Positions 1 to 64,000 of a DNA stretch of 64,000 nucleotides are shown here, piece by piece. Origin of the DNA: an uncultured virus (IMG/VR IMGVR_UViG_3300035188_001343) (taxonomy: Duplodnaviria; Heunggongvirae; Uroviricota; Caudoviricetes). The position numbers were made by a program, and so were the translations under genes. Within the stretch, counting starts at the first letter, position 1, and each line of letters starts with the position of its first letter. The notes under the pieces were generated by a model. It saw only the letters and a program-made list of their open reading frames with translations. It searched no databases and had not been told where the DNA came from. Location: IMG/VR virus record IMGVR_UViG_3300035188_001343; one strand, written 5' to 3'.

Positions 1-1383
1 TCATCCTTATTCAACGCTTATCAAGAAGAAAAAGATGGTAAATTAATCAATGATAATGATAGATTTAATCATACCTCATTATATGCAGATAGTGGTGGAT
101 TACAGGTAATCACCGCAGGTAAAACCATCAATGATGAGGTAAAAGAAAAAGTTTATAAAACTCAAGCAATGTATTGTGATTATGCTATGACATTCGATGA
201 AATGCCTGTAAAAATTGTTAAGGAGTTAGCAACTGGTTCGGTTGCAGGTGCTGACGGTCAGGTATTCATAGATGAATTGATTTCGATTTCTGCAAAAAAA
301 TCAGCAAAACATATACAGAAGCAGATAGATATGTTTGAAGAATTAAAAACAAACACTAAAATAATGCCTATTTTACACGGATACAGTGGTGAGACATTCA
401 TTGAATATGCACAAACAATTTTAAATGAATTGCACCATATAGGGGATCATATTCAAGGTGTTGCCATTGCATCATTAAGAGGTCACGCAGACAATAAAGT
501 TGGTATGATGAAAGTATTCGATTATGTACCCAAAGTTATCAATAGTGAAAAAATACCATCGGAGTATAAAAAACATGTGCATTTATTAGGTGTGGGTGCA
601 CATCAACGATTACTACCTGCATTGATGATGGTTAAAAAGGGTATTTTACCTATTGAAAAACTATCATTTGATTCTACAAAAATTATGAAATCATACACTT
701 ACGGTAAAGTTTTTCAATCTGTAGAGGAACTTATTAACCCAAAAAATTTTAATCCTGTGTTGACATTAAAAAAGTATGATGATAAAACACAACCAAACAT
801 TAAACAATTCTACGAGAATGTACATAATTTATTTTTCGATTACGATGATTATGTTTTTTCAGATTGGGAAGATTTAGCGAAACATTCCCAGAATAATGGT
901 GAACCTATTACTATGGGAAAACAATTTGAAAAGTATGGTGTGGAATATGAACGAAAATATTTATCACAGGTTCGGTATGCAACCATGTACCACATTTATA
1001 CGTTCTTGTCCGTTTGTGAGGCATATTTAGATGATGAATTAACCATTGAAAACATTATGGGGTATAATGATAGTATTTTGCACATATTTCAAAAATTTGA
1101 TTCTGTTAGTACACATGAGCAATTTGCTGAAGTATGTGATTATTTTTATACTACTGCGAAAACTGGCAGAACCGATTTAAGAATTGTAAAATGTAAAACA
1201 TTAAAAGAATTTGAGGAACGATTCGAACATAACCGGGTTGATAGTTATTTGGAACTGGGTATTGAAAAAGACGTAGAAATTCTAAATGAGGAATTAAAAA
1301 AACCATGGATAAAAACCTCAATGAAACGAGCAAAGGTAGTTGATTATTCGAATGAAATTCATCCCAGTGATGGATTGTTTTGA
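1..1383 (+). CDS. TGT/DpdA-like guanine transglycosylase paralogue 1 (5'-truncated by window)
   Basis: Frame is open from base 1 (SSLFNAYQEE...LYADSGGLQ). Motifs DSGG, MTFDE, ILHG, HVHLLG, SFDS of the TGT barrel; clearly paralogous to 15230, 16952 and 30586. Confidence 0.8.
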   Translation, partial: SSLFNAYQEEKDGKLINDNDRFNHTSLYADSGGLQVITAGKTINDEVKEKVYKTQAMYCDYAMTFDEMPVKIVKELATGSVAGADGQVFIDELISISAKKSAKHIQKQIDMFEELKTNTKIMPILHGYSGETFIEYAQTILNELHHIGDHIQGVAIASLRGHADNKVGMMKVFDYVPKVINSEKIPSEYKKHVHLLGVGAHQRLLPALMMVKKGILPIEKLSFDSTKIMKSYTYGKVFQSVEELINPKNFNPVLTLKKYDDKTQPNIKQFYENVHNLFFDYDDYVFSDWEDLAKHSQNNGEPITMGKQFEKYGVEYERKYLSQVRYATMYHIYTFLSVCEAYLDDELTIENIMGYNDSILHIFQKFDSVSTHEQFAEVCDYFYTTAKTGRTDLRIVKCKTLKEFEERFEHNRVDSYLELGIEKDVEILNEELKKPWIKTSMKRAKVVDYSNEIHPSDGLF

Positions 1384-1440
1384 AAATATAGTATAATTTA
1401 AAATAACATAATATTAAAAATAAAAAATTGGAGTATTAAT

Positions 1441-2214
1441 ATGATGGCTTTAACTGAGGTTTTCTGCTCAATTCAAGGGGAAGGTAGTAGTGCAGGCAAC
1501 ATTTCAATTTTCATTAGATTTTCGGGATGCAACTTTCAATGTCCGGGTTTTGGAGTGGAATATACAAACCCAAAAACGGGTGAAACGAAAAGGGGATGTG
1601 ATAGTTTTTATTCGGTTGATCCAGCATTTAAAAAAACATGGGATTATGTTGAAACTTTTGAAGAAATTGTGGATCTTGTTGATGCAATTATGCCAAAATA
1701 TCCAAAGGCACTTTTAACAAAACCCGATATTGTTATTACAGGCGGGGAACCAACAATAGCTTGGAAAAATCCAGAATTTCAAAAGTTGTTGGCTTATTAT
1801 ATATCAAGAAACCATGAGGTAACTATTGAAACTAATGCAAGTTTATACATTGAATTTAAAAGAGAATATCAAAGAAAAGTTAAATTTTCAATGAGTGTTA
1901 AACTAGCTGTTAGTGGTGAACCAGAACATAAAAGAATTAATATAGATAATATTACCAATATCGTTGAAAATTCACCACAAAGTTATTTAAAATTTGTAGT
2001 AGGTAAAGATAACATTGAAGAAACTGAAAAAGAAATTGATAGTATCTTAAAAGAGATACCAGTTTATTGTACGGTTTTTGTTATGCCTCTTGGGGACAAT
2101 AAAACTAATTTAGAATATAATGCAAGGTCGGTGATAGAAATGGCACTTAAAAAAGGATTTACGTATTCTGACAGATTACATATTCGTATATGGAACAATG
2201 AGATGGCTAGGTAA
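1441..2214 (+). CDS. queE: 7-carboxy-7-deazaguanine synthase (radical SAM)
   Basis: EVFCSIQGEG, FIRFSGCNFQC-x18-CDS, VITGGEP, IETN, SDRLHIRIW. Confidence 0.92.
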   Translation: MMALTEVFCSIQGEGSSAGNISIFIRFSGCNFQCPGFGVEYTNPKTGETKRGCDSFYSVDPAFKKTWDYVETFEEIVDLVDAIMPKYPKALLTKPDIVITGGEPTIAWKNPEFQKLLAYYISRNHEVTIETNASLYIEFKREYQRKVKFSMSVKLAVSGEPEHKRINIDNITNIVENSPQSYLKFVVGKDNIEETEKEIDSILKEIPVYCTVFVMPLGDNKTNLEYNARSVIEMALKKGFTYSDRLHIRIWNNEMAR

Positions 2215-2248
2215 AAACGGTAGTTTAAAAGAATTTTTTGGAAAAACT

Positions 2249-2623
2249 ATGAAAGGAATAATTACACAACTTAAAATGATTGAACTATCAATACTGGATA
2301 CATTATTCCTTTTTTTGATGACACTACTAGTTATTGGGTTGATTAACTGTGGAATATCGGTGCTTACATTTGGTGGTATAGTTTTAATATTTGGGGCATT
2401 TTTAACTTACAAGGGTCAAATATATCTTTCAGTTGCAACATACATTATTTCAGATTTGTGTTGGATATATAACGCATTTGAAAATAACGATCTTGTCGGT
2501 GTAACATTCATTTCTGTTGGAATATTTTTTGGCATTCTAGCAACATTTAAAATGAAGAATGGGCACATGGAAAAAGATTTAATTACTCGTAAAGTGAAAA
2601 CATCTAAGGTGAATAAAAAATGA
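2249..2623 (+). CDS. small multi-pass membrane protein
   Basis: Several hydrophobic segments; ATG 2249 chosen to avoid overlap with queE. Confidence 0.55.
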   Translation: MKGIITQLKMIELSILDTLFLFLMTLLVIGLINCGISVLTFGGIVLIFGAFLTYKGQIYLSVATYIISDLCWIYNAFENNDLVGVTFISVGIFFGILATFKMKNGHMEKDLITRKVKTSKVNKK

Positions 2624-3009
2624 TTGATATTTCACAGATTATTAAAGAATTTGAAGCGTTGACGGTTGATGAGTTAGAACGTCAATTTCAACAATTTGGT
2701 CTCAATCCTATTCGAAAATCATCAACTATACTTGAAAAATTGTATGGAATAGAAAATTATTTAGATGCACTAACGTATATTTGTAATATTGTTGAATTGG
2801 AACTTCAAAATGGGAATATAGAGTTAATAGATGATATTTTGAATAAGTATAATCCAGAAAAATGTGATATAATAGTTTCCACAAACATTCTCAGATGTTG
2901 TTTTAGAATTAAAAATGAATTACCACATTGGGATAGCACATTATTAAATGTGAAAAATCATTTGAATTCATTGTGTTTAGATGTAGAAAATATTTTGTGT
3001 TGTGTTTAA
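2620..3009 (+). CDS. hypothetical protein
   Basis: ORF coupled to upstream gene by ATGA overlap. Confidence 0.55.
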   Translation: MIDISQIIKEFEALTVDELERQFQQFGLNPIRKSSTILEKLYGIENYLDALTYICNIVELELQNGNIELIDDILNKYNPEKCDIIVSTNILRCCFRIKNELPHWDSTLLNVKNHLNSLCLDVENILCCV

Positions 3010-3030
3010 AAAAGTGTAAAGAAGGTATTT

Positions 3031-3660
3031 ATGTGTAGTATAATAGGCTCATTTTCAAAAGATAAATTTAAAGAATTGGTATTATTAAACCAACATAGGG
3101 GAACATTCTCCTACTCATTTTTAGTATTAAACCCAAAAAAATTAAAAATTGACACCCTTAAACAGGATTTTGGTTCGTTTGACTTAAATAGTATTGATGA
3201 TGCTACTGATGGTTATTATTTAGGACATTGCCAGGCACCAACAGGGGGTTTAATCAAAGATAAAGACAGGATTCATCCTGCAAAAATAGATGATGTATTT
3301 TTGTTTCATAATGGAATTATTAAACAAAAGGATGTTACTCGATTAAAAATGGAGCATGAAACATATGTTGAGTGGGATACCAAATTGATGCTCATGGAAA
3401 TTAAAAAAAATGGACTTACACCAACTTTGAATACCATTGATGGCAGTTTTGCTTGTGTTTATGTTGATGGTCTAAAATTTAGAATTTTTAGAAGTGCAGC
3501 CGGAACCTTATTTGTTGATGATTGTGGCAATATAAGTTCTACCAAATTTGAAAATTCTAATAGAATTGAACAAGGAAACGTATTTGTGTTGGATCTGTTA
3601 AATAATACGATGATAACAGAAGATAAATTTGTTTCCAAATCATCACCTTATTTTTATTAA
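3031..3660 (+). CDS. class II (Ntn) glutamine amidotransferase, stand-alone Gat-like domain
   Basis: N-terminal M-C nucleophile (MCSIIG), NQHRG, YLGHCQAPT, HP, LFHNGII, WDT, GSFAC. Confidence 0.85.
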   Translation: MCSIIGSFSKDKFKELVLLNQHRGTFSYSFLVLNPKKLKIDTLKQDFGSFDLNSIDDATDGYYLGHCQAPTGGLIKDKDRIHPAKIDDVFLFHNGIIKQKDVTRLKMEHETYVEWDTKLMLMEIKKNGLTPTLNTIDGSFACVYVDGLKFRIFRSAAGTLFVDDCGNISSTKFENSNRIEQGNVFVLDLLNNTMITEDKFVSKSSPYFY

Positions 3661-3679
3661 ATTAACCGAGATTTTAATT

Positions 3680-3907
3680 ATGCATGTTAAATATAAGATA
3701 CTAGAATATATAGCATTGTTTGTTTTTATCGGTTTATTGCAAAATAAATTTCCCGATAATACCTGGTGGAGTAGCTGGGATTTTTACACGATTATTATTG
3801 CATCAATTATATACAATGGTGTTTGTAATTTGCAGAATAAGGTTAAAACGAACAAAACATTGGAGAATACCAAACTAGGTTCAAAATCTGAAAAATTTTC
3901 ACAATAA
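3680..3907 (+). CDS. small membrane protein
   Basis: Two hydrophobic stretches. Confidence 0.45.
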   Translation: MHVKYKILEYIALFVFIGLLQNKFPDNTWWSSWDFYTIIIASIIYNGVCNLQNKVKTNKTLENTKLGSKSEKFSQ

Positions 3908-3929
3908 CACATAATATATGGGAGAAAAA

Positions 3930-4907
3930 ATGACTGATAACAAAGATATAAAAGAATCAAGCACAACAGAAAAAAAAGATGAAAAGGAAGATAATAAACC
4001 CACAGTGAGTTTTGGAACTGGTGGTGGACAAATTACTGCCGATTCACAGGAAAATGTTTCGGCTGGTGGAAATGTTTCTATTGATGGCACAATTGGTGGC
4101 GTAACTATTTCAGCAAATGCAGCAGGTGATACACATGCAAGTGCTGGGGTTGATGCAACTGATACATCGGTTGCATCAACTGCTGAAGTAGGAGTAAGTG
4201 CAACTTTAGGTATAAATGCGTCAGCACAGGTTGGTAATGTAACGATAGTAGGTGAAGAACATGTAAGTGCTACCGCAGATGCTGAAGCAAATGTGAGTGC
4301 AGGTTGGGATGGGCGTAATGCAAGTGTTACCGCAGAAGTTCAAGCGGGTGCAAGTGTTGAAATAGGTGCAAGTGTAGGCGTTACAACTGGAGATACCACT
4401 ATCACTCAAGAAGTACATGAGGGTGCAGAAGCAGAAGCTTATGCAGGTGGTACGGTTCAAGTAGGTAAAGATGGTGCAAGTGGTCATGCAGGTGCAATTG
4501 CAGGTGTAAGTGTTGGTGTGGGTGAAACTACTACCGTTGGTGATAGTCATGGTAATGCTGCGTCTGCAGGTGCAGGTGTTAGTATTGGGGCACAAGTTGG
4601 TGCAGAAGTTGAAGGTGGTGCCACTATGAAGGATGGTGTGGCAACTGTTGGTGTTGGGGGTGAAGTTGAATTATTGGCAGGTGTTGAAATTAATGCCAGT
4701 GTCAGTGTTGATACCAAACCTATTCAACAAGCGGCAGTTACTGCAGCAAATGAAACCGTGGGTGTTGTTAATAATATTGTTAATGAGGCTCCTGCGGTGG
4801 TTAATACTGTTGAAAATAAAACTGTTGAAGTAGTTAATACTGTGAGTAATGGTGTTAGTGATGTTGGTAAAAAAATTGGTAATGCCTTAAATCCTTTCCA
4901 TTGGTAA
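3930..4907 (+). CDS. Gly/Ala/Val-rich repetitive beta-strand protein
   Basis: GGAG SD before ATG 3930; low-complexity alternating beta-strand repeats (AGASVEIGASVG, AGVSVGVG). Confidence 0.7.
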   Translation: MTDNKDIKESSTTEKKDEKEDNKPTVSFGTGGGQITADSQENVSAGGNVSIDGTIGGVTISANAAGDTHASAGVDATDTSVASTAEVGVSATLGINASAQVGNVTIVGEEHVSATADAEANVSAGWDGRNASVTAEVQAGASVEIGASVGVTTGDTTITQEVHEGAEAEAYAGGTVQVGKDGASGHAGAIAGVSVGVGETTTVGDSHGNAASAGAGVSIGAQVGAEVEGGATMKDGVATVGVGGEVELLAGVEINASVSVDTKPIQQAAVTAANETVGVVNNIVNEAPAVVNTVENKTVEVVNTVSNGVSDVGKKIGNALNPFHW

Positions 4908-4931
4908 TTTTAAGGTATTACTATATGTTTT

Positions 4932-4959
4932 AAAAAGTGCTCTTACGAGCACTTTTTTT
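4932..4959 (+). terminator. intrinsic terminator
   Basis: AAAAAGTGCTC-TTAC-GAGCACTTTTT followed by T tract. Confidence 0.8.
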
Positions 4960-4969
4960 GCAAAAACTA

Positions 4970-4998
4970 TTTACATCACACAACAAATAAAGTACAAT
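4970..4998 (+). promoter_or_regulatory. sigma70-like promoter
   Basis: TTTACA-17 nt-TACAAT. Confidence 0.55.
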
Positions 4999-5146
4999 AT
5001 AATATACTCGATATATTTTCAAAATGTAAAGGGTATGAAACATTATACCAGTTTAAAAGTAAGCAATTTAATAGGAGGAAGAGAAAATAGGGGTTTACCC
5101 GTGCTTACCTCACCCGTATATTGAACGGGGGTGTTTCTCTCATAAT

Positions 5147-5836
5147 GTGATGAATTTAAAAATTACTGAAGACCAATTCAACATTTTGAAAAAATATGTA
5201 ATCTCGGAATATATTTTTGGTTCATGGTTACATAAAACAAATACAGTGAATTCCGATAAAGATGTTCTATTGATTTTAGATGATATTTTTGTATCTGATA
5301 GGATATATCCAAACATTCATTGTTTTCAATATGATGATGTGAAAAACAACATTCAATGGATGTTAACAACGGAAAGTACATTTAATAAAAACCTATTATC
5401 AGGAGAATCTAACATTTTTGCCGAATTGGTTTTATTTTCAGAATTCTCTAAATTTAATGATAAGTTATTGACGTGTAGAACGGTTAAAATTATTAAAGGG
5501 TTCATTGGGCGAGCAAAATTTGATTTGAAATTATTAGGTACTAGTAAAGACAAAAAGAATCGTAAAGCGTTTCATATTTCGAGATGTTTGTATATTGCAG
5601 AATGTCTGTTGGATAACAAACTACCAGATTTAAATTTGATTGGATGTTACTCAGATCTTGACAAAGATGCGTTGAGTGCTATGGAACTTAATCTACGAAA
5701 TAAATGTGTCGAATTGTATGAAAAAAATGAGTTGCATTGGTATCCTGTTTTATCTATCAATAATCAACATGATGAATTAAATGAATTGGATGAAATGTTG
5801 GCGGCGGCAAATAATTTAAAAGAATTTAATTATTGA
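5147..5836 (+). CDS. Pol-beta superfamily nucleotidyltransferase
   Basis: YIFGSWLHKTNTVNSDKD = GS...DxD motif. Confidence 0.7.
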   Translation: MMNLKITEDQFNILKKYVISEYIFGSWLHKTNTVNSDKDVLLILDDIFVSDRIYPNIHCFQYDDVKNNIQWMLTTESTFNKNLLSGESNIFAELVLFSEFSKFNDKLLTCRTVKIIKGFIGRAKFDLKLLGTSKDKKNRKAFHISRCLYIAECLLDNKLPDLNLIGCYSDLDKDALSAMELNLRNKCVELYEKNELHWYPVLSINNQHDELNELDEMLAAANNLKEFNY

Positions 5837-5903
5837 TTGTAGTATCATTTACTTCATTTTATAGTATAATACCTTTTCTAAAACGATAATAGGTATTAAA
5901 CAT

Positions 5904-8546
5904 ATGACTTATCCTGAAGTAAATGATTTACAATATATACGATCTGATGACATTTCAATTGAACCAAATTTGATTTCTTCCGACGACGAACTGTATGATG
6001 TTGGTTTAGAAAACTTTTTACCCGAGGTATATCCTAAAGTAGAATTAGTTGATGATGATGATGATGATGATGATGATGACTTTTTAAATGGTGAAAAAGA
6101 GGATCTTGCTTGTGGATTGCCTGATTATTTTCTAAGGAATAATATTCCTTCTTTAAAAGACATTAATTCATCTAAAGTAACAGTGGTTCCAATCGTTGTA
6201 ACTGCAAATGATAATATCATTAGTAAGGATGAATTGCGTGAGTTGGTTACTATAACTATTCCGGAGGGAAATAGATTTAGTGACCAAAACACTGACTTTA
6301 TTCAAATGAAATTTACTCCAGCCAAATGGTGTAGGAATGTTATAGATACCATAAACCGAAACCCAGATATAGAATGTGCTATTTTATTGGATCAAAACCA
6401 GAGAAATTATAAAAATGATATGGTTTCTAAAAAAACATTCGCCAATGATCTTGGTCATATGAAAACCAAAAATATGGAGGGTTCAATTGATTCACATGAT
6501 GATTTTGCGAATAAACATGAGGTAGCATATGAATTTTGTTTGTACCAGGACCCATCTGCACCAAATAGACCAACATACAATTCTGCTATTAATAATGATT
6601 ATAGGTATAAACTAATCATACTTTTGATTGATGGGTTACAACGCACGATGATGTTTTTACTTATATTCTTTGAAGGTGGATACACTAGAAATCTACTCGA
6701 TACGAGTGGTGATCAATGGAGGTATAGTTATTTTGATTTGTCGGCATTTTATCCCTACTATAATTCCAAAGGAATTCTATGTTATAAAATATTTCCGAGT
6801 CATCTGTCAGCACAAAAATCCGGTCATGTTTTTCTTAGTGCTGATGAAGTAAAAGAATTTAAAGCAAACAGAACGAAGAAATTAGATGGAGAATATATTA
6901 ATTTGATCCCATCACAAGAATTTGGAAAATTAGATTCTTATGTTCGTGATGGACAATTAGATGTTATTCATTTTGTTGAAAATATGATCGCTAAACACGA
7001 TCTGCGGTTTACTCGTGCTGCAGCAGAATCATTTATCAATTTTACACGTTTCATTTATGACAGATTATTCGTATGTGAAGATATAACTGTGGATCTCGAT
7101 ACAAAATCTACACCAGAATCTAACACTGAAAGATTTTTACAAATAAACGGTCGTGGTTTAAAAATGAACAAAGAATCCATGATTAATTCTAAATTAAATG
7201 GTGTTTCTGGAGTAAGATATAGTAAAGAGATTCTTGACCCAATTAGTGATTTATACCGAATGTGTGATGTCAAAAATCCAGAAGAAAAGGCTACCAGAAC
7301 ATTGGTTTCGGGCAACCATAAAAACACAAAACTGTATTTTAAGGATCAAAAATTACGAGAAAAATTAGAAAAAACTGAAAATCCGTTGTTGTTGCATGGT
7401 AAAGGAAATGGTACGATTAATGAAATGCAAAACACTGTCTTAAACAACGACCAAGAAGCAACAATTTGGGCAAAATTTTTCCTAACCAGTACTGCCGATG
7501 TTGAAGAAGCATGTAAATACACAAAAGAATTTTTTTATGCTGATAAAACTCAAAATTTGAGACCTAGCATGAATTTCATGACATCCTTGGATGATGACAA
7601 TAAGGCATTAATGGTTCATTTTATTTTCATCACTTATTTCAACATGATTGTTGAGGGTAGCAATTTCGATCCATACCTGATTAATAAAAAATATACCCAG
7701 GCTTCTCAAATTTTGAGAGTAATGTTTGGTTTGAAACCTATTACGAATTCTATTTCAACTGAAATATCACAAAAAACCAAATTTTGTTCGAACATTTCTC
7801 GCGATCTTGTGATAAACAAACTGAAATTTACTCCCGATAATTTAAAGAATGTTTGTGAACATCGCAACTGTAATTGGTCTCCCATTATGTCGTTGATTGT
7901 TGAGAGAGATTTCACTAATGCGACAAGAAACAAAGATGATTCCAACTATTTACACATTGTTTCGAATTTACTGCAACGGCCAAATGCGGCTAATAAACAA
8001 GCAGACCATATCCACCCACATAGTGTGATAAACGAACCATCAAAGGTCACTAAAAAAATTGATGCGAATTTTTCTGGTAGCACAGCAGCATTCAAAAATG
8101 AATTCAAACGGTTTATTGTAAAGTACAATAATACACCAATTGGAAAAATGCTATTGGACGACAAAGCGAATAAATCGAAAGGTGATGAGGATCCATCAAT
8201 TTTCTTCGATGAAAATGTTGTTCTCAGACCTACGATTAAATCGGATTATAAAATGAATATGTCCGATGAGCAGGTGATTGAAATTCTGAAATTCCGAAAC
8301 ATTATTGCTCGAATGGTTCATACTCAAAAAACTAGATTGCTCGAGTATGCCACACTAAACTATGGTGTTTGTGGTGAGGACAGTATGCGTTATCCACTGA
8401 AAACTGTTACCAATGAATTGGCTTTTGATACCCTGCTACAGGCTACGAATATGGAGCATGATTATCCAACACTGTATGATCAAGTCATGAATACTTCGGG
8501 CAGCACATTGTCTAGGGACACCATATTAAGTTTGCAGGAATTGTAA
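5904..8546 (+). CDS. GmrSD-like protein (DUF262/ParB-like N-domain + C-terminal HNH/DUF1524-like)
   Basis: NQRNY and IDGLQR (QR / DGQQR motifs); C-terminal DHIHP...IGKMLL...NKSKGD. Confidence 0.6.
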   Translation: MTYPEVNDLQYIRSDDISIEPNLISSDDELYDVGLENFLPEVYPKVELVDDDDDDDDDDFLNGEKEDLACGLPDYFLRNNIPSLKDINSSKVTVVPIVVTANDNIISKDELRELVTITIPEGNRFSDQNTDFIQMKFTPAKWCRNVIDTINRNPDIECAILLDQNQRNYKNDMVSKKTFANDLGHMKTKNMEGSIDSHDDFANKHEVAYEFCLYQDPSAPNRPTYNSAINNDYRYKLIILLIDGLQRTMMFLLIFFEGGYTRNLLDTSGDQWRYSYFDLSAFYPYYNSKGILCYKIFPSHLSAQKSGHVFLSADEVKEFKANRTKKLDGEYINLIPSQEFGKLDSYVRDGQLDVIHFVENMIAKHDLRFTRAAAESFINFTRFIYDRLFVCEDITVDLDTKSTPESNTERFLQINGRGLKMNKESMINSKLNGVSGVRYSKEILDPISDLYRMCDVKNPEEKATRTLVSGNHKNTKLYFKDQKLREKLEKTENPLLLHGKGNGTINEMQNTVLNNDQEATIWAKFFLTSTADVEEACKYTKEFFYADKTQNLRPSMNFMTSLDDDNKALMVHFIFITYFNMIVEGSNFDPYLINKKYTQASQILRVMFGLKPITNSISTEISQKTKFCSNISRDLVINKLKFTPDNLKNVCEHRNCNWSPIMSLIVERDFTNATRNKDDSNYLHIVSNLLQRPNAANKQADHIHPHSVINEPSKVTKKIDANFSGSTAAFKNEFKRFIVKYNNTPIGKMLLDDKANKSKGDEDPSIFFDENVVLRPTIKSDYKMNMSDEQVIEILKFRNIIARMVHTQKTRLLEYATLNYGVCGEDSMRYPLKTVTNELAFDTLLQATNMEHDYPTLYDQVMNTSGSTLSRDTILSLQEL
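6051..6080 (+). repeat. (GAT)9GAC microsatellite encoding poly-Asp10
   Basis: Direct reading of the sequence. Confidence 0.95.
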
Positions 8547-8553
8547 GAATCTG

Positions 8554-8589
8554 ATTATGGGGCAATCTAACTATAGATTGCCCCATAAT
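8554..8589. terminator. 16-bp perfect inverted repeat / terminator
   Basis: ATTATGGGGCAATCTA-ACTA-TAGATTGCCCCATAAT. Confidence 0.75.
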
Positions 8590-8657
8590 TTCTGTCAGAA
8601 GTATAAATTGTGGTATAATTTAATTTTAAATTTTAACAAATTGATTGATATAAAACT

Positions 8658-9014
8658 ATGAAACTTAAAGATTTAGTTGAAGCAACCGAATTGTCCTATG
8701 AAGAAAAATTGAAATCGGAAGAATATGTTGTTAAAATGAACATCCAAGATATTGTTCAGATACCAGAATGGCAGGAACTCAGAAGTTATTTTGTTGGTAA
8801 ATGGAAATCACAACCAGAAAAAAATTTACAAATGTTAAAAGATTTTGCTGGGGACTTAAAAAAATTATCCAACCGAAGATTGCGCATTATTCAAAATTAT
8901 GTTACCGGTTCAGCATTTCGTATTGGTATTATTGCTAATGAGGATATAAAAGAGTTTACTGAAGCGGTTCGTAAAGAGGTAGCAGATAGAAAAGCAGATG
9001 GGCGGTGGAAATGA
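8658..9014 (+). CDS. hypothetical protein with MKLxDL-E N-terminus
   Basis: ORF; N-terminus resembles the ORFs at 55217 and 55504. Confidence 0.6.
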   Translation: MKLKDLVEATELSYEEKLKSEEYVVKMNIQDIVQIPEWQELRSYFVGKWKSQPEKNLQMLKDFAGDLKKLSNRRLRIIQNYVTGSAFRIGIIANEDIKEFTEAVRKEVADRKADGRWK

Positions 9015-9484
9015 GAATAAATTGTATTGATGTTTCTGATTTGGCTGATCAACATTTGCGAGCAGAATGGTTGGAATTTTTAATGGTTGGTCCATATGTT
9101 AGGAGATCATTAAAATCGAAGAAAGGTATCTCATTTTCAAATTCAACTCGGTATGTGTTAGGGACAGGTCATGCGAGATTCTTCTATGATAAGTTAGGGT
9201 ATGTTGAAAATAGATACAAGCAAATCGAACATGAAATGCACGCAAGAGGATTTAAAACTAACCCAAATTTAGAGTTAAGTGATTTACCAAAAAATCTGTT
9301 TAATAGTTGGACACCAACAAAAGATGATAAAATACTCAATTTAAACCGCATAATTGCCAGGATATCTGATAAACCAAAATGGTATAAATTTAAAAATGCC
9401 CAGATGGAAGATTGGGTGGATTTTTATGAAAAAAGATATGATTTTACATACAATTATGATATAATACATTATGGTAAAAAATAA
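9011..9484 (+). CDS. denV: pyrimidine-dimer DNA glycosylase / endonuclease V
   Basis: MRIN...LADQHLRAEW; YVLGTGHARFFYDKLGY as in T4 DenV. Confidence 0.88.
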   Translation: MRINCIDVSDLADQHLRAEWLEFLMVGPYVRRSLKSKKGISFSNSTRYVLGTGHARFFYDKLGYVENRYKQIEHEMHARGFKTNPNLELSDLPKNLFNSWTPTKDDKILNLNRIIARISDKPKWYKFKNAQMEDWVDFYEKRYDFTYNYDIIHYGKK

Positions 9485-9507
9485 ACTTTAACTTAGAGAG
9501 AGTAAAA

Positions 9508-9939
9508 ATGTTTGCTAAATGGTATGAAGTAAATGGTGTAAAATGCCAGGGAAATGTAGAGAAAAATGTGGCGGAAATGATGGTTGAAAATAATCACTTT
9601 TTCTCTCGTGGAAAAGCAATTAAAACTCCGTTTGGTAACTATACACCAGATTTTGATTGTGACACCTATTTTGTTGAAGTGAAAACTTTACATAGTTGGT
9701 TACAAGCTTTAGGTGTGACAAGCTTATTGGAAAACGCAAAAAAAGATGAATTTGCTAAATTATCAAACAATTCTCAACAAAAAATGGAATGGGTTAATGA
9801 AAATGTTAAACCCGTTTATGTCTATATTGAAATTTCTGAAAATTCAAAAAAATTCAAAGATGTTTTCGAACCATCTCATACCTTATCAACAATCAAAGGT
9901 AATATCCAACAGTTACGACAATTTTTGACAACCATGTAA
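9508..9939 (+). CDS. PD-(D/E)XK nuclease-like protein
   Basis: YTPDF...FVEVK. Confidence 0.6.
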   Translation: MFAKWYEVNGVKCQGNVEKNVAEMMVENNHFFSRGKAIKTPFGNYTPDFDCDTYFVEVKTLHSWLQALGVTSLLENAKKDEFAKLSNNSQQKMEWVNENVKPVYVYIEISENSKKFKDVFEPSHTLSTIKGNIQQLRQFLTTM

Positions 9940-9997
9940 AAAATTGTAAAAAATTGTAAAATATCATAAAATAATTAATATTTACAAGGAATATAAA

Positions 9998-10762
9998 ATG
10001 CTCAAAGATGTATTATCAACATTACCATCATTAGATGAAAATAAAAGAGTAGTTTCAGTTTTAAGTGGTGGTTTAGATTCTACTATTGTAACTTACACAT
10101 TAGTTGAAAAATATGGAAAAGATAATGTAGTAGCATTATCATTTAACTATGGACAAACACATTCCAACGAACTTGATAAAGCGGTTACTACATGCAAAAA
10201 ATTGGGTATTGCACACCACGTTATCGATATTAGTTTTTTAGGTGATGTTATTAAAAATGTGTCAGCATTATCAGATGCTGGAAATGTTGAAATGCCTACC
10301 ATCGAGGACATTTTAGGATTAGCAACACCACCTACTTATGTGCCATATCGAAATTTATTGATGTTTTCTATTGCTCTGTCATTTGCAGAAAGTAATAACG
10401 CACAATTTGTGATGAATGGTTTACAGGCACATGATGAATATAGTTATTGGGACACAACTAAAGAATTTGTTAGTCGAATGAATAAAATCTCAGAGTTGAA
10501 TAGGGAGCAATTTATCGAAATTGTTTCACCATTTGTTGAATTTAGTAAATATGAGGAAATTTCGGTTGGTAAAGAACTTAACGTTCCGTGGATTGATACC
10601 TGGACATGCTATACTGGTGAACACGGTAATGGTGCTTGTGGTAAATGCCCTTCTTGTTCAGAACGCATTATGAATTTCGCAAAAGCTGGTATTATGGATG
10701 ATTGTCTATATGAGATTGAAATTCCATGGGATAGATTGATTGAGGAAAATTCAGAAATATAA
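9998..10762 (+). CDS. queC: 7-cyano-7-deazaguanine synthase
   Basis: SGGLDS, FNYGQ, TYVPYRN, TWTCY-x7-CGKCPSC zinc motif. Confidence 0.95.
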   Translation: MLKDVLSTLPSLDENKRVVSVLSGGLDSTIVTYTLVEKYGKDNVVALSFNYGQTHSNELDKAVTTCKKLGIAHHVIDISFLGDVIKNVSALSDAGNVEMPTIEDILGLATPPTYVPYRNLLMFSIALSFAESNNAQFVMNGLQAHDEYSYWDTTKEFVSRMNKISELNREQFIEIVSPFVEFSKYEEISVGKELNVPWIDTWTCYTGEHGNGACGKCPSCSERIMNFAKAGIMDDCLYEIEIPWDRLIEENSEI

Positions 10763-10764
10763 GT

Positions 10765-12201
10765 ATGAGTTTAGCAGTTATAACTAAGACCATTGGTGAT
10801 ATTGATGAATTTAAGAATCTTTACTTCGATAATAAAAAGACACTGGTAGAAATTTTGGATACTTATAATTTACCTCACAAATATGCGGATAATTTGCGAA
10901 AATTTGCATTAGGGTTGGGATTTCCAAAAAAATCTGATATTCACAAGGATGTGATCAACAGTATTGATGTGGTAGAATTTAAAAAATTATATTTAAATGA
11001 TCTGATGACTGTAAAAGAATTAGCCACACATTTTAATGTTGGGCGATTTACCATTGAAAAATTAATCACAAAAAATAAATTAAACAAGAGTAAAGACGAA
11101 TGGTTGAAAACTGTTAAAAGATCAATACGTCAATCTTATGGTGTGAATAATGTTTCCGAACTTGAGTTTGTGAAAAAATCGAAATCAAAAAACACATTCA
11201 TTCAAAATTTAGATATTTCTGAATTCAAAAAAAAATATAAGGAATTAGGTAATACAGAATTAGCAAAACATTACAATATAAGTACACATTATGTTTCTAA
11301 ATTATTACACCGATTTGGTGTTGAAAGAAATGAACGTGTTAATTCTTTAGAATTGGAAATTAAAAATTGGTTAATTCATGGACTAGGTATTATCGACCTT
11401 AAAGTAAATGATAGGGTGGTGTTGTCTGGAAAAGAAATTGATTTTTTGTCACCAACTAATAATTTTGGTATTGAATTTAACGGTATGTTTTGGCACAATG
11501 ATTTGATCGTGAATGAAACTTATCATCTCGTTAAAACAAAAAAAGCTACGGAGAAAGGTATCGATTTGTACCACATATTTGAATTTGAATGGATAACAAA
11601 AAAGGAAATCATTAAGTCAATAATTAGACAAAAATTAAAATTGACACCGAGAACAATTCATATAAATCAGTGTAATGTGCAATGGATTACAAAGAATGAA
11701 AAAGAAAAATTTTTGACAGAAAACCATATATTTGGTGACGATGATTCTGAAACACATATTGGTTTATTTTTCAACACTGAATTAGTTGAAGTATTAACTA
11801 TCGGTAAATCCTACCAATACCAATATACAATTTTCAATTCAGTGAGAAAATTGAATGTCTATGTTAATGGTGGTATTGAAAAATTATGGAGGTTTTTTGT
11901 GAAATATCATGATCCATCAACGGTTGTGGTGTATGAGGATATTAGATTTTGTCCATCAAACTCACAGTATGAAGAATTGGGGTTCATTTTGTCTAATTAT
12001 ATTCCCCCTGAATCATATTACTTCAACAATAGAAACCCATTAAAAATTTTTTCATCTAAAAAATTTAAAAAAGACCCCCACCATTATACCGAAAATTTCT
12101 TGTATAATTCAAACAAAACTGAAATAGAAAATATGCGAGAAAATAATTATTTACGATTTTGGGATTGTGGCAAAAAAGTACTTGTATGGAACAAAAAATA
12201 G
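10765..12201 (+). CDS. free-standing homing-endonuclease-like protein
   Basis: HTH-like repeats, YGVNNVS, EIDF...GIEFNGMFWH nuclease motif, C-terminal WDCG. Confidence 0.7.
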   Translation: MSLAVITKTIGDIDEFKNLYFDNKKTLVEILDTYNLPHKYADNLRKFALGLGFPKKSDIHKDVINSIDVVEFKKLYLNDLMTVKELATHFNVGRFTIEKLITKNKLNKSKDEWLKTVKRSIRQSYGVNNVSELEFVKKSKSKNTFIQNLDISEFKKKYKELGNTELAKHYNISTHYVSKLLHRFGVERNERVNSLELEIKNWLIHGLGIIDLKVNDRVVLSGKEIDFLSPTNNFGIEFNGMFWHNDLIVNETYHLVKTKKATEKGIDLYHIFEFEWITKKEIIKSIIRQKLKLTPRTIHINQCNVQWITKNEKEKFLTENHIFGDDDSETHIGLFFNTELVEVLTIGKSYQYQYTIFNSVRKLNVYVNGGIEKLWRFFVKYHDPSTVVVYEDIRFCPSNSQYEELGFILSNYIPPESYYFNNRNPLKIFSSKKFKKDPHHYTENFLYNSNKTEIENMRENNYLRFWDCGKKVLVWNKK

Positions 12202-12255
12202 TGTTTTAAGTATCAAAAACAATTTAAAAAAATTAAACTAAACAAATTTTGGAGT

Positions 12256-12861
12256 ATGACAATGCAATTAGTAGTTAATATCGATTCATCAAATTTTGGT
12301 ATAACCGTTGAAAAATTATTTGAAGAATTATCTGTTGATGATAAACGAGATTTAGCAAAACAAATGTTACATAAATTTTTAGAGGAACCTGTAAATATGG
12401 AAAGACAGGTTCGAGAACAAATGGTTATAAATGAGTTAATGAAGCAAAACGATTACAATGGTAAACCTACATTTACTGATGAAAACTCCGCAAGGTATAG
12501 CTATAAATTCAAAGAAATAATGAGGGATTTTAAGTCATCAAAAGAAACTATGATTGAAAAAACCACGGCGGAAATGACAAAATTGTTCTCAAATTTGGTA
12601 ACAGATATGGTTAATGAAAGTCCTGAATGTAAACTACAAGCGGAAGTAATTCAGAAATCTGTTGAGGATGCTTTCCCTGAAATGGTTCAAATTGCATTGA
12701 CTAATGCTGTTGCTACTCAATTACAAAACGCAACTTTTGCTATTAGTCAACAAAATTTATTATCCGATAGAGTTACTAGATTAACTAATAACATTAGATA
12801 TACTTTGAACACTCGTGGTATGAATATACAGGATCATGAAATACCTTCCGGAAATTGGTAA
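12256..12861 (+). CDS. hypothetical helical protein
   Basis: GGAG SD, 201-aa ORF. Confidence 0.6.
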   Translation: MTMQLVVNIDSSNFGITVEKLFEELSVDDKRDLAKQMLHKFLEEPVNMERQVREQMVINELMKQNDYNGKPTFTDENSARYSYKFKEIMRDFKSSKETMIEKTTAEMTKLFSNLVTDMVNESPECKLQAEVIQKSVEDAFPEMVQIALTNAVATQLQNATFAISQQNLLSDRVTRLTNNIRYTLNTRGMNIQDHEIPSGNW

Positions 12862-12866
12862 AAAAT

Positions 12867-13598
12867 ATGAGTAAAGATTTTGATTTGCAGTTTGGTGGTG
12901 AAATTATTGAAAAACCGACAGTTAAGACTACCAACAAAGGGGATGAAAAACTTATTAAAAGTAAGGATTGGATACCCCCATCTGATATGAATTCAGATGA
13001 AAAGGTTTTAAGACATCCCATTTTTGAAAAAGCTTTTTCACAGATTTTAAAACAATGGAAACCAAAAAGTAATGTTGCTTTTTTAAGTTTGTGTACAAGT
13101 TCAAGACCATATTCAAAATCTACAAAATATCAGAAATTCATTGAACGATTTGGTGATCATGTGGATTTTGTAGTAGTATCAAATGGAGGTTTTATTCCAC
13201 CCGATTATTGGAATAGTTGGCCGTTTAAAAACTATGATTCACCTCACGAACCAGATGGTTCGGTAGATGAATTATATCAAGAGGTCATGTATGATAGGTT
13301 GGTGAGATTTTTTAATACTTTTGATTATGAATATGTAATTGCTAATTTTCGACCAAATCTTAGAAATTGTAAACCAGCAACAGAGGGATTACAGTTGATG
13401 AAGGAAACGGGTAGAATTACAGATTTTGCAGTTATCCCCGATAAAGAATTATACGATAAAGCTGCAGAAGATGGTTGGAGGGGTAAAAATGGTTGTGGGG
13501 CAATTTTCCCTGATTTACATCTTTTTATTATCACAGAATTAGAAAACAAAGCGAAATCTTGGTCTAATTATAGATCACCCTCAAATAGTCTTTTTTAA
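12867..13598 (+). CDS. ArcS/DUF5591-like protein paralogue 1
   Basis: LCTSSRPYSKS and SNGGFIP...WPFKNYD resemble the ArcS PCSxxKPYSxS and PLGxVP..YP...YD motifs. Confidence 0.6.
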   Translation: MSKDFDLQFGGEIIEKPTVKTTNKGDEKLIKSKDWIPPSDMNSDEKVLRHPIFEKAFSQILKQWKPKSNVAFLSLCTSSRPYSKSTKYQKFIERFGDHVDFVVVSNGGFIPPDYWNSWPFKNYDSPHEPDGSVDELYQEVMYDRLVRFFNTFDYEYVIANFRPNLRNCKPATEGLQLMKETGRITDFAVIPDKELYDKAAEDGWRGKNGCGAIFPDLHLFIITELENKAKSWSNYRSPSNSLF

Positions 13599-13753
13599 CA
13601 AATAGTTTGTTGCAATTTAAAAAAATATTATATCCCAGAAAATTAGTAATTTTTTCATTACCAATTTTTAAAGATATAATATTTTTTTTCAAAATAAATT
13701 CACATTGGCTGATATTGAATTATTATAGTATAATAATTAAAAAAGGATAAATT

Positions 13754-14005
13754 ATGCTAATTAATTTTTGTTTTACTCTACTAATAATGATTACTAACAC
13801 TATATTAGTAGTGTTAACGGCATGTACAATTTATCTATTGTTTTGTACATTCATTCTTATATTTTGCTTAATTTTATTAAACTCATCGCAAGATTATGAT
13901 GGTTTGGAATTATACGCATACAACATATATGATTGGTTTATTGAAAAAAACAAACCTACTATGAAATTATTAGGTGTTTCCCTAGATGATGAATCTCTTA
14001 CTTGA
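13754..14005 (+). CDS. small membrane protein
   Basis: AGGA SD, hydrophobic N-half. Confidence 0.5.
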   Translation: MLINFCFTLLIMITNTILVVLTACTIYLLFCTFILIFCLILLNSSQDYDGLELYAYNIYDWFIEKNKPTMKLLGVSLDDESLT

Positions 14006-14016
14006 AAATAATTACT

Positions 14017-14487
14017 ATGAAATCAATATCATTAACTAAAATTCTGTTTGGTTTTTTAATCGCTACAACATTTACGAATGTTTATGCTGAGGACGATTTT
14101 TCATTAACACCAGAACAAATAGAAGTGTTGAAAAAGGCTAATGAATTAAACCCAATTGAACCATGGAATCCTAAAAAAATATGGTCATCAATTATTAATG
14201 ATGATGGCACATTTGATTATGGTGATAAAGTTCCTAAAATTCCAGAAGTGCAGTCTATCCCTCAAAAAACTATCAACCATACCAAGGTGAAACAGTCAAA
14301 CCCACCATTAGCAAAAATAACCCCTGTAGTAACTCCACCTCGAAAAAATGTAGTGGTGAAAAACAGTGAACCATCAAAAATATTGATGCCGACCCAAATT
14401 AAAAAATCAACAACACCATTAGTAGTGGCGACAGTTAAAAAGATAGATATGCCGAAACCAACAATCAGCAAAAATAACATAAAATAA
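14017..14487 (+). CDS. secreted Pro/Lys-rich protein
   Basis: Signal-peptide-like N-terminus ending VYA. Confidence 0.55.
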   Translation: MKSISLTKILFGFLIATTFTNVYAEDDFSLTPEQIEVLKKANELNPIEPWNPKKIWSSIINDDGTFDYGDKVPKIPEVQSIPQKTINHTKVKQSNPPLAKITPVVTPPRKNVVVKNSEPSKILMPTQIKKSTTPLVVATVKKIDMPKPTISKNNIK

Positions 14488-14505
14488 ATAAGATTTGAGA
14501 ACATC

Positions 14506-15162
14506 ATGGAAAAAATAGTAAAAAATAAATCAATTTTGGTTGGTGATGAGAAATTAGTTAAAAAGAAAAATTGGATTCCCTTGGATGAAATGAACACCGA
14601 TGTTAAAATTCTCACACATGAACTGTTTGATACTATTTTTAATAAGATTGTACGTGAACATAAGCCAACACACAACATAGCATTTATTTCATTATGTACT
14701 GCAACAAGACCATATCATTTGGGTCGAAAATGGAAAAAATTTGTTTCTGAATTTAGTAACAAAGCTGATCTAATTGTTATTTCGAGTGGAGGAGTAATTC
14801 CTCAAAATTATTGGTGTTCCTTTCCATATCAAAATTATGATGGTGATTCCGCAAAAAGTGCTAATGGGTTATACACTGAAAAATTAGAAAAAAGATTGGT
14901 AAAATTTTTCACTGTACACAACTATGATTATGTAGTAGCTAATTTTCGCCCGAAAATTAGAAACACTCCAGTAGTAAAAAAAGTATTTGACGATTTAAAA
15001 GTTAAAGGGATTATTAAAGATTTTGTGGTTGTTCCAGATGAAGCAGCATATCAAGAACTACAAAATCGAGGATTCCCTGGTGGAAAAATGTATCCCGATT
15101 TAGATGAATTAATCTTTGAAAAAATAAAACAATCTGTTGATAATTATATCGATATATTGTGA
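14506..15162 (+). CDS. ArcS/DUF5591-like protein paralogue 2
   Basis: LCTATRPYH, SSGGVIP...FPYQNYD, YVVANFRP; aligns by eye along its length with 12867..13598. Confidence 0.6.
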   Translation: MEKIVKNKSILVGDEKLVKKKNWIPLDEMNTDVKILTHELFDTIFNKIVREHKPTHNIAFISLCTATRPYHLGRKWKKFVSEFSNKADLIVISSGGVIPQNYWCSFPYQNYDGDSAKSANGLYTEKLEKRLVKFFTVHNYDYVVANFRPKIRNTPVVKKVFDDLKVKGIIKDFVVVPDEAAYQELQNRGFPGGKMYPDLDELIFEKIKQSVDNYIDIL

Positions 15163-15173
15163 ATATTAAAATT

Positions 15174-15226
15174 AAAAAATCTCCAAAGTTATTGTATAAT
15201 TTAAAATAAAACTTTGGAGATTTTTT
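15174..15226 (+). promoter_or_regulatory. 17-bp inverted repeat enclosing a TATAAT box and pairing the SD of the downstream gene
   Basis: AAAAAATCTCCAAAGTT-attgtataatttaaaataa-AACTTTGGAGATTTTTT, ATG at 15230. Confidence 0.7.
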
Positions 15227-15229
15227 TTC

Positions 15230-16885
15230 ATGTTAGAACCAAATGCGAGTATCCCAGTTAATGGGGTTATGTTTGACTATGTGTCAGGTTCATTAACCCC
15301 ATTTTTCAAATTAAAACACAAAGATCCAAAAATAGCAATCAACAACTATAATGATTTTGTTGGTCTAATGAACTATACCAAATCAATGTTGAAAGGTTAT
15401 TTTTCATGGAGCACACTGTTTAACGCTTTCCAAGAAGAAAGTGATGGAAAATTTCTTACAGAAAATAATAAATTAAACCATTTATTTACCTATTCTGATA
15501 GTGGTGGATTACAGGCTGCCAGAAGAAATATGATTATTGATGATGTATTGAAAGAAAGAATTTATACGGTGCAACATAACTATTCGGATATTGCAATGAC
15601 TTTCGATGAAATGCCATTTAAAAACATATCTGTTAATGCCGGTACTGCAATTGTTGGTACTTCATCCAGATGTTATATCCGAGATTTAATACAATCTACC
15701 GCAGAACATTCTGCACAACATATTAGAAAACAAATTGAGATGTTTGATTCATTTGGATCGAATACGAAGATTGTTCCCATCATACATGGTTTTCGACCAA
15801 GCAAAGGTTATTTTCGTGGAGAAACCGACAACACTTATGTCGATTATGCAAAATATATGTTTGATAAAATTGACAATTCATCCAAGCATATTCACGGGTT
15901 GAGTATTGCTTCATTAACCACACATCCAGATAATCGAGTTGGTATTTTAAAAGTTATTGATTATGTTCCTAGAACATTAGCTAGTAAAGATATTCCCGAT
16001 GAAAATTTAGAACATGTACATTTGTTAGGGTTAGCCAGTCCGCAGAGAATTTTACCTGTTCTAGCTCTTGTTAAACATGGGTTGATTGACAAAAGAGTTA
16101 AACGAATTTCATTCGATTCTACTGCAATTACGAAGGCTTATACTATTGGGCGGGTATTCAGAAATTATGACGAATATAAAAATGTTGAACAAAATAAAGA
16201 TTTTCACCCAGAATTAACTTTACAAAATTATAAAAACCCCAATTCTAAAAATGTCAGACAATACTATCAACAGGTACATAAGTATTTTCAGAATTATGAA
16301 AATTACCCTTTTAACAGTTGGGAAGAATTAGCTGATCACTCACCAAATAATGGTGATAGAAGACCAGCTGGTGTACAGGCTAAAGAAAAGGGTCGTGAAT
16401 TTGAATTAAAAATGTTGGCACAGGTGAGAATTAGTAGTATGTATCTCACTTATGTTTATCTCGATACATTAGAAAGATATATTAGTGGTGATTTAACGAT
16501 AGATGATTTGGCTCATTATAACACAGATATTGCAGCAATGTATCATGATATTGAACGAAACGCAACCAACATGCATGATATTTTTGAAATTGTGGAAAAA
16601 CATTATCAAAAAGTAAAAGCCGAAATTGATAAATCTGTAGATACTCTCGATGAATTTGATAATGAGCTTAAAAAAGCCACATCCATTCAAACAACAGGTC
16701 ATGAGGAAGCAAATGTTTTATTTTGTGATGAAGGTAAAGAAAAAGCCAGTGAAACGGTAAAAAAAATGAAAGAACATAATTATGAAATGACCAGAGGTAG
16801 AACAAATTTCAAACGTACTCAACGAAAAGCACATAATGATACTGACAATATAAGCGCAGTGGATATTACTAGTGAATTATTTTGA
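15230..16885 (+). CDS. TGT/DpdA-like paralogue 2
   Basis: LFNAFQE, SDSGGLQ, MTFDE, IIHG, HVHLLG, SFDS. Confidence 0.8.
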   Translation: MLEPNASIPVNGVMFDYVSGSLTPFFKLKHKDPKIAINNYNDFVGLMNYTKSMLKGYFSWSTLFNAFQEESDGKFLTENNKLNHLFTYSDSGGLQAARRNMIIDDVLKERIYTVQHNYSDIAMTFDEMPFKNISVNAGTAIVGTSSRCYIRDLIQSTAEHSAQHIRKQIEMFDSFGSNTKIVPIIHGFRPSKGYFRGETDNTYVDYAKYMFDKIDNSSKHIHGLSIASLTTHPDNRVGILKVIDYVPRTLASKDIPDENLEHVHLLGLASPQRILPVLALVKHGLIDKRVKRISFDSTAITKAYTIGRVFRNYDEYKNVEQNKDFHPELTLQNYKNPNSKNVRQYYQQVHKYFQNYENYPFNSWEELADHSPNNGDRRPAGVQAKEKGREFELKMLAQVRISSMYLTYVYLDTLERYISGDLTIDDLAHYNTDIAAMYHDIERNATNMHDIFEIVEKHYQKVKAEIDKSVDTLDEFDNELKKATSIQTTGHEEANVLFCDEGKEKASETVKKMKEHNYEMTRGRTNFKRTQRKAHNDTDNISAVDITSELF

Positions 16886-16951
16886 TTTTTTTAGAGTCAC
16901 TACCCAACACATTTTAGTATAATTAATTTAAAATAATTAACACGGAAATTT

Positions 16952-18463
16952 ATGAAAACTATCAAAAATAAGGAGGTGCCTGTACGTCTACAATTAGTAC
17001 TTTCGGGAGTTCCAGGTTATTTCAAGTTAAGAAGTAAACATGATGATTTATTTAAAATAACTGCAATTTCATTACGATGTGGGTTAGATTACATTGAAAG
17101 TAAATTGCCAGGTAATGTGGATATACATGGGTTATATAATGCTTATACCGAAGAAAATATGGCTAGACGTGCTGCAGATGATTCAATAAACGAACCATTT
17201 ACTAAAATTTTTCCAAATGGGTTACATGCAGATTCAGGTGGGTTACAAATGGTTACTCTTGGTAAAGGAACTATTACCGCATCTGATCGATTAAAAATTT
17301 ATAAAACCCAGGCAACTTATTCACATTATGCAATGAGTTTTGATGAAATTCCCTCATTGATACAAGATGATGTTAGATATTACCTACCCCATATTGTTAT
17401 GGAAAAAGGTATTCAGAGTGGGGCAAATTTAAAAGAACAGTACGATTATTTTGAAACAATCGATACAAACTGTAAAATCATCCCAATCGCACAAGGTTGG
17501 GGAATCGATGATACAAATACATTTGCAAAAGGATTATTTGGTCAACTAACCAAGGAGCAGTATGATAAAGTTGATGTAGTAGCAACGGGTTTTCCAACAA
17601 CCGCAATTTACGCCACTGCAAAACGTGTGTATGATATGTTTAAAGCGACTGAAATTCCAGTTAAAGCAAAGAAACATGTACATCTATTGGGTGTCACTGG
17701 ATTTAAGCGATTAATTCCAGCATTAATAATGATTAAAAATGGTTTCACCCCACAATTAGAAATTTTGAGTTTTGATTCAGTTACGATCACGATGAGTTAT
17801 GTAATGGGGAATCAAGTTCCTACAGTGGAAAACTTTTTAACAGGACAAACTAAAATAAAACTCGGTAAGAAAAGAAATTCTACAGTAGAAAAATATTGGC
17901 AGGATATTTATGATTTTTGGAAAGATGACCCAAACTTTATTTTTGATGATTTGGATGATCTAATCGACCACAGTTATTATAATAAAAAAGGTTTAAACAG
18001 TGGTTTTCAACAATATGAACATTACTTACAAGCCGATGAAAATGGTAATTTTACAGATGAAAACAAGATTATTGCAGATTTGCATTTTACAAAGGTGTTG
18101 AAACAAGAACAGTATTACATTTTATATCAGGTACATAATTATGTCCAAATATTAGAATCATTTTTAGAAGATAAGATAAAACTTGAACATATATTTGATG
18201 GTAAAAATTTAGAAATATTTTCTGCATTGGAAAAAGTTAAAACGGATGAAGAATTCACCGATTGGTTTTCATATGTACAAAAAGTTACTGGGTTTAAAGT
18301 TCCAGTATTGGATGGAAATCACTTAAATAATATTGACATAGTACAAACTTTATTTGGTGTGGATATGGTTACTGAGGAAAGAGAACGTAAAAAACAACCT
18401 GCGAGAATTACCAAGCCTGTCAAAACTCAAGATGATACGACTACTACAAATTTATTATTTTAA
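16952..18463 (+). CDS. TGT/DpdA-like paralogue 3
   Basis: LYNAYTE, ADSGGLQ, MSFDE, IAQG, HVHLLG, SFDS. Confidence 0.8.
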   Translation: MKTIKNKEVPVRLQLVLSGVPGYFKLRSKHDDLFKITAISLRCGLDYIESKLPGNVDIHGLYNAYTEENMARRAADDSINEPFTKIFPNGLHADSGGLQMVTLGKGTITASDRLKIYKTQATYSHYAMSFDEIPSLIQDDVRYYLPHIVMEKGIQSGANLKEQYDYFETIDTNCKIIPIAQGWGIDDTNTFAKGLFGQLTKEQYDKVDVVATGFPTTAIYATAKRVYDMFKATEIPVKAKKHVHLLGVTGFKRLIPALIMIKNGFTPQLEILSFDSVTITMSYVMGNQVPTVENFLTGQTKIKLGKKRNSTVEKYWQDIYDFWKDDPNFIFDDLDDLIDHSYYNKKGLNSGFQQYEHYLQADENGNFTDENKIIADLHFTKVLKQEQYYILYQVHNYVQILESFLEDKIKLEHIFDGKNLEIFSALEKVKTDEEFTDWFSYVQKVTGFKVPVLDGNHLNNIDIVQTLFGVDMVTEERERKKQPARITKPVKTQDDTTTTNLLF

Positions 18464-18481
18464 TTAGTGAGATAAACCTTT

Positions 18482-18673
18482 ATGATTGAAACTATTGAAA
18501 CTGCCGATTATATAAAATACAAATGTGAAAATTGCACTAAATTCTTTTTGATTGGTTCGGGAATTATAGCAGAAATACAACATAATAAAATTTCAAGTGA
18601 ATCGTGTGATTCTTTTACAAAATTAACCGCATTATGTTCGAGTTGTGTATCAAAATTAAAAATTGAACTATAA
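18482..18673 (+). CDS. small Zn-finger-like protein
   Basis: CxxC...CxxC. Confidence 0.4.
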   Translation: MIETIETADYIKYKCENCTKFFLIGSGIIAEIQHNKISSESCDSFTKLTALCSSCVSKLKIEL

Positions 18674-18684
18674 CTTTTTAAATA

Positions 18685-19095
18685 TTGATTGGAATGAAAA
18701 ATATGACCGCAAATAATATTGATATAATTGGACAAAGATTATGGTTTATCGAAAATTATAATATTCACCATATTGTAATAGTGAATTACTTTTATGATAA
18801 TCTTATGAAAAAAATAGTATTTGAATACTTGACTGCCATTGATGACATTTTAATAGTTCCAGTTATTAAGCAAACAGCAATATATGGTAGTGTAGAGGAC
18901 ATCATGTTTAACTTTGTGTTTTCTAAAACTAAAGAGGAAGCAATCATTAAATTAGCAAAAATATTTACAACTTATTCAACTGTTGTAGATGAACAGGACA
19001 ATTTTTGTACAGAATTAAATGTTAAATTACATTTTTCAACTTTGAAAGATTTTATAGCCTGTGTTACAAATCAATTCCCAGAAAAATTTATCTGA
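18685..19095 (+). CDS. hypothetical protein
   Basis: ORF; ends FPEKFI, similar to the ends of 24930 (YPECII) and 32281 (FPDLAAM). Confidence 0.5.
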   Translation: MIGMKNMTANNIDIIGQRLWFIENYNIHHIVIVNYFYDNLMKKIVFEYLTAIDDILIVPVIKQTAIYGSVEDIMFNFVFSKTKEEAIIKLAKIFTTYSTVVDEQDNFCTELNVKLHFSTLKDFIACVTNQFPEKFI

Positions 19096-20215
19096 TTTCT
19101 AATCTAAAGTTGTAGCCACTATTAATGACTGCCAAAAATTTTAAATTATTCACAACGGTATCACAATTAACAGTGTAACTAGATTTTACTTCAATAATTA
19201 AATTTTCTTTCGGTATGTAAATATCTGGAAAATATCGATGGCAAACTCCATATATTTCATACCAAAATTCTGGCATTCTACTATGATCGGTTATGATGTC
19301 ATCAAAAGAATATCCCTGTTCCTCCAACTCCGACAAAATAATAGGTTCGTACCCTTGAACTAACGATATTTCCCCTGATTTCCAACAATATTCCTTTGTA
19401 TTATAAGATGTTTGTAAATACTTTTCAAATATTTTAGGTGATTGCATTGCGTGTTCAACACCATATTTTTTTAAACATGTTTTTCTACCTTTTTCTCTAA
19501 ACTCTTTTACCTGTAATATATGTTTCACACCATATTTCTTTAAATTGGTTTCCACTATTTTTTCCTTGACTTCCGAACTTTGTGATGAATGTTCAAATCC
19601 GTATTTTTTTAAATTGGTTCTTTTAAGTTTTTGCTTGACTTCCTCTGTTCGCATAGGATGTGTAACACCATAATTTTGTAAACTGGTTTCTATTTTTTTA
19701 ATTTTGATTCTATCTAATTTTGAAACATTTTCAACTCCAAATCGGTGCATACATTGATTCCTATATTTTTCTTGAATTTCTTCATTTTGCATAGGATTTT
19801 CAACACCATATTTTGTTAAATGTGTTTTTTTGATTTTTTCTTTAATTTCGACATTCTGAAAAATATGTTCAACCCCATATTTTGCAAGATTAGTAGCTTT
19901 TATTTTTTCATGTGATGTGGGTAAATGCATGATGTTTTTAACACCATACTTTCTTAAATTACTCAATTCCATTGAGTGTAACCAACAACACGTTTCTTTA
20001 AATCCTTTAAAAATCGAAATGAATTTTGTTTCATTGTTACAGTTTTGATGCTGGCAAATATTTTTTACTAGTGGGTGATAATATTGGTATAATTCAATGT
20101 CGGTTGTTATTGTAGGGTTCATTAAATAATCCAGGCATTCAAGTTTCCATTTTTGAAAATTTTTCGTAAATCCTTGATTTTTGGGTTTGATGAAATATCT
20201 GTTAAAATTATCCAT
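19088..20215 (-). CDS. free-standing homing-endonuclease-like protein with KYGV repeats
   Basis: About 8 repeats T-x2-KYGVxH/N; C-terminal RYFPDIYIPKENLIIEVK. Confidence 0.75.
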   Translation of the reverse strand: MDNFNRYFIKPKNQGFTKNFQKWKLECLDYLMNPTITTDIELYQYYHPLVKNICQHQNCNNETKFISIFKGFKETCCWLHSMELSNLRKYGVKNIMHLPTSHEKIKATNLAKYGVEHIFQNVEIKEKIKKTHLTKYGVENPMQNEEIQEKYRNQCMHRFGVENVSKLDRIKIKKIETSLQNYGVTHPMRTEEVKQKLKRTNLKKYGFEHSSQSSEVKEKIVETNLKKYGVKHILQVKEFREKGRKTCLKKYGVEHAMQSPKIFEKYLQTSYNTKEYCWKSGEISLVQGYEPIILSELEEQGYSFDDIITDHSRMPEFWYEIYGVCHRYFPDIYIPKENLIIEVKSSYTVNCDTVVNNLKFLAVINSGYNFRLEIR

Positions 20216-20368
20216 GATAATATCCTATAGGGAACTAAGTGTTTCTATTATTTTACAAATTATCATCAACAAGGTCTGGATTATTAAAAACATACAACAA
20301 CTAAAAAACTAATTTAATTTTTTTGTATAATATCATTATACATTGAAACCAACCAAGGAGTATAACTT

Positions 20369-20629
20369 ATGGCAACAAAAAAAACTACAGAAAAAACAGA
20401 GAATGCAGAAGCAGAAGTAATGCGAGTTCAAATTTTTGATAATATTTACAATTATAATGATTTATCAGATGATACTAAGAAATTGTTTATTCTCCAGGAT
20501 GATATTCGTCGAGACCTTGCGTTTCACCATGCAAGAGCTGATGCCAGTTTAATGTATATCAGAACCAACTTGGAGAAATTAGTTAAAAATGAAACACCAA
20601 TTGGTGTTGCTGAAAAAGGAACAAAATAA
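20369..20629 (+). CDS. hypothetical protein
   Basis: AGGAG SD; first gene of the groEL transcription unit. Confidence 0.65.
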   Translation: MATKKTTEKTENAEAEVMRVQIFDNIYNYNDLSDDTKKLFILQDDIRRDLAFHHARADASLMYIRTNLEKLVKNETPIGVAEKGTK

Positions 20630-20947
20630 ATGAAAAAAGTTTATAAATTAATTGATCGTAGTTTAGTATTAGCAACTGAAGTAGAAGAAAACTTAACTAC
20701 AGTAACCGTTAAAGCCCCGTTAAGTGTTACTCAAACATTTAATCCAGCTACTGGACAACCAGAAGTAGTGATGATTCCGATGGATTTGATTTTTTCTGAA
20801 GCGGATAGTGGAAAAGATGTAGTTACGTTTAAGAAAGAACATATTATGTATGAAAAACCAATGTCGGATTTTCCAGCATATGAAATGAATTATAATATGC
20901 AAGTTACTGGTATTGAAACGGTACAAAAATCTGGTATTATCGTATAA
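20630..20947 (+). CDS. hypothetical beta-rich protein
   Basis: ORF immediately upstream of groEL; not recognisably GroES. Confidence 0.6.
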   Translation: MKKVYKLIDRSLVLATEVEENLTTVTVKAPLSVTQTFNPATGQPEVVMIPMDLIFSEADSGKDVVTFKKEHIMYEKPMSDFPAYEMNYNMQVTGIETVQKSGIIV

Positions 20948-20979
20948 ATTACAAACACTAAAATGGATTTAAAATTGAC

Positions 20980-22614
20980 ATGACCAAAGAAAAAGAAATT
21001 ATTAAAGATTTGATTATTGGTGCTGAAGCTAGAGATTATTTAGCTATCGGTGTTTCAAAAACAGTTGATGCAGTAGGAACAACATTAGGACCAAAGGGAC
21101 AACACGTATTGATTGATAGTGGACATCCAGCAATTTCATCGGTAATCACAAAGGATGGAGTTACTGTATTAAGAAATTTACAATTGTCTAACCCTGTACA
21201 AAACTTAGCGGTTAAAACTATTAGAGATGCCGCAGAAAAAACGGTTGACGAATGTGGTGATGGTACAACCACTACTGCAATTTTAGCGGGTGCAATTTAT
21301 ACCAATGGTTTAAAACATATTGCAGCAGGAGTTAATCCCGTAATGATTAAACGTGGTATTGATAAAGTAACATCAAAACTAATTGATGCTCTAAATTCTA
21401 TCAAACGAGATGTTGGTACCGATTCAGATATTCGAAATGTAGCCACTATCTCCGCAAATGGAGATGAAGAAATTGGTTCATTAATCGTTCAGGCAATGGA
21501 TAAAGTTGGTAAGGATGGTGTTGTAACCGTAGAAAATGGTAAGTCAATGCATGATGAGCTTGAAACAACAGAAGGGTTACGAATTGATCGTGGGTATGCA
21601 TCGGCTTATTTCATGACTAATCCAACAAAAAGTACAGCAGAACTTAATAAACCACTTATTTTAGTAACAGATCATGAGTTCCAAACTGCAAATGAAGTAG
21701 TCCCATTTTTAGAAATGGCATCTATATCATCAAAACCAATTCTTATTATTGCTGATGGTGGATCAGCAGAAGCATTACAGACAATGGTAGTTAACAAAGT
21801 AAAAGGTGTAGTTAGTTGTTGTGCTATTGATGCCCCTGGTTTTGGTATTAGAAAAAAAGAGTATTTGAAGGATTTGGCTGTTGCATTGGGTGCTGAATTT
21901 ATATCCGATGATGTGGGTATTAGTATTAGTCAAGTAACCAAAGAAATGTTGGGCACATGTGAAAAAGTAGTTGTTTCTAAAAACGACACTACTTTTATCA
22001 ATTCCTCACCAAATAAAGAACTCCTAGATGCTAGATTAGAAGAATTACAATCGCAACTATCTACAATCGATAACGATTATGATAAAGAATTTTTAAAAGA
22101 ACGAATTGCAAAGTTAACAGGTGGTGTTGCAGTTATTCGAGTTGGTGGTGCTTCCGAAGTTGAAGTAGAAGAGAAAAAAGATAGAATTGATGATGCATTA
22201 GGTGCGACAAGAGCTGCAATTGAAGGTGGTATTGTAGTTGGTGGTGGATGTGCATTATTACATGCAGCTCAAAAATTAGAAATGAATGATTTAGGAATTA
22301 AAAATTCAGATGAAAGAGCTGGAGTAGATATTATTCTTGAAGCAATCAAACAACCATTGAAACATATCGTTTCAAATGCAGGTAAAAGTGGAGATTATGT
22401 TGCCGAAACAGTATTAGTTAATTCTGTTGATAATTCTACATTTGGATACAATGCTGCAACTGAAGAGTTTGGTGATATGTTTGAAATGGGTATTATTGAT
22501 CCAGTAAATGTTACTATTTCTGCCCTAAAAAATGGTGCATCTGTGGCAACTCTACTGTTGACATCAAAAACTATTTTGATGAAACAAAACCAAGTAACTG
22601 CAGTTCGCGGATAA
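20980..22614 (+). CDS. groEL: chaperonin GroEL
   Basis: TLGPKG, TKDGVTV, GDGTTT, APGFG, GGVAVIRVG, GIIDP. Confidence 0.97.
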   Translation: MTKEKEIIKDLIIGAEARDYLAIGVSKTVDAVGTTLGPKGQHVLIDSGHPAISSVITKDGVTVLRNLQLSNPVQNLAVKTIRDAAEKTVDECGDGTTTTAILAGAIYTNGLKHIAAGVNPVMIKRGIDKVTSKLIDALNSIKRDVGTDSDIRNVATISANGDEEIGSLIVQAMDKVGKDGVVTVENGKSMHDELETTEGLRIDRGYASAYFMTNPTKSTAELNKPLILVTDHEFQTANEVVPFLEMASISSKPILIIADGGSAEALQTMVVNKVKGVVSCCAIDAPGFGIRKKEYLKDLAVALGAEFISDDVGISISQVTKEMLGTCEKVVVSKNDTTFINSSPNKELLDARLEELQSQLSTIDNDYDKEFLKERIAKLTGGVAVIRVGGASEVEVEEKKDRIDDALGATRAAIEGGIVVGGGCALLHAAQKLEMNDLGIKNSDERAGVDIILEAIKQPLKHIVSNAGKSGDYVAETVLVNSVDNSTFGYNAATEEFGDMFEMGIIDPVNVTISALKNGASVATLLLTSKTILMKQNQVTAVRG

Positions 22615-22627
22615 TAAATAATATTAT

Positions 22628-22666
22628 GTGGGTAAAAATGTGGCATAATTATTTACCCACTTTTTT
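22628..22666 (+). terminator. intrinsic terminator after groEL
   Basis: GTGGGTAAA...TTTACCCAC + T6. Confidence 0.65.
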
Positions 22667-22681
22667 AGATAATAGAAAATT

Positions 22682-23077
22682 ATGTACAAAATAAAACCCG
22701 ATATTATCGATTGTTTTGAATTACCTGAAAAACATATACCTTATGGTGATTACTGTTTTGTAAACGCACATGAGGTATGTCCTTTTTGGACACAAAAAGT
22801 TGGAGAATATCCACCAAATGAAGATGGGTATTGTCATTTTTTAAATAAATCTGATTGGGATTTAAATGAAGGGTGTGATCCTATTATAAAGAAATCACCA
22901 AATAAAAGTGTTGAAGGTAAAAAATTTTCTGAAGTTTATGGACAAATTGATGAAATCGATCCAATTTCAGGTAAAAAAGTACATTTTGGATTTAGTCTAT
23001 TATGGGATCAATGTAAAGAATGTGGTATAAACAAGGAAGATTTAGATGATGTAGTTTATACAGTTTTAGAAAATTGA
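22682..23077 (+). CDS. Cys-containing hypothetical protein
   Basis: IPYGDYC, CPFW, GYC, LWDQCKECG. Confidence 0.6.
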   Translation: MYKIKPDIIDCFELPEKHIPYGDYCFVNAHEVCPFWTQKVGEYPPNEDGYCHFLNKSDWDLNEGCDPIIKKSPNKSVEGKKFSEVYGQIDEIDPISGKKVHFGFSLLWDQCKECGINKEDLDDVVYTVLEN

Positions 23078-23107
23078 ATAACGTAACTTTTTATAAGGGT
23101 AAAAATA

Positions 23108-24916
23108 ATGATTAAACAAATGATATTGTTGACTGCCTTATCTGCATATACATTAACAGTAAATGCAGATAATAATATCCAACAACTCGAACCAATGTTA
23201 ATTACAAGTGAAAGTGGTACCAATTTAGTGGAGGATCCAACTAAACTTGTACAAAATACGATCGAAAAAATCAACTATGAAACCGTAATGCAAGAAACTA
23301 ACCCGGGTATGAAACAACCCGTTATTAGAGGGTTGATGGGTGATCAAGTTGCATTATCGGTAGATGGTATCAAATTCTCTAACTCGTTGTTTAGAGGCGG
23401 TCCAAACCAATATTATTCGTGGATTCCCGATGAGTTTACAACTGCGGCTTCATTGAATGATTCAGTTAATACAATGAGTAACAGTGCGTTGGGTGGATCT
23501 GTTGATAGAACTTTGGGTGTGGATAGATCACAGATGGGTATCTCTACCAATTTTAGAGGTCATACCGAATACGCAAAATATAAAAACACTGATTGGCAAA
23601 CAGCAGTTCTTAATACTGATAATGATGATGTATCTACACCAAACGGTATTGTGCCACACTCTGCATATAATCAGAAAGGTGCATTATTAGCACATACCAA
23701 CAAAGACTATGGTGATACAAAACTCGTGTTCACTAGAAGTGATAATGTTGATAGAACTGATAAATTTGCAAGTGGTGGATTTTACCAATACGATTTACAA
23801 CAGTATATCTTAGCATCCCATAAATTGTGGGTGAACGATCGTAAAATTTATATTCAACCTTCGTTTCAGCGATTTGAAGAAAAATTGGATTTAAACAGTC
23901 CTTTAGCAAAAAATGTTGATTCAAGCGATAATATGTATGGTATTAATGTTGGTTCATTCTATGATACTCAGTATGGCGTGTTAAATTATGGTGTTGCAGA
24001 TTCATATGAAGATATCAACGTAGTTACAGGTATTAAACCAGCTCAGTACAATTATAATACCTTAACTGGTTTTGGAGTATGGGATGGAAATATTACCCCA
24101 GATGACAATTACAAATTGAAATACAGTTATTCATTGATGGATACCTCAGGTAATGGTTTAAATAGAACCCTTGGTAATCATGCATATGGTGTAAATTTAA
24201 AACATGTATTTGCACCAGAAAACTATTCATACTTTGATTTTGACGTTGCATCAAAATTCCCAACAATCAATAACTTAGCATTAGCAAGAAATGATAGTGT
24301 TACTGAATTACCAAACCCAAATTTAAAACAAGAACGTGCAAATACTTATACTATTGGTCATCAATTCCATGGGTTAGACATTTCATTGTTTTATAAAGAT
24401 TTATCGGATGTAATCATTAGAACTCAAACGGATGTTCCCGATGGAAAAGGTAAATTTAAATGGCAATATAATAACGCAAATACTGGTCACATTGCAGGTG
24501 TTAAATTAGCTTATAATAGAACATTTGATACTGGTACAGGTGTTTATATGATGACTGAGTATCTTGATGGTAGAAATGATTATGATTATTGGGGAAAACT
24601 CACTCCATTACATTCAGAAATCAAATTAACTCAAAATGTAGATTGGTTATTTAAAGATAAGTTGATTGCACAATGGAGATATGCACCATCAGTTCCCACA
24701 GATAGAATTGCATTAAATGATGCTATTGATGTGAGAATTAAAAACCACAATTATGGATATAATATGTTGAATCTTGGTTATGAAACCACCTATGATAAAC
24801 AACATAAAGTATCATTGTTGGTAAACAACGTATTAAATAACACCGGTAGAGTATATGGTTCGTCTGTAGATTTCAACGAACGTATGCTATACCTAAAATA
24901 TAATTATTTGTTTTGA
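23108..24916 (+). CDS. TonB-dependent outer-membrane receptor
   Basis: Signal peptide; plug motif PVIRGL-x5-LSVDG; PNPNLKQE; NNVLN; terminal aromatic beta-signal YLKYNYLF. Confidence 0.85.
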   Translation: MIKQMILLTALSAYTLTVNADNNIQQLEPMLITSESGTNLVEDPTKLVQNTIEKINYETVMQETNPGMKQPVIRGLMGDQVALSVDGIKFSNSLFRGGPNQYYSWIPDEFTTAASLNDSVNTMSNSALGGSVDRTLGVDRSQMGISTNFRGHTEYAKYKNTDWQTAVLNTDNDDVSTPNGIVPHSAYNQKGALLAHTNKDYGDTKLVFTRSDNVDRTDKFASGGFYQYDLQQYILASHKLWVNDRKIYIQPSFQRFEEKLDLNSPLAKNVDSSDNMYGINVGSFYDTQYGVLNYGVADSYEDINVVTGIKPAQYNYNTLTGFGVWDGNITPDDNYKLKYSYSLMDTSGNGLNRTLGNHAYGVNLKHVFAPENYSYFDFDVASKFPTINNLALARNDSVTELPNPNLKQERANTYTIGHQFHGLDISLFYKDLSDVIIRTQTDVPDGKGKFKWQYNNANTGHIAGVKLAYNRTFDTGTGVYMMTEYLDGRNDYDYWGKLTPLHSEIKLTQNVDWLFKDKLIAQWRYAPSVPTDRIALNDAIDVRIKNHNYGYNMLNLGYETTYDKQHKVSLLVNNVLNNTGRVYGSSVDFNERMLYLKYNYLF

Positions 24917-24929
24917 TAATTAAATAAAA

Positions 24930-25322
24930 ATGTATTATATCCTATATAGTGATAAAATTCGGACGGTATCACCCGAAATTGAATATAACCGAGGTCAAAA
25001 TATACCATTTCGAGAAGGGTATTTTTTAATTGGTGTGGATGAAAAAAAACAAAGTGCAATTATATTTGACATTAATGGTGAAAGTAGAGTAACAAACAGT
25101 ATTACGATTTACGATTCAACTATTTTTATCGAAGGTGAATTATACAAGGTTATTCCTACATTGACATTTAACCACCCTGTCAGAGCCGAAATGGTTTTCT
25201 TAAATTTGAAAGTTACAGAATTTAAAAACGTCGGATTTAATTTTTATTTACCTATATTGTTTCAGAAATATGTTGATAGATTCGACTGTTTAAATGAACA
25301 ATATCCTGAATGTATTATTTAG
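24930..25322 (+). CDS. hypothetical protein
   Basis: ORF. Confidence 0.5.
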   Translation: MYYILYSDKIRTVSPEIEYNRGQNIPFREGYFLIGVDEKKQSAIIFDINGESRVTNSITIYDSTIFIEGELYKVIPTLTFNHPVRAEMVFLNLKVTEFKNVGFNFYLPILFQKYVDRFDCLNEQYPECII

Positions 25323-25330
25323 AATAACAT

Positions 25331-25371
25331 ATATGAATCGGTAGTAACACTTAGGTACTACCGATTCATAT
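25331..25371. terminator. bidirectional terminator
   Basis: 16-bp inverted repeat ATATGAATCGGTAGTA / TACTACCGATTCATAT between convergent genes. Confidence 0.75.
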
Positions 25372-25384
25372 CATATAAGAAATT

Positions 25385-26533
25385 TTATAATATAGTTAAT
25401 TGATCCCCAGAAAAAATCCAAAATTCAAACAAAAACCCAAGTTTTAAACAGGCATCTCTTTTTTGATAGTTTACAGTTTTTGACGACCACAAAGTATAAT
25501 TACTTTTAACCTCAATTATCTTATTTTCTGCAGGTATGAAAATATCTGGGAAATACCTATGTTGTTTATCATCCTTAAAATACCAAATTTCGGGCATATT
25601 CTTCCTATTTAAAATGATATAATCCTCCCCATACAAATTATTTGTGAAAATATATTTTAATGCTTTGTCCTCATATCCTTGAACATGTACGATTTTTCCA
25701 GATGGTAATATATAATCTTTAAATTTGTATCGATTTTTTTGTGTTTTTTCATGTATTTCGGGTACCTGTTGTGCATTATGCACCTTGTACTTTTTAAAAA
25801 ACGTTATTGTTGATTTTAAATTTCTCAGCTTATATGCATTTTTAACTGTTCCCGAATTTTTAATCATCGTCGAGTGGTGTTTATTTTTCACTAATAGTTT
25901 CTCATCATCGGTATAATTGTTGTATCTTAAAATAGCTTTTTCAGATTGACTGTTTCTGTACTCAGATGAATTGAAAGTCGCATTTCGTTTTTTAGTAGAT
26001 TCATCATTCAAACACAACAAATTTGTTTTGAACCCATATTTTTCTATCATTGTATTTTCCAATTTTTTCTTAACCATTTCCGATTTCATTGGATTATCAA
26101 CACCATATTGTGAAAGGGATGTTTCTTTTTTCTTTGCCTCAATTTCATGACGTTTACTCACCATTACCATTTTAAATTCTGGTGTTTGTGTATAACTTAC
26201 GAAACCATATTTTGATAGCATTACAGATTCATGATATTTTTTCCTACAGTTTTTAATCCCACAAATACTACCATACCCACGTTTTCCGTAGAATCGAAGT
26301 GGTGTGTTACAAATTTCACACGTAGGTTGTACAGCAATACCATTTTTTAACCAATAGGCTACTTCTGAAATTTTAGAAAGGTTATAAGTGGTTTTAAACA
26401 TAATTAACTGTTCGTATATAGTCATCAATTCTCGTTTAATATACCACTTTTTCATTGACAAGTTATGGTTATAATCCCCATTTTTTAAGTACATATGCTC
26501 ATAACACCATACTTTCAATTCTTGTATTTCCAT
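25385..26533 (-). CDS. free-standing homing-endonuclease-like protein (related to 19088..20215)
   Basis: CxxC...C-x4-C, KYG repeats, VQGYE, RYFPDIFIPAENKIIEVK; GAGG SD before ATG 26533. Confidence 0.75.
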   Translation of the reverse strand: MEIQELKVWCYEHMYLKNGDYNHNLSMKKWYIKRELMTIYEQLIMFKTTYNLSKISEVAYWLKNGIAVQPTCEICNTPLRFYGKRGYGSICGIKNCRKKYHESVMLSKYGFVSYTQTPEFKMVMVSKRHEIEAKKKETSLSQYGVDNPMKSEMVKKKLENTMIEKYGFKTNLLCLNDESTKKRNATFNSSEYRNSQSEKAILRYNNYTDDEKLLVKNKHHSTMIKNSGTVKNAYKLRNLKSTITFFKKYKVHNAQQVPEIHEKTQKNRYKFKDYILPSGKIVHVQGYEDKALKYIFTNNLYGEDYIILNRKNMPEIWYFKDDKQHRYFPDIFIPAENKIIEVKSNYTLWSSKTVNYQKRDACLKLGFLFEFWIFSGDQLTIL

Positions 26534-26650
26534 ATTATCCCTCGTGTAAATAACTACCACATATTCCAATTTTTCAACATATTTTACATATAACACTTAA
26601 TTTTTGTATAATTAATTACTTATTATTAACAACTATTAGGAAGAAAAAAT

Positions 26651-27193
26651 ATGCATTCATTAAATGTACCAAATATCATGCACGATATGAAAACTGAACC
26701 AGTTGGTGCTTATTTAGAATCGGAACATAGAAACTTTGCTCTATATACTATACAACAACGTGCTATAACTTTTTTTTCAGGATTAAAACCAGTCCAACAG
26801 CGGTGCTTATGGCAACTTAGAAATATAAACAATTTTGAAAAAGTTGCAAAACTTACAGGTTTAACAATGTCCTTACATCCACATGGTGACTGTATTGATT
26901 ATAATTCGGAAATCTTATTAGCTGATGGTAATTACATAAAAATTGGTGAATGGGTTGAAAAAAATTATGATGGTGAGTTACTAATCAAAGCTTTTGATAT
27001 TGAACAAAATAAATTTGTCGATACTGTTGCCAAACCTACAAATGGAAAAATGGTAGATGAACTGATTGAAATTGAAATGGAGAATGGTGAAATTTTGAAA
27101 GTTTCACTGGATCATAAAGTATTATTAGATGATGGTGCTACGTATATTGAAGCAAAAGATCTAACCGAAAACCATTCAATTAAATCACTGTAA
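26651..27193 (+). CDS. type II topoisomerase GyrA/gp52-like subunit, N-extein + split intein N-half
   Basis: GLKPVQQR...HPHGD then C1 of intein (CIDYNSEILLADG, 26891) with block B SLDH; 100-aa IntN. Confidence 0.9.
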   Translation: MHSLNVPNIMHDMKTEPVGAYLESEHRNFALYTIQQRAITFFSGLKPVQQRCLWQLRNINNFEKVAKLTGLTMSLHPHGDCIDYNSEILLADGNYIKIGEWVEKNYDGELLIKAFDIEQNKFVDTVAKPTNGKMVDELIEIEMENGEILKVSLDHKVLLDDGATYIEAKDLTENHSIKSL

Positions 27194-27229
27194 TCAGCGA
27201 AATCAAAGAGAATTCAAAGGAAACCCTAA

Positions 27230-28483
27230 ATGAAAATTAAATCAATCAAAAAAGTTAAATTAGAAACACCAATTCAGTTATATGATATTACTGTACCAGA
27301 TTATAGTAATTTCTGTATTAAATCTGGTGATAAAAATCTAGTAATACACAATTCATCAATCAGTGAATCCATCAACCAAATGACTGGGCAATACTGTAAT
27401 AATGTTCCTTTTTTTGATGGTCATGGTGCATTTGGTACAAGGGTGAATCCTACTGCATTTGGTCAACCACGATATGTATCCGCAAAAATCAGTAATTTTG
27501 CAAAAGATGTTATTTTTAAAGATTGGGAAATTGTTGAGTTAAAACCATCTTATGATGAAACGGATTTCGAACCGACTATGTTGCTACCATTAGTACCGCT
27601 TGTATTATTAAATGGTATTCAAGGTATTGCAACTGGTTATTCTACAACCATTCTTCCAAGAAATCTACCAGATCTCATCGATCAGCAATTAAGAGTGTTA
27701 CAAGGTAAGACACCAATAAATCCATTACCTTATTCAAAACCAATTGATAATTTGGCTGTTAGAAATGAAACGTCCCCAAACAAATATCAATTTTCGGGTG
27801 AATGTGAGGTAATTGATACTGCAACAGCAAAAATAACTAAACTACCTTTTGGTATGACACACGCAAAAATCGTTGAAAATTTAGCGAGAATGGTTGATAA
27901 AGGTCATATTATTGATTATATTGATAAAACTAAAGCTGAAATTGATATTATTGTTATATTTAAAAGAGCAACACTTAAAAATAAAACGGGCGAGGCGGCA
28001 GTAAAAAAATTAGGTTTAACAACGGGTGTTACAGAACGTATTATTGTGTTGGATGCTGAAACATCACAAAAAGTGGTGGAGTATGACGATCCTGCACAAT
28101 TTATTAAAGATTATACAGATTGGCGTTTAAGTTTTTATCCAACGAGATATAAAAGACTTATCCAACTTAACTTGGCAGAAATAAGTCGGTTAAATGACAT
28201 TGTTCTCGCAATTGATAATGATTTGGGTGGTCAAGCTAAAAAATTAAATAATCGCACGGATTTGATTGATTTTATTACTAAAATTGGTGTTGTGGATATT
28301 ACATATATTTCCTCACTACCAGTTTATAGATTTACTCGTGATGAATATGACAAAGCAAAAAATAAAATTGCTGAATTAGAAGCTCAAAACGAAGATTATA
28401 CGAACATCATTGGTGATGTTGATAGACAAAAATCTATTTTTTCCGATGAGTTAAAAGAAGTTAAGAAAAAATACGGTAAATAA
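27230..28483 (+). CDS. split intein C-half + topoisomerase GyrA/gp52-like C-extein
   Basis: MKIKSIKKV...YDITV...NF...VIHN (41 aa) then S+1; catalytic PRY; LLNGIQGIATGY. Confidence 0.9.
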   Translation: MKIKSIKKVKLETPIQLYDITVPDYSNFCIKSGDKNLVIHNSSISESINQMTGQYCNNVPFFDGHGAFGTRVNPTAFGQPRYVSAKISNFAKDVIFKDWEIVELKPSYDETDFEPTMLLPLVPLVLLNGIQGIATGYSTTILPRNLPDLIDQQLRVLQGKTPINPLPYSKPIDNLAVRNETSPNKYQFSGECEVIDTATAKITKLPFGMTHAKIVENLARMVDKGHIIDYIDKTKAEIDIIVIFKRATLKNKTGEAAVKKLGLTTGVTERIIVLDAETSQKVVEYDDPAQFIKDYTDWRLSFYPTRYKRLIQLNLAEISRLNDIVLAIDNDLGGQAKKLNNRTDLIDFITKIGVVDITYISSLPVYRFTRDEYDKAKNKIAELEAQNEDYTNIIGDVDRQKSIFSDELKEVKKKYGK

Positions 28484-28494
28484 TTTCTCAATGA

Positions 28495-28543
28495 TTTTTC
28501 CACCAAAATAAATAGGATAAACAACTTAATTTAGGTGGAAAAA
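28495..28543 (+). promoter_or_regulatory. SD-sequestering hairpin with an ATAAATA box between the arms
   Basis: TTTTTCCACC ... ATAAATA (28508) ... GGTGGAAAAA, ATG at 28546. Confidence 0.6.
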
Positions 28544-28545
28544 CT

Positions 28546-29736
28546 ATGACGAATACAATTTATTATATTGACAAGATTGATAATAATGAAACTTTATTTA
28601 AAAGTATGATTGAGCAAAATTATCCATATGAATTATGGGATTTATATTTGACCAACACTAAAGTTTTGAGAAATTACATACTTGAAATGATAGTCAAATA
28701 TGTAGATCATGAAGGCGAGGTAGTAGTAAAAGAATTTTCCGATGTACCACCTATGATTTATGATGATTTAAATAAATTTAAATTTGGTATTCCGGAAATT
28801 TCTACAAATACGATAATTGTTAATAAAGCATTGACTATATCTACTATTGAGGCAGTAAATTCAAAATTTGATGCAAAGTATTCATTAATGGTTGAGGCTT
28901 TAGACACAACCAATATATCGACTAAAAGTTGGAATAATTATCTCGATGAATTATATATCCATTATTGTGAAAATAGATTAAATGCACGAATTACAAAGAT
29001 TGTTGTAGAAGATACAATATCAGTTCTCACAAAATGGGATACTAATACAAATATAAAGGATAAAATTAAGGCTTATTTCCCGGAACAAGGAATAGTTTTC
29101 GATTCAAATACTTATTGGAAACTACCCCTTTCACATATTTCCAAAACATATTGGGAAAAATTTTCATTCGTACTAACAATAAACGATTATGATTTTTATG
29201 ATCCAGCAAAAGAAAAATATTTAGACTGTATAGCAAATGAATTATTTGATAAAGGGTGTTTTGATGAGATTGTTATAACTATGAACTATTGGTATTGGGC
29301 CGACAATTATAAAAAAATCATGGATTGGACAAAAAATAATGTAAAATCCGTTTTAATAAGTTATAGATTGAATACTATTTTTGACATAACTAAAAATAGA
29401 TATTTCAATAATGAACAAGCTACACATTATAATGATTACCAACGCAAAAACACACCATCCGAAATAATTGAAATGTATAAAAATCAATTACCTGTTTTTC
29501 TCAATTCGATATTAGAAAATCCACAAACTTATGGATTCGAATTGAAAGGTGGTTATTTTGGACGCGAAGGGAATGTGCCACAACCTAGTACACAGTCTGA
29601 TGAATTCACAGATTATAAGGACCATGTTTACAGTAACTTAGTAACATCTCCATTTGCAAATTTAAATGATAATTCAGTTGTAGTATTTAGAGAATCAAAT
29701 GTTAAAGTATTTACATGTGTGAAACAATTAGAGTAA
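28546..29736 (+). CDS. hypothetical protein
   Basis: 396-aa ORF, no recognised motif. Confidence 0.7.
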   Translation: MTNTIYYIDKIDNNETLFKSMIEQNYPYELWDLYLTNTKVLRNYILEMIVKYVDHEGEVVVKEFSDVPPMIYDDLNKFKFGIPEISTNTIIVNKALTISTIEAVNSKFDAKYSLMVEALDTTNISTKSWNNYLDELYIHYCENRLNARITKIVVEDTISVLTKWDTNTNIKDKIKAYFPEQGIVFDSNTYWKLPLSHISKTYWEKFSFVLTINDYDFYDPAKEKYLDCIANELFDKGCFDEIVITMNYWYWADNYKKIMDWTKNNVKSVLISYRLNTIFDITKNRYFNNEQATHYNDYQRKNTPSEIIEMYKNQLPVFLNSILENPQTYGFELKGGYFGREGNVPQPSTQSDEFTDYKDHVYSNLVTSPFANLNDNSVVVFRESNVKVFTCVKQLE

Positions 29737-29759
29737 ACAATTTTTAAGGAGACCACCAA

Positions 29760-30200
29760 TTGAAAATAAAAAAATCATTTGATGATATTATAGTTTATTT
29801 TGATATTCTTGGTAATAAGTTATCAATTGATAGTGACGAATTGTTGAAAAACATCATCACTTCCGTTAAAAATTCTGAATTTATATTTAGACATAAACCA
29901 TTTAATGAATTAGTTAAAGAACAGCAAAAATGTCAATTTTACATATTAGTTGATTTTGAACCCACAGAAATTGATAGTTTTAAATTCATTACAAAAATAA
30001 TATATAATTTTTTAATAGTAACAAACCAGCATAAATCATTTATGTTAGACAAAATAATAATACCTTATAATGAAAATGAAATTATAATTTATGGTACCGA
30101 AATTTTTAACTGGTATGAAATTAACATTTTTACATACTCTCCATCAATACGTGCTCAATGGGAAAACCCAAAAATTATTGAAGAAATTCTTAAAAAGTAA
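29760..30200 (+). CDS. hypothetical protein
   Basis: AGGAG SD + TTG start. Confidence 0.55.
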   Translation: MKIKKSFDDIIVYFDILGNKLSIDSDELLKNIITSVKNSEFIFRHKPFNELVKEQQKCQFYILVDFEPTEIDSFKFITKIIYNFLIVTNQHKSFMLDKIIIPYNENEIIIYGTEIFNWYEINIFTYSPSIRAQWENPKIIEEILKK

Positions 30201-30241
30201 TATGATTTAGTATAATTTTTTAAACAATTTTTTTTTAAAGG

Positions 30242-30526
30242 ATGTTAATTATGACATTTGAAATGACTATTAATAATATAACTTATGTTAAAGATGATCT
30301 CGGTTCAGAAACATGGGATTATATCAAACAACAATTGCACGATGTAAAAAATAATGGGAACTTAGTATCCGTACAACTTAAAACTATACAGGATGGAGAA
30401 TTTTCAGATTATGTGATACTATATGGAATTTACGAAAAAACAATTGAGGAAGATAATACCTATATGTCTTCAGGTGGGTTATGGGTATATTCTGATCCAT
30501 CACTGTTATTAACTGCAATGATGTAA
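30242..30526 (+). CDS. hypothetical protein
   Basis: ORF after TAGTATAAT box. Confidence 0.55.
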   Translation: MLIMTFEMTINNITYVKDDLGSETWDYIKQQLHDVKNNGNLVSVQLKTIQDGEFSDYVILYGIYEKTIEEDNTYMSSGGLWVYSDPSLLLTAMM

Positions 30527-30585
30527 TGTCATTTTTTTTTGTAAAATAGATATATTCACATTATTTTTCCATAGGATAAATCGTC

Positions 30586-31929
30586 ATGTTAAATAAATTA
30601 AAATTAGAGTATGTTGAGTCAGCTTGGATTATTTTGTATCAACTTACCAATAGCGATACAAAACTTTTAAAGGAAACAACTGATCTATTTCAAAAAAATT
30701 TGAAATATATGTTAGAAAAAATTGACAACAACGATCTAATATTTTCGGGATTATTTAATGCATACACCGAAGATAAGAATGTTGAAAGATTAAAAACTGT
30801 ATTGGATTTTAATAAAACGAATGGTTTACATACATTTCAATATGCTGATAGTGGCGGATTACAAATTGTCAATACCGGTGCAGTGGTAAACGATGAATTG
30901 AAACGGAAAATATACACATATCAGGCAGAAAACTCAAATTTTGCATTTTCGTTTGATGAAATCCCTGCATTCCGAAATCAAGATAAAACAAGAACTTATG
31001 TCGATGAATGGGTAAAACCTTATGCTATTAAAGCTGGAATAAATTTACAAGAACACATTGATATTTTTAAAAAATTAAAAACGAAAACAAAGTTAATACC
31101 AATCATTCAAGGATTTGATTATTCCCAAATTGAATCCTATACAAAAAATATGCTAAATCAAATTAAAAAACCAGATCTTAAAGAAATTGGTGCAATTGCG
31201 TGTGGAAATGCACATGGAAATGGTTTTGGCACTTTGGATAACTTTATGGCATTACAAACTATGGATATTCCAGTAAGTTTAAAAAACCACACACATCTAT
31301 TAGGAGCAAGTGGTATAGATCGCATTGCTCCTATTCTAACTGTAGTTAGAAATGGGTTGATAACCGATATGGATAGATTATCATTCGATAGTTCATATCA
31401 TACTCAATCCTATGTATATGGTGAGGTACAACGAAATACCCAACATCTCATGAATAATATAAAAATTCATCGTTTGGGATTGAACCGAAATCAATATGTT
31501 GAAAATAGGTTTTTAGAAATGATTGATTTTTGGAAGGATTGTAATACATTCAATTTTATAGATTTAGAAGATGTGTTTTGCCATTCCATTTATGATGATG
31601 CAGGTATAAATTCACCAGCAAAACAATTAAAATCAAGAACGGATGTTGACTATATCAAAAATATAAATGTAATTCAAATGCATATTATGTTCAACATATA
31701 CAAATACATAACATTGTTATATGATTTCATTGAAGACAGAATTGGTTTTTATGATTTATTCCATAATGACAAATATTTTATGTTTTATAGTGCCTTGGCA
31801 AATGTAAAAACCTATGGAGAATACATTGACTGGCGTGAGGATGCAATCAAAAAATTTAAATTTGTTCGTGCAACCAACATTATGAAATTTGATAATTCAA
31901 AAAATACCGAAACAGATTTTTTATTTTAA
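30586..31929 (+). CDS. TGT/DpdA-like paralogue 4
   Basis: LFNAYTE, ADSGGLQ, FSFDE, IIQG, HTHLLG, SFDS. Confidence 0.8.
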   Translation: MLNKLKLEYVESAWIILYQLTNSDTKLLKETTDLFQKNLKYMLEKIDNNDLIFSGLFNAYTEDKNVERLKTVLDFNKTNGLHTFQYADSGGLQIVNTGAVVNDELKRKIYTYQAENSNFAFSFDEIPAFRNQDKTRTYVDEWVKPYAIKAGINLQEHIDIFKKLKTKTKLIPIIQGFDYSQIESYTKNMLNQIKKPDLKEIGAIACGNAHGNGFGTLDNFMALQTMDIPVSLKNHTHLLGASGIDRIAPILTVVRNGLITDMDRLSFDSSYHTQSYVYGEVQRNTQHLMNNIKIHRLGLNRNQYVENRFLEMIDFWKDCNTFNFIDLEDVFCHSIYDDAGINSPAKQLKSRTDVDYIKNINVIQMHIMFNIYKYITLLYDFIEDRIGFYDLFHNDKYFMFYSALANVKTYGEYIDWREDAIKKFKFVRATNIMKFDNSKNTETDFLF

Positions 31930-32280
31930 AAAGTTATAGTATAATTTTAAAATAGTGATTTTGTTAAAAGTCATCTTAGTTCATTTAAAATACATTTTGA
32001 AAAAAGTTAAAATTGGTAATGTAAACCCCTTTTTTCAATTTTCTGCACATAATAACACAATACATCACATTAAAACATTTGGAGTATTTTATGTACGATG
32101 AAAATAAAATATGTATGGCATTACACTTATTAAGAAAAGGAAATATAACTTTGATTGATTGTATGCAATACATCGAAAATGTGTTTAACGGTGATGAATC
32201 CACTATTCAAGAATTTATGTGTGATTACAACATCGAATACAAAGATAACAACACATTGGATTAATACTGGATTTTAAATT

Positions 32281-32817
32281 ATGATAAACAAACAGACAAT
32301 AGCAGAGCAATGGAAACAAAATCCAAACAAAAAATATTACATCATAAAAAACCCAAAAATAAACAAGGGTAGAAAAAAAATTGATGGATTAGACATTAAG
32401 ATTGTTGAATATGTGGTTAGTAGTATGGATAGTAAGTTCGTGTATTTTGAAAAGATTGACAAAGATAAAAATAAACGATACCCAAATGTTTTACCGTTTG
32501 ACAAAAGATTTCCAGATGCTGAGAATGAAGTATTCTATACAAAAGATACACCAACAGTAAACAAGAAAAATTGTGTCGATTCATATGGAATTTTCAATGA
32601 ATACAAACTAGCAGATTTTCATAAATTGGTTAGATTACACAGAATTTCAATTTATTTGTCCGAAATGTATAAATTTCTCAAAACTACAAAACCCGATGTA
32701 AAATCTGATTTTACTTTACTAGAAGTAGAAAAATATTTCACAAAAATTCAAGATACAAATTATTTTGAAAGATTAGAAACAATCCAATCTGATTTTCCAG
32801 ATTTGGCTGCAATGTAG
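32281..32817 (+). CDS. hypothetical protein
   Basis: ORF. Confidence 0.55.
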   Translation: MINKQTIAEQWKQNPNKKYYIIKNPKINKGRKKIDGLDIKIVEYVVSSMDSKFVYFEKIDKDKNKRYPNVLPFDKRFPDAENEVFYTKDTPTVNKKNCVDSYGIFNEYKLADFHKLVRLHRISIYLSEMYKFLKTTKPDVKSDFTLLEVEKYFTKIQDTNYFERLETIQSDFPDLAAM

Positions 32818-32826
32818 GAGATAAGT

Positions 32827-33297
32827 ATGACTAAAGTAGTATCATGTGGTATCGTTCCAATTAGAAAAAACGGAGATGATATTGAAATTTTATTATGTGT
32901 TCCTATTGAGGGTAGTTATGCACCTTCAAATGGTTCATTTTATGGAATGGGGTTTTTAAAGGGTCAAGTAGAAAATGATGAATCTAACTTAGAAACTGCA
33001 AAGCGAGAATTTGCAGAAGAAAGTGGTGATTTACAAATTGAGTTATTTGGTGATGAAACTTATTTCACCCAAAACAACCCAAAGAAAAAAATATATATTT
33101 GGCCTGCAGTAGTATTACCTACTGAATTTAATTACAGCAAAATTGGCGATAATGGTGTTGTGCACGACCATGATGATGAGAATGCACTAATTAAATTTTA
33201 TCCGATTACAAACCTACCCCCAATTTTTAGAAATCAACAACAAATATTAGAAGATTTACTCGAATTCATCGATGAAAATAAAGAAAGTATTATTTAA
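32827..33297 (+). CDS. Nudix hydrolase
   Basis: Nudix box G-x5-E-x7-REFAEESG. Confidence 0.88.
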   Translation: MTKVVSCGIVPIRKNGDDIEILLCVPIEGSYAPSNGSFYGMGFLKGQVENDESNLETAKREFAEESGDLQIELFGDETYFTQNNPKKKIYIWPAVVLPTEFNYSKIGDNGVVHDHDDENALIKFYPITNLPPIFRNQQQILEDLLEFIDENKESII

Positions 33298-33322
33298 ATT
33301 TTTTAGTATAATAGATTTGTAA

Positions 33323-33349
33323 GAGTGATAAGATGCAATCTTATCACTC
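33323..33349 (+). promoter_or_regulatory. 12-bp hairpin in a probable 5' leader
   Basis: GAGTGATAAGAT-GCA-ATCTTATCACTC downstream of a TAGTATAAT box. Confidence 0.5.
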
Positions 33350-33385
33350 AAAAATCAACCCAGATAAACTTAGGAATTCAATAAA

Positions 33386-34600
33386 ATGACCGAATTAAAC
33401 GCAAAAAAATTTGAAAATTCATCACAATTAGAGGAACTTTATAAAGTTGCATGTGATACATCAGTGTCAGTAATTGTTGAAGGTGATCATGGTATTGGTA
33501 AATCTGAAAGTGTTTATGCTTTTGCAAAATCACAAAATTATCATGCTGAACCATTATTTTTATCCCATCAAGAAGTTGCAGATTTAATTGGAATTCCAAC
33601 ATTAGAACGTGATGAAAATAACTTTGCGTTAACCACATGGTCAAAACCGATCTGGTTGCATCGCATGGAGTTAGCTGCAAAAGAAGGAAAACGATGTATC
33701 CTATTCTTAGATGAATTAAATAGAGCACAGACTGAAGTTAGACAAGCGGCATTACAATTAGTATTGGATAAACAAATTCACGAACATAGATTACCAAAAA
33801 CCACAGTAAATGGTGTTGAGTATGATACGTTTGTAGTTGCTGCAGTTAATCCAGCGGACGGTTTTTATCAAGTAGATGAATTGGATCCAGCTTTATTGGA
33901 TAGATTCTTATATTTCAAATTACATGTAAATGCAGATAGCTGGATTGAATGGGCTACCAATAACAATGTACATTCTACAATTATTTCCTATATTTCACAC
34001 AATAAAGATAAATTATATGTGAAAGATGAAAATGCCTCCATGTTTCCAACTCCACGATCTTGGGTTAAATTAAGTGAATTACTTAAATCATATGAAGCTA
34101 AAAATTTAGACAATCAAGCATTACTTTACAATCTCATTTCTGGAAAAATTGGTCATTCTGTGGGTGCACAATTCCAATCATATTACAAAGAATATTCAGT
34201 ATTTGTAACGGTAGATGATATTGTGGTATTAGCAAAAAAAGAATATCCAAAAGCTGTTAAAAAGTTTGGTGATGCCTCAGTTGAATCAATGGATGCTGTA
34301 GCAGAAAAAATCAAAGTATTGATTGAACCATTAGAAATTCCTCTTTTAAAAGAATTGTCAAGTAATGTGATTAACACATTCCTCGATGATAGTGGTAAAG
34401 TTAAATTTAGTGATGCTTATCCTATGATTTGTTTTATGCACGCACTACCAATCGAACAACTCGCAGCAGTAATTAAAGAATTACAGGTAGAATCTGAAGA
34501 TAAAAATTCTAAAAAATATGACAATCTTGCAGAAATTTCTCCAGGAAAAGATATTTTTAGAAGAATTGTAAGAAAAGTTAAAAAACTTTCATTAGTTTGA
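33386..34600 (+). CDS. MoxR-like AAA+ ATPase
   Basis: GDHGIGKS, LFLDELNRA, AAVNP, LDPALLDRF, PTPRSW. Confidence 0.85.
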   Translation: MTELNAKKFENSSQLEELYKVACDTSVSVIVEGDHGIGKSESVYAFAKSQNYHAEPLFLSHQEVADLIGIPTLERDENNFALTTWSKPIWLHRMELAAKEGKRCILFLDELNRAQTEVRQAALQLVLDKQIHEHRLPKTTVNGVEYDTFVVAAVNPADGFYQVDELDPALLDRFLYFKLHVNADSWIEWATNNNVHSTIISYISHNKDKLYVKDENASMFPTPRSWVKLSELLKSYEAKNLDNQALLYNLISGKIGHSVGAQFQSYYKEYSVFVTVDDIVVLAKKEYPKAVKKFGDASVESMDAVAEKIKVLIEPLEIPLLKELSSNVINTFLDDSGKVKFSDAYPMICFMHALPIEQLAAVIKELQVESEDKNSKKYDNLAEISPGKDIFRRIVRKVKKLSLV

Positions 34601-34673
34601 GTTCAACCATACAATAATTTTTTGAAAAAAATGGAAATAAATAAATCGTCACAATACCATCAAGGAGTTCATT

Positions 34674-34862
34674 ATGTCTGATTTAGAAACCATTAGATTC
34701 CAAAAATTACCAACTCTAAAATTCACTGAGCAAGATAAATTGGATCTGCTCAGTGAATTCAAAAAAAGAAAAATTACTTGTAGAGTAACAGCAACCCATA
34801 TTTTATTTGATGAACGATACTTAAAATTAGTTAAGGATATAGTCCCTGCATCAATCAGATAA
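34674..34862 (+). CDS. small hypothetical protein
   Basis: AAGGAG SD; upstream ATAAATA. Confidence 0.55.
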   Translation: MSDLETIRFQKLPTLKFTEQDKLDLLSEFKKRKITCRVTATHILFDERYLKLVKDIVPASIR

Positions 34863-34904
34863 ATTTTTTAAATTATTAACTAATTGCGATTTTGGGAGAT
34901 TAAA

Positions 34905-35678
34905 ATGGAAAATACAAATAAACAACTTGTTAAAAATGAAAAAAGAAAAGGCAGATTAAAAAAAGGTGAAACCATTTCCGTATCAGGTCATAAGACAATG
35001 ACCATAGATGAGGCTTTTAAATCTGTAGAAGGTATGAAACATAAAATTGCAAACAAATATAAGGTTTTTTGTAATGCCTCAGTATCTTATGAGGATTTAA
35101 TTTCTGCGGCAAATGTAGGGTTAGCATGGGCTTATAGAGATTGGGATGCAAATATTGCGAAATTTACTACTTTTTCACATAATAGAATTGAACGTCAAAT
35201 TGATTTGTATCTTTGTGAAATGCTACCAAAATATAAAAACAATGTTGATGCTAAAAATTGGTTAAGACGAAAAAACAACGAATCTTTGAGCAGTTTAACA
35301 GAATTAGGATATACATCCGATAAGGCGTTCAATGTTGCACACGGTTTAGATGGTAAAAAACCTTTTACAAAAGAACATTATAATCTTTATACTCAGAAAG
35401 TTGCAAATAATCTTTTTAACTATGGTAATGATTTAGTAATTACTAATTCTAGTGGTTTTTCCAATGCAGATAATGAAGATTTTGATATTTTCGATATTGT
35501 TTCTAATGATTCGGATGAAAATGATGATGTTCATGAACATGATTTTAGTAATTTAAATACCGTACAGACAGAAATAGCAAAACTTATTATGGATGGTTTT
35601 TCAATTACTGAAATTGCTGAAAAATTTGGAATTACTAAACCTAAACTCATAAAATTAGCAGGTGTTAAGGAGAATTAA
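34905..35678 (+). CDS. sigma70-family sigma-factor-like protein
   Basis: Region 2-like YEDLISAANVGL...KFTTF; C-terminal HTH GFSITEIAEKFG. Confidence 0.7.
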   Translation: MENTNKQLVKNEKRKGRLKKGETISVSGHKTMTIDEAFKSVEGMKHKIANKYKVFCNASVSYEDLISAANVGLAWAYRDWDANIAKFTTFSHNRIERQIDLYLCEMLPKYKNNVDAKNWLRRKNNESLSSLTELGYTSDKAFNVAHGLDGKKPFTKEHYNLYTQKVANNLFNYGNDLVITNSSGFSNADNEDFDIFDIVSNDSDENDDVHEHDFSNLNTVQTEIAKLIMDGFSITEIAEKFGITKPKLIKLAGVKEN

Positions 35679-35679
35679 A

Positions 35680-35931
35680 ATGATATTACCCGATGTAAAT
35701 GATGTTTATGCAGATTTTATTTTAAATTATGCGAAGAAAGATGGATTAAGTAGTTTAGTTAGAGAATTAACTATCGATGAAGAAAGAGATAAATTAAAAG
35801 TGGATTTACAACCTGACTTAATTGATTCATTCTCAGTAAAATTTCCTGATGTTGATTTGTCACATTTGGATGATACAGTTGAATGGATTTTAATGATGTC
35901 GATTAAAAAAACCAAGGATGGTGTTAAATGA
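35680..35931 (+). CDS. hypothetical protein
   Basis: AGGAG SD before ATG 35680. Confidence 0.5.
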   Translation: MILPDVNDVYADFILNYAKKDGLSSLVRELTIDEERDKLKVDLQPDLIDSFSVKFPDVDLSHLDDTVEWILMMSIKKTKDGVK

Positions 35932-36362
35932 CGATTGACACAACAACAATTGGAAATTATAATGATTTAAATAATATGAGTGGAGTAGGTGTTTTAAATC
36001 CGGTAATTAGTGCACCATCGACAATAAGCAATATTAATAGTTATGGTAACACTATATCATGCTGTAATGGCTCTTCCAATTCAATCCAACCAGTATTGGC
36101 AAGTAATGTTGTTCTTGGTGATAGTAGTTCAACAAAGAAAAAATTATATATTACAGAAATCTGGCAAACTAAAAACCCAATTAGAATTGATGATAATTTG
36201 ATCGTTTCGTTAGAAAAAGATTTAATTTCAAATGACGAAATAAAAACAAAAATTTTGAGTATAATTGAGAATGAACATCCAGATGTTTATTTACAACTAG
36301 GATTGGATAATAAAAACATCAAATTAGTAAAGAACGAAGTAACATTAGAAATAAGGAGTTAA
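35928..36362 (+). CDS. hypothetical protein
   Basis: ATGA-coupled ORF. Confidence 0.55.
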   Translation: MTIDTTTIGNYNDLNNMSGVGVLNPVISAPSTISNINSYGNTISCCNGSSNSIQPVLASNVVLGDSSSTKKKLYITEIWQTKNPIRIDDNLIVSLEKDLISNDEIKTKILSIIENEHPDVYLQLGLDNKNIKLVKNEVTLEIRS

Positions 36363-36365
36363 ACG

Positions 36366-36776
36366 ATGAGTCTTGTAGAATTAATGAAAGAAAATGATAT
36401 TGAATTAGATTGGTTATTTACATTAGCAAAATTAAATTCTAATGAAGGATTAATGTATTTTGCTCCTGTAGTTGAAACTATCAATGATGCTGAGGTAACA
36501 AACCTTGAACCAAAATGTTTTATAATTGATGGTGCCTTGTTTGTTTATGGCGATGAATTAGATGATAAAATTGAGGTAAATTCAATTAATAATGTTATCT
36601 CGTTAACAAGGGTTGATGGTATTCAACTTAACATCGATACAAAAACTATTTCAGGTTTTCCATTTAAACACACCCAATTCAAAAGCATCCCATTTACATT
36701 GAAAAGTGATGTAAAAGATGATTATGTTGAATACAATGACGTTTTTGTTGAAAACCAACAAAATAAAGAATTTTAA
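36366..36776 (+). CDS. hypothetical protein
   Basis: AGGAG SD. Confidence 0.55.
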   Translation: MSLVELMKENDIELDWLFTLAKLNSNEGLMYFAPVVETINDAEVTNLEPKCFIIDGALFVYGDELDDKIEVNSINNVISLTRVDGIQLNIDTKTISGFPFKHTQFKSIPFTLKSDVKDDYVEYNDVFVENQQNKEF

Positions 36777-36808
36777 AGTAACATAATTAAATTTTTGAAT
36801 AGGTTATT

Positions 36809-37279
36809 ATGAAACATTTAGTAAATGTGTTTGATTTGGACTGTACTTTGATAGATAGTACACATAGAATAAATCAGTACGGTGATAAAACCAAAGGTGT
36901 AGATCTTGAATACTGGATAGAAAACTGTACATATGATAAAGTAATGAATGACACATTACTGCCATTAACAGAATTATTTTATGAGTTTAATAAAACCAAT
37001 TTTACAAATATTGCTGTTACAGCAAGAGAAATGTTTGCTGCAGATTATGAATTTCTTGAAATGCATGGCTTACATTTTCATATGATTTTACATAGAGAAA
37101 ATTCTACAGAATTAGATCATGTTCTAAAAGAGAAAAAATTAGAGGAACTATTTCGCAGTGGTAATTATGTTCCATTCCTGGCATTTGATGATAAAGATGA
37201 AAATTTGGAAGTTTTTGAGAAATTTGGGTTTAAATGTTTTAACGCTATAACCATGAATTCATTGATTTCTAAAAAATAA
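36809..37279 (+). CDS. HAD-family phosphatase (PseT phosphatase-like)
   Basis: VFDLDCTL, VTAR, K, FDD. Confidence 0.8.
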   Translation: MKHLVNVFDLDCTLIDSTHRINQYGDKTKGVDLEYWIENCTYDKVMNDTLLPLTELFYEFNKTNFTNIAVTAREMFAADYEFLEMHGLHFHMILHRENSTELDHVLKEKKLEELFRSGNYVPFLAFDDKDENLEVFEKFGFKCFNAITMNSLISKK

Positions 37280-37295
37280 GACTGATTTAAAAGGT

Positions 37296-37330
37296 TTGGC
37301 AAGTAGATAATAAAAATAGCTACTTGCCAA
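37296..37330. terminator. bidirectional terminator
   Basis: TTGGCAAGTAG / CTACTTGCCAA between convergent units. Confidence 0.6.
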
Positions 37331-37337
37331 TAAAAAA

Positions 37338-37638
37338 TTATTTAGAAAATATATTTTCAGCCCATTCCGTAATTGGACCCCTTAAGACTTTACTTAATCT
37401 TATTGAGAACAAATTTACACCAGAATATTTATTTTTTGTTGAATTTAAAATAGTTGATAGACCATTAGTGTGTTTATTAACATATAAATTGTCAATCTGT
37501 TTTGTCGAACCTAAAATAACCACTTTACATTCGGCATCCAATCTTGTTAGGATTAAGCTGCATAGTTTTGTTTGACATATTTTGTGCTTCATCAATAATA
37601 ACAACGGCATTTGAAATCGTACGTCCTCTTGCTTCACC
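37338..37638 (-). pseudogene. degenerate duplicate of the phoH 3' end
   Basis: GEARGRTISNAVVIIDEAQNMSNKTMQL / +1 frameshift near 37553 / ILTRLD...RGPITEWAENIFSK; no N-terminal part. Confidence 0.85.
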
Positions 37639-37688
37639 AAAATTTATTTTTTTGTATGATAGTAGTATAATTAAAAAAAGAGGAAGGT

Positions 37689-37745
37689 TTATCCTCGCTC
37701 TGCCGAAAGACACCGTCCTTTAGGTCGGGGATGCAGAGGATAGGA
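37689..37745. mobile_element. GC-rich hairpin resembling an IS200/IS605-family end remnant
   Basis: Minus strand reads CATCCCCGACCTAAAGGACGGTGTCTTTCGGC; no transposase or TnpB nearby. Confidence 0.4.
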
Positions 37746-37924
37746 AATCAAATTTATTTTAAGAAAATCAAGAATAAATTGTAAAATATCACCATATCCA
37801 AGATTTGTGATATAAATGATAATGTGATTCAATAGAATCATATCTTCCAATGAAACTCCATCATATTTTAATACTGGTTGGTTTAAAGGCAGAACGATCA
37901 TCAAACCAACCATTATTAATTAAT

Positions 37925-39382
37925 TTATTTTTTTTTTGGTGAAAATATATTTTCAGCCCATTCAGTAATTGGTCCTCTTAATACTTTCGTTAATTCGATT
38001 GAGAATAACTTAATTTCGTCGTAAGAATAACTGGTTGATCTTATAACTGTTGTCAATCCATTTGTGTGCTTATTAATATATGAATTATCAATTTGTTTTG
38101 TGGAACCTAAAATAACAACCTTGCATGATTTATCGATGCGTGTTAGAACAAGCTGCATCGTTTTATTTGACATATTTTGAGCTTCATCAATCATTATCAC
38201 TGCATTGGAAATTGTTCTTCCTCTAAGGGCACCAACCCAAAGAGTTTCAATTCCATAGCGGTCAATAGTTTCTTCAACTTTTTCCTGGACTGATTTTGTA
38301 TTGATATGCGATTCTTTCCCACCTGCTTTATTGTGAACAGATTTCTTCATTTCACTACGAACAATATACTCTATACTATCCATTAGAGGATGATTATAAA
38401 TTTTAAATTTTTCATCATTGCCGCTCAAAAATCCGATTTCTTCATTTTTGTCGAGTGATTCGATAGAATTTCTGATATACACAATTTTACTAAATCTTTT
38501 TTCTCTGACCATTTTCATGCAACTTGAAAGTCCCGCCAACGTTTTTCCTCCTCCCGCAGGGGCATCAACAACGACAATATCATATCGGTCATCAAGAATG
38601 GCATTTGAAAAAAACAACTGTTCTTTGTTTTTTGGTGAAACCGATTGACACCTTATTTCATCTTCATCAAGCACAAATAATTTTTCATCATGAACAGCAC
38701 ATAGAATTTCTCTACCATCCGGCATTCCAATCGAATAAGAAAAATTATGACATTTGTATTCTGGATCAAAATCCAATACAGTTTTTTCATTCACATCAGC
38801 AATACCAATTACTTTATCCAAAACGATAGTTTTATGAAATTCATAATCAAAAACATTTTCTCCATCACCTTTCAAGGTATCTGTTGCAACACTTAAACTT
38901 ATTGCTCTTGTTCTTGCCATAATATCAAGCGATAAAAAAGTCAATTTATTTGTTTTTCTCTCATCTTCATGCAAATAATGTTCCTGTGCAAATGTAGTTA
39001 TTTCTAATATTTTTTTATCATTTACAATGTTTGGAGAAACATTTTTTATAGTGTCGGTTTTATAAGTTTCCTTAGAAATAATATCTACTCTAACATTAAA
39101 CCCAGTAGTTAATCTAATTGAAATTATTTTATATTCCCTCGATACATCATCCATTGAAATCACTTCTGCATCACTCAGTAATCGCCCAAATTCCCTTGCT
39201 TGATAATTAATTTCATCAAAACCACTTTTTTTCGCATCTATTTCATCTAGTACAGTTTCAGGTATTATTACTAAATTTTCTGAATTATCTGACAATGTTA
39301 TAAAAGCATGTGCATCCTGCAATATTATGTTAGTATCAACCACATAATACTTTTCAAATCGATTATTACTAGTATTAGACAT
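37925..39382 (-). CDS. phoH: PIN-PhoH protein
   Basis: PIN VVDTNI, VLDEID; Walker A APAGGGKT; RGRT, IDEAQN, GSTKQID. Confidence 0.9.
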   Translation of the reverse strand: MSNTSNNRFEKYYVVDTNIILQDAHAFITLSDNSENLVIIPETVLDEIDAKKSGFDEINYQAREFGRLLSDAEVISMDDVSREYKIISIRLTTGFNVRVDIISKETYKTDTIKNVSPNIVNDKKILEITTFAQEHYLHEDERKTNKLTFLSLDIMARTRAISLSVATDTLKGDGENVFDYEFHKTIVLDKVIGIADVNEKTVLDFDPEYKCHNFSYSIGMPDGREILCAVHDEKLFVLDEDEIRCQSVSPKNKEQLFFSNAILDDRYDIVVVDAPAGGGKTLAGLSSCMKMVREKRFSKIVYIRNSIESLDKNEEIGFLSGNDEKFKIYNHPLMDSIEYIVRSEMKKSVHNKAGGKESHINTKSVQEKVEETIDRYGIETLWVGALRGRTISNAVIMIDEAQNMSNKTMQLVLTRIDKSCKVVILGSTKQIDNSYINKHTNGLTTVIRSTSYSYDEIKLFSIELTKVLRGPITEWAENIFSPKKK

Positions 39383-39537
39383 AAATTTCCATCCATTAAA
39401 ATTAGTTTAAACGGGATTGTTATAAACTCAGAATTATTTATGAATTTTTTGCAGTGCTGTTAACATTCAACAAAAAAATAACTTGACAATAAATACGAAT
39501 AAAAAATGAATTAATTATAATTAGAGGAGATCTACAA

Positions 39538-39750
39538 ATGATTGCAAATCAAAAAACTTTAGATACAATTTCTAAAAAAATAAAAGGTAAATTTACTGCA
39601 GATTTTAAATCAATTAAAAAAACTGAACAAGTGGTTCAAGAACAACCTACCTATAATGTGGAAAAATTTGTTGTGACACCGTTAAGAGAGGTGGAACCTA
39701 CACCACTCGTCATTGAAGAAGTGACACAAGAAAATTTAGTAGTGGAATAA
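39538..39750 (+). CDS. small hypothetical protein
   Basis: GAGGAG SD. Confidence 0.6.
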   Translation: MIANQKTLDTISKKIKGKFTADFKSIKKTEQVVQEQPTYNVEKFVVTPLREVEPTPLVIEEVTQENLVVE

Positions 39751-39773
39751 TTTCAGTATTAAATAGTGATATA

Positions 39774-39807
39774 ATTAAAAAACCCCATCTTAGTGGGGTT
39801 TTTTAAT
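39774..39807. terminator. bidirectional terminator
   Basis: ATTAAAAAACCCCA-TCTTAG-TGGGGTTTTTTAAT. Confidence 0.8.
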
Positions 39808-39808
39808 G

Positions 39809-40681
39809 TTAAGATTTACGTCGTTTGTTTTTAAATACACTAACTTCAAGTTTATCAGTTTCAAAAGGATATTTTGCCTCTTTATAATAATCTTTTCTGG
39901 CTTTTATATGTTTTCTATCAAAAACCAAGTTCGATGTTAAATCAATAACATTCAAATGTTCTTTTTGACCATCTTTTCTTCTCAACCCTCTACCAATAGA
40001 CTGAATATTTCTCGTAAAACTTTTTCCAGGTGTTGGTGCCAAAATAATATTATTGATATGCACAATGTCTAACCCAGTTGACAAAAGAGAATAAGTTCCC
40101 ACTGCAATATGTTTACCGGCATAAACAAATTCATTGAATTTTTCCTGACGTTTATTCAAATTTAATTTCGAACTAATATAAGTATAATTTAACAAATCAG
40201 CCATTTCTTCTGCAGGCTCAATATTTTTCATCAGAATCAAGGTATTTCCATCTAAAGTATCTACCAACGCCTTAACAAAGTTTCTAAACATGTCATTCGA
40301 TTGTAAAAAAATGGTTTCATCGTGCCAATCGACAAATACATCGATATATTCTGTTGGATACACCAACTCAAAAATGCTAATATGGATGCTTGATAATATG
40401 TTTTGACTCTGTAATTCATGTGCCTTGATATTATAGGTTACTGGTCCAAAACCTGCAGTAAGATTTGCTCTAGATAACGCATCTTTAGGAATTGTACCTG
40501 TTAAACCAATACGCATATATGAATTAACAGCGTTACTCATTATTTGTTGAGCTACATATGCCTTTGCAGTGTGACAATTTTTAACACATATTTCGTTTGC
40601 AAAATAATTATGGTTATCGGCAATATGTAAATTATACACATCACCATCATAATCTATTTCTTCAATTTTTTTAATTTTCAT
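39809..40681 (-). CDS. split intein C-half + UvsW-like SF2 helicase C-terminal part (piece 3)
   Basis: 35-aa IntC MKIKKIEE...VYNLHI...NYFANEICVKN then C+1 H; GLTGT, STGLDI, QSIGRGLR. Confidence 0.88.
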   Translation of the reverse strand: MKIKKIEEIDYDGDVYNLHIADNHNYFANEICVKNCHTAKAYVAQQIMSNAVNSYMRIGLTGTIPKDALSRANLTAGFGPVTYNIKAHELQSQNILSSIHISIFELVYPTEYIDVFVDWHDETIFLQSNDMFRNFVKALVDTLDGNTLILMKNIEPAEEMADLLNYTYISSKLNLNKRQEKFNEFVYAGKHIAVGTYSLLSTGLDIVHINNIILAPTPGKSFTRNIQSIGRGLRRKDGQKEHLNVIDLTSNLVFDRKHIKARKDYYKEAKYPFETDKLEVSVFKNKRRKS

Positions 40682-40698
40682 ATTTTACTCTCAAACCA

Positions 40699-41673
40699 TC
40701 AGTAATCAGATGAATTAAAACTGATTACATCATCATCGGTAGTTAAACAATCAACACGAATCCAACCTTGTTGGGTTAACACCTCATGATTTCCAGTTAA
40801 TCTTATAATGGAACCATCTACCATCGTCAATTGAAACATTTTCTGGTTTTCCGATTTCTTCAAATTTTTATGTATTTTAATAACGGGTTTATCTTCAATT
40901 GTATTGTTCGTTTCATTTAATGTTTTAACCAAATCCCCAACGGTTATCTCATCAATTCTTTTCTCTGAATTATCGGACATTTTAATCATACTGCCTGGGT
41001 GTAAACATTCATCCCATATAACACATTCAAAATCCTTAATAAATGATCTGTTGTTTTGTAATGTTTGCCAGGTAGCAACAATATTATGGGCTTCTTCATT
41101 TTTACCACTGCCAAACATACCCACTGGAATTTCAAACTGTTTTATATATTCGGCAGTTTGTTTCAATAGTGATGATGAAGGTACAACAATTATCACACGC
41201 ATGTTTAATTTGTTTGCATATTTAACAATTGCTGAGGTTAATAATGTATTGTGGTGAATAAAACCCATCGAGCATCGATATAGATGCTCCGGACTATCCA
41301 CTTCAATGTCAAACACATCTACTACAGTATCATTTATCTTGATACCAGTAATAATTTGTTCAACGTCATCTCCAATGACGTTTAATTTATCACCAACAGA
41401 TAATAAATCGGCAAATACAAGGTTTTTATCTTGCAACTGTATTAAATGTTTATTCGCACAACACACTGTATGTACATTGTTTATTGTCAATTCAACAGTT
41501 TTAGCAGTCTTTTTTATCAATCCCTTTACTGGCACCCAATTGTTTAACTCGTTCTGAATTTGAATTGGTGTGGATTGAAAATATTCTGTATCATAAATGA
41601 ATTCAACACCTTCTTCTAATGCTATCAATTCAAATAGATTGTTGTACGTAATTTCGACTTCTTTTAATCCCAT
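40699..41673 (-). CDS. IntC + UvsW-like helicase middle extein + IntN (piece 2)
   Basis: Long IntC ending FIHHN (41248); 80-aa extein TLL...VVPS...ATWQ...IWDE; IntN from CLHPGS (41007) with TGNH. Confidence 0.88.
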   Translation of the reverse strand: MGLKEVEITYNNLFELIALEEGVEFIYDTEYFQSTPIQIQNELNNWVPVKGLIKKTAKTVELTINNVHTVCCANKHLIQLQDKNLVFADLLSVGDKLNVIGDDVEQIITGIKINDTVVDVFDIEVDSPEHLYRCSMGFIHHNTLLTSAIVKYANKLNMRVIIVVPSSSLLKQTAEYIKQFEIPVGMFGSGKNEEAHNIVATWQTLQNNRSFIKDFECVIWDECLHPGSMIKMSDNSEKRIDEITVGDLVKTLNETNNTIEDKPVIKIHKNLKKSENQKMFQLTMVDGSIIRLTGNHEVLTQQGWIRVDCLTTDDDVISFNSSDY

Positions 41674-41814
41674 CAAATAAATTCCCTAAATTCAATATTT
41701 ATTCATATAAATTAATATTTTACAATATTTTCTACAAAAATAGTCGAAGCTCATCAATATAATTCAACCTGGGTAGTATAAATAAGTTAAAATTAATTAA
41801 TAAGGAAGCATAAA

Positions 41815-42171
41815 ATGATTATTGTATTTGATAAAGATGTAGATAAAAATATAACAGATATTTACACTACAGACACTTCAGTGGACGCAACTAAAGTTTT
41901 TTGGAGTTCATTAGGTAGTTCGGTATGGGTAATCGATGAGAAAAATTTCAAAATTATGATTTGTACTGACAGTGTTACAATAACGTTCAATAGTAAAGAT
42001 GCGTTAGAACCATATATTACACAAAGAAAATTATTGGCACCAAATTGGATTTATCCAACTATAAAATATAATACCGATCCATACTATGATTTACCTAAAA
42101 CTGGTGTTATTGAACATCATGTTTATAAAAATACAGATGTTGAAGCAGATTTGAAAAAAAATATGTTATAA
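41815..42171 (+). CDS. hypothetical protein
   Basis: AAGGA SD. Confidence 0.55.
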   Translation: MIIVFDKDVDKNITDIYTTDTSVDATKVFWSSLGSSVWVIDEKNFKIMICTDSVTITFNSKDALEPYITQRKLLAPNWIYPTIKYNTDPYYDLPKTGVIEHHVYKNTDVEADLKKNML

Positions 42172-42209
42172 TATATAACTAAACATTAATATTATTAGGG
42201 ATAATTATC

Positions 42210-43019
42210 ATGTTGTTAGTAGATTTAAATGAAGAAGCAAAAGAAAAAGTTTTAAAAGGATTAGGGTTATCATTAACCAAAATTAAAACGTTCGATGGAT
42301 GTAATTACAAGTATTACTTACAATATATTCTCAAAGAACCATACGATAAAGCTGCCTTCAATCCAAAGTATTTCAAAATTGGTCAGTTTGCACATAAATG
42401 GATTGAAAGTGAAATAAAAGGAGTGGTGTGTGATTTTGATTCCTCAACACTAACCGATGAAGATAAACAAAAAACTATCGGTAATTGTGCTAAGGTATTC
42501 CAAAACGAGTATATTAAAAGTATTATTGATAAAGGTGAACCAGAAAAAGAGTTTTCCTTATATATCACACCAACCGAATCGGATGGATTAGAAGCAAAAC
42601 CTACATTCTTAAAAAACGCAGATTTTCATGGGTATATTGACTATTACGCGAAGATTGGTGATACGATACACATCATTGATTGGAAAACAGGGGGTTATAA
42701 AAAAAATACCGATGATGATACATTTATGCAGTTATTTTTATACGCTAAAGCTTGTCAAAAATTAGATGATGGAAATAACTTTGTGTTGAGTTACTATTAT
42801 TTAGATCACGCAAAGATTGTTACGCAGGAACTAAGTATTTCTGAATTAGATGCAAAGATTGAAGCGGTTGTTAAAAAAGGCATAACTATTCCAACGAAAA
42901 ATGATGAAAGTTTATTTCCTGCATCACCTAGTTGGGCGTGTAAACTTTGTCCATATTCTAAAGTAAGAAGTAGTGATAATATCATACCTTGTAAATTCAC
43001 AATACAACAAACAACATAA
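42210..43019 (+). CDS. Cas4/AddB-like PD-(D/E)XK exonuclease
   Basis: N-terminal C, GYID, IIDWKTG, QLFLY, C-terminal CKLC...C. Confidence 0.8.
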   Translation: MLLVDLNEEAKEKVLKGLGLSLTKIKTFDGCNYKYYLQYILKEPYDKAAFNPKYFKIGQFAHKWIESEIKGVVCDFDSSTLTDEDKQKTIGNCAKVFQNEYIKSIIDKGEPEKEFSLYITPTESDGLEAKPTFLKNADFHGYIDYYAKIGDTIHIIDWKTGGYKKNTDDDTFMQLFLYAKACQKLDDGNNFVLSYYYLDHAKIVTQELSISELDAKIEAVVKKGITIPTKNDESLFPASPSWACKLCPYSKVRSSDNIIPCKFTIQQTT

Positions 43020-43069
43020 TATATTGTATAATTTATTAAATTAATTTAACTCAGAGATAGAAAAAAATA

Positions 43070-43807
43070 ATGAACCAAATTGACGATACTGAATATGATG
43101 ATATGATTGCATCTGAGCATTATTCAAAAAGAAAATCTAAATCTGATCGTGAAAAATCACATGTTATAGATGTTGAACATAGAGAAAGAGTGCTGTTATC
43201 ACAATTACTGAATAATGCCGAATTGTTTATTAAAGGTATCGCATTCTTAGAAAAAGATTTTTTTGAATCCAAAATAAACAGACTCATTGTTGGATTTATA
43301 AAAAATTATTACGAAAATTACAAAAGTATTCCACCAGAAGATGCCATTTTGATTGAATTAGGTATTGATGATGCTCGACATGATTGGTTGGATGTAGAAA
43401 AACAATGGCCATCCGAATACTTAGAAGATTATTTAAATGCTTTCATAAAAAATATGAGTATGAAAGGGGCAATTGAGGATTCTATCGAGTTACTCGAATC
43501 GGAAGATTATGGGGCAATTGAAAAGAAAATTAAAGATGCTGTTAATGTTGACTTAGATATTAAATTGGGTGTTACTATTGACAATGATAAAGCGGGATTT
43601 AAAAATTTGTTTGATATGTTGACATCACAAGAAGCAACAATTCCAACAGGATGGGATAATGTTGATGAGAAATTAGATGGTGGCGTAACTGTTCCATCAC
43701 TAAATTATATTCTAGCTAAAAGTGGTGGTGGTAAATGTGTTTTTCACGATACATTAGTAACCATCAAAGTATCAAAAGATCTTTATAACCGACTTTTAGA
43801 AGCTTAA
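43070..43807 (+). CDS. DnaB/gp41-like replicative helicase N-extein + 23-aa intein N-half (piece 1)
   Basis: IPTGWDNVDEKLDGG, AKSGGGK then CVFHDTLVTIK... (43736) and stop. Confidence 0.85.
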   Translation: MNQIDDTEYDDMIASEHYSKRKSKSDREKSHVIDVEHRERVLLSQLLNNAELFIKGIAFLEKDFFESKINRLIVGFIKNYYENYKSIPPEDAILIELGIDDARHDWLDVEKQWPSEYLEDYLNAFIKNMSMKGAIEDSIELLESEDYGAIEKKIKDAVNVDLDIKLGVTIDNDKAGFKNLFDMLTSQEATIPTGWDNVDEKLDGGVTVPSLNYILAKSGGGKCVFHDTLVTIKVSKDLYNRLLEA

Positions 43808-43813
43808 ACAGGT

Positions 43814-43844
43814 TGGGGAGTTTTCATTAAACTCCCCACTTTTT
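43814..43844. terminator. terminator after helicase piece 1
   Basis: TGGGGAGTTT-TCATT-AAACTCCCCA + T tract. Confidence 0.7.
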
Positions 43845-45027
43845 AACAATTCAACCAGTTTAACCTGTCATTAATTATTTTGAGAATGAAATCTCTATTT
43901 TTTTCAAGTGGAACAGAACTCCAAATTTCAAAAACATCAAAATTATTAGATTCTTTCAATAATCTATGTTTAGTAAGATCATACTCTCTAACTTCTTCGG
44001 CGGTTTTTAAATTATAAGGCTGTTGCCAATTAATCCATTTTTCTAAATCATTTTCTAACCATTTTGGGTTCGGATGAAATACCTCACCATTATATTCAAA
44101 ACACAAATTCAATTCTGGTATTGTCAAATCAAATAACCACCATCTATTATCGACAAAAATTCTAAATTCCGTATTTTCATCTTCACCAAAATAGTAATCA
44201 ATATCACAGGATTTTAAATAATCTAATATTGGTTGGAAACACAAAATTGATTCTTTCGATGCCTTTCCAATGGTTGAATATTTTTCTTTTTTCTTACTTT
44301 CATTGAACGCATGTAAATTAAACTGCCACCTTTCCTGTCTTTCTTCCCATCTTTTTAAACCATCTATTTCACCATATTTTGCAATGCATTTTTCTTTTGA
44401 AAAAGTAGTTTGTCTTTCAGTTACTTTTTTTAATGCATCTTCTTCAGAATATCCTTGATTAACCCAGTAAAATTTCGTATTAGGCATTTTCTTAGCCCAA
44501 TTTTCATATTCGATTTCTCGTTGTTTTGCTTGTTTGATATTTGTACTGTCTGCCCCTTTCTTTGCAATTTCTGAAACCTTAACTTTAGCTTCTTTTTCAG
44601 AATAACCCAAACCAATCCAATAACTGACATTGAATGTTGAGATACTTCGTTTCCTTTTGATTTCATCCCAAATTCTTTTTCCTTCTATTTCACCAAATTT
44701 GTCAATGTAATTATTTGCAGTTTGAGAATATTTTTTTCTATTTGAAATTTCGGTCCAATATTCCTTTCCAGCTTCTTCACCCATCATTAAAATATATCGG
44801 TCCCTAGTAATCGCATTTCCTAACAATTTTAATTTTTCCAATCTATCAACCCAATTTTGTAAATCATATTTCACAAAATACGCAACATTCTTACAATTCA
44901 CATTTCTAATTCGTCCAAAAATTTGTTCTAGTTCTAGAATTTGTGATTCGTGAGTAACTGTCAATTTAAAATCATTTCCCAGAACTGATATTACTTCGGG
45001 TAGTTCATTAAACTTTTTCTTTCTCAC
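43843..45027 (-). CDS. free-standing homing-endonuclease-like protein between helicase pieces
   Basis: KYGEIEG / GYSEEEA repeats; FDL...FEYNGEVFH; DxxK; EIWS. Confidence 0.7.
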   Translation of the reverse strand: MRKKKFNELPEVISVLGNDFKLTVTHESQILELEQIFGRIRNVNCKNVAYFVKYDLQNWVDRLEKLKLLGNAITRDRYILMMGEEAGKEYWTEISNRKKYSQTANNYIDKFGEIEGKRIWDEIKRKRSISTFNVSYWIGLGYSEKEAKVKVSEIAKKGADSTNIKQAKQREIEYENWAKKMPNTKFYWVNQGYSEEDALKKVTERQTTFSKEKCIAKYGEIDGLKRWEERQERWQFNLHAFNESKKKEKYSTIGKASKESILCFQPILDYLKSCDIDYYFGEDENTEFRIFVDNRWWLFDLTIPELNLCFEYNGEVFHPNPKWLENDLEKWINWQQPYNLKTAEEVREYDLTKHRLLKESNNFDVFEIWSSVPLEKNRDFILKIINDRLNWLNC

Positions 45028-45189
45028 GCGTATTTCTCCAAGTTATTCTTTGATAGCTCTTTTAATTACTCAGTCTTTAACTATCATTTTTTCCTTAATG
45101 ATTTTTTTCAAACGAAGGTGTAATTGTGGTGAAATTGTAAATCCACCTTTAACTCTTTTTTTAGTATCATCGATTTTTGGTTTGGATAT
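45025..45189 (-). pseudogene. degenerate ribbon-helix-helix-like small gene
   Basis: SD GGAG, ATA in place of ATG, SKPKIDDTKKRVKGGFTISPQLHLRLKK...KD*VIKRAIKE with internal TGA and a 3' frameshift. Confidence 0.4.
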
Positions 45190-45286
45190 TTTCTTCTCCA
45201 AATTTATTTTTTGATAGTATAATATATTTTAGTATTATTATACATTTGTTTACACAACCTTAATATTTTTTTATCAACGTTATGAG

Positions 45287-45676
45287 ATGATGCTTATGCT
45301 TAAAGAACTTTTAGAAATGGTCGTAGTGAAAATAATGAAATTTGATAAAGAACATGATTTAACCCTTTTAGAAAGCACAAATGAAAATGCCTTATTAAAG
45401 GTAAAGTTTAATGATGTTGATTGTGGACTTTTGATGCTGACAACTGATTGTGATTTGAATCGAAAAGCAATAATACTTTCAAATACAATTAAGAATACCA
45501 TTTTTGATTTTTTTATTTTGATGAATGTTGATAACATTATAGTAATGTTTACAGATCATCAAGGGAATTTGTTCCCACAACACATTTCAACAAAAAATGA
45601 AAATATGGTAGAATTAGTTTGTAGTAAACCTTTTCTAAAAAACCTTATAGCAAATCGCGGAGTTGAATATCTATGA
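45287..45676 (+). CDS. hypothetical protein
   Basis: ORF ATGA-coupled to helicase piece 2; true start probably downstream. Confidence 0.5.
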   Translation: MMLMLKELLEMVVVKIMKFDKEHDLTLLESTNENALLKVKFNDVDCGLLMLTTDCDLNRKAIILSNTIKNTIFDFFILMNVDNIIVMFTDHQGNLFPQHISTKNENMVELVCSKPFLKNLIANRGVEYL

Positions 45677-46857
45677 ATGTTATCGAAAACACTGAAAATG
45701 ATGTAGAAATCCAGTTAACAATGGGTGAACTATTTGAAAAAATGGAAAAATTAAGAAATCTCAAATTTTCTGATACCGATGATGATGAACAAATTCTAGG
45801 AATTGATGAACAATTCAAAATAAGAAACGAACACAATGAGTGGATCGATGTTATTGGTATGGTAACAAAGTTTGATTCAGTAGATGAAATTACGTTCGAA
45901 TCTGGAAACAAATTGAGAGCATCCCCAAAACATATACTTGCCTATGATAAACTACATACCAAATATCTAAAAGACTGTAAGGTGGGTGATAAAATAAAAA
46001 AAGCTGATGATGAATTTGACACTATTGTTTCGATAAACAACATTAGTAATAGAGGGAAACTGTATGATCTACAAGTCGCATCAGATACTCACCTGTACCA
46101 AACATCCGATGGTTTAATTCATCATAATTCTATCGGTTTAGTTAATCTTAGTTGGAATTACATTCAACAAGGAAAAGATGTAATTTACATTTCATTAGAA
46201 TTAAAAGAAGCTAAAATTATTAAAAGGTATATTACTCATTCCACAAAAATAAAAACCTTCGATATTCCGAATAAAGAATTTGAAATTTTTAACCATCTTA
46301 AAAAATGTGATGAAAAAGGTTATGGTAGGTTTACAACTCATTTTTACCAACCAAATACATTAACATCAATGAAGTTGGAATTGTTTATAAGACATTACAT
46401 ACAAAAATACAGCACTGTGCCAGTAATTGTAGTAGATTACGCAGGTTTAATGATTCCCAATACCAAAGGATGGCAAGGTATGTTTGAGCGAGACAAGTAT
46501 GTTTCGGAAGAATTGAGAGGTGTTGCTACTCTATTTAACACAGTAGTATGGTCGGCAGACCAATACAACCGGTGTATTGCGTTTGGTGAAACTGTAGAAA
46601 CACCAACAGGTAAAAAAAATATAGAAGATATTGTAATTGGTGATAAAGTTTTGGGTACTAATAATGAATTCAGATTAGTAACCGATGTTACCGAACCCGA
46701 TGAACAAGAAGTTTATGAAATTACTACTAAAAGTGGTAAGAAAGTAGTAGTATCGGGCAGACATATTTTTCCTAAATATGTTGATGGAAAAATAATAGAT
46801 GACAATATTTTTTGCACCCTTAAAGTTGGTGATTCGATTTATGTAAATGGGGATTAG
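45673..46857 (+). CDS. IntC + DnaB-like helicase middle extein + IntN (piece 2)
   Basis: 152-aa IntC ending LIHHN (46128); extein SIGL...YISLE...VVDYAG...SADQYNR; IntN from CIAFGE (46573) with SGRH. Confidence 0.88.
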   Translation: MNVIENTENDVEIQLTMGELFEKMEKLRNLKFSDTDDDEQILGIDEQFKIRNEHNEWIDVIGMVTKFDSVDEITFESGNKLRASPKHILAYDKLHTKYLKDCKVGDKIKKADDEFDTIVSINNISNRGKLYDLQVASDTHLYQTSDGLIHHNSIGLVNLSWNYIQQGKDVIYISLELKEAKIIKRYITHSTKIKTFDIPNKEFEIFNHLKKCDEKGYGRFTTHFYQPNTLTSMKLELFIRHYIQKYSTVPVIVVDYAGLMIPNTKGWQGMFERDKYVSEELRGVATLFNTVVWSADQYNRCIAFGETVETPTGKKNIEDIVIGDKVLGTNNEFRLVTDVTEPDEQEVYEITTKSGKKVVVSGRHIFPKYVDGKIIDDNIFCTLKVGDSIYVNGD

Positions 46858-48380
46858 TCCCCATTTAAAAATTTGTTACATGATTCAATAACATTTTGTT
46901 GATTATTTTTGTAATCATTTTCCCAAACCACTTTCACATCGAAACCTCGGTTTTCTAAAATTTTAACTCTCAATGCGTCATGTTTTCTTTTTTCAAACAC
47001 TGTTAAATTATCACATGGAAGTACATAGTTATCATCGTAAAAATCTGGGTTTCCATGCCAAAAATCACCGTAAAACTCAATGATTTTATTTCCCAAAAGA
47101 AAATCTGGGCGGATAAACATTTTTTTTAGAATTCGATATTCATCAACAGTTAAAGAAATGAGTTCTTCATTGTCTCCAAATTTTGCATGGTTACAATCTA
47201 ACTTGGTGAACAAATCAAAGGAAATCATTGAATAACTTTTTGATAGTTTCGATTGATGTTCGTTCCACCGATTAGTGCCTTCCACATTACCGTAAAGCCT
47301 AATGTAATTTTTCAAGGTATATTTTTCACGTTGATTCACCTGCATATCACTAAACGCCTCTACACCTTTTTGTTCACCAAACAACTCAATTTTTCTTTCC
47401 AATGTTAAATTACCTGCATTGTGGTTACATCGATTCTTAAATTTTTCTTTCCCTACTAGCAATCCATACTTTGCAATGTAGCCTTTTTCCGAATTTGCAA
47501 ATGAAATCTTTTCTCGATACTCTTTCCATTTTCTCAACCCTTCTTCTACACCATATTTTTCAATTAATCGATTTTCCGATATAGTACACCTCAATTTCTT
47601 TTCTTCAAATCTTCGCAATCCTTCAATTTCACCAAATCGTAAAATATGAATTTCTTTTGATGATGCATCTGTTTTCAAATGAGCTAGTAACCTATCAAAT
47701 CGGTCTAAATAATTATCATCTACCCCATATTTCACCCAATATGCTAAATTTTTTTTCCTATCATCGGTAACTGTTCTTTTCTCTAATACCTCAGTAACTT
47801 TTAATTCCATTTCTCGACTAATTATGGTGTCATCCAAAATATGTTTGACGGTTTTTCGATTCTTCCATCTGTCAAAAAGAGTATTACACTGCTTAATATT
47901 GTTCACACCATACTTTTCAATGTTTGTTCTTTCTACCTTATATTTAATTTTTTTAGATGCGAAACCTAAACCACCACACGATTTCACTGTTGATTCTTTT
48001 CGTTTTAATTTAATTTTTTCAGATGAATACATACATCCCCTCGAACAAAATTCATCATACCCCTCTTTTGGGCTTCTAAATTTAGTTGATTTTCCACACT
48101 CACAAATATTGGGTGTCATACTCAATCGCAAACAATATAATCTTTCCGATATAGTGCTACAATCAACCAAGTATGAAGTCATATTAACTAATTCCATAAC
48201 TAGTTCACGATTTTTTACCTTGTTTTTGTTGTATGGTTTTGAAATACCGCTCGGGTAAAACTCTTTTAATATCTCTTCGCTTGTCATACCAAAAAACCTA
48301 TTTTCAATCACATTTGGTAAATATTTTACATTTTTTATAGTATAATATAATAAACATTTTGAATTATAATGGTCACACAA
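46854..48380 (-). CDS. free-standing homing-endonuclease-like protein
   Basis: CECG...FCSRGC, KYG repeats, RPDF...IEFYGDFWHGNP, VVWE; true start may be internal. Confidence 0.7.
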   Translation of the reverse strand: MCDHYNSKCLLYYTIKNVKYLPNVIENRFFGMTSEEILKEFYPSGISKPYNKNKVKNRELVMELVNMTSYLVDCSTISERLYCLRLSMTPNICECGKSTKFRSPKEGYDEFCSRGCMYSSEKIKLKRKESTVKSCGGLGFASKKIKYKVERTNIEKYGVNNIKQCNTLFDRWKNRKTVKHILDDTIISREMELKVTEVLEKRTVTDDRKKNLAYWVKYGVDDNYLDRFDRLLAHLKTDASSKEIHILRFGEIEGLRRFEEKKLRCTISENRLIEKYGVEEGLRKWKEYREKISFANSEKGYIAKYGLLVGKEKFKNRCNHNAGNLTLERKIELFGEQKGVEAFSDMQVNQREKYTLKNYIRLYGNVEGTNRWNEHQSKLSKSYSMISFDLFTKLDCNHAKFGDNEELISLTVDEYRILKKMFIRPDFLLGNKIIEFYGDFWHGNPDFYDDNYVLPCDNLTVFEKRKHDALRVKILENRGFDVKVVWENDYKNNQQNVIESCNKFLNGD

Positions 48381-48931
48381 TGAAAATCATACAGCATCCA
48401 GATACCTATATATGTGAAATATGTGGGGCAGAATATAAACGAAAAGAATTAGCAGAATATTGTGAAAATTTCAACCTATCCACATCAGAAATATCGATTG
48501 GGGATACTATTTTAGTTGAAAGTCGTTATGATGGTTACTTTGAAGAAAAAGTTACCGATGTATTGTTAAAAAGCACACAGGTATTCATTAGACAGGATGA
48601 TGAACAAGATATAATTACTCATCGAGATGGCACCAAATATACCCCATTAGAATGGGTTAAAAAATTTGATTTGCAACCACATAAATGGGTCATAATAACA
48701 GAAAACGATATTGAAATTTGTAAAAATGGTTCTACCAGCAACGAATGGTATGAAAGTGAGGTAGTAGATTTAAAAAAATGTCAGTGGGTTGATGATTATG
48801 AATCAATGCCACAGGAATGTATTGTTAAATGGTTTGAAAATGGAATTATTACAATTCGAAATAGTGGTAAGGAACATTATAAACAACACTGGTCTTATAA
48901 AACAACTTTTATTGCATGGTTGAAAAAATAA
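48380..48931 (+). CDS. hypothetical protein with Zn-finger-like N-terminus
   Basis: YICEICG...AEYCE. Confidence 0.55.
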   Translation: MKIIQHPDTYICEICGAEYKRKELAEYCENFNLSTSEISIGDTILVESRYDGYFEEKVTDVLLKSTQVFIRQDDEQDIITHRDGTKYTPLEWVKKFDLQPHKWVIITENDIEICKNGSTSNEWYESEVVDLKKCQWVDDYESMPQECIVKWFENGIITIRNSGKEHYKQHWSYKTTFIAWLKK

Positions 48932-48932
48932 T

Positions 48933-49349
48933 ATGGAAACTGATAATGACATTTTAGAAAAATATTACACAATAAAAAAAGATAATAAAAATTATCTCGG
49001 TTATTACAACGATGATGAAACATATGTGTTATGTATGGCACAAACAATGGGAATGGTGAAATATGATTTACTGAATAGACACATAATTGGAAAGTATTTT
49101 GGTGCTACCGAGGCATTAAATATCACGTTACAGAAAGATAATTATCAAAATTCTACATTTGTTGAATTGCTTGATGATGTTTATAAACTCATACAAGAAA
49201 CCCTTGATAGTCCAAATTGCGATTATTCATGTAAATTTCCTATATCTGAAAAAAATACCAATAGTGTGTTAAAAGTATGTAAGTATTTGAATAAAAAAGG
49301 ATTCAAAACCACCTTTAACAAACGATTTTTAACAATTATGTGGCTTTAA
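48933..49349 (+). CDS. hypothetical protein
   Basis: ORF. Confidence 0.5.
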   Translation: METDNDILEKYYTIKKDNKNYLGYYNDDETYVLCMAQTMGMVKYDLLNRHIIGKYFGATEALNITLQKDNYQNSTFVELLDDVYKLIQETLDSPNCDYSCKFPISEKNTNSVLKVCKYLNKKGFKTTFNKRFLTIMWL

Positions 49350-49368
49350 ACTTTTTAGGAGTTTGTGA

Positions 49369-49755
49369 ATGAACGTAGAATTTAACCAAAACGTCGAAAA
49401 ATTAACTACTTATATTTTAGAAAGTGAAGAGGACCATTTTTTAGAAACTGTTGGTATTGAATCAATAGAACAATACACAAACACCGAAAATTTCAATCAC
49501 ATATATCAAAATGCTCATAAGATTAGACAACTATTAAATGAAGGAAAATCCGTTAGAGGTGTTAACGTTGAATTAGTTGCATTTGCCTTATCAAGAAGAA
49601 TAGTAGATGAATATGATTCACACTTAGAAGAAACAACACATATTTTACAAAATTCTTTATACACAATGTTACTTGATAACCCAGATGAATGTGAACGGCT
49701 GTGGAGTATTGGCATTATTGAAGAAGATTATTTTGACGACATTCTATTTGGATAA
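49369..49755 (+). CDS. hypothetical protein
   Basis: AGGAG SD; ends DDILFG. Confidence 0.6.
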   Translation: MNVEFNQNVEKLTTYILESEEDHFLETVGIESIEQYTNTENFNHIYQNAHKIRQLLNEGKSVRGVNVELVAFALSRRIVDEYDSHLEETTHILQNSLYTMLLDNPDECERLWSIGIIEEDYFDDILFG

Positions 49756-49766
49756 TCAAAGTCAAT

Positions 49767-49810
49767 TCTGTTGAATCTTAGGATAATAAGATACTCTAAG
49801 ATTCAACAGA
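49767..49810. terminator. bidirectional terminator
   Basis: 15-bp inverted repeat TCTGTTGAATCTTAG / CTAAGATTCAACAGA. Confidence 0.7.
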
Positions 49811-49816
49811 CTAAAA

Positions 49817-50236
49817 TCATTTTGGTGAATTAATGAGACTATGTGAAGCCATAAAACGAACCAACCCTCGTAAACCATAAGTAACTATTGTTATTCCAAC
49901 TAATAAACCAACATACCAATCGGGAATACCTTTCATTATTTCAAACCCAGTAACTGCAATTTCTTGAATTCTAGGTATAAAGGAAACAATCAAAGGTGAA
50001 AATAAAATAACCAAAATAAATTCATCCTTCCAGCTTTTATCCATCTGTTCCATTGCGGTTCTATCCAGACTTTCATCACTACCAATATCTTTACCAGATT
50101 CAATAATTTTTTCTTCGATATCGAGACGTTTTAACCGAATCTCATGTTCTCTGGTGTCAATCACCATAGACCGTTCGATTTCGAGTGCTTTTCGTTTTTC
50201 TTTTTCAGTTAAATAAGAATTAAATTTTTCAAACAT
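49817..50236 (-). CDS. GTA-type 3TM holin-like protein
   Basis: SWKDEF...P...FIP; GF...PDWY; YGLR; AGGAGG SD; upstream ATAAATA. Confidence 0.7.
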   Translation of the reverse strand: MFEKFNSYLTEKEKRKALEIERSMVIDTREHEIRLKRLDIEEKIIESGKDIGSDESLDRTAMEQMDKSWKDEFILVILFSPLIVSFIPRIQEIAVTGFEIMKGIPDWYVGLLVGITIVTYGLRGLVRFMASHSLINSPK

Positions 50237-50357
50237 ACTACCTCCTAAAGGTTGTATCACTATTCAAAAATATTTATCAGACAATTTTTTTTTGAAAATT
50301 CATACATTCACCAAATTTCCATATAAATAGTATAAAATCTTAACTTTAGGAGGTAGT

Positions 50358-50561
50358 ATGTTTGATAACGAAAGAACTTTAAAATGGTCAGATGGAATCT
50401 TAAAATTTCCATGTGGTGTTACCGTTGAATTAGATGAAAAACAATTAAAAAAGTTACTCACGGCTTTCAAATTAGAATCCGAAATTGATAATATGATTAA
50501 TAACGGTTCAATGACAATTGCAAAAGGTAGAGCATTCCAAATTAAACACCACTTAACGTAA
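50358..50561 (+). CDS. small hypothetical protein
   Basis: AGGAGG SD. Confidence 0.6.
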   Translation: MFDNERTLKWSDGILKFPCGVTVELDEKQLKKLLTAFKLESEIDNMINNGSMTIAKGRAFQIKHHLT

Positions 50562-50580
50562 TATCCATTTATTTGTGGGG

Positions 50581-51873
50581 TTATTCTATGGTAATAGTAT
50601 CAAGTAAATCCCCACCTTCTATATGCATTTTATAGATATTACCTCCGTTACGAACCTCTAATCTAAAAGTAAGCAATATATTCTTTTTAGAATTAACTTC
50701 CCGAATGCCAAATTTCGGTCTTTTATTGTCTAAGGCATAATAAGCTTCCAATTCATACGATGATAATTTACTTTCAATATCTTTGTAAGAAAAAACTTTA
50801 AAATCCCCTTTATTTAAATGTACCTTAGATACATCCTCATCTTTTGTTGCAAAATATTTAATAGCAGAGCTAAGAGTGTGAATAAAAGTTTTCTCACCAC
50901 CTTTTTGTTGGAACATTTTATTCAATTTAATTGTAGTTAGTTTAAACACTGAAGCATACCAGTCTTCTTCTTTTACAAATGGTGCGTTCCACTCTTTTAT
51001 ATCAATACCCAAACGTTCTATTGCATCACTAATTTTCTCATATGATACACCCGTTTGTTCCAAGTTTTTTGTTTGACCGGCTTTTAATGATAAATTTAGA
51101 TTGGTTAATACTGGTTCACCTTTATTAATACCAATCATAACTTTCAAATCAACCTTAGTTCCTTTTTCATCTACCGAACCAACCGAGGAAATATCTACAG
51201 TGTCATCAGTGCCATTATTACCCAATAAATCTGCGTGCTCAAAAACATATGTAGAATTTGCGTATTTAACTGCTGCGGTGAATTCATCATTCATCATTGA
51301 CCAATTTTTATCATCAAACAAAGCTTTTAATTGTGCAGGTTTTAAACTTATGGTTAGCGAGATATTATCATTACCTGATTTTGGTGTTTTGTCAGATTTT
51401 AATGATGTCGATGCAGTTTTAGTAGATTTATTCATCGATGTTAAAATACTTTTTATATCATCAATATCAATAGTTTTAAATGGTTGCTTGAACTTTGCCG
51501 CAATAGCTGCACCTAAAATACCTTCCGCAACATCACCCCTATTAAACTTAACATCACCAACTGAAAATGGTGTTTTTTCAATTTTAGTCCATGATATTAA
51601 TTTAGCGGGTACACTATCATCATCAATTGTAAATCGCCCATCTTTGCTTTTTAAAAAATCTCTAACCTGATTATCATCGGTAAAACTTCTAAGTTTATCA
51701 ATAACATCATTCTTCTTTATGATTACCATAGTGGTTTTATCACTAAGTTGAATTTGTTCACCTACATCCACTTTTTGTAGAAATTTTGCAACATAATTTC
51801 TACCAGGTTTTGTTATATCACCATACGAAAACCCACCTTCTAATAAAACACTTATAAGTTCAACTACATTCAT
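50581..51873 (-). CDS. hypothetical protein, possible restriction-endonuclease-like fold
   Basis: GDVAEG...TKVD...LSLK; upstream ATAAATA. Confidence 0.55.
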   Translation of the reverse strand: MNVVELISVLLEGGFSYGDITKPGRNYVAKFLQKVDVGEQIQLSDKTTMVIIKKNDVIDKLRSFTDDNQVRDFLKSKDGRFTIDDDSVPAKLISWTKIEKTPFSVGDVKFNRGDVAEGILGAAIAAKFKQPFKTIDIDDIKSILTSMNKSTKTASTSLKSDKTPKSGNDNISLTISLKPAQLKALFDDKNWSMMNDEFTAAVKYANSTYVFEHADLLGNNGTDDTVDISSVGSVDEKGTKVDLKVMIGINKGEPVLTNLNLSLKAGQTKNLEQTGVSYEKISDAIERLGIDIKEWNAPFVKEEDWYASVFKLTTIKLNKMFQQKGGEKTFIHTLSSAIKYFATKDEDVSKVHLNKGDFKVFSYKDIESKLSSYELEAYYALDNKRPKFGIREVNSKKNILLTFRLEVRNGGNIYKMHIEGGDLLDTITIE

Positions 51874-52047
51874 AAAATTCCCTATTTTAATTTTTAATAC
51901 TAATATTTATCATACATACTAACAAAAACTATATACAATACCATGATTAAATTTTAAAATAGTATATTCTTTTTAAACAATTTCACTTTCGTGTGAATAT
52001 TTTGTAAAATTAACACATAAATCAATCAACAATAAAAGGAAAACCTA

Positions 52048-53154
52048 ATGACACCTAGAAAAATTTTTTCAATACCTTTAAACCCATATACCACAGCAGA
52101 AGATTATGAAAAAATATTTGTGCCGTTTTTATTGAAATATAAAGATTGGATCTACGACATTTATTTTACATGTAGAATCCCACCATTCTTACAAGATAGT
52201 ATGGGTGCAGTATTTAAAGAAGAACAACTCATCCAAATGTTTCAGAATGCGATGACATTACAAGAACGTACCGGTGTAACCGTTTCTGCGACTTTCAACA
52301 ACATTAACGTACCACCTACAACTGAAAATTTAGAAATTTTTGTCAACAATTTACAATATCTATATGATGCAGGTTTAAGAAGTATGACCCAACCACATAA
52401 TCATTGGATGATGTCAAAAGTATTCAAAGAAAAATTTCCAGAATTACAAGTTAAAAATACAGTATTGAAACGTGTTGCAACCGCACAAGATTTTTGGTTA
52501 GCCGCAGAACTCGGATATGATTATGTCAATATTGATAGAATTTTACTAAGAGATGAAACTATGTTGGGTAGAATTCGAGAAGCCCAAATTAAATTCCAAG
52601 CAGAAACTGGTAAATATGTACCAACAGCGTTATTAGCAAATGAAGGGTGTCTCGGTAAATGTCCCGCAATGAATGAACACTACACACTCAATAGTGCCAG
52701 TGGTTCAAGACAGCCTGGAACTGATAAACCTTACTTCCATCAATCAATTAGTAAAAACACCTGTCCAAAATGGAGATTAGAAGATCCTGCTTATTCATTT
52801 AAAATGGCTAATATCCCACCCTATAGAGAAGATGTTGAACGTATTCTTGATAAAGTGGATATTCTTAAAATGCATGGTAGAGAAGGATTTGGTCTACTAA
52901 ACTCAACAATATCATTTGTCGAAAGTTATGTAAATGCTGACGCAGAATTATTCGATATTTCAGTTAGAACACAGATTGAAGATTTAATGGTGCAACCTAA
53001 AGTGTTGGATGCATGGAGAACACATATTAGAGATTGCAAATTTGAATGTTGGGATTGTCACTTATGTGATAAATTAGTTGAATCGGCACAAAAGAAAAAA
53101 GATAAAAATCTAGGAACTTCAATCGATCAATTGATTGCGAATTTTGAAGGATAA
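52048..53154 (+). CDS. peptidase U32-family-like (Fe-S) protein
   Basis: LANEGCLGKC...C, LKMHGRE, C-terminal CxxxCxxCxxC. Confidence 0.65.
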   Translation: MTPRKIFSIPLNPYTTAEDYEKIFVPFLLKYKDWIYDIYFTCRIPPFLQDSMGAVFKEEQLIQMFQNAMTLQERTGVTVSATFNNINVPPTTENLEIFVNNLQYLYDAGLRSMTQPHNHWMMSKVFKEKFPELQVKNTVLKRVATAQDFWLAAELGYDYVNIDRILLRDETMLGRIREAQIKFQAETGKYVPTALLANEGCLGKCPAMNEHYTLNSASGSRQPGTDKPYFHQSISKNTCPKWRLEDPAYSFKMANIPPYREDVERILDKVDILKMHGREGFGLLNSTISFVESYVNADAELFDISVRTQIEDLMVQPKVLDAWRTHIRDCKFECWDCHLCDKLVESAQKKKDKNLGTSIDQLIANFEG

Positions 53155-53220
53155 TACAGCGTCGGTTTCTCTGGGATATTTTCTCAGAGAAACTATCTAA
53201 ATTTTTACATGGGGAAACAA

Positions 53221-53661
53221 ATGAAATTAGGTACAATACTTACAAAAACTACACCTACCGTATTTTTAGGTGGTACATGCAATGAATCTTTATGGCGAGA
53301 TGAATTAATAAAATTATTAAATGTCAATTATTTCAACCCTGTAGTTGATGATTGGACGGAAGAGGCACAGAAAAATGAATTATATCAAAGAGAAAATTGT
53401 GAATTTGTTCTCTACGTTTTAACACCTGCAATGACTGGTGTTTATAGCATAGCTGAGAGTGTTGATGATTCAAATAAACGTCCAGAAAAATGTTTGTTTT
53501 GTGTGTTGCCAACGGATAACAAACTGTCATTCGATAAGACACAATTAAAATCATTAAATATGGTTAAAAATATGATTGCTGAAAATGGTGCTAAAGTTTT
53601 TGATTCATTGGAAGAAATTGCGGAATTTTTAAACAGTACAGTTGATCTTGAAAAAAACTAA
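53221..53661 (+). CDS. nucleoside 2-deoxyribosyltransferase-like protein
   Basis: VFLGGTCNESLWR, FNPVVDDW, YSIAE. Confidence 0.7.
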   Translation: MKLGTILTKTTPTVFLGGTCNESLWRDELIKLLNVNYFNPVVDDWTEEAQKNELYQRENCEFVLYVLTPAMTGVYSIAESVDDSNKRPEKCLFCVLPTDNKLSFDKTQLKSLNMVKNMIAENGAKVFDSLEEIAEFLNSTVDLEKN

Positions 53662-53774
53662 CCTATCAATCACTTCGATTATAGACAAACAGAAAATAAC
53701 GTTGGTAATCTTTGGATATTTTACAAAGAAAAAACACAAAAATAAATATCAATCTTAAAAATAAGGAATTAAAA

Positions 53775-54689
53775 ATGGCAGTTATTCAAAATATCTTTAA
53801 AAACCTCGAATACAAACTTAACATGACCGAAGAAATTAAACTCTTTAAATGGTCACAAAAACCCATCATAGAAAAAATTTCTGATTTGATGGACTGGAAT
53901 GAATCATTTGGTCCAGATGCCATTATTGTAAAGGCAGCAGAACAAATTCTACAACTGAATTACCCAAACGAGTATTTAAAATATTCTGCGGCTCAACAAA
54001 AATTTAAACATTCCCACCCGTTTCACATCGAACCAGAAATTGAAGATGTAAGTGGGTTTATCGATTGGATTAATAGCGTATTTGATAAATTTGAAGGATT
54101 GCAAGAAGGGTTACTTGGAGGATTAGTTATTAGTCCCGCTGTAGAAGGAACTACTGTTTCTTGTGAATATGAAAAAGGCAAATTACAACGAGTCCTCAAC
54201 AAGGGGGATGGTGAAGATGCAGAAATGTTAGTAAATCTTATGGATTTAGGTTCAATTCCTCAAGAAATTTCAATTAAAAAGAACATCGTCGTAAGAGGAG
54301 TAATAACTTTAAAGGATCCATCTAAAAGATCTAAAGGTTCATCCGTTACTGCTACAGTTAATGAAACAATTTTCAAAGATAAGGCAGATGATACAAATTT
54401 AATATTCTTACCTACAGAATGGTTGCCTGCAGATGGTAATAGAATTAATACCTCCAAAGCATACCAAACTTTAAAAGATAATGGATTTCAAGTACCTGCG
54501 GTTTTTACAGCATCACAGGTCGTAGAGGCACTTTCCAAATATGAGGAATATATGGGGACGGATTTTGGTTATTATGTTTACGGTGCAAGAGTTGAAATTG
54601 AAAAAGGTGAAACAATAAACAGTTTATTATCTTTTATGAAAGATGATCAATCATCGAGTTACTATCATAAAGTAATCATAGTGAAGTAA
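53775..54689 (+). CDS. NAD-dependent DNA ligase adenylation-domain homologue, probably inactive
   Basis: SPAVEG...YEKGKLQRVLNKGDGEDAE...VVRG parallels LigA EPKxDG...Y..G.L....TRGDG..GE...EVRG; catalytic Lys absent. Confidence 0.6.
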   Translation: MAVIQNIFKNLEYKLNMTEEIKLFKWSQKPIIEKISDLMDWNESFGPDAIIVKAAEQILQLNYPNEYLKYSAAQQKFKHSHPFHIEPEIEDVSGFIDWINSVFDKFEGLQEGLLGGLVISPAVEGTTVSCEYEKGKLQRVLNKGDGEDAEMLVNLMDLGSIPQEISIKKNIVVRGVITLKDPSKRSKGSSVTATVNETIFKDKADDTNLIFLPTEWLPADGNRINTSKAYQTLKDNGFQVPAVFTASQVVEALSKYEEYMGTDFGYYVYGARVEIEKGETINSLLSFMKDDQSSSYYHKVIIVK

Positions 54690-54703
54690 AAACACATATT
54701 ATC

Positions 54704-55192
54704 TCATTGGTTTTGATAATTATTGACTATTCCATCACCTGTGTACTTAGCAACCCATGAAATCTCATTAGTAAAAAATCGAGCAGCAGTGAATCCGGCA
54801 TCATCACAAAAATCAAACCAATGTTTTGTAAATGCCGGAATTCCAATCACATCTCCTTCTACACAATGAATGATATACACTAAGTCATCAATGTGAATAT
54901 AAAATTTTCCACCACCTTGTATAAAAAACCTAATTTCATAATCTGAATGAGTATGTTCTCGGAAAAATTTTTCTCTGAACATACCAATATTATTTTCATC
55001 GGGTAAAAAAGTTACAACATCGGTATTAGACACATTAAACAACTCTTTTAATTTCATTATACTACGTTCGGATTTATCATGTGACCTATTATCGAAATAA
55101 ATTCCAATCTCTAAAAGAATGTTTTTAATAATCTCAAATTCGGTAGAGGTATACATATTAACATTATTTGAAAAAACAACTAATTTACTCAA
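54704..55192 (-). CDS. mtnD: acireductone dioxygenase
   Basis: EHTHSDYEIRFF, GGGKF, GDVIGIPAFTKHWFD, AARFF, W. Confidence 0.85.
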   Translation of the reverse strand: MSKLVVFSNNVNMYTSTEFEIIKNILLEIGIYFDNRSHDKSERSIMKLKELFNVSNTDVVTFLPDENNIGMFREKFFREHTHSDYEIRFFIQGGGKFYIHIDDLVYIIHCVEGDVIGIPAFTKHWFDFCDDAGFTAARFFTNEISWVAKYTGDGIVNNYQNQ

Positions 55193-55216
55193 TTTTATTT
55201 CTCCTAAAACCTGATT

Positions 55217-55507
55217 TTATTTCTTTTTTGCCCATTTTTTAAATGTTTTTGCAAGTGTTGCTCGTTTCTTTTTTAAAGCCCATGCATCATACTCTTTTTT
55301 TGACATATTACCATTTTTAAATTTAATTTTTGCCTTTTCATATTCCTGCTCAACATATTTTATACAAGAGTGCGATGATTTTTTAAATCCCATCTCTTTA
55401 CATTGTGCAGTAAATGAACCAACAGTACCTTTTTCTTTCATGGATTTTGCGACATCTTGAGCCCACCATTCACATATCAAACTACCATTTAATTCTTGGA
55501 GTTTCAT
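55217..55507 (-). CDS. small basic protein with MKLxEL N-terminus
   Basis: W(A)QD...GSFTAQC...KRATLAKTFKKW. Confidence 0.6.
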   Translation of the reverse strand: MKLQELNGSLICEWWAQDVAKSMKEKGTVGSFTAQCKEMGFKKSSHSCIKYVEQEYEKAKIKFKNGNMSKKEYDAWALKKKRATLAKTFKKWAKKK

Positions 55508-55857
55508 GATAAATCGACAATCAGTTTTTTCATATCTTTTTCAGATGTAATGGTGAAATCATATTGTGTGGTTGGAATAACTTTTGGATCAATAGCATCC
55601 TCATGTGTATCATGGTGATCAATTGCAGCAACCAAAACACCATCCTCATTTCTAAAAGATATTCTGCCTTTACCAGATACAACATTTGCATTAAAATTCA
55701 AAACATATTCACTATCTTCACCACCATATTTAACATCGACGTTAGAATTTTTAAAATTCTGCTTAATAAGTTTTCTTTGATCGGGAGTTAATGGTAACAT
55801 TTTTGGTTTTTGTGGTTTTTTACCAAATATACTTTCATTCAAATCTAATAATTTCAT
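55504..55857 (-). CDS. hypothetical protein with MKLxDLNE N-terminus
   Basis: AGGA SD; TATAAATA upstream. Confidence 0.6.
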   Translation of the reverse strand: MKLLDLNESIFGKKPQKPKMLPLTPDQRKLIKQNFKNSNVDVKYGGEDSEYVLNFNANVVSGKGRISFRNEDGVLVAAIDHHDTHEDAIDPKVIPTTQYDFTITSEKDMKKLIVDLS

Positions 55858-55881
55858 AAATTATTATCCTTTTATAATTTT

Positions 55882-55899
55882 GTATAATATTTATTTATA
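55882..55899. promoter_or_regulatory. adjacent opposite-strand promoter boxes: GTATAAT (+) and T4-late-type TATAAATA (-)
   Basis: GTATAAT at 55882-55888; TATTTATA at 55892-55899. Confidence 0.5.
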
Positions 55900-55910
55900 A
55901 ACACATTAAG

Positions 55911-56948
55911 TTGAGCAAAAATATGATATATGCATGTATAAAAGATTTCCCAAATACGTCTATTGTTGTTGGTGATGAACTTGAAATAATTAAACTTGAA
56001 AACGGTGAATACATAATAGATGGTGCAATTACAACTGATAGCACTATCGTTTATGAATTTTTTGAAAAAAAGAAACTAAAAGGTGTAATGTATTCTCCTT
56101 ATTCACATTCTAAAATGGAAACATGGGTATCATGTCCAAAAAAATTTGAATATAATTACATCATCAAACCACCCAGAGTTGAAATACCAAATGCAATTTT
56201 AGAAAAAGGAACTCTTTTTCATGCAATACTCGAATTTGACATGGTTGATAAATTAGATGAATTTAGTATTAACGATAAGTTCAAGGCATTAAACAAATCT
56301 ACCGCAAATGAAATAATTGAACAGGCATTAATTTTTACAGATGAATCCAAAACGTATCAATGGATAAAATCATTAGACGGTATTAAGGTTACTGAACAGG
56401 AAATGTTTTTAGGTGTAGATTTAGAACCAGTACAAGATATTTCAACTGCTCTTATAAGAGGATTTATTGATTTACTAATATACGATGAAAAGACTAAGAC
56501 CTGTTACATTTTTGATTGGAAAACAGGAGGGAAATCTAAAGAATCTTTGGAAAAATGGCCGAAACCAAAGGATCAATTGGAATTATACGCTGTTTGGGCA
56601 GAACAAAATTTTGATGTTGCCTCAATCATTACAGCATTCATTTACGTTGAACATGACCATATAGCAAAATACCATTTTAAGAAAAATGATATTTCGGGAT
56701 TGAAAAAGAAATTTAAAGATAAGATAAGTAACATTGAAACAGATAACACATTTTCAAAAAATTTATCTCAATTATGTGCATGGTGTGATTTTCGCACATT
56801 ATGTCTTGGTATAAGTATAGAGAGAGAACCTAGATCAATAACATTAGACGAAATAAAAGTTGCAAGTAAAATGGTTGGGGTGGAAAAAAAGAATAAAGAA
56901 AATAGTAAAAATAAAAAATTTTTTGATAAAATCAAACAAAAATTTTAA
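55911..56948 (+). CDS. Cas4/AddB-like PD-(D/E)XK exonuclease
   Basis: SHSK...CP, RGFID, FDWKTG, QLELYA, CAWCDF...C. Confidence 0.8.
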   Translation: MSKNMIYACIKDFPNTSIVVGDELEIIKLENGEYIIDGAITTDSTIVYEFFEKKKLKGVMYSPYSHSKMETWVSCPKKFEYNYIIKPPRVEIPNAILEKGTLFHAILEFDMVDKLDEFSINDKFKALNKSTANEIIEQALIFTDESKTYQWIKSLDGIKVTEQEMFLGVDLEPVQDISTALIRGFIDLLIYDEKTKTCYIFDWKTGGKSKESLEKWPKPKDQLELYAVWAEQNFDVASIITAFIYVEHDHIAKYHFKKNDISGLKKKFKDKISNIETDNTFSKNLSQLCAWCDFRTLCLGISIEREPRSITLDEIKVASKMVGVEKKNKENSKNKKFFDKIKQKF

Positions 56949-57021
56949 AATTATAATTTAACGGGAACCTAGGGTTATTATTGATTCACCATTGGTTCCC
57001 ACTAACAGGAAACCACTAATA

Positions 57022-57558
57022 ATGTCAGAAAAAAAAAGAATACCAATAACTATTGAAAAGATAAATTCATCAACCTTCCAATTAACCAAAATATCTTCTG
57101 TTGATATAGCGAAAATTTCTGAAAAATTTTCGTGGTTGCCAGCAAACTACAAATATGACCCAAAATTCAGATTGTTAGGTATCAAGGGTGTCAAAATAAG
57201 ATTAGTACAGCAAAATGGTATGTTTCCATCGGGTCTATTTAATGATGTAGTAGATTTTATTAAAAATGATTTAAACAAACAAGTAACTATATCGGATGAT
57301 ATAAATGAACATTTTTTATCACTAGTTGATTTTTTTAAAGATGGAATCAGTGATAAAATTTTTTCAGATTTTGAATTTGATGGATCACCTGTTATATTGC
57401 GAGATTACCAATTGGGTGCGGTTGAATCGAGTTTTGAAAATAGAAATTGTCTTTTAAACCTTTCAACTGGTGCTGGTAAATGTTTAGGAGGAAATACCAA
57501 ATTGAAAGTTAAATTACCTACAGAAATTATTGAAAAATATCCACATTTATCCGAATAG
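57022..57558 (+). CDS. UvsW-like helicase N-extein + 25-aa intein N-half (piece 1)
   Basis: LRDYQ Q-motif, STGAGK then CLGGNTKLKVK... (57481) and stop. Confidence 0.85.
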   Translation: MSEKKRIPITIEKINSSTFQLTKISSVDIAKISEKFSWLPANYKYDPKFRLLGIKGVKIRLVQQNGMFPSGLFNDVVDFIKNDLNKQVTISDDINEHFLSLVDFFKDGISDKIFSDFEFDGSPVILRDYQLGAVESSFENRNCLLNLSTGAGKCLGGNTKLKVKLPTEIIEKYPHLSE

Positions 57559-57567
57559 GTATTATTT

Positions 57568-57855
57568 ATGTTACTATGGGCAGTGAACACCAAAAAATCA
57601 AAAGTCGAATATAAAGGGATTATTGTGGACGACAACAATATCAATCAATTGACGGTAGAAATATTCAATATATTTTACCGAACATATCGAGAGATGAATC
57701 AAAAGGTTTTACAGATTGAAAGAAACATGGTCAATGAACCTCCTTACAAAGAACTATTAAATTTGATAAACCCAAATTTGAAATTTGATACTGATTTAGA
57801 ATATTTTGTTACCCTCACAAACATATTTTCTTTAACCCCACAAAACATGGAATGA
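57568..57855 (+). CDS. hypothetical protein
   Basis: ORF. Confidence 0.5.
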   Translation: MLLWAVNTKKSKVEYKGIIVDDNNINQLTVEIFNIFYRTYREMNQKVLQIERNMVNEPPYKELLNLINPNLKFDTDLEYFVTLTNIFSLTPQNME

Positions 57856-58070
57856 TTATGTTCGAATATGTAAAATTTAATTGTCATGTGATGGCAAAAA
57901 ATGATGTAAATGGAAAAACTCCAGAAAAAGTATTCAGTGATTATTTAGCAAATCGTGTAAATGAATGTGATTACATATTTGATGGTGTGGAATGTGTAGT
58001 GATGTCCGTCAAATACGATATGACAAAAACGTGCATGATAACAAAAATTTTACGAAAAAGTGACTTGTGA
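57852..58070 (+). CDS. hypothetical protein
   Basis: ATGA-coupled ORF. Confidence 0.45.
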   Translation: MIMFEYVKFNCHVMAKNDVNGKTPEKVFSDYLANRVNECDYIFDGVECVVMSVKYDMTKTCMITKILRKSDL

Positions 58071-58135
58071 AATTGGTAACTACTTAAATCTTTAGTATAA
58101 TATAGAAATATTTACATTTATGAGAAATTTATACT

Positions 58136-59407
58136 ATGGCTATCATTCAAGTAGTTACACAGGATCCAAACTTTGGCTTCATTATTCATAAAAATCCTGC
58201 TAGTGGAATGCAATTAAGAAGCATTAGACAGGGTACCTCTTTTGGATGGTATTCTAAAAATAATACTGTATACAACATTCTATTTAAAGACGCTGACAAC
58301 GCTGTTAGTTTTGGCGATCAAGAATTTGAATATTTAAATACAAGCAGATATAATTCACCAGTATTTGTATTAAATGCAATAAGTGAATATTTCAACTCTA
58401 CGGTAAAATCACAAAGCGAAATTGATGTCGATGGGTTTGAAAAATCATTTTTAATTAACGCAATAGATTTAAAATCACTGTTTCAACTGTCACAATTTGA
58501 AAAATATTTTCCTGATTTTGAAATTGAGTATGATTTATACACTGCAAAATCATTTAAATTGAAAATATCAACCAAAAAAAGTTTTCACATGTTATTCAAC
58601 TATGTTAACTTATTAATGTTGTTCATAGTATTGACTAAAGATGATGAATTTCTACAGTTAAATGATGATTCCATTGAAAAATACTTAAGTTCGATTGAAC
58701 GTTTAAATGCCCCATTTTTCATAAGATATTTATTTAGTCGAAATATGTTGCGAAATAAAAACCAATTCGAAAAATATAAACCTCGGTTAGAAAACACAAC
58801 CTTATATGAATCAACTAAAATGCAATATGGTGATACGGCAACACAAAGATTTCGTGCCATCAAACAATTAGTATCATTCGATAAACCAATTTTGGATATT
58901 GGTTGTGGTGAAGGTTTTTATGCAATCCCATTTTCAATGTTGTTAAATGATGAAATTAACTATTATGCGATTGATATTGATGAAAAATTAATCCAAACAG
59001 TTAGAAAAAAAGCAGATAAAAAGAACATTATAAACTTAAAGGTTTATAACCACATTGATTTATTTTTAAAGAACTATGATGGGGATGTAGTTGATATTAT
59101 TCTCACTGAAGTAATTGAGCATATGCCAATTTATGAAAGTAAAGAATTGATTAAAAAAATTATCAACACTGTCAATTTTAACAAATTAATCATTACTGTC
59201 CCAAACAAAGAATTTAACGAATTTTATATGATTGGTGATGATGAATTTAGACATTACGATCACAAATGGGAACCGACTTACGACGAATTTAAAAATTTAG
59301 TTTTGACAGAAATTGATAGTCAATTTAAAACTGATTTTATTAAAATTGGTGATACTGTAAATGATATTTCCACGAGTATCGGGTGTTTAATTACTAAATC
59401 CGTTTAA
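58136..59407 (+). CDS. hen1: Hen1-like RNA 2'-O-methyltransferase
   Basis: N-terminal FGFIIHKNP, YLNTSRY; LDIGCGEG, EVIEH, TVPNKEFN, FRHYDHKWE; adjacent to pnkp. Confidence 0.85.
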   Translation: MAIIQVVTQDPNFGFIIHKNPASGMQLRSIRQGTSFGWYSKNNTVYNILFKDADNAVSFGDQEFEYLNTSRYNSPVFVLNAISEYFNSTVKSQSEIDVDGFEKSFLINAIDLKSLFQLSQFEKYFPDFEIEYDLYTAKSFKLKISTKKSFHMLFNYVNLLMLFIVLTKDDEFLQLNDDSIEKYLSSIERLNAPFFIRYLFSRNMLRNKNQFEKYKPRLENTTLYESTKMQYGDTATQRFRAIKQLVSFDKPILDIGCGEGFYAIPFSMLLNDEINYYAIDIDEKLIQTVRKKADKKNIINLKVYNHIDLFLKNYDGDVVDIILTEVIEHMPIYESKELIKKIINTVNFNKLIITVPNKEFNEFYMIGDDEFRHYDHKWEPTYDEFKNLVLTEIDSQFKTDFIKIGDTVNDISTSIGCLITKSV

Positions 59408-59443
59408 TCAATATAGTTTACCAATCAATACGAGGATGAAATA

Positions 59444-62119
59444 ATGAATATTATTAAAACACAGTTGCATACTATCATCATGTTAGTTGGACCAACTAAT
59501 AGTGGGAAAACTACTTTTGCGAAAAATGTTTTGATTCCACAATTACATAACGCATTTGATGTTGGAAACAATTTCAAACCGAATATCCAATACATCAGTT
59601 CAGATGATATTCGCAGACAATTATTAGGTGACATCAATATTGATAAATACAACAATATAATGACCGAAGTAAGTGAACAAGCTTTCGAATTACTGTTCAC
59701 CCAACTAAATGTGTTTACAACATATCCGGTTAACGCACATTTTGTTGTTGTAGATACTACTGGATTAAGTGAGGAATTTAGAAATAAAGTAATCGACATT
59801 TCAACAAAAAATAATTATTTTATTGATGTGATTACATTTGACTATAAAAATGTATCCGAATACAAAAAACAGTTTGTGGTTACTGGAAAAGATAGCGGTT
59901 CCACAGATGGGCGTTTAATCTCGAAACATTTGACACGGCTGCATAACGAAGTATTGAAAACCATCAAACGTGAAAAATACAAAAACATCACTCGAATCAA
60001 AGATAAAGGATTTTTACAAGAAATTTTAAACGATGATGGAACAGTTTCATTAGAACCAACTATCAAAATTGAAGTAAAAAATGTAGAGAAATATTCCAAA
60101 AATGTTTTATCAAACGCATATGATTGGATGGTTATCGGTGATGTGCATGGTTGTATTGATGAATTACATCAACTATTAGTAAAAATAGGATTCGGTGTTA
60201 TTGACAATGAATTGTTTGACACTGAAAAATCTAAAAATAAAGGTTTGATTTTTGTCGGTGATTTAGTTGATAAATCAAATGATGACGATTTAGAAAAAAC
60301 CATCAGATTTATCCATAATAGTATGGACAAATTTTCAGACAGATTTCATATGATTTTAGGAAATCATGAAGACATGGTTTACAAATGGATAACCGATGAT
60401 AACTCAATAGAAAAAACGGCAGAACGATACAGACAGAAAGAAATTTACTACAACACAACATTCTTATTAGAAAAAAATGAGGAATTGAAACAACTGTTTT
60501 TTAACATTTTTTCAAAAATGAAACCATGGGTAAAAGTAAATGGAACAAAAAACAAAAGTTTTATTGTTACTCATGCACCATGCGAAACAAAATATTTAGA
60601 AAAAATGGATAAAATTTCTACAACTAAACATTTTAAATGTTTGAGTAGATCAAAAAACAAGAATTTAACTAATGATGAGTTAACACCTTATCTTATGTTA
60701 GAAGCAGTTAATAACCACCCAACACATATTTTTGGTCATTTAGGTCAAAATAATGTGAGAACATTCAAAAACAAAGTATGTATTGATACGGGATGTGTTT
60801 ATGGAAATGAATTAACTGGGTACTCAGTAACGAACAACAAACCATACATTGTATCGGTAGGTTCGATGAAAAAACGCCCAGCATCAAACGATTTTGATAA
60901 CAATCTATTCTCAGTTGTATCCAAATTTGAAAATGTTAACATTAATAGTCTCGATGAATTCAATCAGAAACGATTAAATTATATCGTTTCTAATGGTGTT
61001 GGTTATATCAGTGGTACAATTTCCCCAGCAGATAAAGATGTTGAAACTAAAAATTTGGAATCTTTGAAATCTGGATTAAACTACTATAAAGGTAAATATG
61101 ACTCTTTAATTTTAGAGCCAAAATATATGGGTTCACGGGCACATATCTACTTGAACCGAAACATTGAAAAATGTTATAGCACATCTCGAAACGGATTCAA
61201 AATAAACCGAGATTTAGGCAATTTTTATTCAGATTTGTTGAATGAATATACTCCTCTCATGGATGAATTTAATGCTGATGAAATGGTTTTAGATGGTGAA
61301 TTAATGCCATGGGCTGCAATGGGTACGGGTTTGATTGATAACCAATTCAAAGTTATCGATTTGGTTTTAAAATCGGAGTTAGATTTTTTAAAAGAGAATG
61401 ATTTTGATGTGGCATTCCAAAATTTAGTAGATGTTTGGCAGGACAGCAATTTTGAAAATATCAAAAATACCATGTCAAAAAAGGATTTGAGTGAAAAGTT
61501 CAAACACAACTATGAAAATTTTAAAAATGTAAAAATAGAAGTGGATAGATTTCAGCCGATTGAAACACATTTAGACGCCTGGAGTATTTACAATTCTCAG
61601 GTGGAATTATATGGTGCTGAAGGTGCGGTACATTTTAAACCATTTAGAATTTTAAAACTGAAAGATAAAAATGGTATGGATATTGATATTGGTTTAGATA
61701 CAGTCCAACAGTTTACCAAAATTAACAATGATGATTTTCACATTGTCGATTTTACTAATGAAAATTACCAAGAATTAGCTGACAAATGGTATGAGAATTT
61801 AACAAAAAATAACAAAATGGAAGGATGTGTCATCAAACCATCCACTTTAACGTTATTAAACAATGTTGCACCTTATTTAAAAGTGCGAAATCCAAAATAC
61901 TTGACAATTATCTATGGTTATGATATGTACTTTCCAAAGAAATTTGAAAAATTATTTAACCAAAAAAATATAAACCGAAAAATCAAAGCATCAATTAGAG
62001 ATTATAAATTCGGTGAACAAATGTTAAGTGTTGATATTTCATCTCCAGAATTTAAACAAATTGTTGCGAATTTTATGTTTGAAAGTGAAAAAGATCGAGA
62101 TATTGATCCAAGATTATAA
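59444..62119 (+). CDS. pnkp: polynucleotide kinase-phosphatase-ligase
   Basis: Kinase GPTNSGKT; phosphoesterase GDVHG, GDLVDK, GNHE; ligase EPKYMGSR, LDGELMPW, EGCVIKP. Confidence 0.9.
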   Translation: MNIIKTQLHTIIMLVGPTNSGKTTFAKNVLIPQLHNAFDVGNNFKPNIQYISSDDIRRQLLGDINIDKYNNIMTEVSEQAFELLFTQLNVFTTYPVNAHFVVVDTTGLSEEFRNKVIDISTKNNYFIDVITFDYKNVSEYKKQFVVTGKDSGSTDGRLISKHLTRLHNEVLKTIKREKYKNITRIKDKGFLQEILNDDGTVSLEPTIKIEVKNVEKYSKNVLSNAYDWMVIGDVHGCIDELHQLLVKIGFGVIDNELFDTEKSKNKGLIFVGDLVDKSNDDDLEKTIRFIHNSMDKFSDRFHMILGNHEDMVYKWITDDNSIEKTAERYRQKEIYYNTTFLLEKNEELKQLFFNIFSKMKPWVKVNGTKNKSFIVTHAPCETKYLEKMDKISTTKHFKCLSRSKNKNLTNDELTPYLMLEAVNNHPTHIFGHLGQNNVRTFKNKVCIDTGCVYGNELTGYSVTNNKPYIVSVGSMKKRPASNDFDNNLFSVVSKFENVNINSLDEFNQKRLNYIVSNGVGYISGTISPADKDVETKNLESLKSGLNYYKGKYDSLILEPKYMGSRAHIYLNRNIEKCYSTSRNGFKINRDLGNFYSDLLNEYTPLMDEFNADEMVLDGELMPWAAMGTGLIDNQFKVIDLVLKSELDFLKENDFDVAFQNLVDVWQDSNFENIKNTMSKKDLSEKFKHNYENFKNVKIEVDRFQPIETHLDAWSIYNSQVELYGAEGAVHFKPFRILKLKDKNGMDIDIGLDTVQQFTKINNDDFHIVDFTNENYQELADKWYENLTKNNKMEGCVIKPSTLTLLNNVAPYLKVRNPKYLTIIYGYDMYFPKKFEKLFNQKNINRKIKASIRDYKFGEQMLSVDISSPEFKQIVANFMFESEKDRDIDPRL

Positions 62120-62125
62120 AAACTT

Positions 62126-62149
62126 AAAAGTGGGGAAACCCACTTTTTT
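62126..62149 (+). terminator. intrinsic terminator
   Basis: AAAAGTGGG-GAAA-CCCACTTTTTT. Confidence 0.8.
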
Positions 62150-62200
62150 AATGCATTTTATAGTATAATATAATATATATTTCCATATAGAGATTATCAG

Positions 62201-62824
62201 ATGAAACAATTCAATACATTAGTGTATATTGGTAGATTCCAACCATTCCACAAAGCACATTTAGAAACTATAAAAATTGCCAGCAAACAATGCAAGAATC
62301 TAATTATTATTGTAGGTTCAAACAGTGCACATAGAACGTTGAGAAACCCATTTACATCAGATGAAAGAATCGAAATGATAAAGGGGACAATCGATGAATT
62401 TAACGAACATTGTAAAGATGACGAATCAATAAACGTCAATTTACTATATGAAACAGTGGTAGATTGTCCAGAAGATGATTCAATATGGTGTGGTAGAGTT
62501 AAAAGAGCAGTAGAAAAAGATTCATTAAATTCGGAAAATGTTGGCATTATTGGTCATGTTAAGGATGATAGTTCCTTTTACTTAAAATTGTTTCCAGAAT
62601 GGGAACATGTAAATGTAGATAAAATATATGACATTGATGCTTCAAGTATCCGAAATAGTTTATTTACCGAAAACATGAATTCACAATTGGATGATTATTT
62701 ACAACATATCTCTGTGTTTACCCATGAATTTTTAAAAAGATTCACATCATCATCACATTATGAAAAATTAAATAATGAGTTTACATTATTGTTTTCAAAT
62801 GAAAACTTAAAAAACAAACTATAA
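62201..62824 (+). CDS. NMN adenylyltransferase (NadM-like)
   Basis: YIGRFQPFHKAH, VGS, NPFT..ER, GHVKDDSSFYL, ASSIR. Confidence 0.88.
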   Translation: MKQFNTLVYIGRFQPFHKAHLETIKIASKQCKNLIIIVGSNSAHRTLRNPFTSDERIEMIKGTIDEFNEHCKDDESINVNLLYETVVDCPEDDSIWCGRVKRAVEKDSLNSENVGIIGHVKDDSSFYLKLFPEWEHVNVDKIYDIDASSIRNSLFTENMNSQLDDYLQHISVFTHEFLKRFTSSSHYEKLNNEFTLLFSNENLKNKL

Positions 62825-62844
62825 ACCAATCAGGATAATAGATT

Positions 62845-64000
62845 ATGTCAAATTTGATTTTAAACACCGATAGTTACAAAACGTCACACTTTTCCTTATA
62901 CCCAAACAATTGTACAGGTCAATTTTCTTATATTGAGGCAAGAACCCCAAATAAAAAAATTGTACCGTTTGGCATCACCTTATTCATTAAAAAATATCTG
63001 TTAAACAAAATAACATTGGATGATGTTTTTGAAGCGGAAGAACTTTTAAAAAATCATGGTTTGCCTTTTAACAAAGATGGTTGGTTGAAAATTATTAACG
63101 AATATGATGGTTATTTACCACTATCAATCAAGGCGATTCCTGAAGGATCATTAGTTAATTCACTCGAACCTATTGTTACGATTGAATCTACAGATGAAGA
63201 TTTATTTTGGTTGCCATCATATATTGAAACTGTGTTACAACGTGCAATATGGTTTCCAACGACAATTGCCAGTAATGATTATCAAAATTACCAAGTATTG
63301 AAAAAATACTATGAAGAAACATCAGACCACCAAGAATTACTACAGTTTGCATTACACGATTTTTCTGCAAGAGGGGTTTCATCCGAAGAAACATCAGAAA
63401 TTGGTTCATTAGCCCATTTGTTATATTTTAGAGGTACTGACGCATTATCTGGGATTCTTGCAGGTAGAAAATATTACAACTGTGATATGGCTGGGTTCAG
63501 TATTCCTGCAACCGAACATTCGGTGCAATGTGCTTATGGTAATGAAAATCAAACCACCTATATTGAAGCGTGTTTAAATAATCACAACATGATTAGTATT
63601 GTCTTAGATGGTTATGATATTTTCAGAGAAACATACACTCTATCTGAATTTAAAGACACTATTGTTGGTAATAACAAGACAGTGGTTTTGCGTCCAGATT
63701 CAGGCGATCCGTTTGTAGTATTACCACAACTGTTTACCACATTAGAAGAAAAATTTGGATATACACTAAATTCAAAAGGTTACAAAGTTTTAAACAACGT
63801 GAAAATTATTCAAGGTGATGGTATTGATTCGGATATGATTGTTAAACTGTGTGAAATGGTTAAACAATTAGGATTTTCGGCAGAAATGTTAGTTTATGGT
63901 TCTGGTGGTGGTTTAATTCAAAAAGTTAATCGGGACACATACAGTTTTGCTCAAAAAACATCTGCTATGAAAATCAATGGATTGTGGGTTGATACTGTTA
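62845..64000 (+). CDS. nadV: nicotinamide phosphoribosyltransferase (3'-truncated by window)
   Basis: Not in ORF track; reads MSNLILNTDSYKTSH...LHDFSARG...SIPATEHS...RPDSGDP...IQGDG. Confidence 0.9.
   Translation, partial: MSNLILNTDSYKTSHFSLYPNNCTGQFSYIEARTPNKKIVPFGITLFIKKYLLNKITLDDVFEAEELLKNHGLPFNKDGWLKIINEYDGYLPLSIKAIPEGSLVNSLEPIVTIESTDEDLFWLPSYIETVLQRAIWFPTTIASNDYQNYQVLKKYYEETSDHQELLQFALHDFSARGVSSEETSEIGSLAHLLYFRGTDALSGILAGRKYYNCDMAGFSIPATEHSVQCAYGNENQTTYIEACLNNHNMISIVLDGYDIFRETYTLSEFKDTIVGNNKTVVLRPDSGDPFVVLPQLFTTLEEKFGYTLNSKGYKVLNNVKIIQGDGIDSDMIVKLCEMVKQLGFSAEMLVYGSGGGLIQKVNRDTYSFAQKTSAMKINGLWVDTV

Follow-up and report, generated by a model that had tools for sequence, protein, structure and literature searches.

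The DpdA2-type transglycosylases, a DUF5591 enzyme and the RNase HII of a giant phage share a C-terminal tail ending in Leu-Phe (-LF). This tail is a conserved short linear motif and not a product of chance, and it most likely serves as a docking peptide for the sliding clamp, the toolbelt of the replisome (estimated probability about 0.7). We infer both that the tails bind a clamp and that they do so in this phage. Clamp tethering had been proposed in the initial annotation of this DNA. The motif behind that proposal proved to be conserved, of T4 type across the enzyme family and co-varying with polymerase tails in 12 phages, while searches of 351.5 kb of the phage itself turned up neither clamp nor loader, and its polymerase and gp55-like factor carry no tail.

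The window comprised 64,000 nt of the uncultured Caudoviricetes virus IMGVR_UViG_3300035188_001343. The phage sequence examined amounted to 351,533 bp (contig G002 plus the tail of the window) of an incomplete genome. A 224-kb relative of this phage (G003) was used for comparison, in which 85 of the 418 ORFs of this phage find a match. The following features of the window were considered.

1..1383, + strand, DpdA2-type paralogue, C-terminus PSDGLF (tail codons 1363-1380), phrog_10773 at 9.1e-35
1441..2214, + strand, radical-SAM, QueE-like protein, pathway context, PF13353 at 1.6e-5 and PF04055 at 2e-4
9998..10762, + strand, QueC, 7-deazaguanine pathway context, PF06508 at 1.4e-54
12855..13598 (ATG at 12867), + strand, DUF5591 (ArcS-core-like) protein, C-terminus PSNSLF, PF17884 at 8.4e-10 (39.1 bits, cut-off 26)
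14506..15162, + strand, second DUF5591 paralogue, a contrast case without the LF tail, PF17884 at 4.2e-10 (above cut-off)
15230..16885, + strand, DpdA2-type paralogue of 551 aa, long polar tail and C-terminus ITSELF, phrog_10773 at 3.5e-49
16952..18463, + strand, DpdA2-type paralogue of 503 aa, C-terminus TTNLLF, phrog_10773 at 6.1e-45
23108..24916, + strand, ORF of 602 aa, C-terminus YNYLF, signal-sequence-like N-terminus, Plug PF07715 at E = 0.0059 (below cut-off)
24930..25322, + strand, C-terminal thumb fragment of a split family-B DNA polymerase, placed by tblastn and a MAFFT alignment with four full-length relatives
30586..31929, + strand, DpdA2-type paralogue of 447 aa, C-terminus ETDFLF, AF2-modelled, tblastn match to nt-1 DpdA2
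49369..49755, + strand, orphan acidic ORF of 128 aa, C-terminus DDILFG, no family matched

Sequence and structural modelling identify the enzymes as DpdA2-type DNA transglycosylases of the TGT fold, predicted to swap guanine in DNA for 7-deazaguanine. All DpdA2 paralogues of this phage belong to phrog_10773. The first of them runs off the window start, with 460 3' codons inside; the full ORF of 518 aa starts 173 nt upstream and matched phrog_10773 at 3.4e-59. Their original label, TGT paralogues, was borne out by fold but not by Pfam, where no family was matched at E ≤ 0.001 by any of the four window paralogues. The AF2 model of the 30586..31929 product had an overall pLDDT of 90.8, and the top 50 Foldseek hits to it were all TGT or DpdA (7b2i_C at 2.5e-7; DpdA 7ui4 at rank 21). 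A profile-to-PDB match to TGT 2ash covered the FDE region only (E = 0.45). Residues D88 (DSGGLQ), D124 (FDE) and D268 (SFDS), which we take to be the catalytic Asp residues of TGT, were invariant in 45 sequences, all five paralogues among them. By tblastn, the same product matched Vibrio phage nt-1 within VPFG_00171 (27% identity, 8e-21), which adjoins the ArcS gene VPFG_00169; the ORF sits between FolE and QueC.

Translation of the ORFs confirmed the C-termini first read for the four window paralogues and one DUF5591 protein, all of which end in -LF. Two further LF-terminal ORFs had been overlooked, namely 23108..24916 and a fifth DpdA2 paralogue (L001 9956..11311, C-terminus TDFLF), which lies on the same contig of the phage, a short way upstream of the window. 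The RNase HII of this phage ends in TDILF. Across the five TGT-like enzymes, the DUF5591 protein and RNase HII, the shared tail consists of Ser/Thr, then Asp/Asn/Ser/Glu, then x-L-F-COOH, and follows a variable polar stretch. When the four window paralogues were aligned they were 28-40% identical in pairs, with unalignable tails differing in length by tens of residues and with terminal L and F invariant. Positions -27 to -6 of the tails were 59-86% polar or charged. In the AF2 model, residues 438-447 had a pLDDT below 50. All six DpdA2 paralogues of G003 are LF-terminal, and a glycosyltransferase in the G003 cluster also carries the tail.

The name ArcS-like, given earlier to the DUF5591 protein, holds at the level of the domain (the PF17884 match) but not of the catalytic motif: PC-X3-KPY-X2-S-X2-H, as quoted in the accessible text of PMC10516641, was absent from both window DUF5591 proteins, also in looser forms. 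LF ends were found in 6 of 8 DUF5591 homologues and in 29 of the 30 closest homologues of RNase HII. A Q-x-x-L-F end was present in 28 of the 120 RNase HII homologues listed. The motif arose independently on RNase HII and on DUF5591. The LF end of 23108..24916 is probably unrelated, since no polar tail precedes it, its N-terminus is signal-like and its one family match is the weak one to Plug. The end of ORF 49369 was as first noted; it resembles that of T4 gp43, and a search of 5.8 billion proteins for relatives of this ORF returned the self-match only.

Family-wide comparison was made with 150 DpdA2 representatives (mutually at most 50% identical, drawn from 416 hits). Two bulky hydrophobic residues lay within the last four positions in 129 of the 150 representatives, against 211 of 777 control ORFs, and the C-terminal column logo read [ST]-L-[ED]-x-[LF]-F. 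Co-variation was assessed in 12 DpdA2/PolB pairs from other phages, each pair taken from one record, by comparison of the last seven residues. The summed tail similarity was 207, where shuffled pairings gave 131.4 ± 18.9 (P = 0.0002), and the phage's own polymerase was the best match for 6 of the 12 DpdA2 tails. In two of the 12 relatives (nt-1 and Vibrio 1.081.O) DpdA2 was without the motif, and two more matched their own polymerase poorly. A gp45-type clamp is encoded in 11 of the 12 records. In the ACP17 replication module (28 CDS) the tail is common to the polymerase and DpdA2 only. In nt-1, DpdA2 is without a tail but the C-terminus of ArcS has a similar motif. Clamp docking is accordingly a well-supported prediction for the DpdA2 family, because the T4-type consensus is seen in the 150 representatives and the tails co-vary with those of the cognate polymerases.

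An ACP17-like DpdA2 tail (45 aa) was co-folded with its own gp45, supplied in three copies. The score was 0.53 (best of three controls, 0.00), with runs agreeing in at least 50% of contacts and a partner pLDDT of at least 42. The mark is reached by 51 of 78 solved complexes and by 2 of 108 mismatched pairs; scores of 0.60 or below were seen in only 5 of the 78 solved complexes and in all of the 4 of 180 mismatches that passed. The result lends weak support to docking, and the pass may reflect memorisation, since similar complexes have already been solved.

No clamp or clamp loader (gp45, gp44/62) was found in the 351.5 kb of this incomplete genome or in G003, although diverged clamps escape sequence searches. 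PF09116, PF00712, PF02767 and PF02768 gave no match at E ≤ 10 in G002 or G003, and PF02916 gave none at E ≤ 1 in G002. With PHROGs, phrog_223 gave one match (E = 0.003) and phrog_168 matched at the Walker-A level only. The best hhalign result for 199 ORFs against a gp45 profile was 3.8%, and no phage DnaN was found in the clamp searches of this phage. The last 45 kb of the window were scanned as called ORFs (PHROGs, Pfam and hhalign) rather than in six frames. The polymerase C-terminus had been suggested as a reference for the tails; here the last recognisable PolB piece (24930..25322) stops about 22 residues before the position of the clamp tail in its relatives, and the G003 ortholog ends there too. 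Nor is such a tail present on the gp55-like late sigma factor. The defining control is accordingly negative for this phage, its family-B polymerase and gp55-like factor both being without the tail. Pieces of a Pol III alpha-like polymerase are also encoded.

That the LF ends reflect chance and shared ancestry in an AT-rich genome, in which Leu, Phe and stop codons are AT-rich and paralogues simply inherited their end, is an account already disfavoured and scarcely credible. The count of LF ends against expectation, one of the checks first proposed, showed enrichment. Of the 81 ORFs that touch the window and have at least 50 aa, 6 are LF-terminal, where composition would give 0.34 (P = 1.4e-6), or P = 0.005 when the paralogues are collapsed to three independent families. 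In the whole phage sample 14 of 418 ORFs are LF-terminal, against 1.8 expected from composition and 1.6 from the internal LF frequency. The last residue is Phe in 42 of 418 ORFs, double its overall frequency, and the position-specific expectation is 4.1. At least four other LF-terminal ORFs probably have no connection with the motif, namely the 602-aa ORF, one of HNH type, one of 323 aa and members of a repeat-like family. Chance and ancestry sit badly, however, with a final LF that is invariant though the 20-100 residues before it can no longer be aligned, with its retention in all six paralogues of as distant a relative as G003, and with its separate origins on RNase HII and DUF5591. The strict family motif, [ST][LIVM][DE].[FLMIW][FLMIWV].{0,2}$, was matched by 56 of the 150 representatives and by 1 of the 777 controls.

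Were the hydrophobic C-terminus to recruit no partner at all, it might act as a degradation or stability tag, or as an autoinhibitory plug folding back on the enzyme. Short hydrophobic C-termini can serve as protease tags, and the model of the 30586..31929 product has a short terminal helix (residues 442-446, low confidence). Such a role is very unlikely, as it leaves unaccounted for both the co-variation with the polymerase tail and the restriction of the motif to enzymes that act on DNA but are unrelated in fold (TGT, DUF5591, RNase HII, glycosyltransferase). Docking on a shared hub other than the clamp, such as a phage scaffold that gathers modification enzymes, or a helicase, SSB or polymerase fragment, is also unlikely, if less so. 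The negative searches of this lineage for a clamp or loader, and its tail-less polymerase, speak for it, as does the RNase HII of this phage, whose added C-terminal extension past the end point of many bacterial homologues suggests adaptation to a phage-specific receptor. Elsewhere in the family, though, the motif tracks the clamp tail of the polymerase in phages that have gp45-type clamps, and no candidate hub was identified. RNase HII is, moreover, a textbook example of a clamp client among archaea and eukaryotes. A PCNA:RNase HII complex (3p83) is among the structures listed.

The clamp-docking reading has its closest precedent in T4 and RB69. As described in the accessible parts of PMC6212786 and PMC2988020, LDFLF is carried by the end of T4 gp43 and by a ligase loop and binds gp45, and the ends of gp43, gp33 and gp55 are interchangeable and sit on divergent linkers. 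The likeness, as far as those parts describe the T4 clients, lies in a short hydrophobic-acidic peptide, borne at the C-terminus or close to it by a flexible linker of divergent sequence; the DpdA2 consensus fits S-L-D-F-L-F, and the polymerases of most relatives share the peptide. The T4 clients described there are replication and transcription factors, whereas here they are base-exchange and base-finishing enzymes. The motif of the window is also shortened to x-x-L-F-COOH, the first Leu being absent from all tails of this phage; D-F-L-F was read in two paralogues (30586..31929 and the one just upstream of the window) and only x-x-L-F in the others. The C-terminal motif that binds the bacterial beta clamp is given as QL(S/D)LF in the accessible text of PMC9690074. 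The tails of this phage likewise end in L-F-COOH but have Ser/Thr in place of the leading Gln and, in all of them, Asp/Asn/Ser/Glu rather than Leu at position 2. E. coli RNase HII is described in a review as not a beta clamp binder (PMC11253446). A minimal Pol III alpha in split form is known from the 'group 2.2' jumbo phages, in which RFC-like loaders and PCNA-like clamps are typical (PMC7824862).

The DpdA2/ArcS system of nt-1 (accessible text of PMC6884629 and PMC10516641) shares the enzyme family, the preQ0 pathway gene neighbourhood and DUF5591 partners, but has one tail-less DpdA2 where this phage has five paralogues. In that text DpdA insertion is described as post-replicative, and the word 'clamp' does not occur. 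No paper linking DpdA to a clamp was found. The T4 alpha-glucosyltransferase would be a comparable DNA-modifying enzyme riding the clamp and modifying DNA during replication, although no C-terminal motif is involved. An older in-vitro claim that it binds gp45 (ref. 20, as cited in the accessible text of bioRxiv 10.64898/2025.12.06.692756) could be reproduced there neither in vitro nor in vivo.

We propose that in each enzyme the folded catalytic body is followed by a polar, disordered linker (roughly 20 to 100 residues) and then by the terminal LF-COOH peptide, whose two or three hydrophobic side chains would enter the client pocket of a DNA sliding clamp. Docking of this kind would keep the five DpdA2 enzymes, the DUF5591 enzyme and RNase HII on newly replicated duplex, and base exchange would then follow the fork. 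The DUF5591 enzyme probably finishes the base on DNA. The receptor may, tentatively, be a phage clamp of the PCNA/gp45 superfamily, either encoded where the genome has not been sampled or too diverged to be recognised. The host beta clamp is a doubtful candidate; were it the receptor, the confinement of modification to phage DNA, part of the original proposal and not supported by the analysis, would not follow. A more specific and rather improbable version places this phage in a giant-phage lineage with a polymerase that has lost its clamp tail and no loader found, in which the whole DNA-enzyme set carries the minimal x-x-L-F-COOH and rides a clamp of another type, possibly a hijacked host beta. 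That set would consist of five or six DpdA2 paralogues, the DUF5591 finishing enzyme, the G003 glycosyltransferase and RNase HII. The DpdA2 paralogues would perhaps differ in sequence or base preference.

If that version were true, wholesale 7-deazaguanine recoding of the genome would be strictly co-replicative. A clamp-docking tail would offer a concrete, testable mechanism by which DpdA finds and keeps up with new phage DNA, where efficiencies ranging from <0.1% to 100% of guanines modified are to be accounted for. This efficiency may vary with whether the enzyme carries the tail, the one data point being the tail-less DpdA2 of nt-1, which modifies <0.2% of G (accessible text of PMC6884629). 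The clamp toolbelt would gain DNA base-exchange enzymes.

This phage is distantly related to T4. Positions 1..18800 of the window (30% G+C) were identical to the end of G002, a viral contig of 306,333 bp with a rated completeness of 85%; the remaining 45.2 kb of the window lay beyond that end. G002 and the window tail were analysed jointly (351,533 bp; 418 non-overlapping ORFs ≥ 50 aa). T4-type genes comprised a gp23-like capsid gene, baseplate wedge genes, gp46/47, gp32, UvsX and a gp55-like late sigma factor. The capsid was closest to those of Rak2/GAP32-like giant phages (31-33% identity). Homing endonucleases and split genes were numerous. The topoisomerase II A-subunit gene was broken by an intein-like segment and a DnaB-like helicase was split by endonuclease genes (DUF7487, phrog_22677 ORFs, opposite strand) at window 26651..27193, 27230..28483, 43070..43807 and 45673..46857. 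A chaperonin of the GroEL type and enzymes for NAD salvage (NMNAT-like, nicotinamide phosphoribosyltransferase) were encoded at window 20980..22614 and 62201..63999. One of the split genes outside the window was the following:

G002 23734..24243 and 40537..41187, minimal Pol III alpha in two separate pieces (PF07733, PF17657)

This arrangement is a published hallmark of 'group 2.2' jumbo phages (PMC7824862).

The following enzymes of the window were compared:

1..1383, DpdA2-type paralogue, running off the window (full length 518 aa)
15230..16885, DpdA2-type paralogue
16952..18463, DpdA2-type paralogue
30586..31929, DpdA2-type paralogue
12855..13598, DUF5591 protein
14506..15162, neighbouring DUF5591 protein

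A fifth DpdA2-type paralogue, with the C-terminus TDFLF, was located directly upstream of the window. The four window paralogues matched no Pfam family at E ≤ 0.001; all five belonged to phrog_10773. By tblastn they matched an ORF of phage nt-1 between FolE and QueC, adjoining the ArcS gene VPFG_00169, and they are the DpdA2 family described in PMC6884629 and PMC10516641. An AlphaFold2 model of 30586..31929 (45 aligned sequences) had a pLDDT of 90.8, and its best 50 Foldseek matches in the PDB were, without exception, tRNA-guanine transglycosylases (TGT) or the DNA preQ0 insertase DpdA. The label 'TGT' used in the initial annotation is thus borne out by fold. Residues D88, D124 and D268 were invariant in 45/45 sequences, the five paralogues included, so that all five look catalytically intact. 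The label 'ArcS-like' held in part: the DUF5591 domain was present in both proteins, but the ArcS motif quoted in PMC10516641 was absent from both, and they are therefore termed ArcS-core-like only. Interspersed with these genes were QueC, a QueE-like radical-SAM protein and a weak glutamine-amidotransferase match. Also inside the cluster was an 880-aa ORF (5904..8546) with a weak GmrSD_N match (E = 0.00038, short of the cut-off). Immediately preceding a DpdA2 paralogue, 28546..29736 (396 aa) was 44% identical in G003, the 224-kb relative; its Atlas model resembled TIM-barrel enzymes at low confidence (TM ≤ 0.49), and it might be another enzyme of the pathway, with a very diverged barrel.

The C-termini quoted in the initial annotation were all correct as translated. 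Among window-touching ORFs, 6/81 ended in -LF against 0.34 expected (P = 1.4e-6), a value that falls to P = 0.005 when the ORFs are counted as three independent families. Across the whole 351.5 kb the ending was enriched, at 14/418 ORFs against 1.8 expected from composition and 4.1 from position-specific frequencies. The 14 ORFs were mixed. Seven fitted the pattern (five TGT-like proteins, one DUF5591 protein and one RNase HII). Three came from a large family with the ending LP[ED]K[IL]KN[LI][LF]F, and the remainder were a 602-aa ORF, an HNH-type ORF, a 323-aa ORF and a doubtful 123-aa ORF. The large family had at least 12 members, without a match in PHROG or Pfam, and its end appeared structured, not tail-like. 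Members were located as follows:

G002 12293..13060, LP[ED]K[IL]KN[LI][LF]F family
G002 135714..141591, same family
G002 157270..158088, same family
G002 188164..194593, same family
G002 201604..202422, same family

The 602-aa ORF (23108..24916), absent from the initial annotation, had an N-terminus resembling a signal sequence and an aromatic C-terminus (YNYLF), and matched the TonB-receptor Plug domain weakly (E = 0.0059). It may be a phage-encoded outer-membrane-barrel-like protein. No relatives of window ORF 49369 were found.

The tail itself is a short linear motif that has been conserved. Mutual identity among the window paralogues was 28-40%; beyond the last conserved helix their sequences were unalignable and their lengths differed by tens of residues, with the last two columns invariant. 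In the model of 30586..31929 the last ten residues had pLDDT < 50, with a short helix at 442-446. G003 is distant, with matches for only 85 of the 418 ORFs, and all six of its DpdA2-type paralogues ended in LF. A profile search of 1.84 billion representatives yielded 416 family members, and tail statistics were taken from the best 150 of these. A pair of bulky hydrophobic residues in the last four positions was present in 129/150 of these representatives against 211/777 control ORFs, and [ST][LIVM][DE].[FLMIW][FLMIWV] followed by at most two residues in 56/150 against 1/777. The column logo of the same 150 read [ST]-L-[ED]-x-[LF]-F, with a basic linker ahead of the motif. Within them, the 22 representatives closest to the window formed a sub-group in which 19 carried the exact LF end. 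The G003 cluster also contained a further LF-ended enzyme:

G003 105266..106705 (L087), GT4-like glycosyltransferase with an acidic -LLF end

Its end hints that it may be another clamp-tailed DNA-modifying enzyme.

The RNase HII was encoded on the contig:

G002 149405..150019, RNase HII, 204 aa (PF01351, 7e-23), C-terminus TDILF after a polar stretch

Its LF end was shared by 29/30 of the closest homologues and by 62 of the best 120 of 742; Q-x-x-L-F ended 28 of the same best 120, mostly cellular-looking. The DUF5591 protein retained the LF end in 6/8 homologues. The same ending is therefore fixed on enzymes of four unrelated folds, all DNA-acting.

C-terminal clamp peptides are a textbook class of mechanism. 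In T4, LDFLF is present at the end of the polymerase gp43 and in an internal loop of the ligase, and binds a hydrophobic pocket of the sliding clamp gp45 (PMC6212786); the gp43, gp33 and gp55 ends can replace one another, and the linkers that bear them are divergent (PMC2988020). The family logo is of this LDFLF type, whereas the window tails lack the first Leu and always end exactly in L-F-COOH. That end is shared with the bacterial beta-clamp motif QL(S/D)LF (PMC9690074), but the leading Gln is missing from the window tails.

Co-variation was assessed in 12 other phage records with a family member by comparing the last seven residues of DpdA2 with those of the family-B polymerase of the same record. 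True pairs had a summed score of 207 against 131.4 ± 18.9 for shuffled pairs (P = 0.0002), and for 6/12 DpdA2 tails their own polymerase was the best match relative to the other 11. In one record the seven residues were identical, and in another both proteins shared the same unusual aromatic final residue. The motif was missing from DpdA2 of two Vibrio phages, nt-1 (L064) and 1.081.O (L060), and two further pairs matched poorly; the nt-1 ArcS carries a like motif. In the replication module of phage ACP17 (28 CDS) the tail was common to the polymerase and DpdA2 only. A gp45-type clamp (phrog_223) was encoded in 11/12 records. When an ACP17-like DpdA2 tail was co-folded with its own gp45 in three copies, the score was 0.53 (best of three controls, 0.00). 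The mark was reached by 51/78 solved complexes and 2/108 mismatched pairs; scores ≤ 0.60 included only 5 of the 78 solved complexes and all 4 mismatches that passed (of 180). Runs agreed in at least 50% of contacts and partner pLDDT was at least 42. The co-fold lends weak support to docking of the DpdA2 tail on gp45, and since similar complexes have been solved the pass may reflect memory.

The phage's own family-B polymerase was split into at least four pieces, scattered across > 60 kb, some beside homing-endonuclease genes:

window 24930..25322, thumb piece of the family-B DNA polymerase
G002 246953..248692, polymerase piece
G002 257123..257830, polymerase piece
G002 279267..280169, polymerase piece

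The comparison with this polymerase's C-terminus that the initial annotation called for failed: the last recognisable piece, the thumb, ended approximately 22 residues before the tail position of four full-length relatives, and the G003 thumb ortholog ended at the same place. The gp55-like protein had no such C-terminal end. No clamp or clamp loader was found in the 351.5 kb of this incomplete genome, nor in G003, including 53 kb beyond the window's end. Pfam and PHROG six-frame searches and phmmer with ACP17 gp45, gp44 and gp62 were negative or uninformative, and PHROG or Pfam scans of 76, 84, 84, 85 and 68 ORFs gave no clamp. By hhalign, 199 ORFs reached at best 3.8% against the gp45 profile; against gp44 only generic AAA+ similarity was obtained, widest at G003 192539..193453 beyond the window's end (94% over 134 columns). 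As clamp candidates, G002 256040..256657 (GNAT-like in Atlas) and 28546..29736 (TIM-barrel-like) were not supported, and neither was one further protein:

G002 276251..276910, minus strand, 219-aa protein adjoining gp32, with 67-74% identity among three phages that have otherwise diverged

Such conservation is unusual in this genome, and the protein belongs to no family. Its model was poor (pLDDT 60.1); Foldseek gave nothing at E ≤ 0.001, and VIA-align matched N-terminal helical parts only. A few clamps among the insignificant Foldseek rows were given no weight.

The clamp-binding motif proposed in the initial annotation therefore stands as a conserved motif with a T4-type family logo that co-varies with polymerase tails in the 12 other phages, but no clamp was found in this phage and the phage's own polymerase and gp55-like protein are tail-less. 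A phage clamp, unrecognised or unsampled, is at least as likely a partner as the host clamp, because the genome is incomplete and an RFC-like loader with a PCNA-like clamp is typical of group 2 jumbo phages (PMC7824862). A simple beta-clamp reading is cut against by a review in which E. coli RNase HII is described as not binding the beta clamp (PMC11253446), together with the added C-terminal extension that carries the phage enzyme past the end point of many bacterial homologues. With a probability of roughly 0.7, the tails in this phage are clamp-docking peptides through which the 7-deazaguanine machinery and RNase HII join the replication toolbelt; for the family as a whole this is held with greater confidence.

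In the literature searched, no link of DpdA or deazaguanine modification to a sliding clamp was found, and DpdA2- and ArcS-type enzymes did not appear as clamp clients, including in PMC6884629 and PMC10516641. For a DNA-modifying enzyme bound to the clamp there is one older precedent, T4 alpha-glucosyltransferase, which a 2025 preprint disputes (bioRxiv 10.64898/2025.12.06.692756). The window adds five-fold DpdA2 paralogy, the occurrence of the tail on RNase HII and DUF5591 as well, and an odd pairing in which the polymerase has no tail and no clamp could be detected. On the single data point of nt-1, which has a tail-less DpdA2 and modifies < 0.2% of its G (PMC6884629), tail presence might track modification efficiency.

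Follow-up and report, generated by a model that had tools for sequence, protein, structure and literature searches.

Two paralogous stand-alone DUF5591 proteins, probably ArcS2 enzymes, in a 7-deazaguanine gene cluster of an uncultured jumbo phage

Two open reading frames of an uncultured jumbo phage, here called ArcS2-A and ArcS2-B, probably encode paralogous ArcS2 proteins, that is, stand-alone catalytic cores of archaeosine synthase, in a cluster for 7-deazaguanine modification of DNA; the enzymes would yield dG+ (2'-deoxyarchaeosine) or a closely related derivative. The stretch of DNA that was analyzed (the window, 64,000 nucleotides) belongs to a genome of at least 351 kb, and genome-wide profile searches were run on the nearest record (G001), which is identical to the window over positions 1-18800. 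In addition to two ArcS2 proteins of different clades, the cluster contains QueE, a stand-alone glutamine-amidotransferase-like protein (Gat), QueC and five DpdA2-like paralogues, all inside 31 kb or just upstream of the window (Table 1). The stand-alone ArcS2 enzyme is of a kind already known from Vibrio phage nt-1. What is new here is the doubling of ArcS2, the five-fold expansion of DpdA, and a common C-terminal tail, [ST][DN]xLF.

Table 1. Features of the modification cluster, with positions in the window
Feature	Coordinates	Strand	Details
DpdA2-like paralogue 1	just upstream, outside the window (G001)		441 aa; tail TDFLF
DpdA2-like paralogue 2	1..1383, cut by window start	+	518 aa in full in G001; tail SDGLF
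QueE-like radical SAM enzyme (CDG synthase)	1441..2214	+	phrog_2076 'QueE-like', E 4.2e-51
Stand-alone class-II (N-terminal Cys) glutamine-amidotransferase-like Gat	3031..3660	+	209 aa; starts MC, ends SSPYFY
QueC (preQ0 synthase)	9998..10762	+	PF06508, E 1.4e-54; TIGR00364, 176 bits (cut-off 150.3)
ArcS2-A, stand-alone DUF5591 (archaeosine-synthase core)	12867..13598	+	243 aa; ATG at 12867; motif LCTSSRPYSKSTKY; C-terminal tail SNSLF
ArcS2-B, second stand-alone DUF5591 protein	14506..15162	+	218 aa; motif LCTATRPYHLGRKW; no LF tail
Strong hairpin followed by T run, terminator-like	15174..15226	+	between ArcS2-B and DpdA2-like paralogue 3
DpdA2-like DNA transglycosylase paralogue 3	15230..16885	+	551 aa; tail TSELF; phrog_10773, E 3.5e-49
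DpdA2-like paralogue 4	16952..18463	+	503 aa; tail TNLLF; phrog_10773, E 6.1e-45
DpdA2-like paralogue 5	30586..31929	+	447 aa; tail TDFLF; phrog_10773, E 3.7e-48; catalytic motifs conserved

Both ArcS2 reading frames are uninterrupted, and their products are identical at 84 of 208 positions (40%; BLASTP, E 1e-61). The first-pass annotation had listed four motifs as shared by the two proteins (GDEKL.K.K.WIP, LCT..RPY, GG.IP..YW.S.P..NYD and ANFRP), and we found every one of them in both. The first motif reads GDEKLIKSKDWIP in ArcS2-A and GDEKLVKKKNWIP in ArcS2-B, the second LCTSSRPY and LCTATRPY, and the third GGFIPPDYWNSWPFKNYD and GGVIPQNYWCSFPYQNYD, respectively; ANFRP is common to both. The same annotation had proposed similarity to ArcS and DUF5591, and profile and structure searches found it. 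Both proteins exceed the gathering score of the DUF5591 model PF17884 (26 bits), ArcS2-A with 39.2 bits (E 8.2e-10, residues 59-166) and ArcS2-B with 40.1 bits (E 4.2e-10, residues 52-165). Beyond DUF5591, Pfam gave a single sub-threshold match, of ArcS2-A to RRN9 (13.8 bits versus 25, E 0.077). The NCBIfam ArcS-alpha models (NF040592 and NF053620) matched weakly: scores were 17.4-25.1 bits, with cut-offs at 440 and 600, and only about positions 227-392 of the models were covered. The phage proteins are thus the core domain alone, with no TGT-like N domain, C2 domain or PUA domain.

All 36 invariant columns of a 16-sequence family alignment are retained in ArcS2-A and ArcS2-B, including C76, R80-P81-Y82, K87, the SNGG.IP block and YD, and therefore neither copy looks degenerate. 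The Cys of the SLCT motif is C76 in ArcS2-A and C64 in ArcS2-B. Neither protein has the canonical ArcS motif, PC-X3-KPY-X2-S-X2-H, in its strict form. ArcS2-A reads LC-TSS-RPY-SK-S-TK-Y and ArcS2-B reads LC-TAT-RPY-HL-G-RK-W, so that the Cys and the PY are kept while P is replaced by L, K by R, H by Y or W and, in ArcS2-B, also S by G. Because the motif is not strictly kept, catalysis by the phage proteins may differ from that of archaeal ArcS. The likeness to the archaeal alpha subunit lies in the homologous catalytic C1 domain (the Cys, PY, and the SN.G.IP and P..YD blocks), with which the archaeal enzyme adds an amine to the preQ0 nitrile. The archaeal enzyme differs in having N-terminal TGT-like, C2 and PUA domains, all of them missing from the phage proteins; its target is tRNA G15, an improbable one for the phage proteins, and it mostly has a RaSEA partner, for which no match was found in G001.

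The predicted folds agree with the profile matches. AF2 models of both proteins are a single compact alpha/beta domain (pLDDT 83.7 for ArcS2-A, with values below 50 in the N-terminal 23 and the last 4 residues; 92.7 for ArcS2-B). For ArcS2-A, the only significant Foldseek match in the PDB was 2q07, the DUF5591 protein AF0587 of Archaeoglobus fulgidus (E 1e-5). ArcS2-B aligned with 2q07_A with a Z score of 15.4 (VIA-align; rmsd 2.8 A over 139 residues, 22% identity), the runner-up having a Z score of 6.9, and phmmer related the two sequences at E 4e-4. AF0587 is the only solved structure that shares the ArcS2 fold, and its entry names no function. It differs from the phage proteins in its length (306 residues in the deposited sequence) and in retaining the canonical motif as PCTARKPY..S..H.

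The closest described protein is ArcS2 of phage nt-1 (VPFG_00169 / YP_008125320). ArcS2-B is 47.4% identical to it over 96% of its length (E 9e-59), and ArcS2-A is 36% identical (E 2e-55). The age of the paralogy can be read from the tree, in which ArcS2-B groups with nt-1 ArcS2 (SH-aLRT 84), the clade joining ArcS2-A, ArcS2-B and nt-1 ArcS2 has an SH-aLRT of 90, and the ArcS2-A clade (9 rows) has an SH-aLRT of 99 and an LF ending in every member. On the sequence evidence, ArcS2-B is the nt-1-type copy and ArcS2-A represents a sister clade that gained the C-terminal tail. A metagenome scan with the clade alignment as query gave 14 loci; the same scan with the ArcS2-A sequence alone gave none. 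The nt-1 protein is likewise a stand-alone DUF5591 core (about 220 aa) with the degenerate motif SLCTxxRPY..K[WY], and it has the same replacements in the canonical motif, except that S is retained. It too adjoins DpdA2, QueC and a stand-alone Gat-like gene. The differences are that nt-1 has one ArcS2 and one DpdA2, compared to two and five here, that its ArcS2 has FolE and QueD beside it, neither of which was found in this phage, and that ArcS2-A belongs to the sister clade with the LF tail.

The stand-alone form was described and named ArcS2 by Cui, Hutinet et al. (NAR 2023, PMC10516641), who tested the nt-1 protein; the present proteins are thus of a known kind. That report was the only literature we found that links DUF5591 with phage and, among the matches listed, the only one to use the name ArcS2 in the archaeosine-synthase sense. 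In E. coli, nt-1 ArcS2 together with nt-1 DpdA2 was reported to lower dPreQ0 from 926-1607 to 0-11 per 10^6 nt, and only 4-7 dG+ per 10^6 nt were recorded in the same reconstitution (PMC10516641, Table 3). Because this yield is far below the amount of dPreQ0 lost, dG+ may not be the main product.

Two TGT-superfamily paralogues do lie downstream of the ArcS2 genes, as had been stated, and ArcS2-B is 68 nt from the first of them. ArcS2-A is not directly upstream: 907 nt with two small unrelated ORFs separate it from ArcS2-B. The hairpin in the 68-nt gap has an MFE of -19.3 kcal/mol (z -5.99), and none of 200 shuffles folded equally well; because of its long loop it was not flagged by the pattern scan for promoters and terminators, which did no better than on shuffles of this AT-rich DNA. 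A megablast search for nucleotide relatives of positions 12000-19000 gave no match in the phage collection.

Several genes for making preQ0 are nearby. The best NCBIfam matches of the QueE-like protein are QueE models, although below cut-off (72.4 bits versus 260), with no RaSEA model among them; it also matches Fer4_12 and Radical_SAM. Gat has sub-threshold matches to GATase_6/7, matches phrog_12378 (E 5.5e-32), and is 29% identical (E 3e-23) to nt-1 ORF392, which follows nt-1 queC. In Enterobacteria phage 9g, a glutamine amidotransferase also works with QueC in a dG+ pathway, as Gat-QueC (PMC6884629). In contrast, Gat and QueC (254 aa) are separate genes here, 6.3 kb apart, and ArcS2 is also present. 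The order QueE-ArcS2-QueC-Gat-x-DpdA2 recurs in 7 of 20 other viral loci and in 1 of the 14 metagenome loci, and ArcS2, QueC, the Gat-like gene and DpdA2 occur together in nt-1 too; from this co-occurrence they look like parts of one pathway. We detected no match to PF01227 (FolE) or PF01242 (QueD) in G001 or among the Pfam-scanned ORFs of the window, and no match to TIGR01210 (RaSEA) in G001, the window's only radical SAM ORF scoring best as QueE. These negatives are weak: the QueE known to be present escaped the same genome search when PF04055 was the query, and part of the genome is missing. FolE and QueD may be supplied by the host.

The DpdA2-like proteins did not match the Pfam TGT model, and we assigned them by phrog_10773 and conserved motifs. 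The frame of paralogue 2 is open at the window start, and its match improves from E 9.1e-35 for the part in the window to 3.4e-59 at full length. DSGGLQ, FDE.P, H.LG and S.DS are invariant across the paralogues aligned with nt-1 DpdA2, and DSGGLQ and the S.DS aspartate region are retained in all five. Paralogues 3 and 4 are 26% identical to each other (E 3e-26) and about 30% identical to VH7D/KVP40-type Vibrio phage proteins, some of them annotated as TGT-like; for paralogue 4 the identity to DpdA2-type proteins of Vibrio phages extends over 53% of its length. The DpdA2 proteins of nt-1 and VH7D have been tested experimentally. One of the papers that name both DpdA and jumbo phages makes no mention of several DpdA genes per phage. 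A transglycosylase of this superfamily also adjoins a DUF5591 core in the Sulfolobus viruses STSV1 and STSV2. Those are single pairs with the canonical motif and with DpdA1-type or very divergent DpdA branches, and STSV2 DNA is reported to contain dCDG, not dG+ (PMC10516641).

The [ST][DN]xLF tail is common to all five DpdA2-like paralogues, ArcS2-A and the phage's RNase HII; ArcS2-B has no LF ending. The ending is kept in orthologues of paralogue 3 (TSSLF in both related contigs, L046 at 85% and L047 at 46% identity) and of paralogue 4 (MDSLF, L046, 77% identity). To judge from sequence, the tail looks like a sliding-clamp docking peptide: cellular relatives of the phage RNase HII have the bacterial beta-clamp motif QxxLF at the position of the phage tail. 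It is not general to the replication proteins of this phage, since the gp55-like sigma factor, the polymerase fragments, SSB, ligase and the UvsX-like proteins do not end in LF. It is possible, and we suggest it only tentatively, that the tail docks onto the clamp and tethers the modification machinery to the replisome, so that guanine exchange and conversion of the nitrile to an amidine would be loaded onto newly replicated DNA. Five DpdA enzymes with different sequence preferences and two ArcS2 enzymes with different amine donors might then write a dense, possibly mixed 7-deazaguanine pattern, perhaps with an undescribed amidine adduct. Searches for the clamp itself gave no match to gp45 (PF09116, PF02916) or beta clamp (PF02768) in G001 and none among 87 mid-sized G001 ORFs compared with PHROGs, a set that left out ORFs of 271-339 aa and three ORFs at locus borders. 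Two clamp candidates in the window had no match to PDB sequences, and there is no annotated gp45 in the first 50 kb of nt-1. A predicted complex of DpdA2-like paralogue 3 with ArcS2-A scored 0.00 in a run without controls, and so counts neither for nor against an interaction.

In the pathway that we consider probable, QueE and QueC would produce preQ0, the stand-alone Gat would probably provide ammonia from glutamine, and the DpdA2-like transglycosylases would swap guanine in phage DNA for a 7-deazaguanine base. By analogy with nt-1 ArcS2 and archaeal ArcS, ArcS2 would convert the nitrile of preQ0 to an amidine. Most likely, the invariant Cys of the SLCTxxRPY motif would attack the nitrile and ammonia or an amine would then add, giving dG+ or a close derivative that would shield the DNA from restriction. 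We infer the roles of the Cys and of Gat, as well as the choice between DNA and the free base as substrate.

An alternative, which we consider unlikely but worth weighing, is that the ArcS2 copies couple lysine or another amine to dPreQ0, with the two paralogues perhaps differing in donor. With no RaSEA to act on it, the bulky, undescribed amidine adduct would then stay in the DNA. In most Euryarchaeota, a RaSEA partner is required to convert the lysine adduct to G+. Adding an amine to preQ0, as the first-pass annotation held, is indeed what archaeal ArcS does, and the donor depends on the species: ArcS of T. kodakarensis, T. acidophilum and M. acetivorans transfers lysine and needs RaSEA to reach G+, whereas M. 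jannaschii ArcS takes NH4+, Gln or Asn directly, which argues against this alternative (PMC11298593). Archaeal ArcS is also reported to accept the preQ0 nucleoside and 5'-monophosphate (PMC11298593). A radical SAM fusion occurs in 6 of the 22 longer DUF5591 proteins scanned, and all six match RaSEA (TIGR01210) best, at 87.6-132.1 bits and thus below the cut-off of 212; from these fusions the two-step scheme looks ancestral. The lack of a RaSEA match in the window ORFs and G001, the loss of nearly all dPreQ0 with almost no dG+ among the targeted bases in the nt-1 test (PMC10516641), and the differences between ArcS2-A and ArcS2-B within the catalytic motif also fit an adduct. However, dG+ was detected both in nt-1 DNA and after reconstitution in E. 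coli (PMC6884629, PMC10516641), the conserved Gat beside QueC and ArcS2 fits a supply of ammonia, and the RaSEA negative is weak for the reasons given above. The earlier proposal of up to three routes to an undescribed base stood as far as the ArcS/DUF5591 similarity goes, but Gat, as part of a conserved cassette, does not look like a third route of its own. The bases measured in nt-1 DNA (dPreQ0, dG+ and dADG) have all been described (PMC6884629), which speaks against an undescribed base in the form proposed.

Somewhat less probable again is a division of labor in which one ArcS2 copy is the enzyme and the other a non-catalytic partner or adaptor, for example with the ArcS2-A tail bringing ArcS2-B or DpdA to the replisome, or with the two forming a heterodimer. 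The restriction of the tail to ArcS2-A would fit such a role. So would the related contig L046 (seen over 20.7 kb), in which the slot between ArcS2-A and DpdA2-like paralogue 3 is taken by another DUF5591 gene, from a separate lineage (316 aa, motif LPCTKSRPYY, E 5e-12 against the family profile); two dissimilar DUF5591 proteins are thus paired in 2 of the 3 related genomes covered. Speaking against a division of labor, both copies retain every invariant family residue, ArcS2-A occurs alone in L047, and there is a single ArcS2 copy in nt-1 and in all 20 other viral loci, within the DNA seen.

It is doubtful that the ArcS2 proteins hydrate the nitrile to an amide (dADG), as bacterial DpdC does, instead of making the amidine. 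For phage ArcS, hydration was put forward as an option by Hutinet et al., and dADG occurs in nt-1 DNA; they also noted that it may come from oxidation of dPreQ0 (PMC6884629). The replacement of the canonical motif His in the phage proteins would fit hydration, but the 2023 test of nt-1 ArcS2 gave dG+ (PMC10516641). Canonical ArcS is a tRNA enzyme. It is nevertheless highly improbable that the cluster acts on host or phage tRNA rather than DNA, given that the two proteins match DUF5591 only and have no PUA or C2 domain, that the window has no tRNA genes, and that the neighbors are of the DpdA2 type, which insert bases into DNA.

If the tail merely decorates this lineage and dG+ is what both copies make, the finding amounts to one more ordinary representative of a known family. 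Modification with 7-deazaguanines is a main way for phages to escape restriction and CRISPR, and of the enzymes in this pathway ArcS2 is understood least, the single published test having left most of the substrate unaccounted for. Having two diverged ArcS2 proteins and five DpdA proteins side by side makes this phage lineage a natural system in which to compare donor and sequence specificity, and the conserved ArcS2-QueC-Gat cassette hints at how ammonia may be supplied. The candidate docking tail, if true, would give a first clue to the coupling of post-replicative base exchange with replication; it could also account for the high modification levels of some phages.

The two ArcS2 ORFs, A and B, lie in AT-rich DNA (28-36% G+C) that is densely coding, with the + strand predominating, and are 40% identical to each other (84/208, E 1e-61). 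They carry all the motifs from which the first-pass annotation had called them paralogues with ArcS/DUF5591 similarity, and profile and structure searches both bore this out. A and B scored 39.2 and 40.1 bits, respectively, against PF17884 (DUF5591), above the gathering score of 26. Matches to the NCBI 'archaeosine synthase subunit alpha' models were weak (17-25 bits; cut-offs 440-600) and confined to model positions ~227-392. One solved protein, AF0587 (PDB 2q07), was matched by the sequence of B (E 4e-4). The AlphaFold models of A (pLDDT 83.7, ends disordered) and B (pLDDT 92.7) were confident. Foldseek with the A model returned 2q07 at E 1e-5 (second-best, E 0.07), and VIA-align with the B model gave Z 15.4 to 2q07 (rmsd 2.8 Å over 139 residues; second-best, Z 6.9). 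Judged by these predicted folds, 2q07 is the sole clear structural relative of both. Between the two genes are a very hydrophobic 83-aa ORF (13754-14005) and a 161-aa ORF (14002-14487) whose start resembles a signal peptide and whose body is rich in Pro and Lys. No family match was obtained for either, and they are probably an unrelated insertion.

A tblastn search with B matched five of 50,697 phage records. Three were Vibrio phage nt-1 (present twice) and its relative CZ01, with 47% identity over 96% of B, and two were Synechococcus phages, matched weakly. A was 36% identical to the same nt-1 protein (E 2e-55). This protein, VPFG_00169, was described as the archaeosine synthase core catalytic domain (PF17884) and renamed ArcS2 by Cui, Hutinet et al. 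(NAR 2023; PMC10516641). In that work, nt-1 DpdA2 alone in E. coli gave 926 and 1607 dPreQ0 per 10^6 nt of plasmid; co-expression with the ArcS homologue lowered dPreQ0 to 0-11 and gave 4-7 dG+ per 10^6 nt. Low levels of dPreQ0, dG+ and dADG were reported in nt-1 virion DNA (PMC6884629). A and B are a variant of the described ArcS2 plus DpdA2 system, not a new kind.

The first 18,800 nt of the window overlap, base for base, the end of G001, a 306-kb viral record, and the joined sequence spans 351.5 kb. We judge it to be a T4-like jumbo phage because of matches to the major head protein, a gp55-like sigma factor, UvsX-like and gp32-like proteins and DenV. The TGT-like genes noticed beside A and B are real, but number five rather than two. 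These DpdA2-like paralogues share 22-40% pairwise identity, and all keep DSGGLQ, FDE.P, H.LG and S.DS when aligned with nt-1 DpdA2, the experimentally tested enzyme. Other ArcS2-bearing loci had one DpdA2-like gene or none in the DNA available per locus. Profile searches of G001 and window ORFs found neither FolE nor QueD, a weak negative. Elsewhere in the window, a topoisomerase II/IV subunit A, a helicase and a DnaB-like helicase have intein or Hint matches, and Hen1 (N-terminal domain E 5e-70, plus methyltransferase) adjoins a Pnkp-like kinase-phosphatase-ligase (58136-62119), a bacterial-type RNA repair pair in a phage.

Locations of features in the window, unless G001 or L001 (nt-1) is indicated
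Feature	Location	Strand	Remarks
ArcS2-A	12867 (ATG) to 13598 (stop)	+	243 aa, intact frame
ArcS2-B	14506-15162	+	218 aa, intact frame
QueE	1441-2214		around the two ArcS2 ORFs
Gat, stand-alone class-II amidotransferase-like	3031-3660		around the two ArcS2 ORFs
QueC	9998-10762		around the two ArcS2 ORFs
DpdA_1	G001 285997-287322		phrog_10773; just upstream of window
DpdA_2	1-1383		phrog_10773; cut by window start
DpdA_3	15230-16885		phrog_10773
DpdA_4	16952-18463		phrog_10773
DpdA_5	30586-31929		phrog_10773
LF tails	1369-1383, 13584-13598, 16871-16885, 18449-18463, 31915-31929		DpdA_2, ArcS2-A, DpdA_3, DpdA_4, DpdA_5
Strong hairpin with T run	15174-15226		z -6; separates ArcS2-B from DpdA_3
RNase HII	G001 149405-150019 (-)		204 aa, ends TTDILF; PDB 3o3g, E 1e-29, aligned residues 8-187
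LP.K[IL]K.[LI][FL]F family	G001 135714-141591, 157270-158088, 188164-190335, 193143-194593, 201604-202422, 12293-13060
Gat-like, nt-1 copy (VPFG_00173)	L001 12675-13283		accompanies QueC
Intein/Hint-bearing ORFs	26651-28483, 39809-41676 (-), 45673-46857
Homing endonucleases, several	10765-12201; DUF7487 ORFs 19088-20215 (-), 25385-26596 (-)
NMNAT-like and NAMPT genes (NAD salvage)	62201-63999
Nucleoside 2-deoxyribosyltransferase-like ORF	53209-53661
GroEL-type chaperonin	20980-22614

The order QueE-ArcS2-QueC-Gat-x-DpdA2 recurs in seven viral loci (L026-L031, L035), and a short metagenome contig (L048) has QueE-ArcS2-QueC and the start of Gat. In nt-1 the order is QueD-like, ArcS2, FolE, DpdA2, QueC and then the Gat-like ORF392, which is 29% identical to the window Gat (E 3e-23). 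A Gat-like gene is found together with QueC in the window phage, nt-1 and the marine cassette; its product is stand-alone, starts MC and has a conserved C-terminal tail of the NPY[FYW]F type. Sheet DS1 of Cui et al. does not list the nt-1 gene, and the supplement text has 0 occurrences of it (PMC10516641). The first-pass annotation, whose biochemistry was right in outline, had counted the two ArcS-like copies and Gat as up to three candidate routes to derivatise preQ0. This is unsupported: because ArcS2, QueC and Gat travel together as one conserved cassette, they more probably act in a single pathway than as alternative ones. QueC uses up ammonia, and ammonia, Gln or Asn can each serve M. jannaschii ArcS as donor (PMC11298593); the simplest role for Gat would therefore be to provide QueC and/or ArcS2 with ammonia. 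In L046 and L047, two related loci, a much shorter distance separates Gat from QueC, so the block between them in the window looks inserted, judging by position alone. It contains an 880-aa ORF (5904-8546) with a weak, below-threshold match to GmrSD_N (DUF262; E 3.8e-4) and further unknown ORFs (3629-5836).

Fourteen of 322 non-overlapping ORFs of at least 100 aa in the 351.5 kb end in LF. These include six of the seven modification enzymes, the five DpdA and ArcS2-A, not B (Fisher p 1.4e-8, with paralogues not independent). The pattern [STD][STDNEG]xLF ended eight ORFs versus 0.11 expected, the paralogues counted again not being independent; the others with it were RNase HII and one member of the unrelated LPEKIKNLFF family. 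That multigene family (at least 13 ORFs of ~210-470 aa) has conserved LP.K[IL]K.[LI][FL]F-type ends that differ from the polar LF tail. The polar tail persists where the 50-150 residues before it have diverged beyond alignment, orthologues keep it (SDSLF and TDSLF; TSSLF; MDSLF), and it is present in 9/9 members of the A clade. Among the matches listed, 27 of the 28 closest relatives of the phage RNase HII end in x[DN]xLF, with TDFLF, the pentapeptide of DpdA_1 and DpdA_5, five times and TNLLF, that of DpdA_4, once. A QxxLF end (QPSLF, QGTLF and similar) is seen in 32 of the 120 relatives listed, all of them more distant. Archaeal RNase HII binds PCNA via its C-terminal tail. The bacterial beta-clamp-binding motif is QL[S/D]LF, more generally QxxLF, and is C-terminal in PolC (PMC12309361). 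DpdA, ArcS2-A and RNase HII, enzymes from three unrelated families in a single phage lineage, therefore have a common tail, in the position where cellular homologues of RNase HII carry the clamp motif. The tail may be a sliding-clamp tether, a tentative reading. Against it, the phage tail lacks the Gln of QxxLF, the phage's other replication proteins lack the tail, and E. coli RNase HII is reportedly not clamp-bound and rides on RNA polymerase (PMC11253446). No clamp gene was recognised in profile searches of G001, in a PHROGs comparison of 87 of its mid-sized ORFs or in two window candidates compared with PDB sequences.

The ArcS motif is SLCTxxRPYxx[SG]xK[WY] in the phage clade, whereas canonical proteins have PC-X3-KPY-X2-S-X2-H; the Cys, the PY and the SN.G.IP and P..YD blocks are common to both. 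QueF and QueF-L, nitrile-activating enzymes of the 7-deazaguanine pathway, use a Cys thioimide, and by analogy the invariant Cys of ArcS2 would attack the preQ0 nitrile, an amine then resolving the adduct. T. kodakarensis ArcS transfers lysine, with even the nucleoside and nucleotide of preQ0 serving as substrates, and requires RaSEA to reach G+ (PMC11298593), which raises the alternative that ArcS2 leaves a stable amine adduct in DNA. We consider this unlikely, and retain it because profile searches of window ORFs and G001 found no RaSEA (a weak negative) and mass balance is missing from the nt-1 dPreQ0 to dG+ experiment (PMC10516641). A RaSEA-like radical SAM domain is fused to DUF5591 in 6/22 longer distant relatives scanned, a hint that the ArcS-RaSEA two-step may be old. 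In these fusions (P0128, P0138, P0148, P0151, P0155 and P0158 of the representative library) TIGR01210 was below cut-off and DUF5591 had the canonical ArcS motif.

A word-seeded search with A found 15 relatives, and an exhaustive profile search of representatives found 329, 147 and 76 at E thresholds of 1e-3, 1e-10 and 1e-30, respectively; the family is modest in size, most members being 180-260 aa long. A 94-row tree (quick IQ-TREE, SH-aLRT support only) placed A in a nine-row clade (support 99) and B with nt-1 ArcS2 (84); the two clades were sisters (90). This placement in separate sister clades indicates that the pair is old or was assembled by transfer. Recent tandem duplication is ruled out by the distinct, supported clades. 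Among 20 other viral and 14 metagenome loci with an ArcS2, just one, L046, a 261-kb contig, has two DUF5591 genes. Its ArcS2-A, DpdA_3 and DpdA_4 are 72%, 85% and 77% identical to those of the window, and the slot between ArcS2-A and DpdA_3 holds a different, 316-aa DUF5591 protein (L046 11133-12083; E 5e-12), with an unknown N-terminal half of ~160 aa and a core with the more canonical motif LPCTKSRPYY. L047 (55% identical) has Gat-QueC-ArcS2-A-DpdA_3 without a second copy. Sheet DS1 of Cui et al. lists ArcS2 in 3/91 genomes, one each, and its DpdA columns have zero cells with two accessions (PMC10516641). We found no description of ArcS2 doubling or five-fold DpdA expansion in the literature text searched. 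What goes beyond routine annotation is this multiplicity (two ArcS2, five DpdA2), together with the conserved Gat-QueC-ArcS2 cassette and the common tail.

Follow-up and report, generated by a model that had tools for sequence, protein, structure and literature searches.

A phage UvsW-type helicase encoded in three non-colinear pieces and very probably joined by two different split inteins

How might a phage make one helicase from three genes, when one of them (P1) lies about 15 kb from the other two (P2 and P3) and on the opposite strand? The question arises from the window, a 64,000-nucleotide stretch of an IMG/VR record (IMGVR_UViG_3300035188_001343) of a lake-water jumbo phage whose genome, a composite that is not closed, is at least 351 kb long. 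From the sequences we infer that a UvsW-type SF2 repair helicase is very probably made as three polypeptides that are joined by two different split inteins. To our knowledge, the natural split inteins on record interrupt their protein once, and the two genes are nearly always adjacent. This helicase would be one enzyme needing two trans-splicing reactions by two intein types, with one partner gene 15 kb away. The natural layout is unusual; the mechanism itself is already known.

Three open reading frames and one set of helicase domains

All three open reading frames are intact, and their motifs can be read directly in the DNA. P1 (57022-57558, plus strand, 178 aa) starts with a 153-aa N-extein (57022..57480), which covers a UvsW_N domain (PF21241, E 6.8e-6; 26.9 bits, cut-off 25.3) and RecA domain 1 from its start as far as Walker A. 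It ends ...LNLSTGAGK/CLGGNTKLKVKLPTEIIEKYPHLSE, where the slash marks the break; the last 25 aa are the N-half of an atypically split intein (IntN_a, 57481..57555), with the stop codon at 57556-57558. A TTG at 56992 is also open upstream; homologues start at ATG. P2 (40699-41673, minus strand, 324 aa) opens with the 142-aa C-half of the same intein (IntC_a, 41248..41673), which ends GFIHHN/TLL, with Thr at +1. An 80-aa middle extein follows (41008..41247, TLLTSAIV...ECVIWDE); it begins at the Walker A Thr and stops at the DE of the DExH box. After IWDE comes the N-half (102 aa) of a second, canonical split intein (IntN_b, CLHPGSMIKMS..., 40702..41007; stop codon 40699-40701). P3 (39809-40681, minus strand, 290 aa) begins with the matching 35-aa C-half (IntC_b, 40577..40681), ending ICVKN/CH with Cys at +1, and continues as a 255-aa C-extein (39812..40576) with the CH of the DECH box, motif III and RecA domain 2.

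P2 and P3 are separated by a spacer of 17 nt (40682..40698, minus strand) with GAGAG upstream of the P3 ATG, and one contig of an independent run (X3, record 8, 40063-40922) crosses this spacer with 0 differences. A preliminary description of this DNA had taken the genes to be separately transcribed and non-colinear. That stands for P1 relative to P2 and P3. Between P2 and P3 separate transcription is less clear, as these lie 17 nt apart on the same strand in different frames; P1 alone is plainly transcribed as a unit of its own.

Matches to Pfam, NCBIfam and PHROG models divide in the same way, with UvsW_N on P1, ResIII/DEAD, Hint and intein_Nterm on P2 (ResIII on the middle extein at E 3e-6), and the C-end of Intein_splicing, intein_Cterm and Helicase_C on P3 (Helicase_C on the C-extein at E 8.4e-8). 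On the phrog_16 profile the three exteins map end to end, at 234-303, 303-386 and 385-616. Among solved structures T4 UvsW matches P1 and P3 best, with the N-extein aligned over residues 24-143 (1rif/2oca, E 1.5e-5) and the C-extein over residues 232-471 (2oca, E 1.4e-8). Relatives without the first intein (P0085 and P0122) read GTGAGKT... uninterrupted at that site, and two without the second (P0075 and G002) have IWDEVHGAKAYVAQQIM where the window has IWDE/.../CHTAKAYVAQQIM. Walker A and DECH are complete only after the inferred joining, and the joined protein has the UvsW N-terminal domain, two RecA-like domains, Walker A, DExH and Helicase_C of a UvsW-type SF2 enzyme. The frames have the coordinates and termini given in the preliminary description, and a script recount of the exteins returned its 153 + 80 + 255 = 488 aa. 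Its further claim, that joining restores both motifs, agrees with the uninterrupted relatives, and the contiguous alignment to UvsW that it proposed as a check is borne out by the end-to-end matches.

Two split inteins and their predicted joining

Intein a, at Walker A, is of the atypically split type, with a 25-aa IntN and a 142-aa IntC on separate frames. Homologues of P1 occur in 72 metagenomic clusters (124-218 aa, 41-100% identity). Thirty of these were aligned, and all 30 end GAGK/CL..., followed by 13-38 aa and a stop; Cys1 (C154 of P1) and Leu2 (L155) are invariant and Thr6 nearly so. As a tail after GAGK is kept in 30/30 homologues, the 25-aa tail of P1 is not a chance extension. In some orthologues the IntN has only 13-15 aa. 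Block B His76, block F Asp122, His141 and Asn142 of IntC_a are invariant in 16/16 sequences, and the +1 residue, Thr here, is T or S in all 16. At +1, Thr is found as the nucleophile less often than Cys or Ser.

As a single sequence IntC_a gave weak matches (NrdJ-1 at E 0.0026; TIGR01443 at E 0.056, 13.7 bits against a cut-off of 15.6), and Pfam Intein_splicing stayed under its gathering score on every piece. A profile of eight halves of this type found VidaL (6vgv, E 1.7e-16) as the nearest chain, CatC (6dsl) at 2e-10, gp41-1 at 3.7e-10 and PolB16 at 8.8e-6; besides VidaL, 20 further intein or HINT chains were matched at E <= 0.01. With Cys as first residue, the His/Asp/His-Asn blocks, Thr at +1 and this similarity, intein a has the sequence features of a class 1 split intein. 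Cis forms exist, such as that of P0077, which runs from Cys144 to residue 306 (163 aa, against 25 + 142 here). Judged by length and sequence, the split lies probably after helix alpha-1 (S2). Intein a is old within the phage clade.

A predicted complex of P1 130-178 with P2 1-160 had an ipSAE of 0.77 (0.78, 0.76 and 0.77), against 0.24 for the best of three controls. The modelled interface with IntC_a is formed by P1 residues 151-178, 61% or more of the contacts are shared between runs, and partner pLDDT does not fall below 59. The ipSAE mark was reached by 116/157 solved complexes and 2/215 mismatched pairs, counts that are only a rough guide here because our own alignments were used. As similar split-intein complexes have already been solved, the pass may partly reflect likeness to them.

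Such a model favours docking and is silent on chemistry, and would also fit a non-covalent assembly in which the intein halves serve as docking domains and the peptide bond is never formed. There is a published case of a phage NrdA in fragments that come together by interaction domains, no intein being involved (PMC3045599). Here the breaks fall inside the P-loop (GK/T) and the DE/CH box, which would place about 170 or 137 extra residues in the active site, and residues needed only for splicing (Cys1, block B His, His-Asn, and +1 Thr/Ser or Cys) are kept in distant homologues. We therefore consider docking without splicing very unlikely.

Intein b, at DE/CH, fits a canonical split intein, with a 102-aa IntN from Cys, a 35-aa IntC to Asn, and Cys at +1. 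IntN_b matches Hint (PF01079, E 3.3e-8) and TIGR01445 intein_Nterm (E 4.5e-5, 24.4 bits against a cut-off of 24.5) and carries the block B motif TGNH, while IntC_b matches positions 122-155 of the 155 in Intein_splicing (E 2.3e-5) and TIGR01443 (19.1 bits, cut-off 15.6); HINT and intein models thus match the halves, as the preliminary description would have them do. The penultimate residue is Lys (VKN) instead of the usual His. Middle pieces resembling P2 and ending right after IntN_b were found in 6 of the 150 top representative clusters. Intein b was acquired later in this lineage, as G002, a relative, has DEVH at that site and lacks an intein there.

The following scheme, including how the pieces associate in the cell, the splicing chemistry and the order of the reactions, is our inference. 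P1 would be expressed from a gene block on the plus strand, and P2 and P3 from the adjacent minus-strand genes 15 kb away. The IntN_a tail of P1 would dock on the IntC_a head of P2 and complete a HINT fold. Class 1 chemistry (a thioester at Cys1, acyl transfer to Thr+1, cyclisation of Asn142 and an acyl shift) would then join ...STGAGK to TLLTSAIV... and rebuild Walker A (GAGKT). Independently of this step, IntN_b at the end of P2 would pair with IntC_b at the head of P3, and Cys1, Asn35 and Cys+1 would link ...VIWDE with CHTAKAY... and so restore the DECH box. The product would be a contiguous 488-aa helicase.

Comparison with known systems

The cyanobacterial DnaE split intein is natural and encoded by two genes far apart, as for P1 and P2. 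Hundreds of kb separate those two DnaE genes, which are on opposite strands. That system is cellular, has the canonical split site and joins two pieces, whereas the one described here belongs to a phage and has three.

The nearest parallel to intein b is the fractured uvsW of Salmonella phage S16 (gp114/gp114.1/gp115, HQ331142; no intein is annotated in the record), which shares the insertion point DE/CH. Its intein is a related canonical split one: gp114 ends MMNDE/CFDGDTLIK...NDDIVEWK and is 34% identical to P2 residues 153-320 (tblastn, E 1e-24), its end being homologous to IntN_b, and the start of gp115, ...VVYNLHVKTNHNYFANGALAHN/CH, closely resembles IntC_b. The S16 protein is in two pieces with an uninterrupted Walker A (PTSAGKSL), against three pieces here, and an extra frame, gp114.1, lies between halves that are 17 nt apart in the window.

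The homing-endonuclease gene between the S16 halves is missing here, leaving just the 17-nt gap, and this, with the Lys before the terminal Asn of intein b, could be taken as a sign of decay, one or both inteins being inactive and the pieces the remnants of a dispensable helicase. Conservation speaks against this. P1, P2 and P3 are all intact. The exteins are 61-81% identical to those of G002 (81% for the middle extein), and the intein halves, although they have drifted (39-52%), retain their catalytic blocks. The N piece is kept in 72 clusters and the P2-like middle piece in six further ones. The chance that the locus is decaying is slight.

With splicing by two inteins as the preferred reading, the layout can be set against published types, as far as the available parts of the sources describe them. 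Dassa, London, Stoddard, Schueler-Furman and Pietrokovski (2009, PMC2677866) described phage replication and packaging enzymes broken by natural split inteins; all three coding regions shared a strand, the halves were separated by an endonuclease gene, and the breaks were associated with free-standing endonuclease genes, Vsr-like ones among them. Neither junction here has that form, as junction a spans 15 kb with opposite strands and many genes between, and junction b has one strand and a 17-nt gap without a reading frame. Their loci, in the text available, had one split intein each (DnaE-1 also had the C-part of an additional in-frame intein), whereas one enzyme here needs two trans reactions, and UvsW is not among the eight enzyme types that text names. 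The atypically split inteins VidaL, AceL-TerL, GOS-TerL, Cat and PolB16 have an IntN of 15-37 aa (PMC13014065, as excerpted). Intein a shares their short IntN and long IntC, its 25 aa being the length in AceL-TerL, and differs from those reviewed there in its UvsW-type helicase host, its Walker A site and its longer IntC (142 aa). Three segments have been joined by engineering with two orthogonal split inteins (Humberg et al., cited in the available part of PMC13014065), and triple-vector dystrophin is a further engineered example (PMC11271493, likewise in part). The logic is the same, with a middle piece that carries the IntC of one intein and the IntN of another; those designs are man-made, while this one is natural and conserved.

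Separation of the pieces and the wider genome

The non-colinear layout recurs in G002, a 224-kb IMG/VR record. Its N piece lies at 161993-162520 (plus strand) and a 469-aa IntC_a-helicase frame at about 145.05-146.46 kb (minus strand), 15.5 kb from it. Neighbouring genes on both sides are homologous to those of the window (PhoH, 54% identity; a Cas4-like nuclease, 60%; a 117-aa frame, 39%). In 14/14 metagenome loci with the N piece, IntC_a, the middle extein and the C-extein were absent from the locus. The flanking sequence covers about 10 kb on each side in five of them and 10 kb and 8.3 kb in a sixth, L037; among the contigs are ones of 261 kb and 221 kb, for which 10 kb per side was covered. 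Judged from these assemblies, a clade of lake phages has retained the non-colinear helicase layout.

The window is a metagenome assembly, and no single contig of an independent run bridges the 15 kb (41.7-57 kb), the listed pieces being 1.2 kb or shorter. The gap and strand switch might on that ground be false, with P1 really adjoining P2 as in an ordinary fractured gene; the independent assembly of G002, with its spacing, strands and neighbours, and the 14 loci without a partner make this extremely improbable, and the preliminary description's layout withstands the suspicion of mis-assembly. One RNA run, unable to separate RNA from DNA, had no contig on P1, P2 or P3.

The three-piece helicase belongs to a genome with at least 13 split inteins, which divide seven core enzymes into some 20 parts. 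Among these enzymes are DnaB, TerL (four pieces spread across 60 kb), UvsX, NrdA, a topoisomerase and an AAA ATPase. Close paralogues of IntC_a head the AAA ATPase (phmmer E 1e-15) and a DnaB-like helicase (1.5e-12), so correct pairing of P1 would need specificity. Each of the three IntC halves follows a G-x-G-K/C break and has Thr or Ser at +1. They are mutually just 28-29% identical, and the three cognate IntN peptides diverge past their first residues (CLGGNTKLKVKL..., CLRGNQEIIVEI... and CVFHDTLVTIKV...). Other intein halves, which could have competed with the pairing first described, are thus present, each with its own partner by extein continuity, and the short IntNs and long IntCs balance at seven and seven, one to one. 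That the P1 IntN also splices to the AAA ATPase and DnaB-like heads, giving chimeras by accident or design, might be suggested by the clear relatedness and shared break of the three IntC halves, but is very unlikely given the strongly differing IntN peptides, the low IntC identity and the one-to-one balance.

In T4, the passage from origin-dependent to recombination-dependent replication is under the control of UvsW. The conserved separation of P1 from P2 and P3 may be functional: if UvsW became active only after both separately controlled units were expressed, trans-splicing would act as a post-translational AND gate, a principle that might extend genome-wide in the clade. We regard this as a doubtful reading. 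If it were true, the partly scattered arrangement of at least 13 inteins would require a natural set of mutually orthogonal short-N inteins.

Nature seems already to use the engineers' middle-piece design, in a layout that the lake phage clade has kept. The seven short-N split inteins of this genome, three of them close paralogues at G-x-G-K/C, could serve as a test set for orthogonality and supply short-tag ligation tools. In annotation, the split helicase would explain the "hypothetical proteins" of about 180 aa with a UvsW_N domain (72 clusters), and it is a warning that such phages may only seem to lack intact helicase, terminase or RNR genes. Free-standing endonuclease-type frames lie beside the split DnaB and topoisomerase genes of the window.

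Three genes, probably for one helicase

We found the three ORFs of the proposed UvsW-type helicase exactly where the preliminary description had placed them (positions are those of the window unless preceded by G001, a near-identical 306-kb record, or G002, a 224-kb IMG/VR record of a relative phage; slashes within sequences mark junctions). P1 (57022-57558, +; 178 aa) has the C-terminal end LNLSTGAGK/CLGGNTKLKVKLPTEIIEKYPHLSE, followed by the stop codon. A TTG at 56992 is in frame and open, yet the starts of homologues fall on the ATG position. P2 (40699-41673, -; 324 aa) consists of 142 residues to GFIHHN, an 80-aa extein (TLLTSAIV...ECVIWDE) and a 102-residue tail opening with CLHPGS. P3 (39809-40681, -; 290 aa) has 35 residues to ICVKN and continues with CHTAKAYVAQQIM. 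The scripted segment lengths, from P1 to P3, are 153, 25, 142, 80, 102, 35 and 255 aa. The tail of P1 (IntN_a) and the head of P2 (IntC_a) form intein a, at the Walker A site, while the tail of P2 (IntN_b) and the head of P3 (IntC_b) form intein b, at the DE/CH site.

In Pfam, P1 matches UvsW_N, P2 matches ResIII/DEAD followed by Hint, and P3 aligns first with the last part of Intein_splicing (122-155 of its 155 positions) and then with Helicase_C. The NCBIfam models intein_Nterm and intein_Cterm match the tail of P2 and the head of P3, the two halves of intein b.

The exteins were also expected to align contiguously to UvsW and other helicases, and they do; we judged this from the pieces aligned separately. 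The cleanest test is end-to-end coverage of a PHROG profile. On phrog_16, a helicase profile of 986 positions, P1 occupies 234-303, P2 303-386 and P3 385-616. Among solved structures, P1 and P3 both match T4 UvsW best, P1 over residues 24-143, up to the UvsW P-loop, and P3 over residues 232-471, from DECH onward. Natural relatives confirm both junctions: those lacking intein a (protein clusters P0085 and P0122) read GTGAGKT without interruption, and those lacking intein b (cluster P0075 and the G002 orthologue) read IWDEVHGAKAYVAQQIM, against IWDE / CHTAKAYVAQQIM in the window phage.

Two inteins of different type

Intein b is a canonical split intein like the one in Salmonella phage S16. The C-terminal end of S16 gp114, MMNDE/CFDGDTLIK, is broken at the same DE/CH site as the end of P2, and the start of gp115, VVYNLHVKTNHNYFANGALAHN/CH, is very like that of P3, DVYNLHIADNHNYFANEICVKN/CH. 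The S16 halves are separated by an additional ORF, gp114.1, whereas in the window phage the gap is 17 nt, with GAGAG preceding the P3 ATG. The Walker A motif is intact in S16 but is interrupted by intein a in the window phage. A simple in-frame stop within a mini-intein can be ruled out for junction b, because P2 and P3 are 17 nt apart and in different frames.

Intein a belongs to the "atypically split" class, with a short N-half and a long C-half. The initial Cys-Leu of its 25-aa IntN is invariant in all 30 aligned homologues. In its 142-aa IntC the block B His, the block F Asp and the terminal His-Asn are kept in 16/16 sequences, and in the same 16 the +1 residue is always Thr or Ser. For a profile of eight halves of this type from the window phage and G002, the first match among solved inteins was VidaL (E 1.7e-16), with CatC, gp41-1, Spl DnaX and PolB16 as the next matches. 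Cluster P0077 carries a cis-splicing intein at the same site (Cys144 to residue 306). At 163 aa it is about the sum of 25 and 142, and the split is therefore a plain break without an endonuclease domain.

Natural atypical IntNs have 15-37 aa; their split site is S1, which follows strand beta-2 (VidaL, PolB16), or S2, which follows helix alpha-1 (AceL-TerL, with 25 aa, and GOS-TerL) (PMC13014065). From the length of IntN_a and its PTEIIEKY segment, we infer an S2 position. In the most distant N-piece orthologues (P0067, P0069, P0071 and P0072) the IntN has 13-15 residues in the alignment of P1-type N pieces (A1), for example CLGADMKIKVKIDDK, and this single orthologous family seems to vary its split point between an S2-like and an S1-like position.

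Modelled as a complex on custom alignments, P1 130-178 and P2 1-160 gave an ipSAE of 0.77 in three runs, compared with 0.24 for the best control; the mark used is reached by 116/157 solved complexes and by 2/215 mismatches. Contact agreement between runs was at least 61% and partner pLDDT at least 59. The model supports pairing of P1 and P2 through intein a, although the pass may partly reflect likeness to solved split-intein complexes.

The most likely account of the UvsW-type helicase is the one first proposed, trans-splicing of three gene products in two reactions, and it is supported by the anatomy of the pieces, their contiguity, their conservation and their layout. Two independent class-1 reactions would restore GAGKT and DECH in a helicase of 488 aa. 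Association of the pieces in vivo, the splicing chemistry and which reaction comes first are all inferred. Counting against splicing are the residue before the terminal Asn of intein b, which is Lys rather than His, the Thr that would serve as +1 nucleophile at site a, and the curated intein models, whose scores on several pieces fall short of the cut-offs.

The three-piece helicase is real, but it is not a new mechanism. The literature documents P-loop inteins in ATPases well (PMC4760082), fractured genes that combine split inteins with a free-standing endonuclease have been on record since 2009 (PMC2677866), and metagenomes have supplied a handful of atypical short-N split inteins (PMC13014065). 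In the loci of 2009 the three coding regions share a single strand, and the enzyme types do not include UvsW. Our literature search, with most subscription journals outside it, found no description of a split intein in uvsW and, for one protein made from three genes by two split inteins, engineered systems only. What is new in the window phage is the combination in one enzyme of two intein types and three genes, with one partner 15 kb away on the other strand.

The separated layout and its relatives

A mis-assembly could in principle have produced the 15-kb separation and the strand switch. The order seen in G002 argues against this and for the non-colinear layout. There the N piece lies at 161993-162520(+), and a 469-aa ORF at ~145.05-146.46 kb(-) carries IntC_a and the rest of the helicase, with DEVH and no intein b; the two are 15.5 kb apart on opposite strands. 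The neighbours are shared as well: the Cas4-like PD-(D/E)XK nuclease before the N piece is 60% identical between the two phages, PhoH after the helicase 54%, and a 117-aa ORF upstream of the helicase 39%. G001 is identical to window positions 1-18800 and ends there, so the helicase region is outside it.

None of the 14 metagenome loci with an N piece contains IntC_a, the middle extein or the C extein; the flanks shown are ~10 kb on each side in five loci and 10 kb and 8.3 kb in a sixth (L037), from contigs of up to 261 kb. Read support across 41.7-57 kb, which the preliminary description had wished to see, was obtained in part. In three independent lake-water runs all 30 bins of 39000-58500 were covered, mostly at 99% identity or more, and contig X3 (40063-40922, 0 differences) spans the P2/P3 junction. 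The contigs are short, however, and no listed piece from these runs bridges the 15-kb span; the listed read joints, with sides of only 22-23 nt, were set aside. One RNA run had no contig over the P1, P2 or P3 ORFs and was counted neither for nor against. Scans for promoters and terminators around both loci gave counts not above those of shuffled sequences, and are uninformative on transcription units.

The exteins are 61%, 81% and 72% identical between the window phage and G002, while IntN_a is 52% and IntC_a 39% identical; the inteins therefore drift faster, with their catalytic blocks still kept. As G002 lacks intein b, intein a and the separation are the older features and intein b a later gain.

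The N piece has homologues in 72 clusters (124-218 aa, 41-100% identity), and in all 30 of those aligned GAGK/CL is followed by 13-38 residues and a stop. Viral contig searches with P1 or P2 singly found no relatives, which were reached only with A1 as the query; a megablast comparison of the locus with 50,697 phage records found no match. An exhaustive search with P2 gave 1592 matches at E <= 0.001, and we scripted architectures for the top 150 representative clusters. Half of these (75) are S16-like N pieces split at site b only. Six are P2-like middle pieces with IntC_a at the N-end and IntN_b at the C-end (P0073, P0078, P0082, P0087, P0096 and P0115). Four are split at site a only, four are cis at a and split at b, one is cis at both sites (P0095, 791 aa) and one is cis at a only (P0201). 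Every combination is thus natural, and the three-piece form is recurrent. The IntC_a-type head also occurs on RecA-like exteins (P0200 and P0207). The layout is conserved in the clade.

Just downstream of the N piece lies a Hen1/Pnkp RNA-repair pair (58136-59407, +, and 59444-62119, +), with Hen1_N at E 5e-70 and a Pnkp partner that has PNKP ligase, phosphoesterase and kinase domains. Other genes nearby encode a GroEL-type chaperonin (20980-22614) and NAD-salvage functions (62845-63999).

Other inteins in the genome

The genome is unusually dense in split inteins. We scanned all ORFs of a working composite of G001 and the rest of the window (351.5 kb, not closed, as the window tail and the G001 start share no sampled words) by iterated local HMMs and motif searches, and assigned extein families through Pfam and PHROGs. 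Besides the two UvsW inteins it holds eleven further split inteins and two cis inteins. Another partner elsewhere had been named as a threat to the UvsW pairing. Other halves do exist, each with its own partner by extein continuity, and because the seven short IntNs and seven long IntCs match one to one, they do not undercut it.

The closest paralogue of the UvsW IntC_a is the C-half of an AAA-type ATPase in two pieces (G001 3413-5035 and 1110-3158, -; locus L003), whose Walker A motif is broken at GEPGIGK/CLRGNQEIIVEIDEVLYKTILEIRAEKLK by an intein with a 29-aa IntN beginning CLRGNQ; these halves are adjacent, about 250-270 bp apart. A DnaB-like replicative helicase is divided as well. Its N piece (43070-43807, +) ends SGGGK/CVFHDTLVTIKVSKDLYNRLLEA with a 23-aa IntN, and its middle piece (45673-46857, +) has an IntC_a-like head ending GLIHHN/S, a DnaB_C extein and, as its tail, a canonical IntN, YNR/CIAFGE. 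The two pieces occupy positions 152-366 and 367-507 of phrog_19; no C piece turned up in the window or in G001, and a PF03796 (DnaB_C) search of G001 gave no match. Against the P2 head, the AAA and DnaB IntC heads give phmmer E-values of 1e-15 and 1.5e-12 at 28-29% identity (29% for AAA). Three such close paralogues would have to avoid cross-splicing.

A canonical split intein also divides a topoisomerase/gyrase A-type subunit (26651-27193 and 27230-28483, +), broken at LHPHGD/CIDYNSE with the IntN on a 180-aa ORF and an IntC ending LVIHN/S on the next. Two canonical split inteins break the large subunit of class I ribonucleotide reductase, NrdA, whose three genes are adjacent and colinear (G001 106990-108756, 108775-109890 and 109977-110468, +; Ribonuc_red_lgC 1-212, 204-389 and 390-523). 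A UvsX/RecA-like recombinase is likewise in three pieces (G001 241174-241470, 241513-242856 and 243880-244614, +): the first has an 18-aa IntN after IFGDSG/CLLPHEK, the middle a long IntC head (ISSHN/SGKS) and a canonical IntN tail, and the last an IntC ending IISSN/C.

The large terminase, TerL, apparently consists of four scattered pieces (G001 184957-185400, -; 169358-170113, -; 230001-230798, +; 200201-201526, -) joined by three short-N split inteins, at SRQMSK/CVKGNS, KFVY/CLDGKT and IEFE/CMYPDT. The middle two pieces occupy positions 398-522 and 522-641 of phrog_36964. The first has no family match and the last a weak "terminase" match, and both assignments are tentative. Against G002 the TerL pieces gave only cross-matches to the UvsW IntC, and G002, a fragment, is uninformative here. 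The two cis inteins are both in a T4-like portal protein (G001 63427-66627, +; Portal_T4 E 7.8e-63). They are contiguous, both open CL(S/A)LDTKIPLLDG, and the second is long enough for an endonuclease domain.

Two antisense ORFs with endonuclease-like ends, 43843-45027(-) and 46854-48380(-), flank the DnaB-like middle piece; phrog_22677 matches both and phrog_3339 (homing endonuclease) the latter. A DUF7487/homing-endonuclease-like gene (25385-26596, -) lies antisense just upstream of the split topoisomerase. Together with 19088-20215(-), 25385-26596 and 46854-48380 form a set of three paralogous DUF7487 genes, two of which adjoin split-intein genes. By motif, their C-ends resemble those of Vsr-type endonucleases, and further partial DUF7487 copies lie at G001 ~263-273 kb.
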